Part shown: in pieces, positions 1 through 64,000 of the stretch
Position numbering within the stretch: the stretch's first letter is position 1
Layout of the letters: every line of letters starts with the position of its first letter
NCBI GenBank assembly: GCA_964036045.1
Contig: OZ038378.1
Span: forward strand, 188,232,001-188,296,000
Source: Eutreptiella sp. 'Long Island Sound 2002'
Lineage: Eukaryota; Protista; Euglenida
Direction: 5' to 3'
Length of the DNA stretch: 64,000 nucleotides
Program-made: the position numbers and the translations under genes
The notes under the pieces: generated by a model
Seen by the model: the letters and a program-made list of their open reading frames with translations, nothing else
What the model was told of the DNA's origin: nothing
Database searches by the model: none

Positions 1-165
1 ACATGACATGCGTGCCAGAACCACCTTGGCCAGTGCCACCCCATCAGACTAGCTAAGCCGCCACGGTGCGCGAGCAGAGTGATGCATGAGTTCCGTCCAC
101 CACACAAGCACCACCTGACTGGCACCGTGCACCGTGACTGCCCAAGAGCTCGCTGGCTACACCTC

Positions 166-633
166 CTACTCTGGTACGACCCCCACTACCAGCACAACCC
201 CCGAAACCACCACCCTGGCTGACAAATCGGTAACATCACAGGAGAGGACACGCACACGTCGTGCGACTTCCTCTAGCCGGGCCAAAAGCGCATGCCCCAT
301 ACGGAGGTACAATACTGAACAGTACTGCACGTGGGACCATTGGTTGCCCTGCCTGAGTTCACAAAAACGGCATGAGGGCACTTCAAAAAAGGTGTGCGGC
401 ATGGATGGCAGCAGGTGCAAATAAGCCACCCGATGATGAACCAAGGGCACTTCAGGGTGGTCACACACAGCACACCAAATGTCAGAGCGGAAACCGGAGT
501 CCCCCATCTGCACCGAAAGTTCAGAGTCGCCCCACTCCGCCTCATCCCGCAGCTCAGAAAACAGGGAAACACACGAGATTACTAGGGCCGGACCATGCCA
601 CAACACCACCGGCACATCACGCAGGAGACACAA
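166..633 (-). pseudogene. LINE ORF2 C-terminal region with CCHC-type zinc finger
   Basis: CRFCELRQGNQWSHVQYC motif downstream of RNase H, as in many non-LTR ORF2 C-termini. Confidence 0.7.
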
Positions 634-837
634 GGCATTAGCTAGCGGGAAACCTTGGGACTCCGGGTGGTCCCGCCCCTAGGCAGCAAGATGATGTGAC
701 CATTCTTGCCACCCGAGCAACAACCCCGAAGCCCCCGTGTCGTGCTGTGTTGGCGCCCATAGCTCGTGGACCACGTGCCAGACCTTGTGGGCCAAAATGA
801 CCTTGGCGACACGATCGAACCACGGGTTCACCCACAC

Positions 838-1563
838 CTAGCGTTGAAAACCACACAACAGCGCTGCCGCGCTATCAGCAGCGACCCAGGCGCGCCCCAC
901 AGCCTCACGGCAAATCCAGACGCCCAACAGTTTGGCTATCCATTCAAGGGCCGTGGACGAGGCACCGACTGTGAGGATGCCCCAAGATATCTCCTGCTGG
1001 ACCCCCTCCCTATCGGAAATGACCAAGCCCATGCCTGCCCCAAGGGGACCACTGTCAGTGGGCTGAGCTAGAGTGGCGTCTGTGGTCACGTAAAGCTTCG
1101 GGGCCCCTGCCAGTGCAGGAAGCAGCTGTGGTAGGGGCGGGTCACGAAAACCCCAGGGACTGTCTGTGTGAAGGCGGTATTGCGGCAGTAGCACATCGAC
1201 ACGACTAGCGTCGTTGTCCCCTCGGGGTAGAGGACACTCGCGTTGTGCTCGAAGGAGCCTACACGTCTGGCTATCACGCCCATCTAGAGCCACAAAGTAC
1301 CCGTACAGGAATAGAAGGACCGCTTGGTGGTGCAACGACGGGCATCCCCAGCCAAGGCGCGCCGTGGACACTTGCAGAACCAGGGCTGGGACATTCTGCG
1401 GCAGGCAGAGCAAAGCGCGCACTGCAGACTGCAAACGGGGCTGCAGGCTCTCAATTGCCGAGGCCGGGAGAAAAGAGCCCCGGCACACATAATCTAGACG
1501 AGACAGAACATAGGCATGCAGCGCTCGTAGGGCCAAGGTGAAATTAGGACGATGCGCTAACAC
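838..1563 (-). pseudogene. LINE RT thumb region plus RNase H domain
   Basis: AYVLSRLDY thumb-like motif; YVTTDA...GAGMGLVI...SSTALEWIA...VAADSAAAL gives the D-E-D triad of type I RNase H. Confidence 0.8.
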
Positions 1564-2481
1564 GAACGTGCACTAGCGGTGGATGTGGCCGTGCAGCTTA
1601 GGGACCAAGCCTGGTAGGTAGGTGCCTGGCTGCACCGCGATGCCAACCACATCTGGCACCGCTTGAGACGCGGCCGTGCATGCACCCTCCACGTTCCGTT
1701 CACCCCCAACCCACTGAATCTCCCCCTCATGGCCCAGGTGGAGCACCGTGTACTCTTGCTTCGCGAGAATATTATTGAGCGTGCAGTTGTGTTGTGCCGC
1801 GTGATGGGCAGCTACAACCTTGCGGCTGATGGCTGCCGCATCTCGTTTGATGTAGCGATGGTCATCGCCGAAGACACTTTAAGTGGGCAACACTACCTCA
1901 CCGGCATGGACAACCCACTGTGCAGCCCCACATTGCGACGCGCGCGTCCGGAGCGTACCCAGTAGGTTATAGCCCGTGGCAGCAAAACCACAACCCTGAG
2001 AAAAGCCCTCACACGTGGAGACAGGGGGGGCCAGCCCGCGAGTGGTGACAAGGCGGACGTTCTGACGAGGGTAAAACCCACTAGCCCACTCCCCAAATGC
2101 GCATTGTGTTGACCACAGCCGGTTGAGACGGGCCAGAACTCCTCTGATGGGCGTGTCGAAGGCACCGCTTTCGTCGGCATCGACGATGTGCGCCTCCGCC
2201 GTCTACTGCACTGCTAGTACCACCGACGCGCGCACGGTGAAAGCCATGTGCTGGGGGGATATTTCCTTCCGGTCGGAAAACGTGCACCCATCGAAATCGC
2301 CGGCCATGTCTGCACGGTACATTGTTTCTCGGTGAACTGCACTGGCCTCTAAGCGATTGACCCCTGAGCCCAGTTTAATGGGCCTGTAGGAGCAGAATAG
2401 CCACGGGTGTCCTTGTTTTTCTATCCCTAGTTGCACCGCCATATCGCTAAGGGCATGTGGTGCCGTGCGCAGAACGTTCAA
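1564..2481 (-). pseudogene. LINE reverse transcriptase core (frameshifted)
   Basis: YRPIKL, HGF, D...GAFD, GFSQG and FGDD motifs read by hand on the minus strand. Confidence 0.85.
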
Positions 2482-4307
2482 GTACTTCCACAGTGCAACA
2501 TGCCCCGCATAGGGAAACGGGCGCAGCAGGGAGAGGGAGAGGTCATCGACCGGCGTCGCATCGGAGCCCCCCCCTTTAGTGCTTCACGCACCACGGGAAC
2601 TATATTAAAGGCCCTAGGGTCACGAGCGTGCATACGATGCCACCGCACCTCCGGCTCCTCGTCCCAGTCCCCTAGCCGCCTCGCTCTAAACAGTGTGGTG
2701 AAACTAATCTCATCCGGGGTGGGGAGTGGGGAGGCCGTGGCCGCCGCCCACATGAGCTCAGGCAGGTTCATAAGCACCCCCCTACCACCCTGGTACACGT
2801 CCAGTTGATTGCTAGCCACCTGAAGGATTTCCTCAACGAGCGAGGCGACATGGTTGGGTGTGGGATTCACCTCGGGTAGGGGTCGTGGGTGTGGTGGCTG
2901 TAGCTTCATAGTTTTGGTGGTCAGGCGGGTAACACTTGACGCCGTGATGATTTGCTTATTAAGTCGCAAGCCACGCACAAACATACCTGACCGTAGGTCC
3001 TGGTGCCATTGGTCTAGTAGCTCTTTCGAGCTCCCCTTGCGAAGTGCAGCTCCCAGTCGCATATGATCAGCCATAGCCTGTCTCGTACAATGCGTGGGTA
3101 GCACCGGATCCGCTAACAGCCAGTAACACCGGACCCACACATCAGGGTGCACGTCATGGGCAGACAGCCAGAACCAAAACAGAGCCAATAGGGGTGTGAG
3201 CTTACCGCGCTGTTTGGGGGTGTTGGCTGGATGGCGGTACCTCTTAAACGCCGACAGCCGTTGCAATCCCGACACCCCATCAAAGTCACACATGACACAC
3301 GCATGAGAAGAGGGGCCACGCGCCGCCGAATGACTAGCAAATGAAAAGTCAGGACTTACCAAAATGTAGTCAACCCATGTCTCCCGGCGGCTACCGCACT
3401 GCACGGTGTGATTGGTGAGTGTTCCCGCTGGGTACGGTATCTGGAGACGTGGAAGAGCTTCGTGCTCCAACATCCGGGTGACGAGCCTTGCGCAGGTGCG
3501 CGGTATGTTCAAGTCCCTCGCTGCCACCGCGCGGATGGACAGCTTGCGGAACAGTGTGCCCACTGCAGCCAGTTCAAGTTCCTTCTCCAGCTGCAAGAGG
3601 GATGGGTCGAGGTGAAGATTAGAAATGAGTAGCGACTCCTGATCATGAAGGTCACACACCACCGCCATCCAGGACCGCGAATCAAACAAGACCTTGTGGG
3701 GCCCTGCGAGCTGGAGGCGTCTATGCACCAGTATCCACATACCACGCCCCCGTCCCGCTTCACTGCCAACCACAAACACGAAGGGCGCAAGGGCTACTTG
3801 CACCCGCGGGTCAGCATCCCACAGCTCCTGTAGGCACGCCACATCAGGGTCTAACGCACAAAGCAAAATGGCGGCCTCTAGGACTGCTGGATCGCCTGCT
3901 CCCCCCCCCCCCCCACAATTAAGCCTATATAGACGGAACGCTGAGTGGACCGTGGACGCCCCGTTGACCCTATCCTCCTGCCTATCCAAACGGCGGATAA
4001 ATACAACCAACCAAGATGGCATGTGAGGCGCTGGCGTGTAGGCAGGGGCACAAGACTGCCAAAAACGAGATGACACAGGCACCACGTGCTCCAAAAGTTG
4101 GATGCCTGCCTGAAGGGTCGTACGTGCTGCCGGCTGTTGGCCTGCAGGCTGTGCTCCTGGGGGTAAACACGTGCATAGGGCCCGTGGCGAGTGACAGCCC
4201 CGTTGGGGCGCCGCGACCACTACGACCTGAGCGACGCGGGGCCTCCCACAAGTGGTGCACCAGTCAACCGCAAACACGCGCATTGCCGGCACGCTCATGC
4301 CGCTCAT
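2478..4307 (-). pseudogene. LINE ORF2 N-terminal part: apurinic/apyrimidinic-like endonuclease (EEP fold) and linker
   Basis: LNCGG, DVACLQELW, GRGMWILV, SNLHL, RDLN (GDFN-like), TWVDYILVS and SH motifs in the expected order. Confidence 0.88.
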
Positions 4308-4310
4308 GCC

Positions 4311-6339
4311 CTAGACAAAATAAGGCTCGGTCTGAGAAGCTCTTGTCCCTTCCGCATACAACAGGAGGGGACGCCCGTCACAAAATATGGGCGGATAAAT
4401 GAGCAGGTCGTAGCAGGTCAGGCGCTGAGGGCGAGTCAACAAACATTGGCACCACGCTGAAAGGAGTTGGGCCAACCGCCCACGCCAAGGATCCGGGTAT
4501 GCATACAGACGGCGCAGGACGACGTAGACTGCCGGCTCCACTGTCGGGTCCTCTGTAAACTTGGGGGGCGAGGGGGTGGAGTCTAAAAAGCTGGGCACTT
4601 GTACTCGGTTACCCCCGCGGCAAATAGGACAAGACCACGGGGACACTGAACCATTGCCGTCCCGCGAGGAACATACCGTTCCGTAGTCCCAGTAGCAGAT
4701 CCACTCTGTAAGCACCTGCGGCTTATCATGCGAATCAGGGGGCACCTCAGAAGAAGGTAGTGCTTCCCGAAGTTGCCGGACAAATCGTTCAACCTCGTGC
4801 TACCTCACCACGTTGGCCGCCAGCCGCACGAGGTCCTGAATGTCCTCAGGACACTCATACCCCGCCTGCAGGTAGGGAAGTCAGGCCCATCCCTACCGCC
4901 ACACTCCCTCAGCCGGCGCATACGGGGCCTGGGCGTATTGTGCCCACGTGGTAGACTCGGGAAGCGCGCTAGTGGGTACCGCCGTCGTGGACGGAGTACC
5001 TGGTGCTGGTGAGGTGGGTGACGGCGGACCCTGGAAGGCCATAGGCCACTGAGGCGCCCCATATCGCTCCAGGGAGTTGTCCCAGGGGGGGCCACCGGGG
5101 GGCGTAGTAAGGGCCTGGCGTTGGCGCCGGTGGCCATGACGTATAGGGTTGCTGTGGCGGCACTGGCGACGCTGGCTGGCCACTATGCTGGGCCTGACCA
5201 CCCGCCAATGCCTTTGGAGGCGGCGAATGCAATACCACTGTGCCCGTCTCCGTTCTCTGCCGCTTGGACGCTCCTTCTGCTTGTTGCCGATGTTGTGCCC
5301 GAAAGTCGGCATTGGTTTTGTAAAGCTCTCCTGTTGGAACTACCTGAAGGCGGAGGAACCACCACAGTAGGGAAATTTTTGTCGAAGATGTCTGCCGACA
5401 CGTATACATGTCCAAATCCGCGTGCAACGTCATTGGGCGTGATCAGGCTCAGGGGCTATGGTCTCGCTCAGCAAGGGATTGTACTCCTGTACCGTACGCT
5501 CCTGATGGAGGTTGTTGGCCCGAAGTACACGCGGATCAGGGGGCACAGGTGGCTGAATAACCGCCCCTACAGGTGAGGGTGTCGTGACCGACCGTGCCGA
5601 GGGGGTCTCCGATGTTGTGGCCGAAATTGTGGCTGGCGGTGGCGCTAACGGGGGCGCTGCCACTGGGGCCAGTGGAATCGCCGCTGGGGGAGCCGCTGGT
5701 AACGTTGTTGCCGGGGGTCTTCGTGGTATTGAGGAACCGGTCATACAACTGGGATGATTGCGGTGCTGCGTCTGCGTGTTCCAGATTTTGCTGCACACCT
5801 TTGAGCGCCTGACGAAGGTGCTCCTTGGTCAGGTCCTCTTGCTTGCTGATCGTGATGAGTGCCGCCATGAAAGTCCTCCCACACCGGACTTCTGCAATGG
5901 GGCTAGGATCTACCGCTCTTGGGAGCATCGTGGAGAGATCTAGGGCTGTCGTCACCTCGGATACACTAGGGGCCTCGTTGATGGCTACATGGCATTTCTG
6001 TAGGAACTGGAATCGGTCTGCTGGCGTGGGCGTGGAGGGCACTGCCTCAACGCACATGGAGACCCATTCGTGGACGTCCGTGCGAACAACGGCTTGGGTC
6101 GCTGGAGGCAGCTGGCACCACACCAGCTTGACAGCTGCATGCAGCTGTTGTGGTTGCCGGCAGGATTCGAGAGCCCGGAGCGTCTGGGAGTTGACGCGAT
6201 GATCCGAGAGCAACCGCTTGAGAGAAGAGGCCGCCACTTCGATCGCCGAGACGGGAATGTGGAGAACGTCGTCGAAGGCGTCTTGTAGTCGTGCGGCATC
6301 GTTCGCGCCTGCTGGCTGCTGCTGACTGGAAGCAATCAT
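4311..6339 (-). pseudogene. LINE ORF1-like / upstream coding region (fragmented), including a RanBP2-type zinc-finger-like motif
   Basis: ORFs 5536-6339, 4969-5433 and 4311-4745 lie directly upstream of APE on the same strand; WSCPICRGGN fits W-x-C-x2-C-x3-N. Confidence 0.6.
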
Positions 6340-6916
6340 CGACTTTCACAGCTTGGTCGGCGCACCGGAGCTGGACGCGTCATGCGGTGGATCCACGTGC
6401 TCCAGCGTAGGGATAATGCGAAAATTGGGAAGAGCTGTATTGTGAGCTTCTTCCACTCTTCCCGAGTAAGCAGACATGACTCGACCCTCTACCTACAGGT
6501 ACACCTTCAGGTCACGAAACCGGTTACTGGTCGCCAGCCCTCACCTTGTGTCTGCCCCATTCACTCGTTGTGCCCTACTCCTACCGGCTCGCGGAACGCC
6601 GTGTGAGACGCCCTATCCCCCGGAGGTCCACCAGCACGCTGGTCCGTGAGGCTGCACTGTTGTAACTGTGACACGGTACGTTCCAACGTTTGTACACCCC
6701 TTCCACCTGGGAACGCGTGGCTGTTTCGCCCATGTCCCGTGGTTTGCCACGCCATTCTCTGAGGCGACAGGGCGCTACCGAGCGGTGTTGGTCTCGCAGA
6801 CAGTGCTGTTTCTGTGGTGCGACCGCATATTCCCAGTGCCTTGGGACCAAAGTGCAGTGGTCCGTGTTGGCCCATGTAGCTGTATCCAGAGTGCCAGTCA
6901 GGATATGCATGCACAG

Positions 6917-6976
6917 GTTGCCAAAAAGTGGTGCTGTCCCCTGGCTTTTTGAATGCAGCAGTTCGTGGGGCAGCAG
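6917..6976 (+). CDS. Candidate exon, 60 nt, phase 1-1: (G)CQKVVLSPGFLNAAVRGAA(G)
   Basis: gcacAG acceptor; GC donor GCGAGT; has the family PGF motif and AAG ending. Confidence 0.45.
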
Positions 6977-9900
6977 GCGAGTTTCTTGCACAGTGATGGT
7001 ACTCACGCTGGTGGGCTCCCTACCTCGAGTCATACACACACGAAAAGCAGCGGCACGTGGGCAAACCAACTTTTAGCTCCAATCCGAACCAACAGTAGGC
7101 AGCAACAGCATGCAGCGCAAGCGCCAGCAATCGACAGCATGTAATAACATGCGACGCCACATCATGCAACAGCATGCGACAATACAACATGCAACAGCAT
7201 TTAACAATATGCAACAGGCTGCGCCTTGATAAGGGCAGACAAATTTTTCACTGGATATTGCTGTGCACTGCCATGAAACAAGTTGCCACAGTCAAACCTC
7301 CTGGATTGCTGTGACTGAGGACACATCCTGTGGGGGGTGCAAGACGCGCAGTTGTGTAGACCGAGCGCAGGGTCCTCAATGAATTCAATGTCAATGACAT
7401 GTACCGCCATGCAACAGCAGCAAGCAACACCGGGCAACAGCACCAGGCAACAAGGGGGTGTATACAGCTAGGCCCTGGCTGGCAGCTTAACCTCTCCTGG
7501 GAATGTGTTCGAGGTGAGTAAAGGAAAATGACACCAGATGTAACTGTAACATAGGAGGTAAATCTGCAGGAAGAAATTCAGTGTGCAGCCCAGATTGCAT
7601 ACGGGGGAGTGCAGGCAGGCCAATTGAGTTGGACAACAAAAACAACATGCTGAGCTTTTCAGAGAGAGGTCATGTCCATTGTGCCCAGAGTGTCTGTAAC
7701 TGAAGAGAACTTGTGTGTGTGTTCTTATGGCACTGCGTGCTGTTTTTTTGTTTTGTGGATGGTACTACTCCATTCAGATTCACAAAGGGGATGGACTCAA
7801 AATGGCTTAATTTTGGCGAGAACGGGTCCACTCCGGTCTTATTCCGGCCGCCTACAGTTTCGGATGTCATGCTTGCGAATTACTGACCCCCTCCCCCCAC
7901 CTAAACAACCAGCCTTAATGGAAGCCCCCCGCCCCCCATGCCCAAGAAGGGGAGGGCTCCTCCAACGGGTACGACCCCTCAGGCACGCATGGGCCCTTCC
8001 ACAGGTCCCTCTGAGCTGCCCTCTTTGTCAGCCCTGCTGCATGCGATTGGCGCGCCCTGTTCAAAAGGTGTGCGGGCGTCCACTTCTGCCGTGGGTTGCC
8101 TTTGCCCGTGCCTGTGAAGATGCCCCATAGGGTACAGGCTCATGGAGGGAGGCGGTGCCCACTCACCCCGAGCAACGCCGCTCAAGGAGAAGGGGCTGTC
8201 CGCCCAAAGGAACAAGGGCTCTGTTGCTGAAGAGACCGAAGACCTTCGTCGAAGGGGGTGCTGCGTCGTGCCCGTGTTGTTGCCTTGCAGTTCTCTTCCC
8301 AGTGCCTCGAGGGCCCTGCGGATCTCCATTGATTTGGGAAGTCGCGCTTTCAGCTTCAGGCCAGGCCAGGGGGGGCTCATAGAGCCTGGGGGGGCAAAGG
8401 GGGGGTCTGGGGAACGGGCACAATTGACAGGGCCATCGATCAGTCACCAGCTGAAGGCCCCAACGATTTCTTTTGGGGGGTTCAGCGGTCAATTTCGTTC
8501 TGCACTCAGTGCGAACCGAAGGATGTCTTTTCTGGACCGCTGCGGCGTGCTGATTCCAAAACCGCCACTTTTCAATTTGTCGAAGTTTGGGGTCCAGATG
8601 AAGTTCGGGGGCCCAAGGGGTTGGTCCCGGTTGGAGCCCCGGCAATTGAACCTTTTTTTGTGGAAGACGGGGGGGGGGGGGGGGGGCTCCTGGACACGGG
8701 GCTCCATTGACCCCTTCGAAAGCCCTTTCACCCAGTCCCTCCCTGCGGCCCTGCAAAGCCTCTTCTCCTTCTCTCACACGTCCGCACAGATGCAATCCCA
8801 TCGAAGTCCTACCCGAGCCTACTCCTGTTGAAAGACAGTGCAGGTGCCTGTGCCGCATTGACCTGTGTCCTGTTCTGGTCATCTCCGCGCCTGTTGTGCA
8901 TGCGGTGCTGGGGGCAGTGCGCACTGGTGTGATCAGGGGGGAGGGGAGGGCGGCTTCCACCGGAAGGCGTCCGCGTGATGGTTTTCACACACTGCCCCTT
9001 GTTCAATGCCCCCCCCACCCCAAAAAGGCAATGGTCATGGCGTCGCGTTTCTGTTCACACCCCTGAGCCCCTGTGGGTGTGATGGCCTGCGTGATTTGTG
9101 ATGTGTGATGATGAGCGGCACGCCCACTTTGTTGCCTGAATTGCGCCAAACAGCTGCTACCTCTCGAGCCCCCGCATGCGCCAGGTTGCGAGCCTCTTCC
9201 CCCCCCCCCCCCCTCCACGTTGGTTGTGGTGAGCACCTCCCAGCCTGGGGTCTGCGTGATGACCGCATACCGGGCACTGATCAGGCCGTCAGGGGAGGAC
9301 GCCATGGGCAGAAGTTGCATTCTGGATTCCCACCCAGGCAGGTGGATGCCCACGGCAGTGCGGATGCTCGCAGTAGTCATACCCTCCCCCCCCCAGGGCT
9401 TCTTTAGAAAAATTAAAAACCAAGGGGGGGGGACCCCTCCCCCAAAACCCCCTCCCCCCCTCCCCAGACCAAAGTGACCATAGTGGGAAAAAACGAAATT
9501 TACAATAGGGAAAATCTGGTCAGGCCATTCTTGGTACACCAAGTTTTGGGTCCAAAACCCCCTCCCCCCCTCCCCCCCCCTTGCTCAAAAGAAGCCCTGC
9601 CCCCCCCCCCCCCCAGCCAACATGTTACGCCGCTCCTTGGGTCTCTTCCAGGAGGCAAAAGATGTTCTGAGAATGTGTTGCAGGGCACAGACTTGCCGGC
9701 TATTGCACACCACACATCTTGTGTAAACCACATCCCCCGCACACGCCACGCAAACCAGGCAGACCGAACCGACCGCGCACGCCTCATGCGCCGTGCAGGC
9801 CACACGAACTGCCGATCCCGCACCGCACTGCCCGCGCCCTGACACGTCCCGTGCAACCCACACCGCGGGCACCACCGGGTCCACTGCCAGTCCACGTCAG

Positions 9901-12900
9901 CCCAGGGCCTTGATGCGATGTCGAATTCGCCAGGACACGCAGCACCAGCCCCGAGGGCTCGTCAGGAGCGCGTTCTCGAGCACTCCCCAAAATGAGACCA
10001 CATGGTCCCCCCCTGGACGGGTGCGTGCTACAGAGGGGGAGGGGGGGTGGAGCACAACAGCCGTCCGCCATTTGTAACCTGGGCACAATGGCATCTGGTA
10101 AAATGGGTACCAACGGTCAGTGAAACGGGACCTGCCTGCCCTTCTCTGCACCAGGGGTGGATATAATAGTGACGACATTACCGGGGTGGGGGTGGGGGGG
10201 GGGGGGGGCGTTGAGCCGGGAGGCAGTGATGACGGAATGACGATTACGATTTGCACCTTTTTCGCTTTACAGGTATGTGTGTTCGCAGAGTTGGATGAAT
10301 CTGCAGCTGCGCTACCACCTGGGTTTTGCACCCCTTTCCTTGCTGTGTCATCACAGATTGTACCCCACAGTCCCTTGCGCTTTTTCTCCCTTTCCCAGGA
10401 CATCAAATGCAATTTTGTACCTCCTTGCTGCTTGCAGAAATACCATGGTTTTTCTCCCTTGTTGCGTTCCTGCTACCAACACAAATGTGGTTGTGAAAAC
10501 TGTAAACAGTGACAGGGTGCTTTTTTTCCATTCAGATTGCAGATTCATCCAGTAGCTCGTCTGGAGCCTCGTCCAGTGGTGACGTCGTCTCCATCTCAAG
10601 TTCCAGCTCAGACAGCTCCAGCTCAGGCAGTGCAGACACAGATGGTTCCGAACTGCAAGCCATTTTGGCAAAATGTGTCAAGAAATAATTGCACACTGTG
10701 GACTGTCTTCATGGGATACATACAGCACTGTGCATTGTAGTGTTTTGTGTCAGGAGGGGCAGATCAGTGCAGTAGCATAGTGGTATAATGCCCAGGCCTG
10801 AGGAAAGACGGTCGTGGGTACAATCCCAGTTGTACCCACACTGCCAGCGCTTTTTTTTTTGTGCCATCAGACCTGGCGCTTTTTTTTGTCAAACTGCCGA
10901 CAAAACTGCCGTTCAGTCACACGGGAGAATCGTAATCGTAATCGTCATCGGGGGGGGGGGGGGGGGGCTGGGGGGGGGACCCCCCCCCCCCACTATATCC
11001 ACCCCTGCTCTGCACCAAGCCTTGCCACTTGGGCCCAGTAAAGGTTCGCGCAATTTTCGGCCGAATTAATTTTGTCAGAGGCTTGTTGCACGTGTATTTC
11101 GCTGAAGTTTTGCGCGGGCTGAAGTCCCGAGTGCGGGGCACAGATCGGCGAACGCAGCGACGGGAGGTCTGCTGGGGCACTTTGGGTCAAGCAGTCCACC
11201 AGTTTGCAGACGGTTTGAGACAGTAGTGGAGTGCTAAGGGTCCAACCGTGAGAGACGGTTCGTAAACAAGGCGGCCGTCGCGCTGCGCCCAGACGAGGGT
11301 AGATGGGGGTCACAGGTCATTGGTGTCGTTGTCTGGAGGAGCCTCTGGCCCCCCCAAATTGAGCTTGGGATCCGAGACACCGACTGCAGGGAGATGCGGG
11401 CCGGCATTGTGCTTCCCAGATTCACTGCCACCTCTCCAATCTGGCGGCCTGTGACCCGCACATGCCCGTGGCTTCCCAAGTGGCTGCAGCACCCCTGTGT
11501 GGTCTTGTTTCAGGTGCCCTCAATGCGACGGGATTTCCCTCATTGTCCAGTCTGCTCGAGGCAATCGGAGCCCCATGGCCACACGGTGTGCCTGCTTTTG
11601 CAAACCTTCTGAGGTGGGGTTTGGAGCTGCAACTTCAACCGGAGGAGTTCGCTGGATCGCCCCCCCTTGTCCCTGGGATTTCGAAGCACGTCGCCCATGC
11701 AAATCCAACCGCCGTAGGTGAGCAAGCAACCGCCATCGAGTGACCGCACGATACGCAGTCGGGCTGCCGTTCCGTCCTCACCCAGTGACTCCTCAAGGCC
11801 CCCCCCCCCCTTTGGCCCTTGCAGCTCAGTCACTTTGAGCTCCAAAATGTGCAGACGCAACAGTATTCCAGACATGCCGCCTCTCCCGTCCATCGGTACG
11901 CACAGTCAGGGCTACTAAGGCTCCTCATCAGGGCCAGCCTTTGGGAATCCCCCCACCCCCGCTGGCTAGGGGATTTTTGGGGGTTCTTTAGGTCGTTCGG
12001 TGGGGTCGGTGGATTGGGTGGGAAGCCCCCGCCCCCCCCCCCCCCCCGGGGGGGGTTGTCAAGCCCCGGTCTGGCTACGAATCCTCCCCCAAACAATAGG
12101 AACCACCGGCCACACCAAAAATGAGCAGCAGTTCTGATTTTTTTTTTGAGTGGTAGGGGTGTTTGGAGGTCAACGGGCACGGGCATTTCGTAGAATCAAA
12201 AGTTGGCCTGCCTGACTGACAACCCTCCACAACCCTCCACAACCCTCCACAACCCTCCACAACCCTCCACAACCCTTCACAGCCCTCCACAGCCCTCCAC
12301 AACCCTCCACAACCCTCCACAACCCTCCACAGCCCTCCACAACCCTCCACTCTCAACAACGATAACCCTCAATAACCCCCCACAACCCTCAACAGCCTTC
12401 ATGAACCCTATAAAGGGATACGCAGTCGCAGCCCCATTGCATCAACTGTATAATGCAAGTGCTTGTGCCGCGCATGTATCGCACACATGTCATTGTGCGG
12501 CAGATGTATCGTCCGTTTCACTCCCGGGACTGCGGATGTTGAAAGACGTTTTAGGTATCAATAGGAGACTGCGCTGTTGCTTGTTGCTATTTGTGGCGAA
12601 AAACGGGCGCGTGTACTGGGTGAGGGGGTCGAAGGAGGCAGGGGTCTCGGGGTGTAAAGTGGGTGGGCCTACATTGCCCCCCCCCCCCCCTGATTGAAAA
12701 ATTATGTTCACCACAACAACGAACGCGTTACCCCTTATCAGAATACATCGATACAGCTGGTAAATGCATCAACTTTCCGCCAAAGCGTTCAGTTAACTTC
12801 TGGTGATAACTCACGTGGCAAAAATCTTTTAGAAACATGATCTTTTTTGTTCAAATCTCTCTTTTTTTTGGGGGACGGTTTACGAAGTGTTGTATTCCGT

Positions 12901-15900
12901 CGGAAAGTTCCAAACAAAAAAATTAATTTCAAGGCGAAAAATTCCGGTTTGTTCGAAAACTTCAGCGAACCATTTTTTTTATGAGAGCGCCATCAAAAAC
13001 GTGTCGTGAAGCATTGATTGCAAGTGTCCCAAGCTACTGAAAAAGCTATTGTTCAGCATAACCGTTGCAACAACGTGCAAGTAATTTTGAAGTTACACCC
13101 CACGGTGAAGAAAATGCGCAGGCCTTGATGTTGATAGAAATCTTCATTTTCGATGCAATGCACATGCAATGTGACAATACTGTTCATCAACCAGTTGCAC
13201 AAACGCTCACTCACATGCCGGGTAGGAGGTGTGCATCTCAGGAAGTGACTGCCACCGGACGGCATGTCCCCCGCGTCCTTCGGACCGCCAACACACAAGT
13301 ATTGCACCGACACTACAAGTGGCATCACAAACAATCACCAATGGACCAGGTCGTCAAGGCCGGCCTGGTGAGCCAGAGCAAAAGCATTTTGTAAAGGGAT
13401 ATGGGACAATCGGGCAGGGATGTCTCCATGTCGCCGTGTACGATTGCGGGTATGATTACAATTACGAGTCGATTGTACAATTTCCGTTGACCACATTTGA
13501 GGTCGTTCACCCAGTGACACCCGACCGTTGCGGTTTGGTTCGGACTGGGTCGCATGTGCCAGAGCTAAACGCCAAATCCCCTGCGGCACGACGGCAGCCA
13601 GCGCTGAACGGAACAGAGCGAGCCTCCAGCGAGGGCAGCCAGTGAGGGTGTGTGTGATTGGGGATGATTGATGTGTGACCACATGATCATTGCAGGTCCC
13701 GTCGGGTTTCCTTGTCTGAGCGCTGTGATGCGGTCCAGCGGTGATGCCCAGTTGCAAGGTGTGCCCCCCGACACCAAAAATGTGCCGTCACAAGGCACAT
13801 CCAAAAGGACGCAGTCGAGACTACTGCCGGGCGGCACGATTGCAGTGGCAAGACCCCGTGGGGCGTTTGTCCATCAGGCAGGGGTCCCCAATGACCTGAT
13901 TTTGGGCTAGCCACTTTGGTTGCTTACCAGCTCATGCCTTGTCCTTTGGAATCCTATGTCATACCCAGGGAACGTGTGCAGATTGATATCAGTCAGTTCC
14001 AGGCAGACAGACCATCGCCAGCCACGCCAACGCCATCGCAGAGCCGGAGTAAGTGCAGGGGGGGGGGGGGGGTCATTTAACAACGAGATTTGGTTATTCA
14101 TTTCCACTGAGGACCGCTCCTTAAGGTCAGTTCTCTGGGACGGTAGTGCACCGTCCGCCGTTCGCTGGCTGTTGGCAGTACTCCACGATCCTTGACAGTG
14201 CACGTGTGCAGCAACGACACCACACAAATAAAAATGTGCGCGTTGTGCCAGAAACGACTGCAACTTGACGGCACCGGCGGCGCGCGAGAAGGTGCCCGCA
14301 ACCGAAACGCGAGACGCAAGGGCGAGAGGGCGCGGGAGGGACCAAGAAGTCCGGGAGTTTCCGCCGTCTGACGCCATTAGGCGGCCCAGACGACGTGTTG
14401 TTTGGCAGACCTTCAAAAGTGTTTCGGTTTGGGGCGTCGCCCTTCACGAACTGCTTTCACACATTATTTCATGCGGTCCGTCGACGTCGGTGCACATTTG
14501 TGTGTGGCGTGTCTTCCAAACTGCACCGCACCGCACTCCATTTCCGCTCGTCAGGATTTGCATTGCCGGTGCCGCCACCCACAGAGCAACTCGAAGACGG
14601 TGTGTGCGCGCGCGCGTACCCGCGTGTGCCCGTGCGTGTGCCCGTGCGTGTGCGTGTGCATGGGCCTGGGTCTGCGCGTGTCCTACGGTGAACAGTGTGA
14701 CTACCGGGAGCAGCCGGTGGGGCAGCACAGGCAGGCCACGGCATCTGACCGGCTGCCCTAGAAAGGCACCCGTGCGCTTAAATGGCTTCATGACGTTCTC
14801 TTTTGGAGAGGGGCCTTCGTGGCGCCTGACGGGATGTTGTCTGCGGCCCGTGTCTCAATACTGCCGCACCACCGGCTGTGATTTCCCTCAGGTTCGGCTG
14901 AAGAGGCGCGCATTGCGGCGTCTGGTGCTGGGCTGGCCACATTGCAGGCCGCTGGAGGTGTGAAGGTGCACGGAATAGACGAGGTGCACGCACGGGATGG
15001 GGCCAGGGGGGGCGAACGGGAATGCAGGGAGAGGCAGTGGCCAGAGGGGGAGGTGGTGTCACTGTCCGTGGGGGGAGCGTGCAGACTTGTGGCTGAATGG
15101 ATGAATTGGAAGGAGTATGGCCACCCCACGCCCTTCCCCTGCCCCCCCCCCCCCCGCGCGGCCCCACGACAGAACAGTCGTGAGGGGAAACATCCAGTTT
15201 TGCCAAAGCCAGTTTTTTCGGACGTTCTGCCCCCCCCCCCCCCTCGTTGCCACCGAGTGACCGACACCCCAATGACCGCTGGAGCGAGGCAACCACACCG
15301 TTGAGCCCCCACGGGAGTACAGGAGTGCCTTAGTAGATCCACAGCACTGGCCCGTCCCGCTTTGTTGTGCTTGTGTTTGGTTGTACCATCCACTGAGGGT
15401 GCCCCTGCTGCAGTGCAAGGCCCCACCATGCCCCTGATGCTATGCAGCTGTGCCCATGATGCCATGTAAAGATCGCCCTGTGTGGCTGGGCCTGACATGG
15501 AGGCTGCACGATTACGCATTGCAGGTCCGCACCTTTCGGCATTGGCATTGCTCTATCCACCGCACCTTTCGGCATTGGCATTGCTCTATCCACCGGATGG
15601 GCTGGAACTTCTGCAGGCTGCAGCAGGTCGAGGTGTGTTGCCCCTCTTCAACCGATGTTCATGACCCATGCAGCCCAGGCAGTGTACCGCTGCACCCTCC
15701 CCTCCCGCCCTCTTACACTTTGACGCAAGCACGTCACTGAGCACTGTTGGCATTGACATGTAGCGTTCCCAAATCCGGAGTTTGATCCAACTCAGTTACA
15801 AGCATGCGGCCTGCGTCGAGGGCCAAATTGGGAGGTGCGAAGTTTTTTGGGCCAAAACAGCAATTTTTGGTCTCAGGCAGCCCAAAAACGATCAGACCAT

Positions 15901-18900
15901 GATTAGCAGTGGTTACCGACTGCACTGAACCAGCCCATTTGGCCTGTCAAAGAGCTGATTTTAGCCTGTAGCCGCCTAATATGTCCAAGAAATGCCTGGA
16001 AAATGGCCCCAAACGGCTCAGAGCCTTCCAAGCACGGGGGCCGATCCTGGTCGGGACCCGACCCCAAGGGGGGGGGGGGGGGGGACCCCTCTACGGACCC
16101 CAAAATTGTCGTACGGAACAATGTGCTTTGTCGGAGCCGGAGGCGCCGGAGATTTTGTTTTAGGCATATGGCAGGGGGAAATTTTTTCGTTCGACCCTAT
16201 GTGTCTGTACTCAAAATACTCAGAATTTCGTGGAGAATTCAAAAATGGCTGAAAAGCATAAAAAAGGATTTTGACCCTGACCCGACCTCCGGGTCGGACC
16301 TTGGCTGATGGGAGTCTGTTTGAGCGTTAGCCAGCGGTCGTTAAGGGACGTGATTTTTTTTTGTTAAGGTCCCCCGCTTTGAAGCGGTGGGGACCCCCGA
16401 GGCGGCAGGGGTTATGCGGCCACCTTGCCCACTTGTGGGCCACCTCTGATTCTGCCCCCCGCTCTAAAGCGGTGGGGATCCCCCAAGCGGCAGGGGTTAT
16501 GTAGCCACCTTGCCCACTTGTGGGCCACTTCTGATTCTGCAGCCCGCTCCGAAGCGGTGGGGATCCCCTAGGTGGCAGGGGTTATGTAGCCACGTTGCCC
16601 ACTTGTGGGCCACCTGTGGTTTTGTCCCCCGCTCTGAAGTGGTGGGGATCCCCCAGGCGGCAGGGGTTATGTAGCCACCTTGCCCACTTGTGGGCCACTT
16701 CTGATTCTGCCCCCCGCTCTGAAGCGGTGGGGATCCCCTAGGCATGTGGTGTGGCAACAAAGATGGCAAGTGCAGCACAAGTGTGCACGGCAAGAAAATT
16801 GACAGCAATTGCAGTCTCGCGTACCATCGGCTACGGCTAAACAGTGCGGCAACCCCAACAGCGATGAACCCTAGCACCAACTTGCCAGTTTGCTTCAAGG
16901 TGCTTGATTGCCGAAAATGGCATTGCACCTACGCCATGCCACACCACATGGCACAAGCGCACCCCGGTGTGTCCCATGACTATGCCGGGTGCAGCGAAGA
17001 GGAGAAAACAAAGGTGTTGCAAGCCTTTGACGATTTCCGGGCCCCATTGCCACCGAAGGCGAAGCCTGCTGCGCCGCCGGCCCTACCCAGTGTTCTCCGT
17101 GCTCTTCTCTCTGGGCCAAACCAGGGTAGTAGTAGTAGTGGTAGTAGTAGCAGCAGAGCTCCACCACCAATGCCTCCTCCAGTACGAGTGCATCCTGTGC
17201 GTCGGTAACCGGGTTCCACATGGGGGGAGAGAGAGCTTACCCAAGGCAGCCTAAGAGACATTTGATAGCCTTTGGGCGAACTCAAGGCAACATTCAGTAC
17301 TGCTCTGAAAGTGCTGCAGTGCAGCAAAACAATCATGCGCTATGACCGGTCACAGTGCATCTTGTTAGCTTTGTTTGTTTGCGCGCTTGGACGGGGCCTG
17401 ACGGAAAAGGTGCTGGGTTTGGGTCAGTGAAGGGGGGGGTCCCCCCCCCCCTTCGGAGGGGGGTGGGGTCCCCCCCCCCCCTACAGCCCCCCAAACTGTC
17501 GAACACCCCTCGAGGTCACACATTGGCTGGCGGCGGCCCCCGTGCTTCCAAGTTTGGCCGAAAGCAGTCCCAACCCAAGAATGGATTGCATCTTGAGCTC
17601 AGATCTGATTCCACAAGCAAGTGTACCTTCAAGCTGCCCCATTTTTTGTCATTTCCGCCAATGAGAATGGCTCCGACGGACGCCAAAGCCCCCATACGAG
17701 GGCGCACTAGGCTCCAAGGAGCGTGCGGGGGCCAAGGTGATTAAAAAAATGGCCATTTCCCCCACAGTTCTTCCCGGGCGTCTTGGGAGGTGGAAACAAG
17801 TATTTTTAGCTCCTTTTGAGCCTGTTTTTGCCCACCCGGGGGCCCAACAGGCTCCAAAGAATGCGACATTATGGATGCCGTATGCGTTAAGGGGGAGCGT
17901 TAGCGCACTAGGCATCTTTTTTGACCCGTGCCCCACCGGTGGCCTTTTAAGGGGTGCACTAAGGGGGCGCACTTAGCGCAGTGCAGCTATTTGGGCGTTT
18001 GGCTGTACTAGAGACCCATACTTTGAGATACTAGGGGCATCATTGTGACCGCTAGCGTAGGTTTTGGCTTCTGATTTTGTCCCCTTTGTTGGGGACCCCC
18101 GAGAATGCAGGGGTGACGTAGCATTTCCGCCCTCTTTTGGGCCCCAACCTTCCGGTGCTATTGAGGAAACCGGGACAATCTCTGAATCCACGCTTTGTTG
18201 CGTGGCCCCTTGAGTTGGGGTTAGGGACTCTCAATCCACGCTTTGTTGCGTGGCCCCTTGAGTTGGGGTTAGGGACTCTCAATCCATGCTTTGTTGCGTG
18301 GCCCCTCGGTTGTGGCATTCGGGTTTGGTTAGGAACATCTGGCGTGGCGGCCCCAATGAGTTGCACCAGTCGGTTTGTATTTTGTTGCATTTTACACAAT
18401 TTTGCATTCGGAGGCAAGTGCACAGGTGTACAGACGTGAGAGACTGTAAACAGTCAACATAGCTGTGCACGCAGAGACATCCATGAGTGCACAACTGCCA
18501 GTGCACGCGCATAAAGGGGTGCATGCAAAGACCTGAACACAAGCGTGCCTGTACAGACATAAACAGCAGAAGGAGGATGAATCAGACACGGAGGGGCACA
18601 AGGGCGGGTACTCCACACCAATGCAATCCTGCTCGCACAAGCATCACGCATGACTGTGTCCTATGCACTCATATGCACCCGCGTATGTCTGTGCATGCAT
18701 GCCACTATGTGCCTGTATGTGCCCGTGTGTATTAATGCCCTTGTTTCAGGCGCCAACCTTCCAGCATTAGCACTGCTGTACCCACCTGTTGCTGATGGGC
18801 CGCAGAAAACCATGAATGGGCTGGAAATTCTGCTGGCTGCAGCAGGTGTGCCAGACTCCTCTTCATGTATGTACATTTGCGTTTTCCCATTCTTTACACG

Positions 18901-21900
18901 CACTTAAGGGCGTCCAAATCAGCACACAGGTGATGGTCATGTAGGTATTTACCGTAGTCTCAGGGGTGTCAGGTGTCTTCTGTGTTTCTATGCATGATTT
19001 GGTTGTCCAGCGCTGCCAGACCAGCTGAAGCTGCATCTGCGGGTGTCTGTGCCCTGGGTGTGCTCTGGGGGCACCAACATCGCACCCCAGCCAGCAGCAT
19101 GCCAATGGTGCGCGGCTCTGTCGCGCATCTTAGACCAGTTCTCTTTTTAGGACCGAACGCTGTAGACCTGCCTAGACCAGACCTGAATGTAGAAGCCCCG
19201 AATCTTCTCGGATCTTTCGGAAGCCAGCTGAGTCCTTGCAAAACATAGCAGAGGCATGGACAACAGTGAGAGGGAGGGAGGGGGAGGGAGAAAGGGAAGG
19301 GGATACGAAGTGACAGATGTCTGAAGATGGTCAAATGGATTGTGTGCTATCATGCAGTCCATCCATTGCCCTGCACACAGCCTCTGCACCATGGTCTGCT
19401 CTGCAATTTGTCTTTTTTTCCCCCTTATAGGGCCACAGGCGATATGGTGTTTGTTAACAACAATCCTCCACAACCCTCCAAGAATTAACATTTGTCATTA
19501 CAATCCGCCAAGAATGGACAGCAAGCATCCAAAAGGCGCCATGAATTGATACCATCCACACCCCTTCACGAATTAGCAACAAGCATTGTGAAGCCAAAAA
19601 GATCACGTAGTGCTTATCCACAAGCTTACACAAAATAATGGCAAGCCTCCAAGAGTCATTACGAATAAACATGCATCTAGAAGCCTCCAAGAATTCATAT
19701 TAGCCATCCCAAGAGTCACAGGTTCTCAAGCGAGCCCCTTTTTTCTTTTATAATATTACGCAACAATTGGTGGACCGTGGTGCGGCCCGTGGCTTGGATG
19801 GCTGACCACTTCGCATTTACTGCCAACATGCACCCAGAAGCCTTCAAGAAGTACTATTAGTCATCCAAAAGCCCATGCGAACGGGCGGCAAGCATATAGA
19901 AGCCACCAAAAGTAAACAATACTCATCCACAACCATCCAAATTTAACAGCAACGGTGCAAAAGCTCCCAAGAATTAATAGTGGGCATCTAGAAGCCCATG
20001 GGAATTCATCCAATAGCTTGCACAAATGTGTAGTGTCACGAAGAATAAGTAGTAGTCTTCCACAACTGGCCGGCAATTAATCCACTCAAGCCCCCCACCC
20101 CCACTCTCAGGCTAACTAGCTTTAAGCTACCAATGGTGGGTTGCCCCCCCCCCCCCCCCTCTCCTCTGCAGAACCAACCCCCCAAAAGTGGTCCAAGTGG
20201 TCCCCAAGTAAGTACTAGCGGAATGATTTGTGGCGTACCTTCTGAAATTGGGTGGTGTTACAGGCCGTCCCCACAATAGTGCCACATCTGACATATGAGG
20301 GCGGAGGGATCCATATGATTTGAAACTGTTCTTGAAAAAAGTCTGATTTCGTTGGGTTCGCAAGGAGGAGCCCACCCACCCCTCCCCTTGGACCCCCCTC
20401 AGTCTACCCACCTATCCCCAATTGAAGGATTCCCTCCTAAAAAGGCGAACACGTACATACACCCGGAAGGACCAACCGGCATACTCATTCAGCCTTTATG
20501 GCCCCCCCCCCCCCCCCAGTAGCCACCCGGTTGGAGTAGCCTGGCCCCCGGTTGGAGGAACCTGCCCCTCCCTAGAGTAGCTCTTGCCCCCCCCAAAAGA
20601 GCATCTAGCCAACTTCTGTATGGGGGGGGGATATGCACGCGAGTGGTTGGCACAGTTACCAATGATGCATTTTTGGGGTTGGGGGGTGGGACCATTCCCA
20701 TGCCATGCTCCTTAAAGAGGCAAGGGCGGGGGCTTATGGTGGTGGGCATTTTGCCATGGCATGAGAGGGCTGCCCCCCAGAAATGGAAATTTGTGCCAGT
20801 CCAAGGGGGTCTACGGAGAGCTGGGCCAGGAACAAGTAGGGAGCCATGGGTGGGTGCCACAATGTAGATTATATATGGACAAAAAAACTCCCCTCCCCTC
20901 TCCTGTCAAACAGCCATATGTGTGTGTGTGTGTGTGTGTCAGTTTATGTATGTATGTATGGCGCCATTGTGAGCCTATCAAGCTAGTATCAAACATTGGC
21001 CTGTAACCGCGAAAATTTCCAACGAAAATGTCACCAATGCAACGGCAGGGTGTGAGGGGAGTTGCCTCCGCTTTTAAGCCCCAACTTAGTCCTTGGCAAG
21101 GCCTGCCCCTGGTGATGGATCTCCCTAGGGGCTGAAGGCAACTTTAGCAGCACAGGCAAAGCAGGCTGGTGCAGAGAAGTGCTGCTTGCTGCTCGTTGCT
21201 TCTTGCTTGCTGCTTGCTGGCTGTTGCTTGTTGCTTGCTTGTGTTAGATGCCCGGCGGGAGGGGTGTCCAAGTAGGTCTCGGGGACTTCTGTGCAACAGA
21301 TCCACGTGATACAGAGATTCATTGGGGGAATCCCCAGGCCTGGCTGTGTGTCCCTGGGACACGCCGTGTGCGAGCGGCCCGGCTTCGCGTGGATCACCAG
21401 GTCAGCACACGCTACGGCAGGCGCCAACAGAAGCACAGCCGCCCAGCCCGCCTGTGTCCGACAGAGTTGCGCGAAAGGGCCAGTGGGCCAGGAGGGACAA
21501 AGCCGAGCGGCCCTTCCTCCAATTAATGGAGTCCTCCACCGACTCAGCACCGGCAGCTGGGAATGGACATTCGACGTTTGACCTTTGACCTTTGAGGGGC
21601 ATCCACACATTGCAACTGCTGCCCAAGCTGTTGTGCTGGGCACGGATGGGGTTCATCCATGCATCACTTTGTTCATGCACCCCCTTGACGTTGGTGCAAC
21701 GTGCACGACAACTACTCGGCATGCACAGGTGTACAGACGTGAGAGACAGTAAACAGTCAACATAGCTGTGCACGCAGAGACATCCAGGAGTGCACAACTG
21801 CCAGTGCACGCGCATAAAGGGGTGCATGCAAAGACCTGAACACAAGCGTGCCTGTACAGACATAAACAGCAGAAGGAGGATGAATCAGACACGGAGGGGC

Positions 21901-24900
21901 GCATGGGCGGGTACTCCACACCAATGCAATCCTGCTCGCACAAGCATCACGCATGACTGTGTCCTATGCACTCATATGCACCCGCGTATGTCTGTGCATG
22001 CATGCCACTATGTGCCTGTATGTGCCTGTATGTGCCCGTGTGTATTAATGCCCTTGTTTCAGGCGCCAACCTTCCAGCATTAGCACTGCTGTACCCACCT
22101 GTTGCTGATGGGCCGCAGAAAACCATGAATGGGCTGGAAATTCTGCTGGCTGCAGCAGGTGTGCCAGACTCCTCTTCATGTATGTACATTTGCGTTTTCC
22201 CATTCTTTACACGCACTTAAGGGCGTCCAAATCAGCACACAGGTGATGGTCATGTAGGTATTTACCGTAGTCTCAGGGGTGTCAGGTGTCTTCTGTGTTT
22301 CTATGCATGATTTGGTTGTCCAGCGCTGCCAGACCAGCTGAAGCTGCATCTGCGGGTGTCTGTGCCCTGGGTGTGCTCTGGGGGCACCAACATCGCACCC
22401 CAGCCAGCAGCATGCCAATGGTGCGCGGCTCTGTCGCGCATCTTAGACCAGTTCTCTTTTTAGGACCGAACGCTGTAGACCTGCCTAGACCAGACCTGAA
22501 TGTAGAAGCCCCGAATCTTCTCGGATCTTTCGGAAGCCAGCTGAGTCCTTGCAAAACATAGCAGAGGCATGGACAACAGTGAGAGGGAGGGAGGGGGAGG
22601 GAGAAAGGGAAGGGGATACGAAGTGACAGACGCATGAAGGCACGGAGGGAGGGAGGAAGGGCGGAAGAGAGATGCATAGACAGATAGACAGAGGGACACA
22701 CACACATACACACACAGAGAGAGAGAGAGAGAGAGGCAAGCATGCATGCAGATGCAAATGGATGTGGCAATGAATTCATCTGTGCACATGTATACGGGCC
22801 CAGGCTTGCAGCAAAATCCGTGCATTCACAAGCATTCAGCTGCACCTGCCCAGAGATGTATGGTAATTTAATGCCTGTATGTAGGTGTCAGGGATAGATA
22901 TAACAGTGACCGATTTATTTTGGTGGGGATGGAGGTGGGGTGGGGGGGCCTCTTAGGGGCCCGAGATGACGAATTACAAACGCCGTTGTCCCTCTTATGG
23001 TAAGGGGGCAATTTTGGCGCTGAAACCGCCGCATTTGTTCTGAGAGGCCAAAAGTGGTCCAGAATCTCGAAAAAAACTTCCCTGCAAAACTGTCATGCGG
23101 CCCATCAAACTGATCAGCGGAATGTGCTGAACGCGAAGATGTGTGTGAGGGGAGCCAAAAATCACATTTTTTTTAGGGTCAAAAGTGGTGAAAATTGGCC
23201 GGCCGAATTTCGTCATTGTCATTTCATCATTGGGGGGGGGGGGCGGCCCTTAGGAGGGGGCACCCCCCTGCACTATATCCATCCCTAGTAGGTGTAATAT
23301 TATTCCATGCCTGCGTATGACTTTGTTTATGCAACCCTTTATGTGGATGTATGCATCGATTCAGCACGTGTCTGCGTCATTGTTTTTGATGCAGCTCGCT
23401 ACGTTCCTTTGTGCAGCTCTCTGCATCTGTGTATGCATGGCCATATTTATGTCTGCATCGTTGCCTTTTATCTGTGTGTCACACAGATCCCCACCTTTCA
23501 GCATTGGAATTGCTTTATCCGCCTCATCGAGCACTGGAATGTCTGCTGGCCGCAGCAGGTATGCCGTACCAGGGGGGCAGAAAAAGTTGCTCCACAGGTT
23601 TTACTTCGTAGAAAAAGCATAATGTCTTCAGACCTGTGACGGATGCATACGAGCCATCCAGTTGGAATTCTGTTCCGATGGGCATTCATTTCATGGGATT
23701 GTTTTGCAGGCGTATGCTAATTGCCGGGCCAGCCACCCGTCCGTTTGGAAAATAACGTTGTAATTTTGTTACTGGGCCATTTGTTGCATGTTGCCTTGTT
23801 TGTTTTCCCATTTTGTTTTTTTATTTGTTTTTTTGTTTTTCTTGTGTTATTTCTGTTGTGTTGGTCAATTTTACTGTTTTTGACCTGCGCAGGGGCGCCA
23901 TATTTGAACAACTTTATGTTTTCTTGCGACCTGTTGCACGTACATCATCCATCTGAACAAGGCCACCTCCGAGGTGCGGGGTTGCGATCCTTCAGGCGCA
24001 TCAGTTCGTGGATGTGTGTAGCTGGTGATTGAGGTTTGTTGGTAGTCAACCACCAGCAGTTTGCACACCCAATGTAAGCGGCCAATTTTTTTTTTTGAGG
24101 TGGGGGAAGCACTGGAGGTCATTCCAGCAGCCTTCTTCTGCTGAATTGGAAGTCAACCCAAGGAGCTCTCATCCCATGTTCGGGATGTTTGTGGCAGAAG
24201 TGGGCTGTAGGATTTTTTGTTTATGTTATTACTATTATTACTATGTTGAGACTTGACTAGGAACGTATGATGCTTACATGATGATGACAGTGGAGTGGAA
24301 ACTTGGAAAAATGTACGGGCGGAGAATTAAAGATTGTGATCCCATACATCCTTCCAAGTTATGCAGCCCACCCAAAATGCGGGTTGCTTGCCCCCTGTGC
24401 AGGCGGCAAAGGGCCGCACCCCTTTGGGACGGGGCCTTGCCGCTTGCCCAAGGGGGCCCCCCTCCGGTTGCATTGAGCATGTTGCGTGATTGTCTTAAAC
24501 ACCGCCAGTTTTGAGATATTTAGGTCGCAAAATGGGTGCCGGATCCCCATACCATCGAGACGCCTCTGTTTCTCAAAACTGAATCTCGCATGGGAAATTC
24601 CATTGCCATTACCAAGACGCATTTTTGCCTACAAATTTGCAAGAATTTTTGCGCAAAAGTTTTGCGGCAAGACAAATCGAATGCTAACACACAAGCACCA
24701 AAACTTCAAAAAAATGTGTGTGTGTGTGTGTGTGTGGGGTGAGAATGAAAGATTGTGAGCCCGTGCATTTTTCCAAGTTATCCAGCCCACACAAAATGGG
24801 TTGGCTTGCCCCCTGGGCAACGGCAAAGGGCCGCCCTTGGGACGGGGCTTCGCCGCTTGCCCAACCCCCCCCCCCCCCTCCGGTCGAGTGGAGTGGAGTG

Positions 24901-27900
24901 GAGTGGAGTGGGGTGGGGTGGGGTGGGGGGGGCTGGGTGGGGGGGGTGGGGAGGGGATGGGGGTGGGCATTGGTGTGGGTCCGGGGGTGGGGATGCATGT
25001 GGGGGTGGGGATGCGTGTGGGTGTCTGGATGGAGGTGGAGTGGATTATGTTAGCCTGCCGGATGGCTGAACCCCAGCTCGTGCGTGGCTGTGTGTGCCTT
25101 GGCGCTTCTTACCCAGTGGTTCTAGGGTGCCGCGTCCCTCAAGGGAGGCCACCTTTGTGGCTTGCTATCCCAGGGGCCCGGATTCTCGGGTTGCAGGTCT
25201 GCTGTACTTCGCATAGTCCGGCTTCGGCTGTATTGGCGGGTTGGGGTGGGGGTGGGGGGGCTTGGTAGTTTTGCTTGTGCCTCTGCGGGCCCCACGGAGC
25301 CCCCCCCCCCCCCCCCACACAAACACACGTCTCTTGATGGTGGTGCCCATGAGATGCCTACGACTGGAGGCTAGAGAGTATGGGTTTGGGGTTGGTGATC
25401 TCTTTTGCTCTCTTTTTGGTTTAGTTCTTGGGATCTTGTTGTGAGCGGTCTGCATATTTTTCTTTCGGTCTTCATTTGGGCTTGTGAGATTGCTCGGCTT
25501 TTCTCGTTCGGCTGTTGCTCTGCATTGAGCACGAAGCGTTTGTGGTTGCTGGTGTTATTCTAGCAAGACAACGATACCGGTTCTTTGGGAGGGGAGAGAG
25601 TAGTGTTCTGTTGTGTAGTGCAGTGCAGTGCAGTGCAGTGTAGTGTAGCGTAGTGTATGGTGGTGTAGCGTAGTACAGGTTAGTAACGTGCCGTGTAGCG
25701 CAGTGTGCACCCACTACAGTACGGTACACAGCACCGCTGCCGCGTATTCTAACGTTTGTATTTGTGGTCCCCAGGTCCCGGTTTCGCATCATTGGCACTG
25801 CTCTGTCCCGGATACTCGCCTGCAAAAGAGGAAGGTATGGATTGTGTGCATATTGAATTCCTGCTGGGAAGTTTGTTCTTGTTGGGAACTGCAGTGCAGA
25901 GAGCTGGACAGAAGGGCGCTGCCACAGTTTGGATCGTTTTTGGCTCCTCTTGAGTTACTGCCCGTCGTTGGTGGTCACGGCCTTAGGCAGCGTGCATGCA
26001 GCTGGTCTGGATGAAGCCTCATGTCACGCATTCCCCAGCAGTATTCAACCTAGCGTGAAGGGGTGCTGCACGGGGCAGTGTGAGGCGCGACTGTCTGTGA
26101 TTGGCGTGACTGTTGCCTTCAACGACACACACTGTCACCGCCAACACTTGTCTTCGGCTGTTCTGCTCCTGGAATCATGCTACATGGTTTTCAGGAAGCA
26201 GCACTACGCCACACGCTCCATGCATCGACGGGTTGGCAAGGCTGCGAGCGGCAACAGGTGTGACATGCTGCGCTTGGCGTCTATTCATATCCAACTTGGG
26301 CACAACTGCGGCCAATCACGCATGTGTAAGCTTTGCGTTGCTGGTTATTGGGATGAAGAGAAAAAAGCGATGCCGTAGCACTGTGATATGAGATCAGCAT
26401 GTATCTCAGCGCATATACACATCTATGCGCATCCATACGCATGTGCATGGGCGCGTGCACGTGCATGTCCACCACACCCAGACGCCCTGCGCCGCCCACA
26501 CAGTGCTGACATCATTCCAATGGTGGCATGGGCAAAACGCAAAGTCAAGGACACAAAACCATGCGAATGATCTGCAGCATCGCCGACAAACAGAATTATA
26601 GCCTCGACCAAATCATCAAAAAGCCCGGATGCAACGCTCACACGTGCTTTGTTGAGGTAAATCGGGGGCGAAGCACGGGCGAAACTGCACCCAGGCCCTC
26701 TTTACGCCCCACAAAGCCAAACTGGTGTCTCAGCCTTATTTGTATGCCATGCATATGCACAGGCGACGTTCTTCATGTGTACAGTACCACCGCACATACA
26801 TGGATGTCTGTGATGTCCAGGGACAGACCAATTTTACAGACGAATCTGTATCCGTGTCCGCAAATACCATCTGCCCCAATTCGAGTTTTCTCCGATATCC
26901 GCATGCGTGAGTCTATTGTGCTCTATGTTTTCTAGGTCCTGGCCTTTCGTACCTGTCGAAGGTCTTTGCTGCGAAAGACGCTGTACAGCCGGTTGCTTCC
27001 AAAGGTATTTATCAGTTGTTTCCCACTCCATGCAATCTGCGACAGCACAAGTAGCCAAAGCATATGCAGGGCATGCACGAAACGCACGTCTGCTATTGGC
27101 GCAAGTCCCGCATTGCGGCCGACGCATGTCTCGCGTTTGCTGTGCGCGCGGATTTGCGTGCATTTCCCGCGTGCTCTGTACGCGCACGATCTGACGAATG
27201 TTCCGCTTCTTTGTGCCCACCCCATCTGGTTTTGCCTTTTCATTGGTGGTTGTAGGTTTACTGCTTGACTGCAGGCCTTGTGCTCAGTGACGGCCACAAC
27301 TGTGTGCCCCTATCCACCGTTACTGAGTCTGAGTCAAGGGCTATTGGACCGCTCGGTCACTGTCACGGTCAGAGGGGTAAACGAACTGCGTGTGATACGA
27401 ACAAATCGCCCGCTTGTTCTTGCCTTTCCTGCGGTTGCTCTGCCTGTCCTTCTGCACGTGCGGCGTACCCCTCTTCTGTGTGTGCCATGGACCTCTGGTT
27501 TGCGTGTACTGTGCGGGCGTGTCCTGCGCGTGCACATGTGCATTGTGTCTGCTGTGCGCACGTGATGTGTGCCGGCCGTGCGTGCCGGCCCTGCAATGTA
27601 CTGTGCGTGCCTGTCCGGCCTGTGTCATGCACACCTGAACTGCGTTTGAGAGGCGCACATCACCTGCGTGTGCTGTGCGTGCCTGCCCTGCGTGTGCTTT
27701 GCCTTGAAAGTCCCGTGTGTGCTGCGCGCCCCTGTGCTGCGAGTACTGCGCGTGCATGTTCTACGCTGGGCAGTGTAAAGCGCGACTGTCTTTGATTGGC
27801 GTGACTCTTTCCGCTCGAGTCGCAAATTCTTCGTTCGCCAAGAGGTGAGCTGGGAATCTCCACACATTGGACGGCTCCGGCACCGCTAATGGCGCCACCC

Positions 27901-30900
27901 GCACCACCACTGCCACGCGGTCCGACCGTGCCACTAGAGTCTTGAACACCCCTGCTTCAACGACACACGCTGTTGCCCATGGTGTACTGAGCCCGCGCAA
28001 TCTTCCCGCCCAAGTGTGCCTCTTGGGAATACTTGGGGCTGGTGGGGGGGAGTGTTGAGGGAAATTCTCAATGTGCTGAGAATTTTGCCACCCACCCTTC
28101 CCACCCTCTGTTTGTGATTTCGTCCCCAAGTCACTCCCAAAGGTCCTTTCCAGTGCACAAGCCTGCTCCATGATTTCAGGAACCGGCAGCATGGCACACG
28201 CTGCATACATCGACGGGTTGGCAACGCTGCGAGCAGCAACGGGTGTGAAATGCTGCGCTTCGCGTCTGTATTTACCTGCATCTGGGGCATGGCTGGTTGT
28301 GGTCCGCCAGGGAATTGGAATTCTAGAATATTGGATTCTAGAATAATACAAGGTCCTTGGATCCATACCCTGAACACACTACTTTTTATCTTTGAGCATT
28401 TGCGGTGTACGCTTGTTCTTATGCCACAATCTGGAAATTTTGTACCCAATTTTGCCATGGTATACCAGAATTCGTGCCAAATCTTCACCGCACCGAATTT
28501 CGCCATTCCAAATTTTGCACGTTCCAACTTCCCCCCCACCCCCGGTAATCTGTGACAGCACAAGTAGCCAAAGCATATGCCGGGGCATGCGTGCCCCAGC
28601 ACGTGCTCGGCCTGCGTATGTACAGGGAAGTGTGGTTGTGTGTGGCCCAGGGACCGTCTCTGGGGAAGGATGCCATGCGTCGCGCATTTGTTCACGTGTG
28701 AACAAGGATGTGAGCATGTGTTGTTACGCGCAGTCATACGGCCTGAGCTCCCGTATGGCCTAGGCTTGGCATTGGTGCGTATCCAACCGAGTGGAGACCA
28801 GTGTGCAGTCCTGGGTGCGCAGCGCACGCAGGACACATGCACATAGTCCATGCAGGCGTGCATGCACCGCCCCTCTGTGCATGCATGTGCTGTCCGTGCA
28901 CGTCCTACACCTGCGGTGGATGTCTCTCGCCCCCGTCCTCAGCAGGAGGATCTGTGTCTTCGCGGGCGAGGACAGCCCTTGCTGATCCAAGTGCCGAGCG
29001 TCCCCGCTGCGTTGTCGCAAGAGGCACGGGTTGAACGCCTCCGGGCCTTGGGCACACGCAGAACAAGAGCGACCTCTCCACAGACACAAGGGCACAATCA
29101 TGTAGGCAGCTCCCCTCCCGAACTACATCCTGACAAAAGGCTCATAGCGACACACCGTACCTCAAAATGATCAGTGCTATGAACAGCACCCCAAAAGTCC
29201 GTGCTACGCACAGTTCATCTGAACTACGTACGCGGGGTGTGAAAACATCATTTCCTCCGGGCTGCTTGGCTGCCCAAGTCACAACTCTTATCAGGGCTGC
29301 TGCGAAGAGGCAACGCCGTTGGGGAGTATGTCACAAAGGCCCAGTCAGTGTGCCCGTTGGTACTTCCGCTGTACGCCAGGACTTTTTTGAGTGGAAGCAT
29401 TTTCCTTTTTGTTTCTTGTTCAAGAATGTCAACCTCCAACCGCCGTCGGATACCCTCCAACTATCGTCTGGACGGCCCGAGTTTTGCTTTAATTTCAATT
29501 AACAAACATCCTGGTGTACGGGGGCTGCATACACAGGTCGGGGTTGGCACTGGTTTGTATGCATGGCATATCAAATCCATCAGAAGGGAACGGGAAGAGG
29601 CAGTGAGACGGACATGGACAAACATAGGGCAAAGGGAGGGGTAAGTGCTGCGTGTGCTTTCGGTTGATGTCATGGGCAGGCGTGTGCTGAGTGTGGCGGA
29701 CACGCCCTGCCGTGTGGAGGGAGGGTGGGTGGGGGTCAGTGGCCAAATAGAAGTTTGTACTCCTGTGCCAACAGACTGTTTCCCCTCATGAGACTGCTGC
29801 GGACGTGTTCCATTCGACTAGTATTGACGTTTTTTTGCACACATTATGCACATGTCTACACACAACGGTCATGCCTCAAGCACATCCCGTGTTCTGTCAC
29901 ATCCAATTTAGAAGCCCCTCTTGTCCTTTTGTCGTGGCGTCGTTCGCATAGTTTCGGGACCGGCGCGTACTGCTCATGCATGTCCTGTGCGCGCATGTCC
30001 CGCGCGTACTGTGTACACATGGTCTCTGCATGCCCTGCGTGCCTGTGCTGCGCGTACTGTGCGCGCATGGCCTGTGTGCGCTGCGTCGGTTCCCAGGCCC
30101 ACGTGCCCTTCCATGCACCCGTGGCCACACACACTCACACTCGTGGCAGATGCAACCTCGTCGGATGCGTTTGAGGGGCTGTTGGCGCTGCGAGATCTCG
30201 GAGGTACGCCCCAGATACTGCTGCTGATACTGCTGTCTGCCCCGTGGGGCACAATGTTTCTTTACAAGCGCGACATGCACGCACAGCACGCGCAGCACCT
30301 GCTGTCAAGTGGCCGTTGGACTCATCCCGTTGTCAGTCAAACCGCATGGCCGTCTGGCCGCATCCGGTCGCCAGAGGACCAGAACGGCATCGTTCGACGA
30401 TTTGCCGTGTGCAAACGACGATTTGGCGCGAGCGGGTCGTGTTGCCGGTCGCTGGGCTGGCAGCAGCAGCACCTCCTTTTTCACCCGTTTTCCCACCCCC
30501 CAGCCACCCAATGGCCATCGTGGATGTGCGGCAGGGCATAGCCGGGGATGGGGAGGTTGTGCGGGGGACAGATTCTGTTGAACACATTCTGTGCGGACGT
30601 TTCGTACATACTTTTGTCCGGGTGTTTAATAATTCGCGGAGCATATTTTCGCAAATTCTCCCATTCATTACCACAGGCTAAACAGTGCCGCATGTGATTC
30701 GATATGAAAACAAGATTCGGGCACAAGGTTCTTCACAACAGCGGTGCAATAGCAGGGGACTGGCAATTTTTCAAGCTCTCTCTTGTTTGTCATGGGCACA
30801 ATTTGGCCCCTGTACAGAATTTGTTCGCCCTGTTTTAGGGATTGGCAATTCAAATTCACTGATGCAGAAGTTTCCCCGCACAGTCGCTCCCCCCCTCCGG

Positions 30901-33900
30901 TAGTGCAGGCCAACTGCAATGCAGAACATGAACCGAAGGCCAACAACATGCTGCACGTACGCTGCTGTTCCATCATGATGGAGGGGGGTCAAAATGTCAA
31001 AAATTCGATTTGAACATTTTCTATTTTTTGAGGTGTTTAGGGTGAAAACTGCACATGATCAAATACCAAGCCTCTTGAGGCCACGAAACGGCCGCGTGAC
31101 CGAGGTAGGCAGGTTGTGGATCAGTGCTGCACAGGAAGATGCGTTTTTCAAAAGCACTCCGGACATGGTTCTTAGGACAGGTATCCGTGAGGCGTACCCT
31201 TATGACACAATCGGCAAAAAGGCACCTCCCAAATTTCTGTGGGAGCCTAGAAGAGTGCAAGATGGCCATGAATAAATCCAATAAACCGCCACATTCCATG
31301 TTCCACATTCAACGAGCCCAAGTATAGTATCATCCACCACCCTATGAGGATTTCTGACAGGCGGTGCGTGGACCCGAAAGAATTGTGGCATTTGCATGCC
31401 AATGGTTGATGCGTGGACGACACACACGCAAGGTCAAAAACATGCTGTCTTTTGATCATTAAGGGTGGTCATAACATCACAAAAGATCGGGTTGGGACTT
31501 TTTGATTTCTGAGCTGCCGAGCGTGAAAAAAGCAGGTTGTGCACCAGCGTTTGGAAACGTTTGTCCGCGGCCCTCCTCTGTTCATCTTTTCCTTCAGGAA
31601 CGCTCTGAAAGCAGCTGATGGCTGTCCATAATGACCTCAGAGCGAGCACCACTGAAATGGCCCTTTTTCCTGACGTCCTCTAGTTGCACAGAAATTTTTT
31701 CTTTGGGCCCATGGCCTCTGCCCTCAAATCCCCCCCAAAACGATGCCTTACGTGGCCCAAGGCCGGGGGGGGGGTCCTCATTTTTTGGGGGTACTATTTT
31801 TGGGCAGGTGTGTGCCACGTTTGATTTTCACGTGTTAATCAGTTTTCCTTTCTGTTGGCTGCAAGAGAAAACTGCTGCCACGTGCCCAGAAGCTTTTGGC
31901 AAGCTCGGGTATACATGGAGCCAGGGTGAGGCTGTCAGCCTTCGGTCTCTGCCTGACTATAAGTATGATCTTGGTGAACATTTTGGAGATATTTTTGTTA
32001 CAGGGGCTGATGGGGCTAATGCAGCATCTTCTGCAGCTGTGGCCCATGCGTGTGCTGGTGTCTCCAATATCAAAAAGCAGATGGAACTGACTTCATTCTT
32101 CAAATGACGTTTGCTCTGAAAAGTGTACCCTCGGTTTGTTCATGTTCAGTTTGCTTGGGAGGCTCAAGGGGGTACTCATTTGGCAGACTGCTGAATAGGG
32201 CTAGAGGGGTACTAAATTTGGGGGGGGGTACTAAATTTGGGAGAGTACTAAATTTGGGGGGATACTAAATTTAGGGGGGTCCGTCTGTTGGCCGCACATG
32301 TCTGATCTGACGTTCAAACCAGCCCGTAGTTGTGCCAGGTTCACTTTATGCCTGTGCCCCCCCCCCCCCCCCCCCGGAAGCGGTGAGCAGAGGGACAACT
32401 GTCCCATTCTCCCGCACCAAAATACATTGTCCCACCGTCTGGGAACAATGCAGACCATTTCCTCCTGAAAACCCAGACCAGTAACCCCCTGCGCCCCCCC
32501 CCCCCCCCTCAAGGCCAAGGCCTTGTGCCAACCCCCCCCCCCCCCTCACCAGTGGGTGTTGCTCTGTTGTGCCCACTGACAATGGGGTCGACGGTGGCTC
32601 AAGAACAGTGTCCGCTGGCTCCCGCATCGCTCCATCGCCAGCCCCTGGAGTCCGGCGTACTGTTGCAGGGCTCTCTGGCTTGCGCTCCCTGTCGGCGGTG
32701 TTCAAAGCTTCGCAGTACGCCGCACTGGAACGGGGTATGCGCCGTAGTTTGGGTGTGCACCCGCCGAACGGAGGAACGAGGGGAGAGAAGCTGCACCGCG
32801 CTTCCAAAGGACCCAATGGGCCGTCAGGCGGTGGTCGGCCCCGCTGTATGGGCGACACAAGTGCTGCTCCGCATGGGCGTAGGTCTAGGGGTCTGGAGGG
32901 GGGGAGGGGGTCCCCATCTTGAGGTCATACACTAGTGCCAGTCACGAACATTGACATGCACTTTGACTGACAGCCCAGGGAAAGACTGGGCAGGGCACAG
33001 GCCACGTGCATGTCCACAGGTACTATGCGCACCCACTGCTTCCAGAGAAGCATGGTGCCATGGAGATGCAGGGCCAGTGAATTGCGCGGGTTCATGGCGC
33101 GCAACGGCTCCAAAAAAAACTCACGTACTGAAAGGACGTAGAGCTTGGACGAGGCTACGTTTGCACACGAGAAGGGGGTGGGTGGGTGAGGGGGAGAGGC
33201 ACGCAGGGGCGGTAGCAGACGCTACGCAAGGGGAGGGGGGAGTGCGGGTGCTGTGCGAGGAGTCTCCACTCAATGTATGTCACTGGATGGGGAACCGGAG
33301 CCTCCTCACCACAACCTCAGCTCCAACCGCCACGGCTTTGGCTGCCTGCGCAGCTGCTGCCTGCGGTCCAGAGAAGAGGGAATGCTGAATGGGACTGTCA
33401 CTGACCCGTGACATAGCCACGGCACCGTTCCACTGTGCGGATAGTGCCGTTGCGGTCGGGGGGCAGCGTGTGAAACTTTGTGGGGACAGCGTGGGAATGG
33501 CGTGCACGTTGGGGAACCTGAGCATTGAAGAAAGGGATGGATCGCAGGAAACACAGTGGTCCGCCGCAGGCTGGAACGCCCCAGAAGCCCAGAAGACAGA
33601 ACATTGGGCCTCGCGCACGCACAATCGACGCCACACTTACCGGCCCCATGGCCGAGCAGGCAACGGTGATCCGACGCAATTTGCGAAGGGAAGAACGGGG
33701 GACTGTCCAGCGCCCCGGAAGGAAACAAAGGACGGACCAACTGTCACATGGGGGGGGGGGTGGCGGGCTGCCTGGTACGGGGGTGAGGGGGCATGGTGTC
33801 ATGGATGGTGTCTGCACGCCTGTCCTGCCCCTGTGGGGGCGGTTGCCCACAGCCCTGGTCGGGCAGGATGCCACAACACCGCCGCACGTCCAACACCCCA

Positions 33901-36900
33901 ACGCATTCCCCCCTCCCCCGCCCCGCCCCCAGTGAGGGACCACCTCCCAATTTCCGTTTCGCCGCCGTCTGGGGGACAATGCAAGTGCCTCTCGAAAACT
34001 TGAACAGCCGCGCACGCCTGGCGCCGCGTGCAGCACCGCCGCAAACGCGCGTCGACTGCCGCGCAGCTCCGAAGGGTAGCGCGTGGCGGGCACCCTCCGG
34101 CCCTGGTTTGGGCGTGCGTGTGAAGCCACGGGCTGCGACGTGCAGGAGGGGGGCGTCGGGATTGGGGTCGCTCGGAGGAGGCGGAAGCTGATCGGAGGGA
34201 GGCCGACGGTGGTCTTTGAGTGTCCGTTGGCGGTCATATGGTGACCGTCGGCGAGGGATCATCGAGAGCGGTTGAACAGTAACCAGCGCAGTCTTTGCCG
34301 GCGGTGCTCGCTCAACATCCACATCCAAATACAACCGCCGTGTGTCTGTAGGGACCCAACAGCCCCATTCACCGATACTCTGTTGCACGTTTCCTCAGAT
34401 GCTCGGATTCCAGGGTTTCCAGCGTTGAGCGTACTGTCGCATACGGCACGCATGCAAGGTACTGCTGCTGCTTCCCCTGCCCCCCTGCCATGGACCCCTG
34501 TGCAAAGCCACGGGGGTGGCCTGCCGTGGTATCGCATTGAAGGGGGTTGGGCTTGACCAGGGCGTAGGGCCAGGGTGACACGGTGCCACGACCCTTCCCA
34601 ATACATCATTTGCATCACAACGCATGGGCCCCTTAATGGCCACCTATTCGCAACAAGACCCTGCAAGCCGTCTCAGGCGGGGAGGTAGCCCCCCAAACAG
34701 TCATTCCAACGCTCCAACGAACCCCAACTGCGGCGGCAACGGTTTGTAACCGCCGCCCGCCTGCTCCCCAACTGCTTTCCCAACCAAAGTCTGGGAGTGA
34801 CTGAAGGTGAAACCTGTCAGCGACGGTAGGGGAGTGGACACCATGGGGGCAGATTGCTGCAGTGGTGGGCAGTGGGACTGACATTCCTCACTCAACCCCC
34901 CCACCCCCACCCCACCCTTCCTACATACACACCTCAGAACCACGCACAAAGTCCAGAGGCGCACCCCCACAAAACATCACCCAAGTGCGCGACCGGAAGC
35001 ACCGACCGGCGAAACTCCGTCTCAGCCCACCCCCCCCCCCCGTCTGGTCATGAGGCCACACATTTTTAAAGTGTTGTGTGCGGAGTGTCTGGGCACCCCG
35101 ACCGCGCCCCAACCACACGACGCAGAAGGAACGTACCTCCGTGAAGCTGTGAGGCGGGCCACTCAGCACAGTCATTCGTACCTGTCAGCCCCCCCGCCAC
35201 CCGACGTAGTCGCAGGGGCAGCGGCTGGGGCAAGAGTGGGGGTAGGGACCAGGGCCAGGGCAGGGGTGTGTACAGGGGCGAGGGGTGGCCAGGCGGGGAA
35301 GCCGGCAGGCCCCTGGCTTCCGGACGCAGTGGCGGGTGCCGCCCATGGGTCAGTGGTGTGTTGTCTGCCTCCATGCGGACCGACCGCATCGCATGCCTGC
35401 TCCCGTCTCAGACCAGCAATCCTCCTGCTTGAGGGCCTTGTTCACCGCAGGCAGCAGACCCAGAGTGCAGGGTATGCCCCCCGCCTCTTGGCGGCCTTTT
35501 CCCTCACTTGCCCTCCCGGCCGCCTTGGGAGTACACAGGGGGCTCATTTGACGTGTGTCGTGAGCACAAGGTGCCTCCGCTTTCTCGGCAGGCAGATCAC
35601 ACGGTGCCCTGACCATGCAAATGCGCAAGCCCACCCGTAATGACAGTTTACAGCAAATAGCTATCATAACAAATGACTAGGTACACTATGGTTATTGTTG
35701 TGATAGCAAGCCCTTGTTAAGAGAGCAAAGAATGAGTTCCATCACAACCACATGTAGTAAAGCCAGCCCCTTGTTCTGACAAGCGCTCGTTACAATTGCA
35801 AGCTTTGGGTCTCATGGCAGGCACTGGGAATGCCTCCATTCCGCAGGCGCCGCAGTGTAAGGGTAATTTGCCGTGGGCCAATTAGCACCGCATTAATTTC
35901 CCTCAATTTTGCGTGACCCTGCCTACGGGGTGGTCGGTCCGGTTGGGAACATGTTGTGTCACTGGGCTGTACAAAGGGAGACATTATGTGGGCACCGCAT
36001 GCACGGCACCGCACTCCCTGTACCCGGGCTGCCCGGTGCCGGGGCGCCGGCTCCTGCTCCAGCTCCTGCGGGGGCCTACGGCGGCCGACCTTTGGGGTCT
36101 GTAACGCGCTGCACGTATCGCGGAGAGCCCTTGTGACGTTTCGTTCACGACGTTGTGTTAGGCTGGCCTACAGAGCGCCAGTGGGGGAGGGGGAGTGGGT
36201 TGCAATAGGGAGCCCCTGTGATAATAGCGAAACCCTGAAGCACTTATTATTGTCGCAAGCATCCGCAAGCATTTGTGGATAGCAAGCACTTGTTGTGGTG
36301 GCAAGGCACGGTCAAGCACCAGGTATAATCGGGGATGATCAAGTTGTTCCTCCTTGCTACTCAGCCAGTGGCGTTTGCCCTGCATATCTCCCGCAGTCAC
36401 GAGCACAGTCACGAGACTCCGCAGCTCAAACCAGAGCACGATTCACGTATGTGCCCTGCGGTGGAGGGGCAAGGCAAGGGGCAGGTTGTGGTATTCGGCA
36501 CAAGTCCATCTGATTTGGGCGACCTTGTTACTGCTGGTGTGCGATGCAAATGAGGGCCACAGATCCCCCGCCCTAGGTCTCCCAAACGTGTGTCCCTGGA
36601 GGTTTTACCACGATACAACCAGCATCCAGAACTCGACGTCAGCCACAGCCCCACTGAAATAAAGATGAGAAGAGTCGCGATGAAGAGGGAGCGGACTGGG
36701 TGGGGGAAACAATTCGCCCCAGGGGCCGGCGTCATAGAAGCACCAAACCGCAACGCAACAAGGCACCCCGAAGGCGCCCTCAGCTGCTGCCCGCAGTCAG
36801 CCATTTGACAGCCGTGTGAGCCCCACTACTCCTTGCCTTTCGTCCCCGCCCACCGACCCGCTCACACTTGCTCCATGCCTCTTCTGTCTGGCCTCGCTTC

Positions 36901-39900
36901 ATGATGAAGAAATCGTCGACCTCTGACCCCCGTCACCCGTGGGACATCCTTGACCCAGCGATGGCCCCGTTTCAGACCGTCGCATCGTTGGTCTCAGCAC
37001 ATCCGCTTTTGGGGCACCGCAATGCATTGCATGGCCTCGGGGCAGGGGGGCGCGCGGGAGGGGGGCTGGGGCCCACGGGAGGGCGGCGAGAGGGATGGAG
37101 GACCGCGTGTTGAAGCCGCGGCCACGCTGGTTCACGCTGGACAGACACGTCTGTGGGACGTTATTGCAGGATGCAGTTTGACTGGGGGGACGGCCGTCGT
37201 CGTTCCGATGGTTCAACCCCCGCTTGGGAAGCACCCCGAGGACTGCTGGTGCTCACAAGCACGATGGCCCCGTGGTGCCGCCGCATCTTGGCCGCTGCTT
37301 GCTCACGGCGGGGGGGGGGGAGGGGATGGGCTACATATGCATCATCCAGACAAGTTTGTGCAAAACCTGATGCCATTGGTCCTTGTGGTTTGCCACAAAT
37401 CATCTTTTGAAAGCACAAACTTCAGCGTTTCCCCCAAAGTAGCCCAAGTTGACAGGGTATGGCAAGGTATGGTGTTGAACAGGCTTCCACAATGTCCATG
37501 AAAGAAAGCGTGTGTATCGCATATGATGACGGGGAAGCTGCAGTTTCCACACATTTGTGGGCCATTGTCCGCATCCCCCCCCCCCCCCTGGATGTTGAAC
37601 CAGAACCTGAACCTGATCCCCCACCGGGCTAACGTGTCGTGCCAGACCCCAACCCCCCTGCGGGGGGGGGGGGGGGGGGCTTGGTAGTCCCCTCCTTCCC
37701 GCCGTCAGGATCCCCCCCCACCCACACCGATGGTGACCACTGAGGAACAACCGACTGGGGCCCCAGCGGCTCCCGGAACCACTTTTGGCTTTGGGGCCCT
37801 TTAGTTGAGGCTCGACTTCGTCTGCTCCGCATGTTGGGCCAACGAAATGTGGGGACCGTGTGGGAAGGGGTGGGGGTTGGGCTGAACCCCCCGCATGAGC
37901 GGTGGTGCGCGTCCTCCAGACGCCGATGCCGGACGCCCAGGGGCAGAAGCAGCACTTGTGAGCACAGGGACAGCCGGTCCCACTCTCACCCATCGACAAT
38001 ATCTTCCCCCTCTCGTCCGTGCACAAGCCATGCGGACAACGCCCTTCTTAAAAGCCCAAACCCGTGCGTACACCCGGACATACCAACTGGCACAAGTACT
38101 CAGCCTTCATGGCACACCCCCACCACCCCACCCTCTGCTATGCCCCCGCTTTCCTCAGGCATCCCCTGTCAAGCAGCCCGTCAAACAGGCACATACCAGG
38201 GCCACGCCGCCGTTGGTTCGTGAGCCCCCCGCACCGCCTGCCAAGGCCTCGCCACAGGTCGTCCTTGTGCCCCGCTGCCGTGGACGTTCGCGCGCCCCGG
38301 CGTCATTTCTGGGATGCGCCGATGTTACGTTCTGTCTCGCCGCGAGTGTCCCGTGCAAATCCTAAAGATTTGCGAAAATAATTAATTCCTGGCACAAAGT
38401 ATTGTCATCCGCAAAAAAAAAACCCCAAAAAAATTAATTATTGGCTTCATGCCATACGCAAAAATGGGTTCCGCAAAAAAAATCGCAAAAATAAAATAAT
38501 TTTTGCCCCTGCCCCCCTTTTTGCAAGAATACCAGGATTGTGGGAGAGTTTGCCCCACTGCTTGTTGTCCCCCTCTTCCGTGTCTCATGCCCCATTCTGC
38601 ACCTTGCTTTTTTTCAGAGAATGATGCACCCGGGATTGTCACAAGTGTTCAAACAGTGGAATGTGGCTGTTGATGTGCCCCAAAGCAGATAAAGGGGCTA
38701 GTTCGGGATATTGTTGCCAGTCTTTTTGTGATTAGAATTTGTTTGTTGGTTGTTGGTACAAAGGAGTAAACCCGCGGGCCGAGGCTCTCTCCTGGGGGGA
38801 CTGGTAGACCTGAACCATGCTTGTTGGTGCCTTCTGTGCTATGGACTGCAATCCCAGAGTCCAACTGATCGACATTTGTATGCCTGTGTACTGCAATCCC
38901 AGAGTCCAAGGTATGCACGGTTTCTTGCAGTAGCACCAAAATGAATCAACCCCAATACCCAAAACGCAAAAAAAAACCGGAAAAAAAACTAATTTTTGGT
39001 CCAACACCCTGCGCAAAAATAGGTTCCGCAAAAAAAATCGCAAAGAAAAATATTTTTTGCCCATTTTTGCCCATTTTGGATGCTGCCGCAGAATTTTTGA
39101 TTATTATTAATTCAAAACACCCAACCCAAAATTAGGATTCCGCGAAACCTTAGGATTTGCACGGTAGGGCCGGAGCAATCCCTGTCCCCGCGGCCGTCCC
39201 TGTGCGATGTGGCCCCAGCACAGACCCAGTCCTCGATCCATGTCTTCAGGAGGCGACTGGTGTGAGGGTCAGCGCGCACGTGCTGGACGCCGGCTACATT
39301 CCAATGCAGGTATGGGCACTGAGGACATCAAAGGAATTTTTGTTGAAAAGCAGGGCCGCCCGGAAGGGTCCAGATCCCCCCCCCCCCCTCCTACCCCCCT
39401 CTCTTGGGGGCAGGGATCATGAACATTTTGTTTGCAATTTTTTGTCGTTTTACTTTTGCTTCTGTGCATTTTGTGTCGTGTTTGTTGTTTTGTTTTTTTC
39501 TTGCTTGTTTTGTTCGCTCCTGTATGTTGTGGTTTCCTGTTTCCATTGTGAGCTGTTCCCTTGCTGTACGTATACGTATCTGTCTTTGTCTACAACAAAC
39601 ACATCCACAAACGATACCATGGCAATGTCTAAGCCAGTGATTTGCGGCATATGCCACAAGGGAGGACACAGGGCTTTCGAGTGCCCTGACCGGAACGCAC
39701 GTGGTCCTGCTGGCCCGAGGAGTATCACGCCGTGTTGGAGTTGTGGCGAGCTGCACCACTCTAACAATTGCCCCGTGAGCGGAACGCCAGCGACGTGGAG
39801 TTTGTTTGCTCTGTGGATCTGAAAAGCATTGGGTCCGCCAATGCGACCGGTATACTGACACAATGGGAAAATACTCTTCGCCCAAGTCTGCCTCAAACGC

Positions 39901-42900
39901 AGTGTGGTGCATGAGATGTGGGAATGACGATCATTGCACGGCAAAATGTACAGGTGACGGGGCTCCCATTCATGAACCAGAGGGTGGACAAGCAACATGG
40001 CAGAATTGCCTCTGGTGTGGAGTCCGGGGACATGTGTACCGCAAATGTATTCGCAGGGTGCCGGATACCTTGGTCAAGGAGCAGGAGAAACACTCTGCGC
40101 TGCGCACTGAATTTGAGGGTCACTGCACGTCTGTAGCGTCTCATGCTGACAACATTAAAACCCTCCAGGGTCAAGTAAAGTCTCTCCAGGCGGCAGTCGC
40201 CCCTATCCTGGCAATCCAAAGCGACTGAGATTCGTTGACATGCAAAGTGAATGGCCTGTTGGATTGGAAAACGTCTCATTCTGCTGCTTTTAGCACTCTT
40301 CGCCGCTCTTTTGATGACCATGTAGCCGTGGAGGATCAGGCGGCGAAACAGGAAGCGCTGAATACCACGTTCGAGGAGTTCCTCAACGTCACGTGGCCGC
40401 GCCATGTTTGTCAGTTTGAAGATCATTTGGATGAGAAGGCCTCAAGTGGGAACTCCAAAGACTCAGCAGTCCGCATCTCACAGGATGACGAAATGCCCTC
40501 ATCACCCGTCATAGGAAAACGAGGAGCGGAAAACCGAGATCCACCAGAAAAACCACGTAAACGGGACAACTCGTCCAGCGCCAAGTGGTGGCTAAGGCTA
40601 CAACCTTTGGGAGCTAAACGAGTGGAAGCAACATGGCATGCAGATATTCTGGAGGCCGTTGTCCGATAATGGACTACCCTGAAATGGGATCGTACTACCG
40701 AATGGGTTGGTGAAAACTCAGGCTCCGAAATGAATACGACTCTTCGAGCCCTTCGTAAAGACAATGTACAGGGAGCAGAGCTGAAGTCCGGATTGACCGC
40801 TATTTTGAAAGGAACAAGAATGCCGCCATCAGTACTGGGATCTCATCCCCCAAAGAGGGTAGCTTAGCGCCGTGGCTTGAGGATGCCGACCTACAAACGC
40901 CTGGTCCCTGCCATAGTCCCGTTTTTCCCGATGAACAGGCGGCTTGCGGCCGGCATACTATCTACGACGCAGGTACTTTCGATACTGAACTGATGGAGAT
41001 TGTTGCCCTACTGCGCCGTCTGGAAGCAAAACTGGCCCTGACCACTTTCCTGGCTCAATGTGCAGTGGACTGCCCGGTAGCAATGGGACAACACTACCAC
41101 CCGCTCAATCTTCCTGGCCCTTCTAAGCATGAATTTGGGCTTGCATCTTACCAATGCCGACTTTGGCTTTTTTCTGTTGCTGTTGAAGGTAGTCCGGAAG
41201 TTTTAACACAGAGGGACGCGGCTGCTAGTTCGTTACTCGCTGCCAAGGTCAAACGCCCTCTCAATTGGGTCCTGGCATCCCACCAGCCACAACCACCTAA
41301 ACTTCCGTTTTGCCCCACATTCTTTGCAAGCAAGGTAGTGTCTATCTTGGGTGCAGTCAATGTCTGGCTTCACAGTCCAGCCTTGTTCTCCGTTAAGAAT
41401 CTCTCATTTGATCCGGTATGGGAGCATATAGGACAACACAACAACCAACATACGCATTTTCTTGCCATTTTCCCTGATGTCATGAATGTTTCCATTCCGG
41501 TCCCAAACCATGCTTTCCTGTGTTTGCTCTGCCCGGATACCAACCAGTACCTGCAGCACCTCCCCCCTGACGTGGCGCACTTTGCCAGTGCTGAGATCCA
41601 TGGTGACCGCTGGTGCCTGGTAGGACCGCAGAACGCCACAGAACATGTATCTGATGCCTCCCTCTGTCGCTTGCACTGCTATTTTAAGTCACAGCGGTGT
41701 GGTAAATCCACGTTATGGCGTGCTTGCACCTCGAGCTCGAACAAACTGTGTTTGTACACGAGATGCACACGTAAAGCACTTGACGAAAAGAACCTAGGGG
41801 CTTGGGCCTCTGCAGTTTAGGGGAGGATTCCCTTCTTGCCTTATGAGACGAATCCAGTTTTGAGGCTGGTACGGGGATTTGCGCACACTGACACTTGGGA
41901 GTGTGGAACCCTGCCCCGGTGTTGTTGATTTATGCTATGGTTCATGTCCACATGCTCTGTCTGTACATCGGAAAGACTACACTGGCCCCAATGTCCCGTT
42001 TGCGAAAACACGGTACTGATGCTATGTCCAAGGTTGAGGAATGCCGTTTCCATGAACTGCTCAAGAAAACAGGCCTTAGTGAGTGGACCCCGGTTCCACT
42101 GAAGTATGTGTCAGATGTAGACTTAGGATGTTTCGTCGAGCATGAATGGTGGTCCCGCTTGCGGAGATGGGTTGTCAACGACGTTGCCCCGGCGGTTCCT
42201 TGCCAGACCAACCAGCCACAACCGTCTGTACATAAGCGTAAACGACTGGCACAGCTAGTGCATGAAACTCGTATGGCACAACAAGCCGGATATTTTGTTA
42301 GGAGGCGTTACCTCTGTGAGGAGTTGGACAGCCTGTCAGTGGAACTGAATATCCCGTTGGTCCAGACTACGGCGGTGAAAGTTCCTTACCTTCAGCCAGC
42401 CCAACGTGCTGGTTTGAGCAGAGCTATTCATTTTTTAGTTCGCCAAATGAAAGTATCCCTCCCCCAGAGACAGGCTGTTCTGGGGAAGATCGTCTTGGCA
42501 AGAACGGTACCTTTGACCGTGCGCCGTGTTTTTGAACGTTCAATGAATAAATTTGGTACCACCTCGGAATAGGCAGTGTGTCAGTGCCAGCTAGAGAACA
42601 GGCATCTGTGGAGTGCCGCTGGCCCTATTGTTGAAGTAGACGGGCACTTTGCCCTTGTACCTGTGTGTATCGAACATGCGGACAGCCTGTTGCGTGCCAA
42701 TGATCCTTTACCATGCAGTGGAAAAGCTTCTTAACGCCAGGCTGTCCGCAGCCTGAGGGATTTAGCAAATACGTTAGGGGTGGCGGAGTTGGATGAGGTT
42801 CACTTGCGTGAGTTCCTGCCGGATTCTGTTTTAATAGCACCGATGCCCTGCGTGAACGTGTACGTAGCATTGCTGCTGACCTGTCGGAGGTAGCGGTCGT

Positions 42901-45900
42901 GCGGGTTGTGGATAAAGGCCCGGGACAACTCTGGGGTTTCTGTAAATCCTGGGCCTGGCAGCAACTGCAAGCTTTTCTCAGTGCACAGGGATACTCCCCC
43001 CAGAGCAGGGACATGGCAGAGGTACTGCAGAGCCTGCAAACCCAAATTGTGAATTCGGGTTGGCCATTGAATCCGCAGGGCACCATGGTCCTGATGTACC
43101 TAATTGGTAAAGCGAAATCACGAATTCACATTGCTCTGCAGTGGCGTCCGATTGCAGCGGCAGCGAAACCCCTCATCACAAAAGGCAAGCCCAGGATTGC
43201 TGCTAGGGCTTTCACGTGTTTTGTTGAAATGATTGTTGATGAGCTACCAGCGGGGTTTTTAAACCCGCAGCTTACAGGGCATGGGCACATGGGTACAGAA
43301 ATTGTGTCCCTGAGGGGCGGAGTTAATCGGGGAGTTGATTGTAAAGAACAATTTAACGTTATAAAGCCTTCCGCAGTGGTCGGCCACATGAGAGAGGCAG
43401 CCGCGTGGCTAACGAAACGGAAACACTTGAGAGCCTTGTTTAGAGCATCAGTAAGTCCTGCAAGAAATTGGGCAGGGCAGGGCAGGCAACCCATAAAGGA
43501 TTTTGGATAATTTCCATGGAAGAACTCATTGAGCTGGTTAGTTTCAGCCTACTGGAGGACAACATGGTAGTTGCAGGTGGTGAGTTATGGAAGCGAACAC
43601 AGGCGATTCCCATGGGAGGCCCGTTTAGCGCTCAAAGCGCTGACTTACATAGTGTTTGGAGCTGCAAGCAGTTTGTGCACAAGCTTAGTGAGTTGGGCAG
43701 GTTTGAAACTACCCCGAGTGGCGTTGTACAGTGGAGTGGAGCTTGTGGCGTCCTGGCGTTGCAACAGTTTTGCGACAACCTGGTTGTAGCGGCTAAAGGC
43801 CCCAACGCAAGACACTCAATGTCTCTGGTGTGCACAGTCATGCAAGATGTCTCGGGTTTGAAGGTAGAGTGTGAATGCCGTGATAAGGATGAAACCGTTG
43901 TATGCGTGGGTGTGTGCATGCGTGACAGTTTAACTGCAATGGGAGTCACCATCCTCCGGGGAGCACCGGAAGTATGCGTGCATGCACATCCCAATGCGCT
44001 AAATGGTTCATGGGGTTTGAAGTTGGGCATCCCACTGCAGAGTTTCTGGGCAGTGACGCAGCGCCAGGTTACAAACATGTTTACCGGTGGCCTGTGCAAC
44101 GTGTTGCCTTTTCTGGGTACGTGGTCAGGGCTGCTTTTATCAGCAACTGCATGGATGCAAGTAGGTGTGCCGTCTTCGTACCCCCCACATGTTGTCCGGT
44201 CTTCCATGATATGTGCCCTGGTTCGGGTTTTGGCGCACACTGTTTGGGATGTTGACTTGTCAGTGACATGGGTCAATCACATTATCAGGCGCCTGCCCCA
44301 GGAGCTCCATTTCACCCTCTCCGATTCGATCTGGTGGCTCCGGGACAATGCTGTCTGGCATGCCCAGCAGTATGCATCATGGCATGTGCCACACGTCGGG
44401 GCTTGCAATACATGGTGTGGTGACTGGCACGGTGACGGCCCGGCACTATGGTCACACAGTCAACGTATCATGTTGCAGGGAGGGGGCATGTGTTTGGTGG
44501 GTTGGAACACCCACCGGCGATGGGGAGGCAGCCATCAAGGGTAATATAGGCCGGGCCGGATGTGCTATACATGGTAACAGGACATTGGTTCGTGATTTTC
44601 TGACCTTGTTCGGTAGTGTGCTGTAGTATGGTATAGTAGCTTGAAGCCTTGATTGCGCGGGAGATGACGAACTGTGATAGTGTCTGGTGTTGTGTGGGCA
44701 GGACCCTATCTCTGGTTGTTGTCCTGCAGCGAAAGGCGCCTATGGCAATGTCACTGATGAGCATTTCATAACCGTGGGCTGAACTGTTGCCTGTGCTTGT
44801 TGGGGACTTGGGCCTGCAGAGCAGTAGTTCGTCACTTGGTTCGACAGAGTTCCCTTGCTGTGAAAGTTAGCCTTTTTCTTGTTGACCTTTCGTGTATGTT
44901 TTCGCCTACTCTGTTCTTATTCGTTTGCCGTCTTGTTTTGCTGTATCTTCTTTTGTTGTTTGTGTTTGCTTTTTTTTGTCCACGCTGCTTTGTCTCTTGC
45001 GGTGTCGTCTTTCTTTGTCTGTTTGTAGTTGAATTTGTCTTTTGTGCTGTATATTGTTTGTGTTTGTGTGTCTCGTTGAGGGGTAGCCGACGGCGGTTTG
45101 GGGGTGCAGATGGCGTTTTTTTGGGGGGGGGGGGGGTAACCTTGAGCATTCTATTTTGGCCATGTGACGGAGGCTTTTTTGCCTCTTTTTTTTTCCCCTC
45201 ACGGATGGCCCTCCTGAAAGGTCAGTTTCTGAGGGGAGGCACACCCACCGGTTGGTGTTGTGTTGGGTGCCCCCCACAGCAGCAGCATTCTACTGCAGGC
45301 CACTGGTCTGGTCTCTTGGGTCATAAATGTGTTTCCACTTCTCTTTATCGCATTCATCATTGCCAAATAGCACAATGTCCACCATTTTTGTGGCCACATA
45401 CTAAGACATACCAAAACGCAAATGCATGCGTGTTTTTGTTTGTTTTTGTTTTATTCGTCTTTTGGACATACAAATGGAACCCCATGCCCCCATAACTCAC
45501 CGTGCTTTGTGCTCCCAGAGGTAAGTCAGATGGTTCTAGCGCACTCACTCTCTCTGCGACTCAGGCAGGGCACTCCTTTATGACCCCGTCTTGCCTGCTT
45601 TGCTTCACTCACCAGCACCCTTAGGTAGGGCTCACGACCTCCAGCTGCTGTCGGTTACCCCCTAACCGCCGTCGGTCATCCTCCAACCGCCATTGGCCAC
45701 CGCTGTTGGCCACCGCCCAACGGCCGTCCGTGACCGCTCCAATGTGACGGAGGGTATGCTCACCCAGTTCCCGTTTCCGTCGAATTAGGCAGCGTCCTGG
45801 ACGGAGGTGGTCTGCGAGATGAGATGCAACGGGTCACCCAGAGGTCCGGGGTCCGCCCAAAGGGTTCTTGTCTTCACCGTGGCACTGGGACCATGAGTGC

Positions 45901-48900
45901 TACCTGTTGTGGGGTGGGGGGGTTCTGGGCAGGACTGGGACTCTTGTGCGTCTCCAACAGGGCGGACGTGCCCGTTGATATGCCGCTGGCACCAGGCAAT
46001 TGTCCGAGGGCGCACGCCTTGGGACGGGGTTTTTGGACAGCTCTTGCGACCCCTCTGATTAGTCGGATCACTTCATCCGGATGCGCAGCCCCCCCCCCCC
46101 CCCATACATCCACATACACATACATACATCCACACAGTTACTCAGCCTTTATGGCAAACCTCCCCCAACATGCCCAGTCCAGGTGTGGTAGGGGCGCGTC
46201 CGGCCTTCCGTGACATGGCGGGGCCCGCCGGCCATTTCATAAGGTGCCTCATGCCTCATGCAGTCCCTGGCAGGGTATGCTGCGCAGGCCCATGCCCTTG
46301 TCCTCGACTAGGTGCTTGCTCTGGGCAGTCCTCGCGTCCGTGAGTCCCGGGAGGATGGCATGTCTGCCTCCGCTGTGGGGTTCAGGGGCATGGACGGGGG
46401 GTCAGTGAAGCTGTGAGTATGGTGCTGGGGAGGGACACATGATTAAGAACTATCATGCTGTGGACAGGATAGTGGCATCAAGTTGCACAAAACAGGGGAG
46501 ATAAACACGAGCAACAGCTACCCCAAAAATGGGCTGTAGACTTTGTTGTGGGGTGAAAAGCTATGTGGACCTTGTAGACTTTGCTGTTGACTCTGTAGAC
46601 CGGGCTGTAGACTTGTAAACTAGTCCAGGTCTACATTGCCCTGTGCACTCTGTAAACCTGGGCAGTCTGGCAGACCTAAGAGGGGAAGACCCTGCCAGAG
46701 AGAAGAAGGACACAATGCCGGTGCAGGCCCAACCTGAAGCATGAAAGATGATCGATGGGGGGCCCTATCGTATTGGGGTCCCCCAAACAGGGAGGAGACC
46801 AATGGCTACCAGATGTAGATAGGTTGTATCCCAAAAATTTCAATTACTGTATCAAAGTGTATCCCAAGGTCCACATGTGCATATCATGTGTGTATCTCGA
46901 CTCTCAAGAGTGTGTATCAAATGTGTGTCCCACCCTATTCACCTTCTGCGGACATTGCTGATTCCTCCTCTGAGGGATCCGATGACAGCAGCACAGCCAC
47001 AACATCATCTCCATCGGGCACAAATTGGCGGTGACTCTGAGTCCGATGGTGAGTCATCAAGTGGGAGTTCAACATCACCATCAGTGAGCCCCTAGCATCA
47101 GATGCACATTTTTTTGTGATTCACACATGCTACACACCCCGGAAGCTTGGGATACGCGTGTGTGATACACACAATTCATGAAGAGAGAAAAGAGATCTTG
47201 GCCATCCCCCAGGGAACTTGCTATCCTCTGCTGGTGGTGTTGGTGCTTGTGTGTGCATTTGGTGATAAGCCCCCCAGTGCCCGTAGTTTTGGTGAGGAAA
47301 GGTTTGCCAATGTCTAGCCCCTCCCCCCCCCTCCCCGCCTCAGCCTCCCTGAGAGGGTGGGGGTCCGAAACTCAACCCTCAACAGGAAGATGATTTTGTC
47401 TGACAAAATGAGGGGTTGGCACCGGCTTCAAGGTGCAGCGGCACCTCTGGGGGCAGGGTACACCCATCGCCCCATTGCCGACCCGCCCAAATCGTCCTCT
47501 TTTTTGATGGCCTGCTCTGGTTTGCGCAGGCGACGCTCCGGACAACTCCACCAACAAAGTGTCTCTCACCCGCTCCACTGACGGACCAAGACTCCTCCAT
47601 CGCTGCCCCGTCTCCGGTACGCCCGCCCCCTTCTGTCAAGCACAGAGCCCTGCCACAAGGACTGGGATTGAAGAAGAGGGAGCGGAGAGGGGGTCTCGAG
47701 CGCGCGAAAGCGGTCGCCGGCGTTCGAAAAGCCATGCTGCACCATCAGGCCCGAGCCTGCCCCCAGTCACTCTGATGTGGACCCGGACCGGCAATCGGAC
47801 CCCCACGGGTTGCGGCCCAGAAGGGAAGGGGCAGCCCTCGTCGCGGGCCACTGCTGTGCCGTGCTTCTCCCCCACTCCTCCTCGAGGCTGCTCTGCCACA
47901 GTGAGCAGCCTGGCTCTGCAACTCAGTCCATTGCAGGACATGTTTGCACTAAAAACAAAAATACCTCTGACTGTCCAGTCGCCAGCCCAGTATTTAGGCA
48001 CACCATTGATCGGCACTGCAAGCCGCATGTGAAGTCACGTGAATGCCGAACTGACGGCGCTGGGAGTGGTCTGGGATTTGAATCCGGACAACGCATACCC
48101 CCCTCTCCCTCATCCTGAAAAAAGGAGGGGGGTCAGGGACAGGGGGCTCAAAGCCCGCCAACAGAGCAGAGCAACAGCACGGCCTCCCCTTTTTTCTGTT
48201 AGAATACGTCGACCTCCAACCGTCGTTGGTTGCCCTTCAAGTGCCGTCCAATTGTGTGCCTAAGTACTGGGCTGGCGACTGGACGGTCAGAGCTAGTTTT
48301 GTTTCAGTGCAAACATGTCCTGCAATGGACTGACAGTGTTATGGCTCTGTAAAGCAGGGTGCGCCTGCTGGAGGCTCCGTCCACACCGTCCTTCTGCCGG
48401 CGCGGACGCACCTCCATCGGATCTGAACGCATTCGCACTCCTGCAGGTCGTGCCGGGGGATGGGTATTCAAAAATGCCCCCCAAAACCCGAAAAAATGAC
48501 CCCCCCCCGCGTCCCCCCTCCTGAAACCCCTGCCCACGCCGCCGGGGTTGGGGTCCAGCACTGAACTGAACCCCCCGCCCCCTTTACTTTTTTTTTGGGA
48601 CCGGGCGCTGACCGGATTCGATTCACTCCGAGGCAATCGACTAGCAAACTGTTCCGGTGCGGGTGGGGGGGGGGGGTAAGGGGCGCAACCCCAAACACCC
48701 GCACGCCACACGAATGTTCCAGAAGAACAGATGGTACTGAGGGACACCAGAAGTCGGTTTGCCGCACCCCCTGCAGCCGCTGCTGGCTGTTGTGCGCATG
48801 GACGTTTCTCGTCGGGTGTACTGGCTCTCGTCTGCACTCCACATTATGCCCCGTGACCTCCGCCGCTGGTACCGCCTGCCGTTGGATTGCGGACCATCAC

Positions 48901-51900
48901 CTGCTGCTTTGAGGGGAGGGGGTGGCTTCACTGGGAGCCTCTTTTGGGTATTGTGTCCGGGAAAGGGGCAAGGGGCTCCATCGACAACCCGAACATCGTT
49001 GAGCGGAAGGTTTCTTGCCCCGATGACGAACCGTTTTCCTTTGGTTGCGGGGAGGTTTGGGGGGGGGGTGACGGGACGTGTGGTGCGCGCACGACCAAAG
49101 TGTCTCAAGCATGAGTCACTGGGGGACGAAGTCGGGGGCAGTGCCGCGAGGCACTCTTTTGCTGAAGTGCGCCCATGTTGTGCATCGCACAAATGGAAAA
49201 CCCCACCCCCGTTTTGAACGAATCGCCCCACTACAACGAACCCCCCCAAATACACCGAACCTTGGGACCTGAGACAGCGTGCACATGAATACACCGGACC
49301 ATTTCGCAGGACACTGTCTCTCTTCACTGCGGATTGCTGTTTGGACGGAAGAATAAAGCAATGGAAAGTTGCCTCTTTTGGGGCTGTACGATAGGCTCAA
49401 GAGTGGGAGGTGGCTTTGCAGCAGCCAAAAACTGTTGCCTGAAGCGTCCGGATCACATCATCCTTTTTGGCATACTTGTAATCACTAGGCATGGTAACCA
49501 GCTTCATCATCCCGGTGTGTGTAGTGTGAACATAGCCAAACTGCACAAACTTTTCAAACATAGTGGGCTCCAAAGCCTGCATGGTGAGCTCGTGTGCCTC
49601 TGCTACAAGCAAAGAAACAACAAAACGTTTTCATCAACAAAATCATGCAAAATAGCATTGATTCTTTGAGCCATATTCTGTTCCAACGAGAACACACAGG
49701 GGGGCACTGCAACGCACGGTGTTTACTGCAGTTCACTATGGTACCCAAATATAACAAACCCCACCACTATAACGAACTCCCCCACAAAAAACGGCAACAC
49801 AAAACTTATACCGAACGGTCCAGTGTATATGAGGGTGGGGTTTAGGGCTGGAAGAGGGATGCAGTCAGAGGGAGTCCCGGGAGCCCAATAGATGCCATCA
49901 GCTAGACAGCGCTTTCCCATCCAGCCGTCGTTCACCTAACATCTGGCCTGGAGGGAATCGGTTCGAACCCGCGATAGCAGGAACGCACGGCTGTCCTGGG
50001 CACTGGGGTGTCAGTGACTCCCCGCGAGCCGAAAGGGCCGCTGCGAGGGATGACGGGTATCTTTGTGCTGGCGTCTGGAGCTCACTCCAACCCCCATTTC
50101 CGACAGATTCTCGCTCCGGAAGGCCCTCTGGTCAAAGTTCTGGGGCAGCTCAGCTACGCGCCCCCCAGCCCATCCAGCGAACAGCCGATGGCGGCGGGTC
50201 CAGGGCACGCCCGGCGCGTGAAGAAGCTGCGGGACATGGAGGTCGCTGTGAGGTATGCGTCCTTTGGCTTGCAATGCGCTTGTGGCGGTGGTGATGTTGC
50301 GAACCCTTTGCACCGTCTATCCCCCGCCCCTTCGTCGCCCTCCCCGCCACAGACCCCTGGACCCGTGTCACAATACCCGTGTCACGTGCTGCAGGGCACC
50401 GGAGCACCCTCCAAACTTCACTTGTGAGCAGCAGCGCCAGCGTTCCGCTCTCGGCGACAAAACCGCACCCCGCCTCCCCCCTTTTATGGTGCAACCCCCG
50501 TCCCCTCCAGCGCCCCCTGCCCAAGGATGTATCAGAACGGCGGACAACCACAGGGACCCCCCCCCCCCCCTCCCCTGACCAAAGTGACCGCAGTGGCAAA
50601 AACGAAATCACTTTGGAGAGAAGTTTGCCATTGGGAAAATCTTGTCCAGCCATTTTGGGTACACAAACTTTTGGGTCCAGACCCCCCCCTTCTCTCTTCT
50701 AACACGCCCCCTGCAATGGGGCTCAGTGCAGCAGCCCTGGGTTGCCCCTGTGTATCGACAACAGAGTATGTGCACTGTACGGGGGGTGTCGGGGGAGTAA
50801 CTCCACCGGTTCACCTGTCCATCGCGGAGACCACAGTGCGGTCATCTGGCCTCATGGACCCAGAGAGGCCATCTGAGCTCTCATTCGGCCCAGCGGCCCC
50901 GTAGCGGAGCAATACGGCATAAGGGCCCCGACCCATACCCATACCGATGCCCCTACACCCGTACCACATCGCGTCCGTTCATTGGCTTGTGGATCCCTCA
51001 AGAGTCACTCGTTTTCCTTCTCTTCTCCTCTTTGTCACTTCTTTCCCTGTCCAACCGGTTGGGCAGGGAACTGCGTTGAAAGCGGGTCTGGGGGCCCGGC
51101 GCGCGGGCGCGGGGACCAGGCACACAGCATACATCCCTCGCCACCCGTAGTCCTACCAACAACAGCTGCTGAACCTCCAGCAGCGTACCACAGCGCCAGG
51201 CCATTTCTGGTTGCAAGCTCCATTGAATAGGTTTCTGATTCGTCGTTTGCTGTTCGAAGGAATGCGCAGCCTGTGCTTAGTGAAAATTTTGGGCGATGAC
51301 CGCCGGCAGTTGAATTGTCGGCGATTCAACGCCGGTCCAGGGCTGTCCCGAAAGGCTGCCCTTGACAAGAAAAAACGAATAGAAAGAAAGAAAAATCCCA
51401 TTGATTAAAGCCGGCCCTGTCTTTAGTGCTGTCCCTGCAGTTTACAAAGTTGACACGTCTTCTCTTTAGCAGTGACAAACCGCAGATGGATGTATTGCTG
51501 AATGAATTTGAGACTCTGCTGTGCGTACTGCCCAGGTGGCCGTCTGTGTGTCGGTGTGTCGCTTTTTCATGGGCCGTGTGTAAATCACGCGATGGTTTTT
51601 TTTTTGTGTGCTAAACTGCAGCTCTGATGAAACTTTTCAACGATATGTCGGAGAATTCAATTTTTTTCACCAAGTTGGTCTTAAAAGTCATGGCATCCGC
51701 AGGCGATTTCTTTCGATGCTGAAAGGCGACGACTGAAATTTGCGACATCAAAAGAGTGCAGTGCACCCCATCCGCTATTTTAACAATGCCTTCAGCAAGA
51801 AAGTGTTGCTGTTTGGGCGGAGTTCGGGAAGACATCGTTTTTGCCAAGGCCAAAGTCATGAAGAGGGCCACTTCAGCTCGACACTTTGCGTGTTTCAGAG

Positions 51901-54900
51901 AGTCAAGGTCTCCTTCTTCTGTTCAATTCCGCCTGCCAAATGCCGCCGGATCAGCAATCACCCGACGGCTGTTAGCGGTTGATTGACGCCTTCGGTGAGT
52001 AACCGCCTGAATGTGGCGACCGACTGACACCTCTTAAAGGTGTTGTGTCACAGAGCACATGGAGAACGCACGGAACCAGACACCCCCACAACCCGGCCTC
52101 CGCACCTGTCACGACGTGGTGGCGTCTCCATCATCCGTGGGGGCGATTAGGCCCATTCAGGCCCACTTTTGTCCCACTGCCTCGTCACATCCCTCGTGAT
52201 GGAACGCCTCCCACATGCGTAGGGCTGAGATGACCAGTCTCAAGTCAGTCAAGGACTCCATAGACACCCGGCTGCCAATCAAGATCGTGCCCCCGCCCAC
52301 GCTCCTGGGCGTGCTCAGGCAAAAGGCGGCAAAGGATGGAAGGTGATTTTGTGCTCGTTGCCTTCGTTCTGCAGAGACAGAGCCTTCGAAGGCCTGTGCG
52401 TTTTCCCCAGCTTTGTCTCCTACTTGGCGCTGGGGCTGGGGCTGGAGGCGGAGGTGGCGTGACGGTCAAGCTGCCGTTAACCCCCCTCCAACCGCCGTCG
52501 GTTGCGCTTCAACCGCCGTCGGCTACCCTCCAACCGCCGTCGCGTACCCACTAACCGTCGAGGTGGGTTTGATGGACGCCAGCAGTTTTTTTTGAAGGGG
52601 GGGGGGGGGGGCTCTAAGGGACCGCCCTGGCAAGGGGCAGGCGGTGAGCGCCGAGGCATGTGATCCGCCCTTGTCGGATGTTTGTGCTGCAGGGAATCCA
52701 CTGCCTGGGTCGAGCCACAGCCCAAGCGCACTGCGCCGCAGCAGCAGCACATGGTATGTGCTCCCGAGGGCCTGTGCACTCTACGACAGAGTCCGGCCCC
52801 ACCGACAGGGCCTCGACGGGAGGAGGCGCAGGAGAGACATCACGGGTTCTCGCCCCCTTCTCCGGTGCAAGTGGATAGCTCACCGGTGGTGCGTGTGCGG
52901 GTCGGTGGGTGACTTGGCTCAGGGGCCATCCCACCCCCTCCCCCGCCGCACTGCCCCTGTGGCTCTGGCAGCACAACCGCAGCTGTCGTGGCCGCAAGGT
53001 CTGCTCCGGGGGTGAGCGCCGGTGCCCCTGAGATCGGGAGGTGGCGTGCCTGGGCCCAGGTCCCCTCCGGTGGGCTCAGCGTAAGGCTCCCTCAGCCCCC
53101 CCCCCCCCCAACCGGGCGTTAAGCACGAGGCCAACGCACAACCCCCTGAGAGACAACGGAGCACCCGGTGTACGTGAACGTGTAGGTCCCTGCCCCCCAC
53201 CCCCTCCGCGTACACCCACGGGCACAGCAGCGGTGAAGAGGAGCAGGCCCCGCCGGGACCTGCACAGGCGGTCCTCCCGTCGGACACTGGCGCCCCAACG
53301 CAATACAAACGGGCTCACACAGGCCGCGGGGCCTGGCAGGGCCGTCAGCAGCCCCGCAGGCCCTGTGACCGGACCGCCGGGATCGCCACGCCCGGTCGAG
53401 TCGCGCGGGAGCGGGAGCGCTGAACCAACCCAAACCCAAACCTCCGGACCTCCTGAAGGTCTCGCACACGGGGGGTGGGTCCACATTCAAACGGGGTGCC
53501 CCCCTTGTGTCACCTGCGGTGCAATACGCCGGTGTAGATGTGGGACATTCAGCCCCCCCCATCCCCCGCCTTCCCCAGAAATGCCCGCAAACGCTGCGCC
53601 CTGGACACTGAAACAGGCCAAGTGCCCAGACCAAGTACCGGCGCACGTACTTGAGCCTTTAGGGTACAGGGGGAGGGAAAATTTCGCCCGGGGACAATTT
53701 CGCTGGGGATAATTTCGCCACCCTTGAAATCCCCAAAGCTCTAAGTGCCATACGCCCAAATGGCGGCGATAACCCAACAAGACACGCCCCAGACGGAGAC
53801 TCCCAAATTGCAACACATCACCACAACAAACAGGCCCCAGCCCCTCCAGCACCAATACTACCGGATCAGCAGCACCAGGTTCCATACATCTGCGCAAGAA
53901 ACGGTTGGCTCAGGCGCGTTGGTAAGCGCTTGGCTCTTCTTAGGAAACACAATCCCTCTGCCGCGGTGGCAAAGGATGGAACTGTTCCGCCAAAAATTTC
54001 GCCAGGGGAAAATTTCGCCACCGTTCTTAACGGCCAAATTTTCCCTGCGAAATTCTCCCCTGGCACAATTTTCCCTCCCCCTGTATCACGCAATGCCCCG
54101 AGCAGCAGCCTCCGGATATGATTTGGTGCGCAAGGCGTCGGGATGCAGAGCCTCTTGCCTCAGTCTTCGCCTACCGCCTCGTCTCCTTCAGGCGCCCTCC
54201 GTCATGACGCGCGTGAAACGGTCCCCGGAGGACATGCGGTATGCCCCCGCGCCTCGGCTGCCGGGCCCTATTCCGGGGTTCTCCATCCGATGGGGACAGT
54301 GCCTGCCGTTTCGGGTCGTTCGCAGGGCCACGCTTCGGGCCGTCCCCCACCTCCGCAGGGAAGAGGCACGGCATCGGAAGCGGAGGGGGCCCAAAGGGGG
54401 GGGATTGTCAGGGGCGGTGGGGAGGGCGATCGGAAGGGGTTGGCAAAGGGTTCGGAGCGGTGACTGTCAGCCACACATGCCGTTGGTGGGGCGGTGGGGA
54501 AAGGGCGGCAGCGGGTCGGTCACAGGCTGGATCCACGGAAAGGGGGCCCCTCCCCTCTTCCCAATGAATCCCCCGAGGAGAGCCGGGGTTGGGGGCGGGG
54601 AGAGGGTACTTGTGGAGACCCTTTCTGTTGTGGGCTGGAGGGTCGGGCAGGCAATTGGTGTCTGGCTCCGTGTGTGCTCCATGTGCCATTTGTGTGCTCC
54701 GTGGTCTCGGACTTAAAGAGCTGTCAGTTGACCGCCATCCGTCGGTGAGCCGCCGCACGCCGTCAGTCAGCCTCCGTTCGTTGAGCAGGCAAGTGGTGAC
54801 GGAGACGGGGGGTTGGGGTGGGGATTACCCCACAAGCGCCATACCCCCGGGTGGCGTGGCTGAATGAGAGCCTCGGTTCGTATTTGGCACGAGAAAAGAG

Positions 54901-56441
54901 TCGCAACGGCGAGGGCGCAGGCAGAGGCTCAGCCGCAACACAAGGGCGATGGGCACGACGCTCGGCGCAATGCGCAAGTTTGCGCGTCGGGGCTCTTCCT
55001 AATCGATCGTCTCCCCCCCCCCCCCCCTATTAAGGGGCGCCCTCACAGAGCGCCCCTCATGAACCATGTCCAATAGTTGTCGTCAGAACGACCTGTCACA
55101 GCGCAGTCTCATCTCCGATGCAGTGCTTGCCGCAGTGGTCCACGACAACGACTCCCGCCGTGTGTCTGTGAGCCCCCCCCCCCCTCTGTGTGTGCCGGTC
55201 AGACCCTGGAGCGCGCAGGCGGCGTTCAGCACTTTGACAACCCCGTCACACGGCGGTGAGGACATCATGAGGGATCGGGTGGGTTCCGAGCAGGGCTGCT
55301 GCACTGCCCTGGGCTCCCGGTGCATGCGCCTCTGCCCAGACCCAAGAGCTCTATTGATGTTATTTTATGGGGGTCTCATGTCTGAGCTCTCCGTGACATT
55401 CTGACCGGATACACGCGAATGGGGGCAGTGCAACAGAATCATCACTTTTCGTGGGAGAACAAGGACCTCGACAATGCAGTGGTGCTGAAGCTGCGGGCCA
55501 TTTTGTGGGCACGGTGCTGGGCACGATGGCAGCACCGCCTCCACGCGCTGCGGCCAAATGGCTTGGCTGGGGCCACCCCAAACGCCGTGGCACAACAATG
55601 GCGTGCACTTTGCAACAGAGCCCGGGACCTGCAGCACCCACCCACAACGCCTCACAAGACCGCCCTTGCCCTCGACGGCCACACGCAGCCCCCACAGGGC
55701 GCCCCCGTCCTCCGTGTCTTGACTCAGAGAACCCGCTTGAATTGGCGGCCCGGACGGAAAACGTCCCCCTCCACGACACGTACCACCAAATGGCCAGTGC
55801 GTCGTGGGGTTTATTTTGACTCGTGTATCCCTATCCCCCAGCCCCCCATCGCCCCCAAGGCTGTCCCACTCTCATCTTCCAAAAAACACCTCCCGTCTGT
55901 GGACAAGCCACGTAGACAGTCTCCTGTCAAACCCGTGCGTACACCCAAAAGTACCGACCGGCACACGTACTCAGCCTTTATGGCACACCGTACCCCCCCC
56001 CCCCCCGCTCCCCGACGGGCCCTTTAGGTCGGCAAGGCCTTCGTCACGGTTCGAGTCGGGGATCCGGAAAATAGGATCGACCCCCCCCCCCCCCCTCCCT
56101 CCCCACGCCCCGTTTCCGCTGACTCACGGCCACTACCACTCCATATGATCCCCCAAAACACCGTCACGTTGCCGTTGTGGTGTCGCAGGCAAATGGCCGC
56201 GTCGTACATGAGTCAGACCGTCCCCAGGCCGCACGACCGCCTCCCGCCCATCAACGCCTCCGGCTCCGTGACCTCCCCCGGCCCCACGAAGGCGGAGGGG
56301 CGCCTGCGCAGCGCCCAGAAGCACTCCACGGGCCTGTTCGGCCCCGCCGCCGGCCGCGTCACGTTCCCGGACGTCCCCCCCGGCCCCACCGCGCGGGTCC
56401 ACATGGTCGTGGCCCCGCAGCTGCGCCCCATGGCGCCCTAA
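6917..56441 (+). CDS. Multi-exon protein-coding gene of unknown function (envelope): array of phase-1 symmetric short exons followed by a unique C-terminal exon series; 5' start not identified
   Basis: More than 20 AG/GT-bounded segments are open in a consistent phase and join in frame to the stop at 56439-56441. Related exons differ mostly at synonymous positions. Confidence 0.75.
8005..8067 (+). CDS. Exon, 63 nt, phase 1-1: (G)PSELPSLSALLHAIGAPCSK(G)
   Basis: cttccacAG / GTGTGC; homologous to exon 11514. Confidence 0.8.
8790..8843 (+). CDS. Exon, 54 nt, phase 1-1: (D)AIPSKSYPSLLLLKDSA(G)
   Basis: Pyrimidine-rich cgcacAG / GTGCCT; homologous to exon 12504. Confidence 0.75.
10152..11007. 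mobile_element. Non-autonomous hAT-type element (856 bp)
   Basis: TIRs CAGGGGTGGATATA / TATATCCACCCCTG; perfect 8-bp TSD CTCTGCAC (10144-10151 and 11008-11015). Confidence 0.88.
11514..11585 (+). CDS. Exon, 72 nt, phase 1-1: (G)ALNATGFPSLSSLLEAIGAPWPH(G); the frame stays open to a second phase-1 donor (GTGAGC at 11718)
   Basis: tgtttcAG / GTGTGC; homologous to exon 8005. Confidence 0.8.
12219..12350. repeat. Minisatellite (ACAACCCTCC)n, about 13 units
   Basis: Read directly from the sequence. Confidence 0.95.
12504..12554 (+). CDS. Exon, 51 nt, phase 1-1: (D)VSSVSLPGLRMLKDVL(G)
   Basis: gcggcAG / GTATCA; the S.P.L..LKD..G pattern is shared with exon 8790. Confidence 0.75.
13696..13758 (+). 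CDS. Exon, 63 nt, phase 1-1: (G)PVGFPCLSAVMRSSGDAQLQ(G)
   Basis: cattgcAG / GTGTGC; GFP.LS motif shared with exons 11514 and 34399. Confidence 0.75.
14892..14957 (+). CDS. Exon, 66 nt, phase 1-1: (G)SAEEARIAASGAGLATLQAAG(G)
   Basis: ttccctcAG / GTGTGA; GLATLQAA resembles GLATLRAA of exon 28180. Confidence 0.75.
15525..15626 (+). CDS. Exon, 102 nt, phase 1-1: (G)PHLSALALLYPPHLSALALLYPPDGLELLQAAA(G)
   Basis: cattgcAG / GTCGAG; contains a perfect internal 33-nt (11-codon) tandem duplication. Confidence 0.85.
16381..16742. repeat. Tandem repeat, unit about 85 bp, about 4.3 copies (GAAGCGGTGGGGATCCCC...GGGGTTATGTAGCCAC...)
   Basis: Contiguous near-identical units; related GGGGACCCC..GCAGGGGT.ATGTAGCC motifs occur near 18.1 kb and 60.6-61.2 kb. 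Confidence 0.92.
16744..17208 (+). pseudogene. Coding remnant with Cys/His motif (PSTNLPVCFKVLDCRKWHCTYAMPHHMAQAHP) and Pro/Ser-rich tail, probably transposon-derived
   Basis: Protein-like composition with C..C..H...H spacing; no family assignment possible without a search. Confidence 0.35.
18185..18306. repeat. 48-bp tandem repeat (about 2.5 copies), each full unit containing GGGGTTAGGG
   Basis: Unit AATCCACGCTTTGTTGCGTGGCCCCTTGAGTTGGGGTTAGGGACTCTC; a related motif occurs near 61.9 kb. Confidence 0.9.
18419..19318 (+). repeat. Segmental duplication copy 1 (about 900 bp; copy 2 at about 21723-22630), carrying the 96-nt exon
   Basis: Near-identical text in both copies; the ORF track gives identical small ORFs for both. 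Confidence 0.95.
18750..18845 (+). CDS. Exon, 96 nt, phase 1-1: (G)ANLPALALLYPPVADGPQKTMNGLEILLAAA(G)
   Basis: tgtttcAG / GTGTGC; mostly synonymous differences from exons 15525 and 23487 over the shared motif. Confidence 0.85.
21723..22630 (+). repeat. Segmental duplication copy 2
   Basis: Matches 18419-19318. Confidence 0.95.
22063..22158 (+). CDS. Exon, 96 nt, phase 1-1; duplicate of 18750-18845
   Basis: Same sequence and splice sites as the first copy. Confidence 0.85.
22889..23287. mobile_element. Non-autonomous hAT-type element (399 bp), TIR-related to 10152-11007
   Basis: TIRs CAGGGATAGATATA / TATATCCATCCCTA; perfect 8-bp TSD GTAGGTGT (22881-22888 and 23288-23295). Confidence 0.85.
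23487..23558 (+). CDS. Exon, 72 nt, phase 1-1: (D)PHLSALELLYPPHRALECLLAAA(G)
   Basis: cacacAG / GTATGC; clear family member. Confidence 0.85.
24295..24870. repeat. Two diverged direct copies of a ~150-bp segment (about 24300-24450 and 24740-24870), followed by (GAGTG)n/(GGGGT)n microsatellites
   Basis: Shared ...AAAGATTGTGA..CCAAGTTAT.CAGCCCAC...GGCAAAGGGCCGC...TTGGGACGGGGC text. Confidence 0.8.
25775..25834 (+). CDS. Exon, 60 nt, phase 1-1: (G)PGFASLALLCPGYSPAKEE(G)
   Basis: gtccccAG / GTATGG; SLALLCP resembles ALALLYP. Confidence 0.75.
26195..26257 (+). CDS. Exon, 63 nt, phase 1-1: (G)SSTTPHAPCIDGLARLRAAT(G)
   Basis: gttttcAG / GTGTGA; paralog of exon 28180. Confidence 0.8.
26936..27004 (+). 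CDS. Exon, 69 nt, phase 1-1: (G)PGLSYLSKVFAAKDAVQPVASK(G)
   Basis: gttttctAG / GTATTT; GL..LS.VF motif shared with exon 32669. Confidence 0.7.
28180..28242 (+). CDS. Exon, 63 nt, phase 1-1: (G)TGSMAHAAYIDGLATLRAAT(G)
   Basis: gatttcAG / GTGTGA; paralog of exon 26195 with the frame preserved. Confidence 0.8.
30150..30203 (+). CDS. Exon, 54 nt, phase 1-1: (D)ATSSDAFEGLLALRDLG(G)
   Basis: cgtggcAG / GTACGC; resembles exons 8790 and 12504. Confidence 0.75.
31860..32107 (+). pseudogene. C-terminal coding remnant ending in a PIP-box-like motif (KKQMELTSFFK*), probably from a DNA transposon
   Basis: Q-x-x-L-x-x-F-F immediately before the stop; followed by repeated GGGGTACTAAATTT motifs (32205-32275). 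Confidence 0.45.
32669..32734 (+). CDS. Exon, 66 nt, phase 1-1: (G)LSGLRSLSAVFKASQYAALER(G)
   Basis: tgttgcAG / GTATGC; resembles exons 26936 and 13696. Confidence 0.75.
34399..34458 (+). CDS. Exon, 60 nt, phase 1-1: (D)ARIPGFPALSVLSHTARMQ(G)
   Basis: tttcctcAG / GTACTG; PGFPALS motif. Confidence 0.75.
35412..35471 (+). CDS. Candidate exon, 60 nt, phase 1-1: (D)QQSSCLRALFTAGSRPRVQ(G)
   Basis: ccgtctcAG / GTATGC; only weak motif similarity. Confidence 0.5.
38351..39164. mobile_element. TIR-bounded non-autonomous element (about 814 bp) with A-rich subterminal repeats
   Basis: CCGTGCAAATCCTAAAG at the left end and CCTTAGGATTTGCACGG at the right end; 38400-38510 resembles 38960-39065; no TSD found. 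Confidence 0.7.
39619..40990 (+). pseudogene. Gag-like ORF with five CCHC zinc knuckles and a coiled-coil-like segment (one frameshift, in-frame stops)
   Basis: CGICHKGGHRAFEC, CWSCGELHHSNNC, CLLCGSEKHWVRQC, CMRCGNDDHCTAKC, CLWCGVRGHVYRKC; the frame continues through TGA 40226 and TAA 40667. Confidence 0.85.
40993..41820 (+). pseudogene. N-terminal domain of the PLE polyprotein, function uncertain (weak DNA-methyltransferase-like pattern)
   Basis: 275-aa open frame directly upstream of GIY-YIG; segment NVWLHSP..FS...PVWEHI...HFLAIFP. Confidence 0.5.
41895..42572 (+). pseudogene. GIY-YIG endonuclease of the PLE
   Basis: LIYAM-x7-LYIGKT...RLRKH...FVEHEW motifs (IY at 41928-41933, YIG at 41964-41972). 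Confidence 0.85.
42573..44544 (+). pseudogene. CxC linker and Penelope-type reverse transcriptase (stops and frameshifts)
   Basis: CQC at 42579-42587 with DGHF; VVDKG; LMYLIGKAK..QWRPIA; DCKEQF; AIPMGGPFSA; catalytic position reads FCDN (43768-43779). Confidence 0.85.
44729..44762 (+). ncRNA. Candidate minimal hammerhead ribozyme, type II topology
   Basis: GC-GAAA-GGCGCC-UA-UGGCAAUGUCA-CUGAUGA-GC: full catalytic core, palindromic stem III (AGGCGCCU), stem I hairpin, 2-bp proximal stem II. Confidence 0.6.
47530..47616 (+). CDS. Candidate exon, 87 nt, phase 1-1: (G)DAPDNSTNKVSLTRSTDGPRLLHRCPVS(G)
   Basis: tttgcgcAG / GTACGC; C-rich third codon positions. Confidence 0.6.
47887..47920 (+). CDS. 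Candidate exon, 34 nt, upstream of the nonconventional intron: (G)CSATVSSLAL(Q)
   Basis: Strong pyrimidine tract ending ctcgAG; SSLAL resembles the family SLALL motif; joins in frame to 48338. Confidence 0.55.
47921..48337 (+). other. Candidate euglenid-type nonconventional (non GT-AG) intron, 417 nt, long stem-loop
   Basis: Starts ACT-CAG and ends CTG-ACAGT; ~95-nt inverted arms (47924-48018 / 48241-48332); removal gives CTG CA|G TTA TGG in frame. Confidence 0.65.
48338..48446 (+). CDS. Exon, 109 nt, phase 2-0: (Q)LWLCKAGCACWRLRPHRPSAGADAPPSDLNAFALLQ
   Basis: Donor CAG|GTCGTG; its phase-0 end matches exon 50107. Confidence 0.6.
50107..50252 (+). CDS. Exon, 146 nt, phase 0-2: ILAPEGPLVKVLGQLSYAPPSPSSEQPMAAGPGHARRVKKLRDMEVAV
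   Basis: ttccgacAG / GTATGC; high GC at third positions. Confidence 0.75.
51211..51986 (+). pseudogene. Possible degenerate hAT-transposase remnant
   Basis: AT-richer island; FTKLTRLLFSSDKPQMDVLLNEF and KRATSA segments loosely recall hAT central and dimerization motifs; no TIR found. Confidence 0.25.
52238..52342 (+). CDS. Exon, 105 nt, phase 2-2: (S)LKSVKDSIDTRLPIKIVPPPTLLGVLRQKAAKDG(R)
   Basis: gaccAG / GTGATT; high GC3; phase fits the neighbouring exons. Confidence 0.7.
53579..53621 (+). CDS. Candidate exon, 43 nt, phase 2-0: (R)NARKRCALDTETGQ
   Basis: ccttccccAG / GTGCCC; supplies the phase change needed between exons 52238 and 54192. Confidence 0.55.
53667..54083. mobile_element. Tc1/mariner-type MITE (417 bp), TA-flanked
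   Basis: TA|CAGGGGGAGGGAAAATT ... AATTTTCCCTCCCCCTG|TA; internal AAATTTCGCC subterminal repeats. Confidence 0.85.
54192..54238 (+). CDS. Exon, 47 nt, phase 0-2: APSVMTRVKRSPEDM(R)
   Basis: ctccttcAG / GTATGC; high GC3; phase 2 matches the terminal exon. Confidence 0.7.
56189..56441 (+). CDS. Terminal coding exon: (R)QMAASYMSQTVPRPHDRLPPINASGSVTSPGPTKAEGRLRSAQKHSTGLFGPAAGRVTFPDVPPGPTARVHMVVAPQLRPMAP*
   Basis: tgtcgcAG acceptor; very strong C/G third-position bias; TAA stop. Confidence 0.85.
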
Positions 56442-58985
56442 GGGCCCTCGCCCCCTCTGCAACCGGATGCCGCCGTCCCTTTGTGCGCCGCGCGCGCCAC
56501 CGTCTTCCGCACGATCAAAGTCCCGGGGGCCAGTCACGGAGGGTTGACCCCCCCCCCACCCCCATCCCCGCGCAGCCGTTGGAGGTACGCAGTCGCACCC
56601 AACGAGACGCACGTGACGGACGTGACACGGAGGCACCGGTCGTCAAGTGCCCCGTCGGGTGCCAGTCCCACTCACAGATCTGCGGGCGCAAGGCGCCGCA
56701 GGGGCACGCCCCAGAGGCAGCCTTCTCTTTCGTCGTCGCGCATATCTCTGCGAGTGCCTGCCCAGTGGTCACCGTGGCCTCCACGTGACACCCCCACACG
56801 TCGCCATCCGCGCGGCTCTTGGGTGCCCATTTCCCTATTCCCTTTGCAAACGTGTGGAATGACACGCTCTTCAGCAGCAAAACGGTACGGCCTGCGCATT
56901 TGCATCGGCGCGCCGCTCCTCCGGGGCATAGCGCAGGCGCCTCGGCTCTAACCCGCTGACCGTCCCTTCGCAATCAGATCCGTGACCTCAGTGGGACCGC
57001 TGCCGTCGGGGCATCGGCCTTTCTGTTGCCGGTAGAAATCGGGAGGAGCAACAGCGTCCCGCTTCAACGGCGGTGCTCCTGCGCATCGCCGTTTGGGGGC
57101 CAGGGACCGTGACCCCTCCCGCCCTCCAACCGCCCTCCAACCGCCTGCGTAGTCGCAATGTGACTGACCAACGGCGCTCTATTTATTGCTCTTTCGTGTT
57201 GTTCCTTGACTCCCACCCTCGAGCCCAGGCTTTCGCTTGAGGGGGGGGGGGGGGCAGGTGGGTACCCCCCCCCCCGCCCCCTTTCGGGGTGACAGTCGGT
57301 GCTGCTGACTGCTTCAGTCCACCTCCAACGACCCCCCAACCGGCTCTCAGACCCCGGGCACGGCGCTCTGCACTCCATGCGTCCGTCCCTTCCTCCGTGG
57401 GTCGTGCCGCCCAACGTGATCAAGGCGGACGTTTCTGTTGGCCATGGCATCGGAATGTGCCTCGCGGATACCGCACCAGTTGACCCCCCGTCAGTCATTA
57501 TGACGTCATCTTCGTCAGGCCTGACGTGCTACATCAATGCCTCTCCTCCGCGTTCTCTGGGGTCTGTATGTTGGCCCCCCGTGGCTGCACGGTCGGATCT
57601 AACCGACGCCCACCTCTCTCCATCCGTGAGTCGCTCTCCCTCACCCGCGCAGCCAAAGCCCGCGGGACCGCAAGGGACGCCTCCTCCGTGTGGTCCTCGC
57701 GGCGCAGCAGGATACCGCCTCGTCCACGGGCCCCCGGCTCCTGTCTGTACCCAAGTCGCCCGCACCGCCCACCTGCCCGTCCTCCCTTCCTGACCCGCAT
57801 GATGTTCACTTGCCTCGAACAGCCTTGCCCTCCGACACCCCCCTCCCCCGCCACCTCCCCCTCGTGTGGAGGCACTGGTGGGGGGAAGCTCCGGGAGTAT
57901 CGGGTCACCCCTGGGGGTCCGCATCGCCTGTGACTCAGTCGGTGTCCCCCAGACCCCACAACGTCTCATGCCGCGTATTGACCGGACCTGCGTTCCGATG
58001 TCCCAGAATTTCAGTCGTTTTCGTTGGCTCTGTCCCGCATTTGAAGGCCGGCCCTGTGCACTAGTCTCCGTCTGCACTGCACGCAAAGTGTGCCCTGTTC
58101 AGCTGCCACAGCCTGACTGGAGTCTCCTGCTCTTGGTGCCCTATTTTGCTACTTTGTTGCATTTTGTGATTTCTACTGCGCGCATGCGCGCGTGCGTGTG
58201 TGGTTACACTTGGAACAGTTTTCTCGCCAAAGTGGAAAAGGTTTGCTGTCGGATCCTTGATACTGTGCATGCCACAACCCGCCCCGCCGCACGGAGAGAC
58301 GGAAACGGTGGAGGCAAACTGACGGCTTGCGGTTCATCTGTGAGTGGGTGCGTATACTGATGCACTGGCTGAGTTGTGTTTAGCCGGTGTTTTCAGGCCG
58401 GCATGTCCCTGATACGACTGTCACGCCTTGTCCCTTCTAACCCCCACCGCAGCCACGGCCCCTCCCCTGCACAGGAGCATGCTTGCGTTTGAATACATGC
58501 ACCCGAAAGTGGGATCGCAAGAAAGCAGGGGACTGCAGCACTGCTCTGTTCTGTGCCGTGGGCCCTGACACTTGCGTGACCCATGCGGGGGCCCCTCCTC
58601 CATCTGGTGGATCGGCCTTCCGCTCATAGTCACCCGCCTTCCGCATCGCACCAGCGGCCGGGACCTTACGAGGCTGGTGCCCTCCTGGATAAAGCCTTAC
58701 AGCGCCGCTTCGCAGGCTTTTCAGGCACGCCACCACCAAGGCCTTTTGGGCAACATCTGCTCCACTTCATTGACTGCCCACGGGCAGGCCTGCGCTTGAA
58801 GGTCCAGGACGCTGGTGCACCTGAACCATTTACGGGAGGGACACCAGCATGGGCCAGTGGTGTCAGTACTCGTACGGGATCGCTTTTCCCAGTCCGGCGG
58901 CGTGCCTTGCTCATGCTGATAGCATGACCAGCCAACAGTAGGCAGCCCGCGATTGCCCCCCCCCCCCCCTTTCCCTTGATTTGTA

Positions 58986-59564
58986 CCCGCCCTTGATCAG
59001 TACCAGCTGTGGGGGGGGGTCACTTTGAGATTTCCAATGTTACTTAGAAGGTTGGATATTGATCTTCTCCTGTGTGTTTACTGGTCGGACAAGGTAGTAT
59101 TATTGGTGCATTGCAGTGCATTTGAAATTTCTTGCATGCAAGCAGTAGCCTGTACCCTGTATCCTGCAGAACACTGAGTTTTTCGCAATTTCAGCCATGG
59201 ATGCCGATCATATTGACATGTACCTACCTGGCACTGCTGTCTTTCCAACTTTCACAGCCCACCCCAGCTCTCTCAATCGCCAACCAGTTGAAGAGAAGGC
59301 AGACTGTGAAGAAGGTGCAGTTGAAGCTGGATGCTTTTCTGGGCCCCCATCACCCCCTCCTATTGTTGAGCCAGAGGCTGTGCAGCTCACAGTCAGTCTC
59401 CCGGTCATTTTGTGGATCATTTGCCATTGTGTTTGCGTGTCTTGCTTTGTGTCACGGGTCCATTGTGTTCCCCCGGGGGGTGGGGGAACCGTCATTTTGG
59501 GTATGCTTCCCCTGGGGTATGGAGATGCCGTCACACGCAGGCGGGTACTGATCAAAGGGGGGGG
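58986..59564. mobile_element. TA-flanked TIR element (579 bp) carrying an ORF remnant with a PIP-box-like motif (KKVQLKLDAFL)
   Basis: TA|CCCGCCCTTGATCAGTACC ... GGGTACTGATCAAAGGGGGGGG|TA. Confidence 0.7.
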
Positions 59565-60579
59565 TACAGTGTCCAAAATCGCATTTTTGAGGGCAAGTAC
59601 TTGACCTGCGATGTTCTTAAGGCACAGAATTTGCCCCATGCCAAACCCTCTGGCAAGGTGGCAGCCAAACCTGCAACAAGTGCACCCATTCTGGTGGCCC
59701 CTGTTGAGCAAGGGCAAATATAATCGCCAGAAAAAGTGGCACAGTGGAACCTGCTCCGCAATAGACCTGAGCAAACACGGTGACATGCTCTTTCACGGCC
59801 ATTGTATGCATGCTATGCCCTTGTTAGGTGCATTTCCTGTGGCATGCCACAAGTTCTTTGCAATTCCCCTGGGGCCAAGGGACCATCACCTTTGGCCATT
59901 TTGGCCATGTTCCTATGGTTCCCATGAGGGAGCCGTCGCGCACTAGCGCACATCGCACGGGGAAGGGGGTACTATGATACCCCTCCCCCCGGCCCCCACA
60001 CACATGGAGTGCCAGCCTGCCTGACCGTCATGATAACCCCCTCCTTGACACCAGGTCCCTCCGGCATGTGGATCCTCCGGCGTGTCAGACACCGGGGGCC
60101 GGGGGGCATTTCCAAGCAGCAAATCATAAAAAGGCAACTGCAAACTTTTACCGAATTTTCTGACCACGGCTTTTACGGTCAGAAAGTAGGCAACACGTGA
60201 TTGTGTGCCGATTGTAGAGGGAGAGAGGGGCTGTTTCATGCTTGTGATGAGTTCTCCTGCTCATAACAACATTCTGCTTGGTACTGCACCCCGGGGGAGC
60301 GTTAGCGCGCCGGGCGCGCGCCAGGCATCTTTTTTGACCCGTGCCCCACCGGTGACCTTTTGGGGTGTGCGCGCAGTGCGCGCGCAATGCAACTATTTGG
60401 ACGTCTAGCCGTCCTAGAACCCCATACTTTGTGATACTATGGGCATTATTGTTGTTTGCCAATGGGTATTTTGATGCTTCTTTCCCATTCGGGATATGGT
60501 ATATTTGGATTCTCACCCATGTTCACCCATTTTCATCCATTTTTTGCTCGTTTCCACCACATCCACTCCTTACTAGGTT

Positions 60580-61515
60580 GATTTCTCCCCACCATGGGGA
60601 CCCCAAGAAAGCAGGGGTAATGTAGCCATATTGATTTCTCCCCACCATGGGGACCCCGAGAAGGTAGCGGTGATGTAGCGAATACTAAGTTTGCGCTTCG
60701 TTCTTGTGACGTGAGGCAGAAACGCCGTCCAAACCGCTTGCGGCTTGGGGACTCATTACCATAGCGAAATCTATGGGAAAGGTAAAGGCAGAGTACCGTT
60801 TGTTAAGTACAATACAAATGACATTTGGAGTTGTTGAATTCACAGCTATTGTCTAATTATGCAACGTGCTTTGTAGGCAAGGTGCGCAGTCCATCATGGT
60901 CTATTTGGGGGGCCTTCTCCATCAGATGGTAAATCTCGGGCTGAAGTCGGGATAGTTGATAGAAAGGTAGCGCGCCGGGCGCGCGCCGGGCAAACATTCC
61001 CCCCCCACTGCACTTTGTTTTGGTGTGATTTTCAGCCATGATTAATGTCGTTACCCCTGGCTTTCTCCCCACCATGGGGACCCCAAGGAAGCAGGGGTAA
61101 TGTAGCCATATTGATTTCTCCCCACCATGGGGACCCCGAGAAGGCAGGGGTGATGTAGCCACTGCACCCAACTTTGGGCCCCTGAGAAGGCAGGGGTGAT
61201 GTAGCCAATGCTGAGTTTGCGCTTCGTTGTTGTGGCGTGAGACGCCGTCCAAACCGCTTGCGGCTTGGGGACTCATTACCATAGCGAAATCTATGGGAAA
61301 GGTAAAGGCAAAGTACCGTTTGTTGGGTACAATACAAATGACATTTGGCGTTGTTTAATTCACAGCTATTGCCTAATTATGCAACACGCTTTGTAGGGAA
61401 GGTGTGCAGTCAGTCCATCATGGTCTATTTGGGGGGCCTTCTCCATCAGAGGGTAAATCTCGGGCTGAAGTCGGGATAGTTGATAGAAAGGTAGCGCACC
61501 GGGCAAACATTCCCC
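60580..61515. repeat. Tandem duplication of a ~430-bp unit (about 60580-61000 and 61060-61515) with CCCCACCATGGGGACCCC..GCAGGGGT.ATGTAGCC subrepeats; the adjacent 60290-60450 is related to 17890-18050
   Basis: Direct sequence comparison. Confidence 0.85.
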
Positions 61516-63231
61516 TGTATGTCGGTACCTACCCAAACCCTCGTTATGGCCCTTTTCCGGAGGTTTGTTGTTCCATGATAGGGGTTGTTAAGCTTCTTAT
61601 GCATTCGGGATATGGCATGTTTGAATTATTATCCATTTTCACCTATTTTCACTTGTTTGTACACATTGTCACCCACTTGCCATTTGGGTAGAATTGAGAA
61701 GAATTGACGCAACAGTCAGCAACCTTCATCAGGATTCCCAAAAATTGAGTGAAGACGTGAGATGGACACAAGAGTTGGTGTGTCACCCACCTCCTACACC
61801 AATCACGCTCCTACATTCACCCTGCACCACGTACTGTGACAATATGGATAGTATGGCGGAGGGCTCGTGAGGGTTGGGTGAGGGTTGGGGGTTAAGGACT
61901 GCCATGCTTCGGCGTGGCCCCTTGAGTTGGGGTTAAGGACTCCCATCTGGTCCTTTGCAAATGCACGGACAATTCTTTGATTATGAAGTAGGTAATCACA
62001 ATGGTGCTTACAAGGGCCGCTTACACAGTGCTGTACTTATTTTTGGTGGAAGAGGGACAAGCTCAGGGACAAGACGGACAAGTTGACGGAAGCCCAACAA
62101 GAGTATAACACTAAACAGAGGGGGCAGGAGGGGGGGGTTCACTGCAACATGCACGCAGTGCCCACGGTGTGCCCACACAGTGCGCATGCAGTGCAAAAAT
62201 TTGGCCATTGTTTGCCCATGAGACCACAATGGTCGACATCCTTTGAAACTGCTCCGGCAAACTGCTCGGTACCCGAGCAGCCTCAAGCCTCCACATGCAT
62301 TGTCTTGCACATCTGACACACAGTATCTGGCATTGAAATGTTCTTTTGGACAAAGTGTTCTGTGTGCAAGCGGAGGCTGTGTGTGTGTGAGGGGGGCATA
62401 TCAAGCAGGGCAGTCTACATGTCAGGTCTGCGGCGCTCTTATGCAAGTGGGATGGAAGAAGGGTTAAGGGAATGGCTGGACCATGGGGTCAGACCCGGCA
62501 GATGTTGTGTCATTTGCCGCCCCCGGGGCAGCCACTCCTCGCAGTCCTGCGTTCCGGCGCAGCCTTCGTCTCTGGCATCGCAGAAGGGGCAGCTTGGATC
62601 CTGCCGGAGCCCCTGCCTGTGCGCCCTTTTTCCTGCGCGCTGTCTGGAGTGTGTGGTACCCCCTCCGGCGCATGGAATGGCCTGATGCGTTCAGGGAACG
62701 CACGTCGCCAGGTTGTGTGTCAACAACGGCGTTTCCCAAGCAAAACCTCAAGTGTTGGGTATTCCAACCTCCGGTACCTTTGCTGCCTTGGGGCTTATGC
62801 ACCCGAGGGATGCAGAGGGGTTTGCTGGTGGTGCACGCAGGAGTCTCTGATGCTGTTGATGGACCGCTCCGTCCGTAGTCCATGAAGCCCCGCGGGTTTC
62901 ATCATGCGGACGCTTGTGCCCCACCATCTGCAACAGGATCTGGTCACGCACACACGCTGAGCGTTGTGTCAGAAGGCCTGCCCCCCCCCCCCCCACGCCG
63001 GGGGACTGACTGGGGCAGCAGGCGCACGCGGTGCGTCGCCTCGCAGAAAAGGTCGTTTCCCAGCAACAGCTCTGTCCTGAAGGCCCTGTTGAGCCTTCTG
63101 CGCTATTTGGGGAGAGGGGTCGCGAGTGCGGCCAACTGTTGTCAGTGATGAGCAGGGCAACGGACGTCGATGTGGAATCCTTGTCCTGTGGCATGCAACA
63201 AGGAGGGATGGATGTATGCACGCCTGTAGTA

Positions 63232-63292
63232 GCCAGTTTCGAACGCGGTACGAGTGTTCGCAAAGCCAAGGGACCTAACCACTGAGCTACCC
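63232..63292 (-). mobile_element. tRNA-derived SINE-like head (Pol III A and B boxes)
   Basis: Minus strand GGGTAGCTCAGTGGTTAGG...GCGTTCGAAACTGGC: A box TAGCTCAGTGG and B box GTTCGAAAC; no complete cloverleaf. Confidence 0.5.
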
Positions 63293-64000
63293 TTTTAAAT
63301 CGCCGAGTTGGGCGGCGCTCCTTCAGGTTTGGACGCTCAAGACCTCCTCCGTGTCATTCAGTGTGACAGGCTGGGAGTCGAACCCATGGCGAGATGTCTA
63401 CGATTTTACAATCAATTGTTGTCAGCCAACCGCAAAACTAGAGTTATGCAAATGACTTTAGTTTTGCCTCAGCAGTGACAGACACAGGTCATACTGACAG
63501 TGGGTGAAGGGACAGAACACCCTGGGTGATGAGGGTCCAGTACCATGCCACACCTTGCTGTGTGCCTGTCCTCAGTTGATGTTTTGTAGTGAGCTGCCAG
63601 ACAGCTTCCATTGGCCTGCACGCTGCCATTCACTGTCTAGCGCCAAAAAAATAGGCACCGGATGCCTAGGCGCAGAGCCATGAACTTTGGCTCTATCATG
63701 CTCTTCTTGAGCCGGAACAAAAACCAACTGCTGGCGGTTACCGCCCATTTGTCAGTTAAGGGGAATGCCATGCATGCAGTGCGAAGTTTTGGATGTCGGC
63801 AAATACTCGCACCCTAGCTACCTTTTGATGGTAAAACATTGATCCTGTGCTCTTGGTTTCCTATAAGAGCCAGGGGGGGGGGGGGGTCATGCAGGCGTAG
63901 TGTCCGTCGAGCCATCATCATGGCCACTTATTAAGAGGTGTTCGCATGGAGGGGCAAGGCGCTCAGCCCATGGGCTAAGCTCCGAAATATGATATCGTTC

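What the first reader, a model, noticed from the sequence alone, without database searches (positions are those of the whole stretch)
6917..47616. Array of about 20 phase-1 symmetric short exons encoding a Leu-rich peptide family: possible combinatorial-splicing gene
Exons of 51-102 nt are all 3n long, AG/GT-bounded (one GC donor) and phase 1 at both ends, spread over 40 kb. They encode related modules (PHLSALALLYPP, GFPSLSSL, LPGLRMLKD, DGLATLRAATG, GLEILLAAAG). Related exons differ mainly at synonymous sites (e.g. TTG/TTA, TAT/TAC, CCA/CCG), which points to protein-level selection. Any subset can be skipped in frame, as in micro-exon genes or Dscam-like systems. I recognise no family for the protein, so this may be an undescribed variable-protein system.
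Basis: partly seen in the sequence, partly recalled or inferred. Interest (0 to 1): 0.85.

Follow-up and report, generated by a model that had tools for sequence, protein, structure and literature searches.

The report
Repeat-protein gene built from small exons
This is a real, expressed, single-copy Euglena gene built from many small in-frame exons that each add one copy of a short leucine/alanine-rich helix motif, and the RNA available shows neighbouring exons joined in order, so it looks like an ordinary repeat protein of unknown family and not a mix-and-match splicing system.

Summary
The exon array is real. I place 15 strong exons at window 8005-34458 on the + strand, and one more 1.9 kb upstream of the window. 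All are 45-102 nt, multiples of three and phase 1 at both ends. All have a CAG acceptor, end in a split G and have a GT(A/G) donor. Contigs from two RNA runs carry five of them (11514-14957) joined one after another with none skipped. Only the phase-1 frame is open across those five.

Most exons carry a short helix-like motif, roughly L-x-x-L-(L/R/K)-x-A-x-G, usually at the exon's end just before the split glycine codon. In motif cores, paralogous exons differ at 72% of synonymous sites and 10% of non-synonymous sites, so the protein is under selection. Linkers are not conserved. The array grew by duplication of exon-plus-intron segments, some of it recent: a 0.9-kb copy at 98% identity and a perfect 33-bp repeat inside one exon.

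The gene is single-copy. It has no Pfam match and no relative among 1.84 billion representative proteins. The six exons at the finding's edges and in between, including both stated ends (6917 and 47616), are unverified.

Nothing supports combinatorial splicing, though RNA coverage is thin. The scan has noted similar phase-1 exon arrays at other loci of this genome (e.g. s1-222720), but not this gene.

The parts
8005..8067 (+). Exon, 63 nt, phase 1-1; peptide contains LPSLSALLHAIG
   Evidence: CAG acceptor, G|GTGTGC donor, open only in the phase-1 frame plus one other. Paralogue of 11514 with saturated synonymous change. No RNA laid here.
8790..8843 (+). Exon, 54 nt; YPSLLLLKDSA(G)
   Evidence: Splice format. 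Its last three bases CAG explain why the RNA contigs align from 11511, not 11514. This is indirect support for an 8843>11514 junction.
11514..11585 (+). Exon, 72 nt; GFPSLSSLLEAIGAPWPH
   Evidence: RNA contigs X1 record 7 (314 nt) and X3 record 15 (151 nt) cover 11511-11584 and 11529-11584 with 0 mismatches, and both continue elsewhere.
12504..12554 (+). Exon, 51 nt; SLPGLRMLKDVL(G)
   Evidence: The depth in this bin equals contig depth x 51/200 in both RNA runs (X1 0.7, X3 0.9). Splice format.
13696..13758 (+). Exon, 63 nt; PVGFPCLSAVMRSSGDAQLQ
   Evidence: RNA depth in bins 13500-13899 fits 63 nt (X1) and a 43-nt contig end (X3). Sequence.
14555..14599 (+). Exon, 45 nt; FALPVPPPTEQLED (a linker exon without the motif)
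   Evidence: It is needed to fill the 197-198 nt of X1 record 7 that lie downstream of exon 11514 (51+63+45+38). The bin has RNA depth. Splice format.
14892..14957 (+). Exon, 66 nt; SAEEARIAASGAGLATLQAAG
   Evidence: X1 depths of 0.13 and 0.42 in the two bins fit the first 38 nt, where the contig ends. Splice format.
15525..15626 (+). Exon, 102 nt; two copies of PHLSALALLYP (a perfect 33-bp tandem repeat) then PDGLELLQAAA(G)
   Evidence: No RNA contig reached it. The DNA-run contigs break at 15556/15566 inside the 33-bp repeat, as expected for a repeat longer than the assembly word.
18750..18845 (+). Exon, 96 nt; ANLPALALLYPPVADGPQKTMNGLEILLAAA(G)
   Evidence: AlphaFold2 on this peptide alone gives two helices, residues 3-9 and 17-30, mean pLDDT 79.
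22063..22158 (+). Exon, 96 nt, identical to 18750-18845
   Evidence: It lies in a 918-bp copy (18419-19326 vs 21722-22639, 98.1% identity) that includes the intron flanks.
23487..23558 (+). Exon, 72 nt; PHLSALELLYPPHRALECLLAAA(G)
   Evidence: Against exon 15525: 4-5 synonymous and 1 non-synonymous change in the first motif.
26195..26257 (+). Exon, 63 nt; SSTTPHAPCIDGLARLRAAT(G)
   Evidence: It is 81% identical to 28164-28289, flanks included.
28180..28242 (+). Exon, 63 nt; TGSMAHAAYIDGLATLRAAT(G)
   Evidence: Against 26195 the linker half differs at 6 of 10 residues and the motif half at 1 of 10.
30150..30203 (+). Exon, 54 nt; ATSSDAFEGLLALRDLG
   Evidence: Splice format and motif. No RNA laid.
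34399..34458 (+). Exon, 60 nt; ARIPGFPALSVLSHTARMQ
   Evidence: Splice format. GFP.LS motif shared with 11514 and 13696. No RNA laid.
6917..6976 (+). Candidate exon with a GC donor (unverified); SPGFLNAAVRGAA(G)
   Evidence: Boundaries and an open frame only. It scored below the listed hits of the motif HMM.
25775..25834 (+). Candidate exon (unverified); PGFASLALLCPGYSPAKEE
   Evidence: Boundaries and an open frame only.
26936..27004 (+). Candidate exon (unverified); PGLSYLSKVFAAKDAVQPVASK
   Evidence: It resembles candidate 32669-32734 at 7 of 12 residues. It has no counterpart in the 28.4-kb copy.
32669..32734 (+). Candidate exon (unverified); LSGLRSLSAVFKASQYAALER
45565..45624 (+). Candidate exon (unverified)
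   Evidence: Boundaries only. It lies beyond a retroelement that another note places at 39421-45100.
47530..47616 (+).
   Evidence: Boundaries only.

Best explanation
This is one single-copy protein-coding gene of Euglena, on the + strand. It spans at least from 1.9 kb upstream of the window to 34.5 kb and is built from 16 or more short symmetric exons (3n, phase 1-1).

Each exon encodes a variable Pro/Ser/Gly-rich linker, and most also carry one or two copies of a short Leu/Ala-rich helix motif: core L-x-x-L-(L/R/K)-x-A-x-G, with a second form L-(S/P)-A-L-x-L-L-Y-P-P. The motif usually ends the exon. Every intron splits a codon after its first base, a G, and the junction codon reads Gly or Asp.

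The array grew by repeated duplication of exon-plus-intron segments. Old copies keep only the motif, under purifying selection, and young copies are still near-identical.

Shown: the exons are transcribed, spliced at the predicted sites and, where seen, joined one after another.

Inferred: all exons are normally included, giving a repeat protein of some 350-450 residues or more that carries about 20 short hydrophobic-faced helices on flexible linkers. My best guess at function is a multivalent scaffold or structural protein whose helices each bind the same partner or surface. That part is inference from sequence alone. The confidence given is for the gene, its anatomy and serial splicing; the functional guess alone would rate about 0.3.
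For: RNA. X1 record 7 (314 nt) and X3 record 15 (151 nt) match exon 11514 without mismatch. Their remaining lengths and the per-bin depths fit the chain 11514>12504>13696>14555>14892 to two digits.

Coding. Across the five RNA-supported exons only the phase-1 frame has no stop; the other two frames have 4 and 2 stops.

Splice sites. All 15 strong exons have the same CAG|...G|GT[AG] format, and the junction codons read Gly (9) or Asp (5).

Motif. The patterns occur only on the + strand. The exon-end signature occurs 17 times on + and 5 on -. The HMM found no further convincing copies in 224 kb.

Selection. Motif cores differ at 28/38.7 synonymous vs 9/90.3 non-synonymous sites. In the pair 26195/28180 the linker half differs at 6 of 10 residues and the motif half at 1 of 10.

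Duplication. A 918-bp copy at 98% identity and a 127-bp copy at 81% both include intron flanks. There is a perfect 33-bp repeat inside exon 15525.

Copy number. Whole-genome six-frame searches return only the window itself, and DNA-run depth at the exons is 8-39 against thousands on the neighbouring repeats.

Composition and fold. L 19.7%, A 19.1%, P 10.8%, S 8.9%. The exon-18750 peptide is predicted as two helices.
Against: Only five exons have RNA support, from low-depth assembled contigs in runs labelled estuary metatranscriptomes. The joint table was filled by repeat noise from the DNA run, so the junctions are inferred from piece coordinates, contig lengths and depth arithmetic, not read directly.

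The start, the stop and any non-repeat domains of the gene were not found.

The dN/dS contrast is partly biased, because the pairs were chosen by peptide likeness.

The function is pure inference: no homologue, no domain, and a single-sequence structure model of one exon.

Confidence: 0.75

Rival explanations
1. Combinatorial cassette splicing. Because every exon is 3n and phase 1-1, cells include varying subsets and so make a family of variable proteins from one gene, as in schistosome micro-exon genes or tropoelastin.
For: The symmetric architecture allows it. Recent exon duplications show that the exon number is still changing. RNA evidence covers only 5 exons, and contigs drop rare isoforms.
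Against: Both RNA runs show the same serial chain with no skipped exon. The motif is under purifying selection, not diversifying selection. Symmetric phase is the automatic result of growth by exon duplication and needs no splicing function.
Confidence: 0.07
2. The repeats fold together into a compact alpha-helical solenoid, with one or two helices per exon, and not into a flexible array of separate motifs. The gene would then be a one-repeat-per-exon solenoid protein, like the LRR-per-exon gene that another note reports in this genome.
For: Repeat units of 17-34 residues. Two helices are predicted in the 32-residue exon peptide. A note reports a one-LRR-per-exon gene in the same genome (unchecked).
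Against: Exon lengths and linker sequences vary widely. Proline is 10.8%, and glycine or aspartate sits at every junction. Only about 8-10 residues per unit are conserved. There is no match to any repeat family in Pfam.
Confidence: 0.15
3. A non-coding or decaying transcript: the exon-like pieces are spliced, but the open frame is a by-product of GC-rich sequence, or the gene is a pseudogene.
For: Stop-free stretches are common in this 56% GC DNA. No homologue exists.
Against: Only one of the three frames is open across the RNA-supported exons. Synonymous sites are near saturation while the motif residues are kept. The same motif recurs 16 times on one strand only.
Confidence: 0.04

Closest known systems
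Tropoelastin gene (vertebrates)
   Same: [quoted passage not shown] It also has small exons, one sequence module per exon, a hydrophobic Gly/Ala/Pro/Leu-rich composition, and growth by exon replication.
   Different: No sequence similarity. There are no Lys-Ala cross-linking exons here (K is 1.8%). The motif here is a Leu-rich helix, not hPGhGG. This is a protist, no secretion signal was found, and no alternative splicing was seen.
Schistosoma micro-exon genes (MEGs)
   Same: Short symmetric exons separated by long introns (3-81 bp exons; bioRxiv 10.1101/2023.06.21.545858). The encoded protein is an orphan.
   Different: Exons here are 45-102 nt, not mostly under 36 nt. Exon skipping was not observed. 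A signal peptide and secretion are unknown. No homology.
Other phase 1-1 exon arrays noted in this Euglena genome (e.g. s1-222720, s1-222713)
   Same: The same genome and the same architecture: many small symmetric phase-1 exons, one peptide repeat per exon, tandem DNA duplication, and neighbours spliced together, according to those notes (unchecked by me).
   Different: A different peptide motif and a different locus. Whole-genome searches with these exons found no copies elsewhere.
Short amphipathic-helix ligand motifs (LxxLL nuclear-receptor box; Sin3-interaction motif of the form hydrophobic-x-x-hydrophobic-hydrophobic-x-A-A)
   Same: The conserved positions i, i+3, i+4, i+7 and the A-A pair in LEILLAAA and LECLLAAA fit such motifs. 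This comparison is from my own knowledge and is a lead only.
   Different: About 20 copies in one protein is unlike the known carriers. No binding partner is known. The motif is short enough for the likeness to be chance.

Membership tests
One-repeat-per-exon repeat-protein gene grown by tandem exon duplication (generic kind) | The repeat unit of the peptide coincides with the exon | tested here: met
   In 12 exons the motif ends at the split Gly codon just before the donor. Exon list.
One-repeat-per-exon repeat-protein gene grown by tandem exon duplication (generic kind) | Exons are symmetric (same phase at both ends, length 3n) | tested here: met
   All 15 of 15 strong exons are 3n and phase 1-1.
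One-repeat-per-exon repeat-protein gene grown by tandem exon duplication (generic kind) | DNA-level duplications include the intron flanks | tested here: met
   18419-19326 vs 21722-22639 at 98%, and 26178-26302 vs 28164-28289 at 81%.
One-repeat-per-exon repeat-protein gene grown by tandem exon duplication (generic kind) | Neighbouring repeat exons are joined serially in the mRNA | tested here: met
   Five consecutive exons lie in one contig of X1 and three in X3. The other exons were not covered.
Micro-exon genes (Schistosoma MEG type) | Most of the coding sequence lies in very short symmetric exons | tested here: inconclusive
   The exons are symmetric, but at 45-102 nt they sit at or above the upper end of the MEG range of 3-81 bp (bioRxiv 10.1101/2023.06.21.545858).
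Micro-exon genes (Schistosoma MEG type) | Protein variants are made by exon skipping | tested here: not met
   No skipping in the two RNA runs laid. The power is low.
Micro-exon genes (Schistosoma MEG type) | Signal peptide and secretion | not testable with these tools
   The first exon and the start codon were not found.
Tropoelastin-like elastomer gene | All splice sites are phase 1:1 | tested here: met
Tropoelastin-like elastomer gene | Hydrophobic G/V/P domains alternate with Lys-Ala cross-linking domains | tested here: not met
   K 1.8%, V 2.8%, and no KAAK-type exon.
Dscam-type mutually exclusive exon cluster | Exactly one of a cluster of paralogous exons is chosen per transcript | tested here: not met
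   The paralogous exons 11514 and 13696 are in the same RNA contig.
Any Pfam family or known protein family | Significant profile or sequence match | tested here: not met
   Pfam: no hit below E=0.25 for 8 exon peptides. The 1.84-billion representative search with a 3-exon profile gave one chance hit, in a 111-aa ORF of assembly GCA_001191645.1. The length-limited word search and the ESM Atlas gave nothing.

The most novel reading that the evidence does not exclude
Euglena uses arrays of symmetric phase-1 exons as an adjustable dial. Ongoing exon duplication and loss, here the 0.9-kb copy and the 33-bp in-exon repeat, and perhaps regulated skipping, would change the number of binding helices in a lineage-specific scaffold protein. 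Strains or cell states would then differ in valency. This would be one instance of a genome-wide, animal-like exon-modularity that arose independently in a protist.
Probability: 0.1. Interest if true: 0.6.

Novelty: new member of a known kind. Interest (0 to 1): 0.3.

Why it matters
On its own this gene adds an orphan repeat-protein family to Euglena and a clean example of a gene that grew by exon duplication, with old copies held by selection on a 10-residue motif and young copies still identical.

The wider point is that symmetric phase-1 exon arrays seem to recur in this 2.3-Gb genome: several other notes of this scan report them. That architecture is classically linked with animal extracellular proteins. 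If a genome-wide count confirmed it, it would bear on how exon modularity arises. This one locus does not show that.

Tried and rejected
1. I tried to recover the native spliced protein or transcript. A word-indexed protein search with the stop-free frame around exon 11514 found nothing. A profile of three exons against 1.84 billion representatives gave only a chance hit, an unannotated 111-aa ORF of assembly GCA_001191645.1 with HPDGLEMLQS repeats. An exact 32-nt exon pattern in JGI metagenome contigs found nothing.

2. Pfam on eight exon peptides and the ESM Atlas on exon 18750 gave nothing usable.

3. An all-against-all blastp of six-frame pieces was swamped by low-complexity Pro/Gly matches and was abandoned.

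4. AG/GT plus phase as a detector was rejected. It is as frequent on the opposite strand.

5. A leucine-rich repeat (LRR) reading was rejected. The LxxLxLxxN pattern is absent from the exon peptides (sequence inspection).

6. A peptide-precursor reading was rejected. There are no dibasic cleavage sites between the modules.

7. A search for a paralogue of candidate exon 26936 in the neighbouring duplicate found none.


Full report
ORGANISM AND SETTING

Earlier notes of this scan identify the genome as Euglena. The assembly has 2.28 Gb in 2317 contigs, and the window is C1:188,232,001-188,296,000. The window is about 56% GC and full of mobile-element debris and homopolymer runs. The published E. 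gracilis annotation has on average 8 exons per gene and a mean CDS of 1,149 bp, which is roughly 140 bp per exon (PMC11252322). A gene of 16 or more exons of 45-102 nt is therefore at the small-exon, many-exon end of the range, but it is not outside the organism's habits.

Three motif patterns hit 15 places on the + strand and none on the - strand. A GFP.LS pattern hits four places on + and none on -.

The boundary criterion by itself carries no weight. AG...GT/GC, 3n, phase-1 open segments number 9018 in the window. A strict form (CAG acceptor, last base G, GT[AG] donor) is as frequent on the - strand, 963 vs 1068.

What stands out is the combination. Fifteen segments between 8005 and 34458 share the strict splice format, and nearly all also carry the motif. 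In 12 of them the motif ends exactly at the G that the intron splits off (17 such signatures on +, 5 weak ones on -).

An HMM of the motif core, run over 224 kb (100 kb upstream to 60 kb downstream of the window) in six frames, gave 13 hits of 8 bits or more on + and none on -. Twelve are exons it was built from, lying between -1.9 kb and 28.2 kb. The one new hit, near 111 kb, looks like low-complexity noise. This is circular as detection, but it shows that no further copies lie nearby.

One more exon of the same format lies upstream of the window (L008:8095-8148, with peptide ATKANSFPGLLMLKGIA). The array therefore starts before the finding's first coordinate.

RNA EVIDENCE

Two metatranscriptome runs from different studies hold contigs that match exon 11514-11585 with no mismatch. 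These are X1 record 7 (314 nt, piece 11511-11584) and X3 record 15 (151 nt, piece 11529-11584). Both continue outside that piece.

The joint table was filled by repeat noise from the DNA run, so I reconstructed the chains from contig length and depth.

- X1 (depth 2.8). The 197-198 nt downstream of exon 11514 equal 51 (12504-12554) + 63 (13696-13758) + 45 (14555-14599) + 38 (the start of 14892-14957).
- The predicted per-bin depths are 1.04, 0.71, 0.06-0.10, 0.83, 0.11 and 0.42. The observed values are 1.04, 0.7, 0.08, 0.8, 0.13 and 0.42.
- Bin 14500-14699 is not in that list. It holds the 45-nt exon, and it reads 1.1 against a predicted 0.63; I put the excess down to repeat-derived contigs, because the DNA run is about 1,800 deep there.
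- X3 (depth 3.6). 56 + 1 + 51 + 43 = 151 nt. The predicted depths of 0.92, 0.07-0.13 and 0.70 match the observed 0.9, 0.11 and 0.7.

The 3-nt overhang at 11511 fits an upstream exon that ends in CAG. Exon 8790-8843 does, and exon 8005-8067 does not.

So five exons are expressed, spliced at the predicted sites and joined in genomic order, with none skipped, in two samples. No contig reached exon 15525 or beyond. That is lack of coverage, not evidence of absence.

IS IT CODING?

Across the five RNA-supported exons only the phase-1 frame is free of stops; the other two frames have 4 and 2.

In motif cores, paralogous exons differ almost only at synonymous sites:

- 8005 vs 11514: 10/12.7 synonymous, 5/29.3 non-synonymous.
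- 15525 vs 18750: 6/9.2 vs 1/20.8.
- 14892 vs 28180: 8/8.5 vs 2/18.5.
- Pooled over four pairs: 72% vs 10%, Fisher p=4e-12.

The choice of pairs by peptide likeness biases this. Even so, near-saturated synonymous change, with no detectable similarity in the flanking introns, means the copies are old and the motif has been held by selection. The linkers are free. In the pair 26195/28180 the first ten residues differ at six positions and the last ten at one, and pS=pN=0.18 over the whole exon.

ANATOMY OF THE PROTEIN

What follows is read exon by exon.

- Junction codons read Gly (9) or Asp (5).
- The composition of the 15 exon peptides is L 19.7%, A 19.1%, P 10.8%, S 8.9%, with few charged residues.
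- The shared core is L-x-x-L-(L/R/K)-x-A-x-G. Its conserved positions i, i+3, i+4 and i+7 would lie on one face of a short helix.
- Three exons add a second motif, L-(S/P)-A-L-x-L-L-Y-P-P.
- AlphaFold2 on the 32-residue peptide of exon 18750 alone gives two helices (residues 3-9 and 17-30) split by the Pro-rich turn, with mean pLDDT 79. This is weak evidence for helix propensity only.

HOW THE ARRAY GREW

A 918-bp segment (18419-19326) recurs 3.3 kb downstream at 98% identity. The exon within it is identical and the intron flanks are included. A 127-bp segment around exon 26195 recurs at 28164 at 81% identity. Exon 15525 contains a perfect 33-bp tandem repeat. Older copies keep only the motif. 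Symmetric phase is the condition under which such duplications keep the reading frame, so it needs no further explanation.

UNIQUENESS AND KINSHIP

Six-frame searches of the whole genome with three exon peptides returned only the window. The first-look filter is coarse: it missed in-window paralogues, so divergent copies elsewhere are not excluded. DNA-run depth at the exons is at the single-copy level.

No family was found:

- Pfam gave no match.
- The representative search found one protein at E=3e-4, an unannotated 111-aa ORF of assembly GCA_001191645.1 with HPDGLEMLQS repeats. I take it for chance.
- The word-indexed search, the ESM Atlas and a metagenome pattern scan gave nothing.

INTERPRETATION

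The best-supported reading is an ordinary, constitutively spliced repeat-protein gene of an unrecognised, possibly euglenid-specific family. It has one linker-plus-helix unit per exon.

The combinatorial-splicing idea rests only on the fact that skipping would stay in frame, and that is an automatic by-product of how the array grew. The RNA seen argues against it for five exons. The motif is under purifying selection, not diversifying selection. Paralogous exons also occur together in one contig, so a Dscam-like choice is out.

As for function, my best guess is a flexible multivalent array of short hydrophobic-faced helices that act as repeated docking sites, or a structural low-complexity protein. 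A packed helical solenoid is the main alternative. All of this is inference.

The closest architectural analogue is tropoelastin, where every border is phase 1:1 (bioRxiv 10.1101/2024.12.03.626628). The gene fails tropoelastin's compositional hallmarks and has no sequence kinship with it. Schistosome micro-exon genes (bioRxiv 10.1101/2023.06.21.545858) share the symmetric exons but not the observed splicing behaviour.

CONTEXT FROM THE SCAN

Several other notes on this genome report arrays of symmetric phase-1 exons at other loci, and one follow-up reports neighbours spliced together. I did not test those. They suggest the architecture is common here, which lowers the surprise of this locus and raises the interest of a genome-wide count.

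LIMITS

- The gene's start and stop, and any non-repeat exons, are unknown.
- The RNA evidence comes from assembled contigs at low depth.

Noticed in passing
window 15527-15592: A perfect 33-bp tandem duplication inside an exon, which doubles the peptide PHLSALALLYP. The DNA-run contigs break exactly there (15556/15566). It may be very young or polymorphic.
   Followed up: partly
window 2481-4307 (- strand): A 609-aa open frame with an endonuclease/exonuclease/phosphatase domain (Pfam PF03372, E=7e-6). It is probably a LINE fragment and sits in what would be an intron of the array gene.
   Followed up: partly
window 10100-11100 and 11900-12500: Very high-copy repeats: DNA-run depth reaches up to 49,000 against about 10-30 for unique DNA. 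They are also present in all three runs listed as RNA or probable RNA. They include a hAT-like element noted by others and a 10-bp satellite (CAACCCTCCA) at 12189-12433.
   Followed up: no
window 16288-16797: An 85-bp tandem repeat with about 6 copies at 86-93% identity. Related single units lie at 18090 and 61127.
   Followed up: no
runs X1-X4: Runs labelled estuary metatranscriptomes hold contigs identical to this Euglena gene's exons and to its repeats. Either this Euglena or a very close strain was present in those samples, or material was carried over.
   Followed up: no
window 15548-15610, 18770-18800, 23510-23535: The sequence L-Y-P-P-x(1-3)-L in three exons resembles the LYPxnL late-domain motif that binds ALIX. 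This is recalled from my own knowledge and is untested; the motif is short enough to be chance.
   Followed up: no
window 27022-27076 vs 28535-28590: A 55-bp stretch conserved at 87% between the two copies of the roughly 2-kb duplication. It lies outside any exon I could define and may be an unrecognised exon or a regulatory piece.
   Followed up: partly

Follow-up and report, generated by a model that had tools for sequence, protein, structure and literature searches.

A hairpin MITE beside a probable exon in Eutreptiella, more likely a passenger of a GT-AG intron than a nonconventional intron

In the 64,000-nt stretch of Eutreptiella DNA analyzed here (the window), a hairpin element of 423 nt (47919-48341, no strand assigned) was identified next to a probable exon of a repeat-exon gene. 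The sequence itself is a hairpin MITE, a non-autonomous element with terminal inverted repeats and bounded by a putative 8-bp target duplication, for which the role of a passenger is more likely than that of a new intron. That the element lies as a passenger in a GT-AG intron is considered probable. The original prediction had assigned 417 nt of it to a nonconventional stem-loop intron splitting an exon of an "array gene." That euglenid nonconventional introns originate from MITEs is an already published hypothesis, dating back to 2014 (PMC3935182; also PMC4770533, PMC11282704). The probabilities of the readings, given below in words, are judgements and were not computed.

Structure of the Hairpin

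The candidate nonconventional intron (47921-48337, + strand, splicing predicted only) has a length of 417 nt and carries CAG at positions +4 to +6 and CTG at -8 to -6, as originally described. Its first base is A, its last is T and the next is G, which confirms the purine, pyrimidine and purine claimed for these positions. The borders (ACT CAG ... CTG ACAGT | G) agree with N3CDG...CHG-N5|R and thereby with the code of Euglena nonconventional introns, 5'-N3CDG-/-CH'GN5-6|R-3' (PMC12501133). The inverted arms (47923-48017 on the + strand, 95 nt, and 48240-48333 on the - strand, 94 nt) are 90.5% complementary over 95 nt (E 1e-31) and are extended outward by 4 nt (47919-47922) and 8 nt (48334-48341), respectively. 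The arms of about 95 nt were recovered, but not their start exactly at CAG, as the perfect stem already starts with the pair T47923:A48333, one base further out than CAG/CTG (probability 0.83). The following pair C47924:G48332 has a probability of 0.998, and pairing within CAG/CTG joins the segment ends. The additional pairing of the terminal ACT and AGT, which had been part of the original prediction, did not hold up, with probabilities of 0.09-0.24 and no such pairs in the minimum-energy and centroid structures.

The fold of 47921-48337 has an energy of -237.5 kcal/mol, compared to -133.5 on average for shuffled sequences (z -19). Read on the + strand, the eight arm mismatches comprise two G:U, two A:C and four others; a G:U bias is absent, so the arms give no hint of selection for an RNA stem on the + strand. 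Searches of the element against Rfam and for tRNAs (ARAGORN) gave no match, and the reading frame that is open across the left arm had no hit in Pfam. An interior stretch (48068-48090, - strand) resembles a tRNA T-arm or polymerase III B box by eye, for which ARAGORN and Rfam are likewise without match. The element contains a subterminal CCAACCGCCGTCGG-type repeat (48210-48248, + strand), which is very abundant in the genome, and an inverted copy of it continues the left arm inward in degenerate form (48036-48066, - strand; local alignment score 23, weak).

Element Ends and Target Duplication

According to the original prediction, no residual target site duplication is visible. This was found to be incorrect, as a perfect 8-bp direct repeat TGGCTCTG is located at 47911-47918 and 48342-48349 (both + strand) on either side of the 423-nt element, and the repeat can be extended to 9-11 bp with one mismatch. 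Between the two copies, the element begins with CAAC-TCAG and ends, reverse-complemented, with TAAC-ACTG-TCAG. The inverted repeat extends outward past CAG/CTG up to the direct repeat, interrupted by a single 4-nt gap and mismatched at one terminal position. In a loose test, random pairs of equally sized flanks drawn from the window share an 8-mer with a probability of 0.0034, and a joint test which also includes the terminal complementarity gives 0.0005; both tests were designed after the repeat was noticed and are post hoc. From these ends, the direct repeat appears to be the target duplication of an inserted element.

The element together with one scar comprises 431 nt, 14 more than the 417-nt cut and in a different frame. 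The insertion scar lies outside the proposed cut, which therefore fails to give back the empty site; 14 extra nt would be left by the 417-nt cut if the scar is real, a frameshift relative to that site. Under the 8-bp scar, the empty site read in the frame of the stem-loop intron has a stop directly after the left piece, whereas reading from the AGs at 47905 and 47908 leaves it open. A nonconventional cut of 431 nt was rejected, since no CHG stands at N5-6 at any slid position (read from the sequence).

Further duplications were considered for this element. A hAT-like 3+5 duplication at CAG/CTG was rejected because 47916-47923 and 48333-48340 are identical at only one of eight sites. Seven changes in eight sites have a probability of 2e-7 at the divergence of the arms and 8e-5 at 20% divergence. 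As CAG/CTG lack an adjoining 8-bp duplication, the self-erasing 3+5 geometry of hAT elements does not apply. A 2-bp CA duplication and a degenerate duplication of about 29 nt (p 0.03) were rejected as well.

Family, Age and Alleles

Reads were compared over 47001-53000 in four runs (X1, X3, X4 and X5), all of which behaved as DNA. In run X1, contigs corresponding to 47182-48143 and 48234-49470 cross the two junctions without difference, and the same holds for X3, a run from a second sample, with contigs at 47182-48110 and 48234-48694. These data suggest that there is neither a common empty allele nor a sister copy with an exact 31-mer of the arms, although this is not proof as contigs drop rare variants. 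Assembly L001 was made from the same DNA; it shows no difference from the window and does not count as independent support. On 48264-48270, 92-100 other contigs per DNA run match with at least 80% likeness, mostly with letters unlike this copy, and some contigs connect the inner end of the left arm to the abundant CCAACCGCCGTCGG repeat. For the inner arm only, these contigs indicate a dispersed multicopy family. A contig in a run labelled as another organism follows 48213-48324 with 21 differences, and a distant relative is present in the window itself at 29404-29513. Searches with arm patterns in metagenome, viral and genome contigs matched no sister copy, and the translated arms gave no match.

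The picture from these copies is that of an older, diverged family rather than a young burst. The young age originally proposed is unsupported, with no exact sister copy, only about 100 diverged contigs and no empty allele in the contigs. In contrast, the proposed MITE-like origin is supported by the arms, the non-coding 423 nt, the 8-bp repeat and the diverged family. Exact pieces of the window with a length of 151-184 nt were found in an estuary metagenome, which is compatible with a Eutreptiella host. The euglenid host, to which the original prediction saw the element pointing, does not rest on the element itself.

Host Gene and Predicted Exons

The + strand carries small predicted exons with AG/GT borders. 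The upstream exons at 15525, 18750, 22063, 23487, 25775, 26936 and 34399 run from phase 1 to phase 1 and repeat a motif like PxLSALALLY; they probably constitute the array gene of the original prediction. This array of symmetric phase-1 exons covers 15525-34458 (+ strand) and has no Pfam match. Within it, 18419-19326 and 21722-22639 form a duplication with 98% identity, which includes one exon. The last four predicted exons (50107, 52693, 54192 and 56189, stop at 56441) form one continuous frame with high GC3. Among the other predicted exons, AG/GT borders are present in 16 of 16, a count that is biased as the search finds AG/GT borders only.

The closest predicted GT-AG exons around the element are 47530-47616 upstream, for which both the phase-0 and the phase-1 frame are open, and 50107-50252 downstream, which begins in phase 0 (both + strand). 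Two predicted exons, 36397-36446 and 48358-48446, lead from phase 1 to phase 0 and are mutually exclusive, and the exons between them (38159, 39250 and 47530) are open in both frames. One of the two may possibly be false, or they are alternatives.

Homologue searches were performed with the exons one at a time. For exons 56190-56438 and 50107-50250, the matches were confined to open frames from this genome (P0001, P0002) and one weak repeat protein, which was judged to be a chance match. Given the length limit of the search, this says little on longer kin. The Pfam search of the exons yielded no family.

Flanks and Splice Sites

On the right side of the element, 48358-48446 (+ strand, phase 1 to 0, predicted) is probably an exon of the repeat-exon gene, judged by its motif and donor; its start may also be 48337. 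The last ten codons (48417-48446) resemble the repeat motif, with rank 17 of 99,136 at the protein level and rank 14 of 127,940 at the DNA level. The donor after 48446 is GTCGTG, with GTCGAG at 15626 as a precedent. Motif match and donor precedent favor a real exon ending at 48446. The donor itself is weak, with 13.5% of GTs scoring as high, and codon periodicity is poor in the frame of the stem-loop intron. Donor 48463 was rejected for that frame because of its wrong phase. An apparent extension of the motif into exon 50107 was not counted (rank 2-6%, unspliced control 1 vs. 7).

On the left side, evidence for the candidate 5' exon piece of the stem-loop intron (47887-47920, + strand) is mixed. 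It would start at 47887 after GAG or at 47902 after CAG. Codons 47895-47918 rank 7 of 2,245 acceptors on 8 residues and 18 of 2,136 on 10 residues in likeness to the repeat motif, which is not seen in the DNA (rank 6,921 of 127,952). Of the claimed split exon, the right part stands as a probable exon in the claimed frame, and the left part is a candidate with mixed evidence.

Splice-site matrices were built from 16-17 predicted sites. The acceptor scores are 3.1 for 47902, 1.5 for 48358, -0.9 for 47887 and -6.6 for 48337, compared to a leave-one-out median of 2.4 over 17 acceptors. AG 48356-48357 is within the top 6% of AGs. The acceptor at 47901 is the best local one, lies upstream of the element and is in frame only with a cut divisible by three; the chance of an in-frame acceptor as good within 40 nt is about 2% (113 sites in 64 kb). 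The acceptor at 47886 is a GAG, and the other acceptors are YAG in 17 of 17. Inside the right arm, a strong AG is located at 48306-48307 but out of frame, and acceptor 48307 was rejected as it gives a stop.

As originally claimed, removal of the 417 nt is in frame: the frame is open from acceptors 47886 or 47901 and connects a phase-1 upstream exon, via a start at 47887 or 47902, from phase 1 to phase 0. A plain GT-AG intron ending at 48336, 48354 or 48357, with the exon continuing at 48337, 48355 or 48358, results in the same frame. A GT-AG cut from 47926 is also in frame, with options of 411, 429 and 432 nt, all multiples of three. Since several cuts are all in frame, the open frame does not discriminate between them. 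A nonconventional intron is formally possible, with borders that follow the Euglena rule, but it is not required.

Comparison to Known Elements

With euglenid nonconventional introns (PMC3935182; PMC12501133) the segment shares CAG at +4 to +6, CTG at -8 to -6, the purine after the cut, paired ends and the open frame. The differences are a stem of 95 bp here, whereas Euglena nonconventional introns need only 12 bp, and neighboring introns which are all predicted as GT-AG, whereas 72% are nonconventional in E. agilis (PMC3935182; PMC12501133). Moreover, the insertion scar here lies outside the cut, GT-AG alternatives exist in frame, and excision is predicted only. No published nonconventional intron for Eutreptiales was found in the literature searched, and their tubulin genes are without introns (PMC3935182).

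[quoted passage not shown] Long arms of about 100 bp, subterminal repeats and the 8-bp scar fit such elements. The features shared with MULE and foldback MITEs (PMC5225508) are the arms of about 100 bp, subterminal tandem repeats, the 8-bp duplication, the non-coding sequence and a diverged multicopy family. The fit to TIRs of >100 bp is borderline, as the arms have 99-103 bp plus a decayed inner 30 bp, with a TSD of 8 bp. In addition, one arm tip shows a 4-nt indel, and no transposase or autonomous partner is linked to the ends. By these features the element may be a Mutator-like MITE, with putative ends set by the duplication.

A CAG...CTG element at 10152-11007 with the perfect 8-bp duplication CTCTGCAC served as a hAT-type control. 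CAG/CTG near the ends and an 8-bp duplication are shared with hAT MITEs, but in the hairpin element the duplication does not abut CAG/CTG, and its arms greatly exceed those of the control (14 bp) in length. With introners of the Micromonas type (PMC11282704) it has in common that a TIR element is able to supply a splice site, here AG 48335-48336 in frame. It differs from them in that no family of near-identical exonic copies is seen and the supplied sites score poorly.

Other Repeats in the Window

The window contains additional repeat elements. An element with short inverted ends CAC...GTG at 16033-17544 is flanked by the perfect 8-bp duplication CTTCCAAG and harbors an 85-bp minisatellite at 16371-16743. 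A diverged relative of the right half of the hairpin element (29365-29520) lacks 30 nt through a deletion and has a short inverted end, with no duplication visible. At 53665-54085, a 421-nt element with 55-bp inverted arms beginning TACAGGGGG is present, with no clear duplication. Repeats of the CCAACCGCCGTCGG type are located at 45635-45728, 48210-48248, 52484-52557 and 57119-57145 and are extremely abundant in the DNA runs; in the hairpin element the repeat occurs within the ends of an inverted-repeat element. Finally, about 400 nt are duplicated in tandem at 60578-61504 (88% identity), and a 53-bp repeat is present there.

Possible Explanations

In the preferred explanation, a Mutator- or foldback-like MITE (423 nt, long arms, cut-and-paste, non-autonomous) would have landed at the 5' end of a small exon in the repeat-exon gene, or immediately upstream of it, and created the 8-bp target duplication. 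It would have aged since, which would account for arms about 9% apart and the 4-nt indel in one tip. An ordinary GT-AG intron from 47617 to AG 48356-48357, or alternatively to AG 48335-48336 supplied by the right arm, would remove the element passively and join 48358-48446 in frame to exon 50107. This insertion near the exon, with splicing to 48357 or 48336, is the foremost single reading, at slightly less than an even chance. The superfamily, the exon status of 48358-48446 and the splice path are what we infer within it. The 8-bp repeat at the extended arm ends, the motif match and donor precedent of the right flank, the adequate in-frame acceptor of 48358, the AG/GT borders of the other predicted exons and the absent G:U bias in the arms argue for it. 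The best local acceptor, 47901, sits upstream of the element, however, and the empty site would carry several AGs 18-40 nt upstream of 48357. A passenger must accordingly treat both acceptor 47901 (about 2%) and the CAG at the stem start as coincidence. Both coincidences would disappear if 47921-48337 were cut out of an exon 47887/47902-48446 by the euglenid non-GT-AG machinery. Such an intron would explain the good upstream acceptor and both motif matches, leaves an open frame from phase 1 to 0 and shows the exact N3CDG...CHG-N5|R match with pairing inside the motif (PMC12501133). The machinery may also be old, as a few such introns have been reported in Rhabdomonas (PMC8219788). Nevertheless, the 8-bp direct repeat must then be chance (p 0.0005-0.003), no duplication is found where a clean birth would leave one (1/8 identical), the motif match of the left piece is missing at the DNA level, a start after 47886 would use GAG against YAG in all 17 other acceptors, and the Eutreptiales literature searched offers no precedent. 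The stem-loop intron is rated rather unlikely, and so is its fuller version, an intron derived from a long-armed transposon with relatives in the genome that would use internal CAG/CTG instead of its true ends as splice signal. The likelihoods of the stem-loop intron and the passenger are judged to be of similar size. The prior favors the passenger because the hairpin was picked from thousands of such elements, because the neighboring introns are GT-AG (the biased count given above) and because of the missing precedent in Eutreptiales.

The element may also lie in a single GT-AG intron of 2,490 nt (47617-50106) without any live exon, its flanks being never exonic or a dead exon; this is rather unlikely. 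With 47530-47616 read in phase 0 and joined directly to 50107, ten GT-AG exons form a chain without a stop, exon 39250-39309 favors phase 0 (GC3 0.80 vs. 0.47), and 48358-48446 has the poor codon periodicity and weak donor described above. On the other hand, 47530-47616 scores higher in the phase-1 frame, and the motif match at 48417-48446 is left to chance (about 0.002-0.01 before correction). In the dead-exon version, a former symmetric array exon of 129 nt (47887-48446 minus the element) would have been killed by the insertion and would now be skipped. If the duplication is taken as 11 bp, the empty site forms an exon from phase 1 to phase 1, as is the case for the rest of the array, and the right duplication copy has a TAA in that frame, but another phase-shifting exon is needed, with only weak candidates such as 48723-48733. 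Much less probable than all of these is an introner-like, stem-assisted GT-AG intron of 411 nt from the GT of the left arm (47926) to the AG of the right arm (48336). It is in frame, as are the 429- and 432-nt options, it would use the good acceptor 47901, and elements donating splice sites are known (PMC11282704). However, its donor GTCCAT is far from the GTATGC-like donors of the gene, its acceptor (48337) has the lowest of the scores listed, and both sites are buried in the stem.

Implications

As the element adjoins a probable exon, it offers a cheap test of independent excision in this host. If the nonconventional intron is true, the splicing code would extend beyond Euglenales, and the element would exemplify the origin from MITEs that has been proposed. 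If it is not excised alone, the element is no more than a usual transposon copy and a reason for caution, as an internal part of an inverted repeat can then agree with the CAG/CTG rule.
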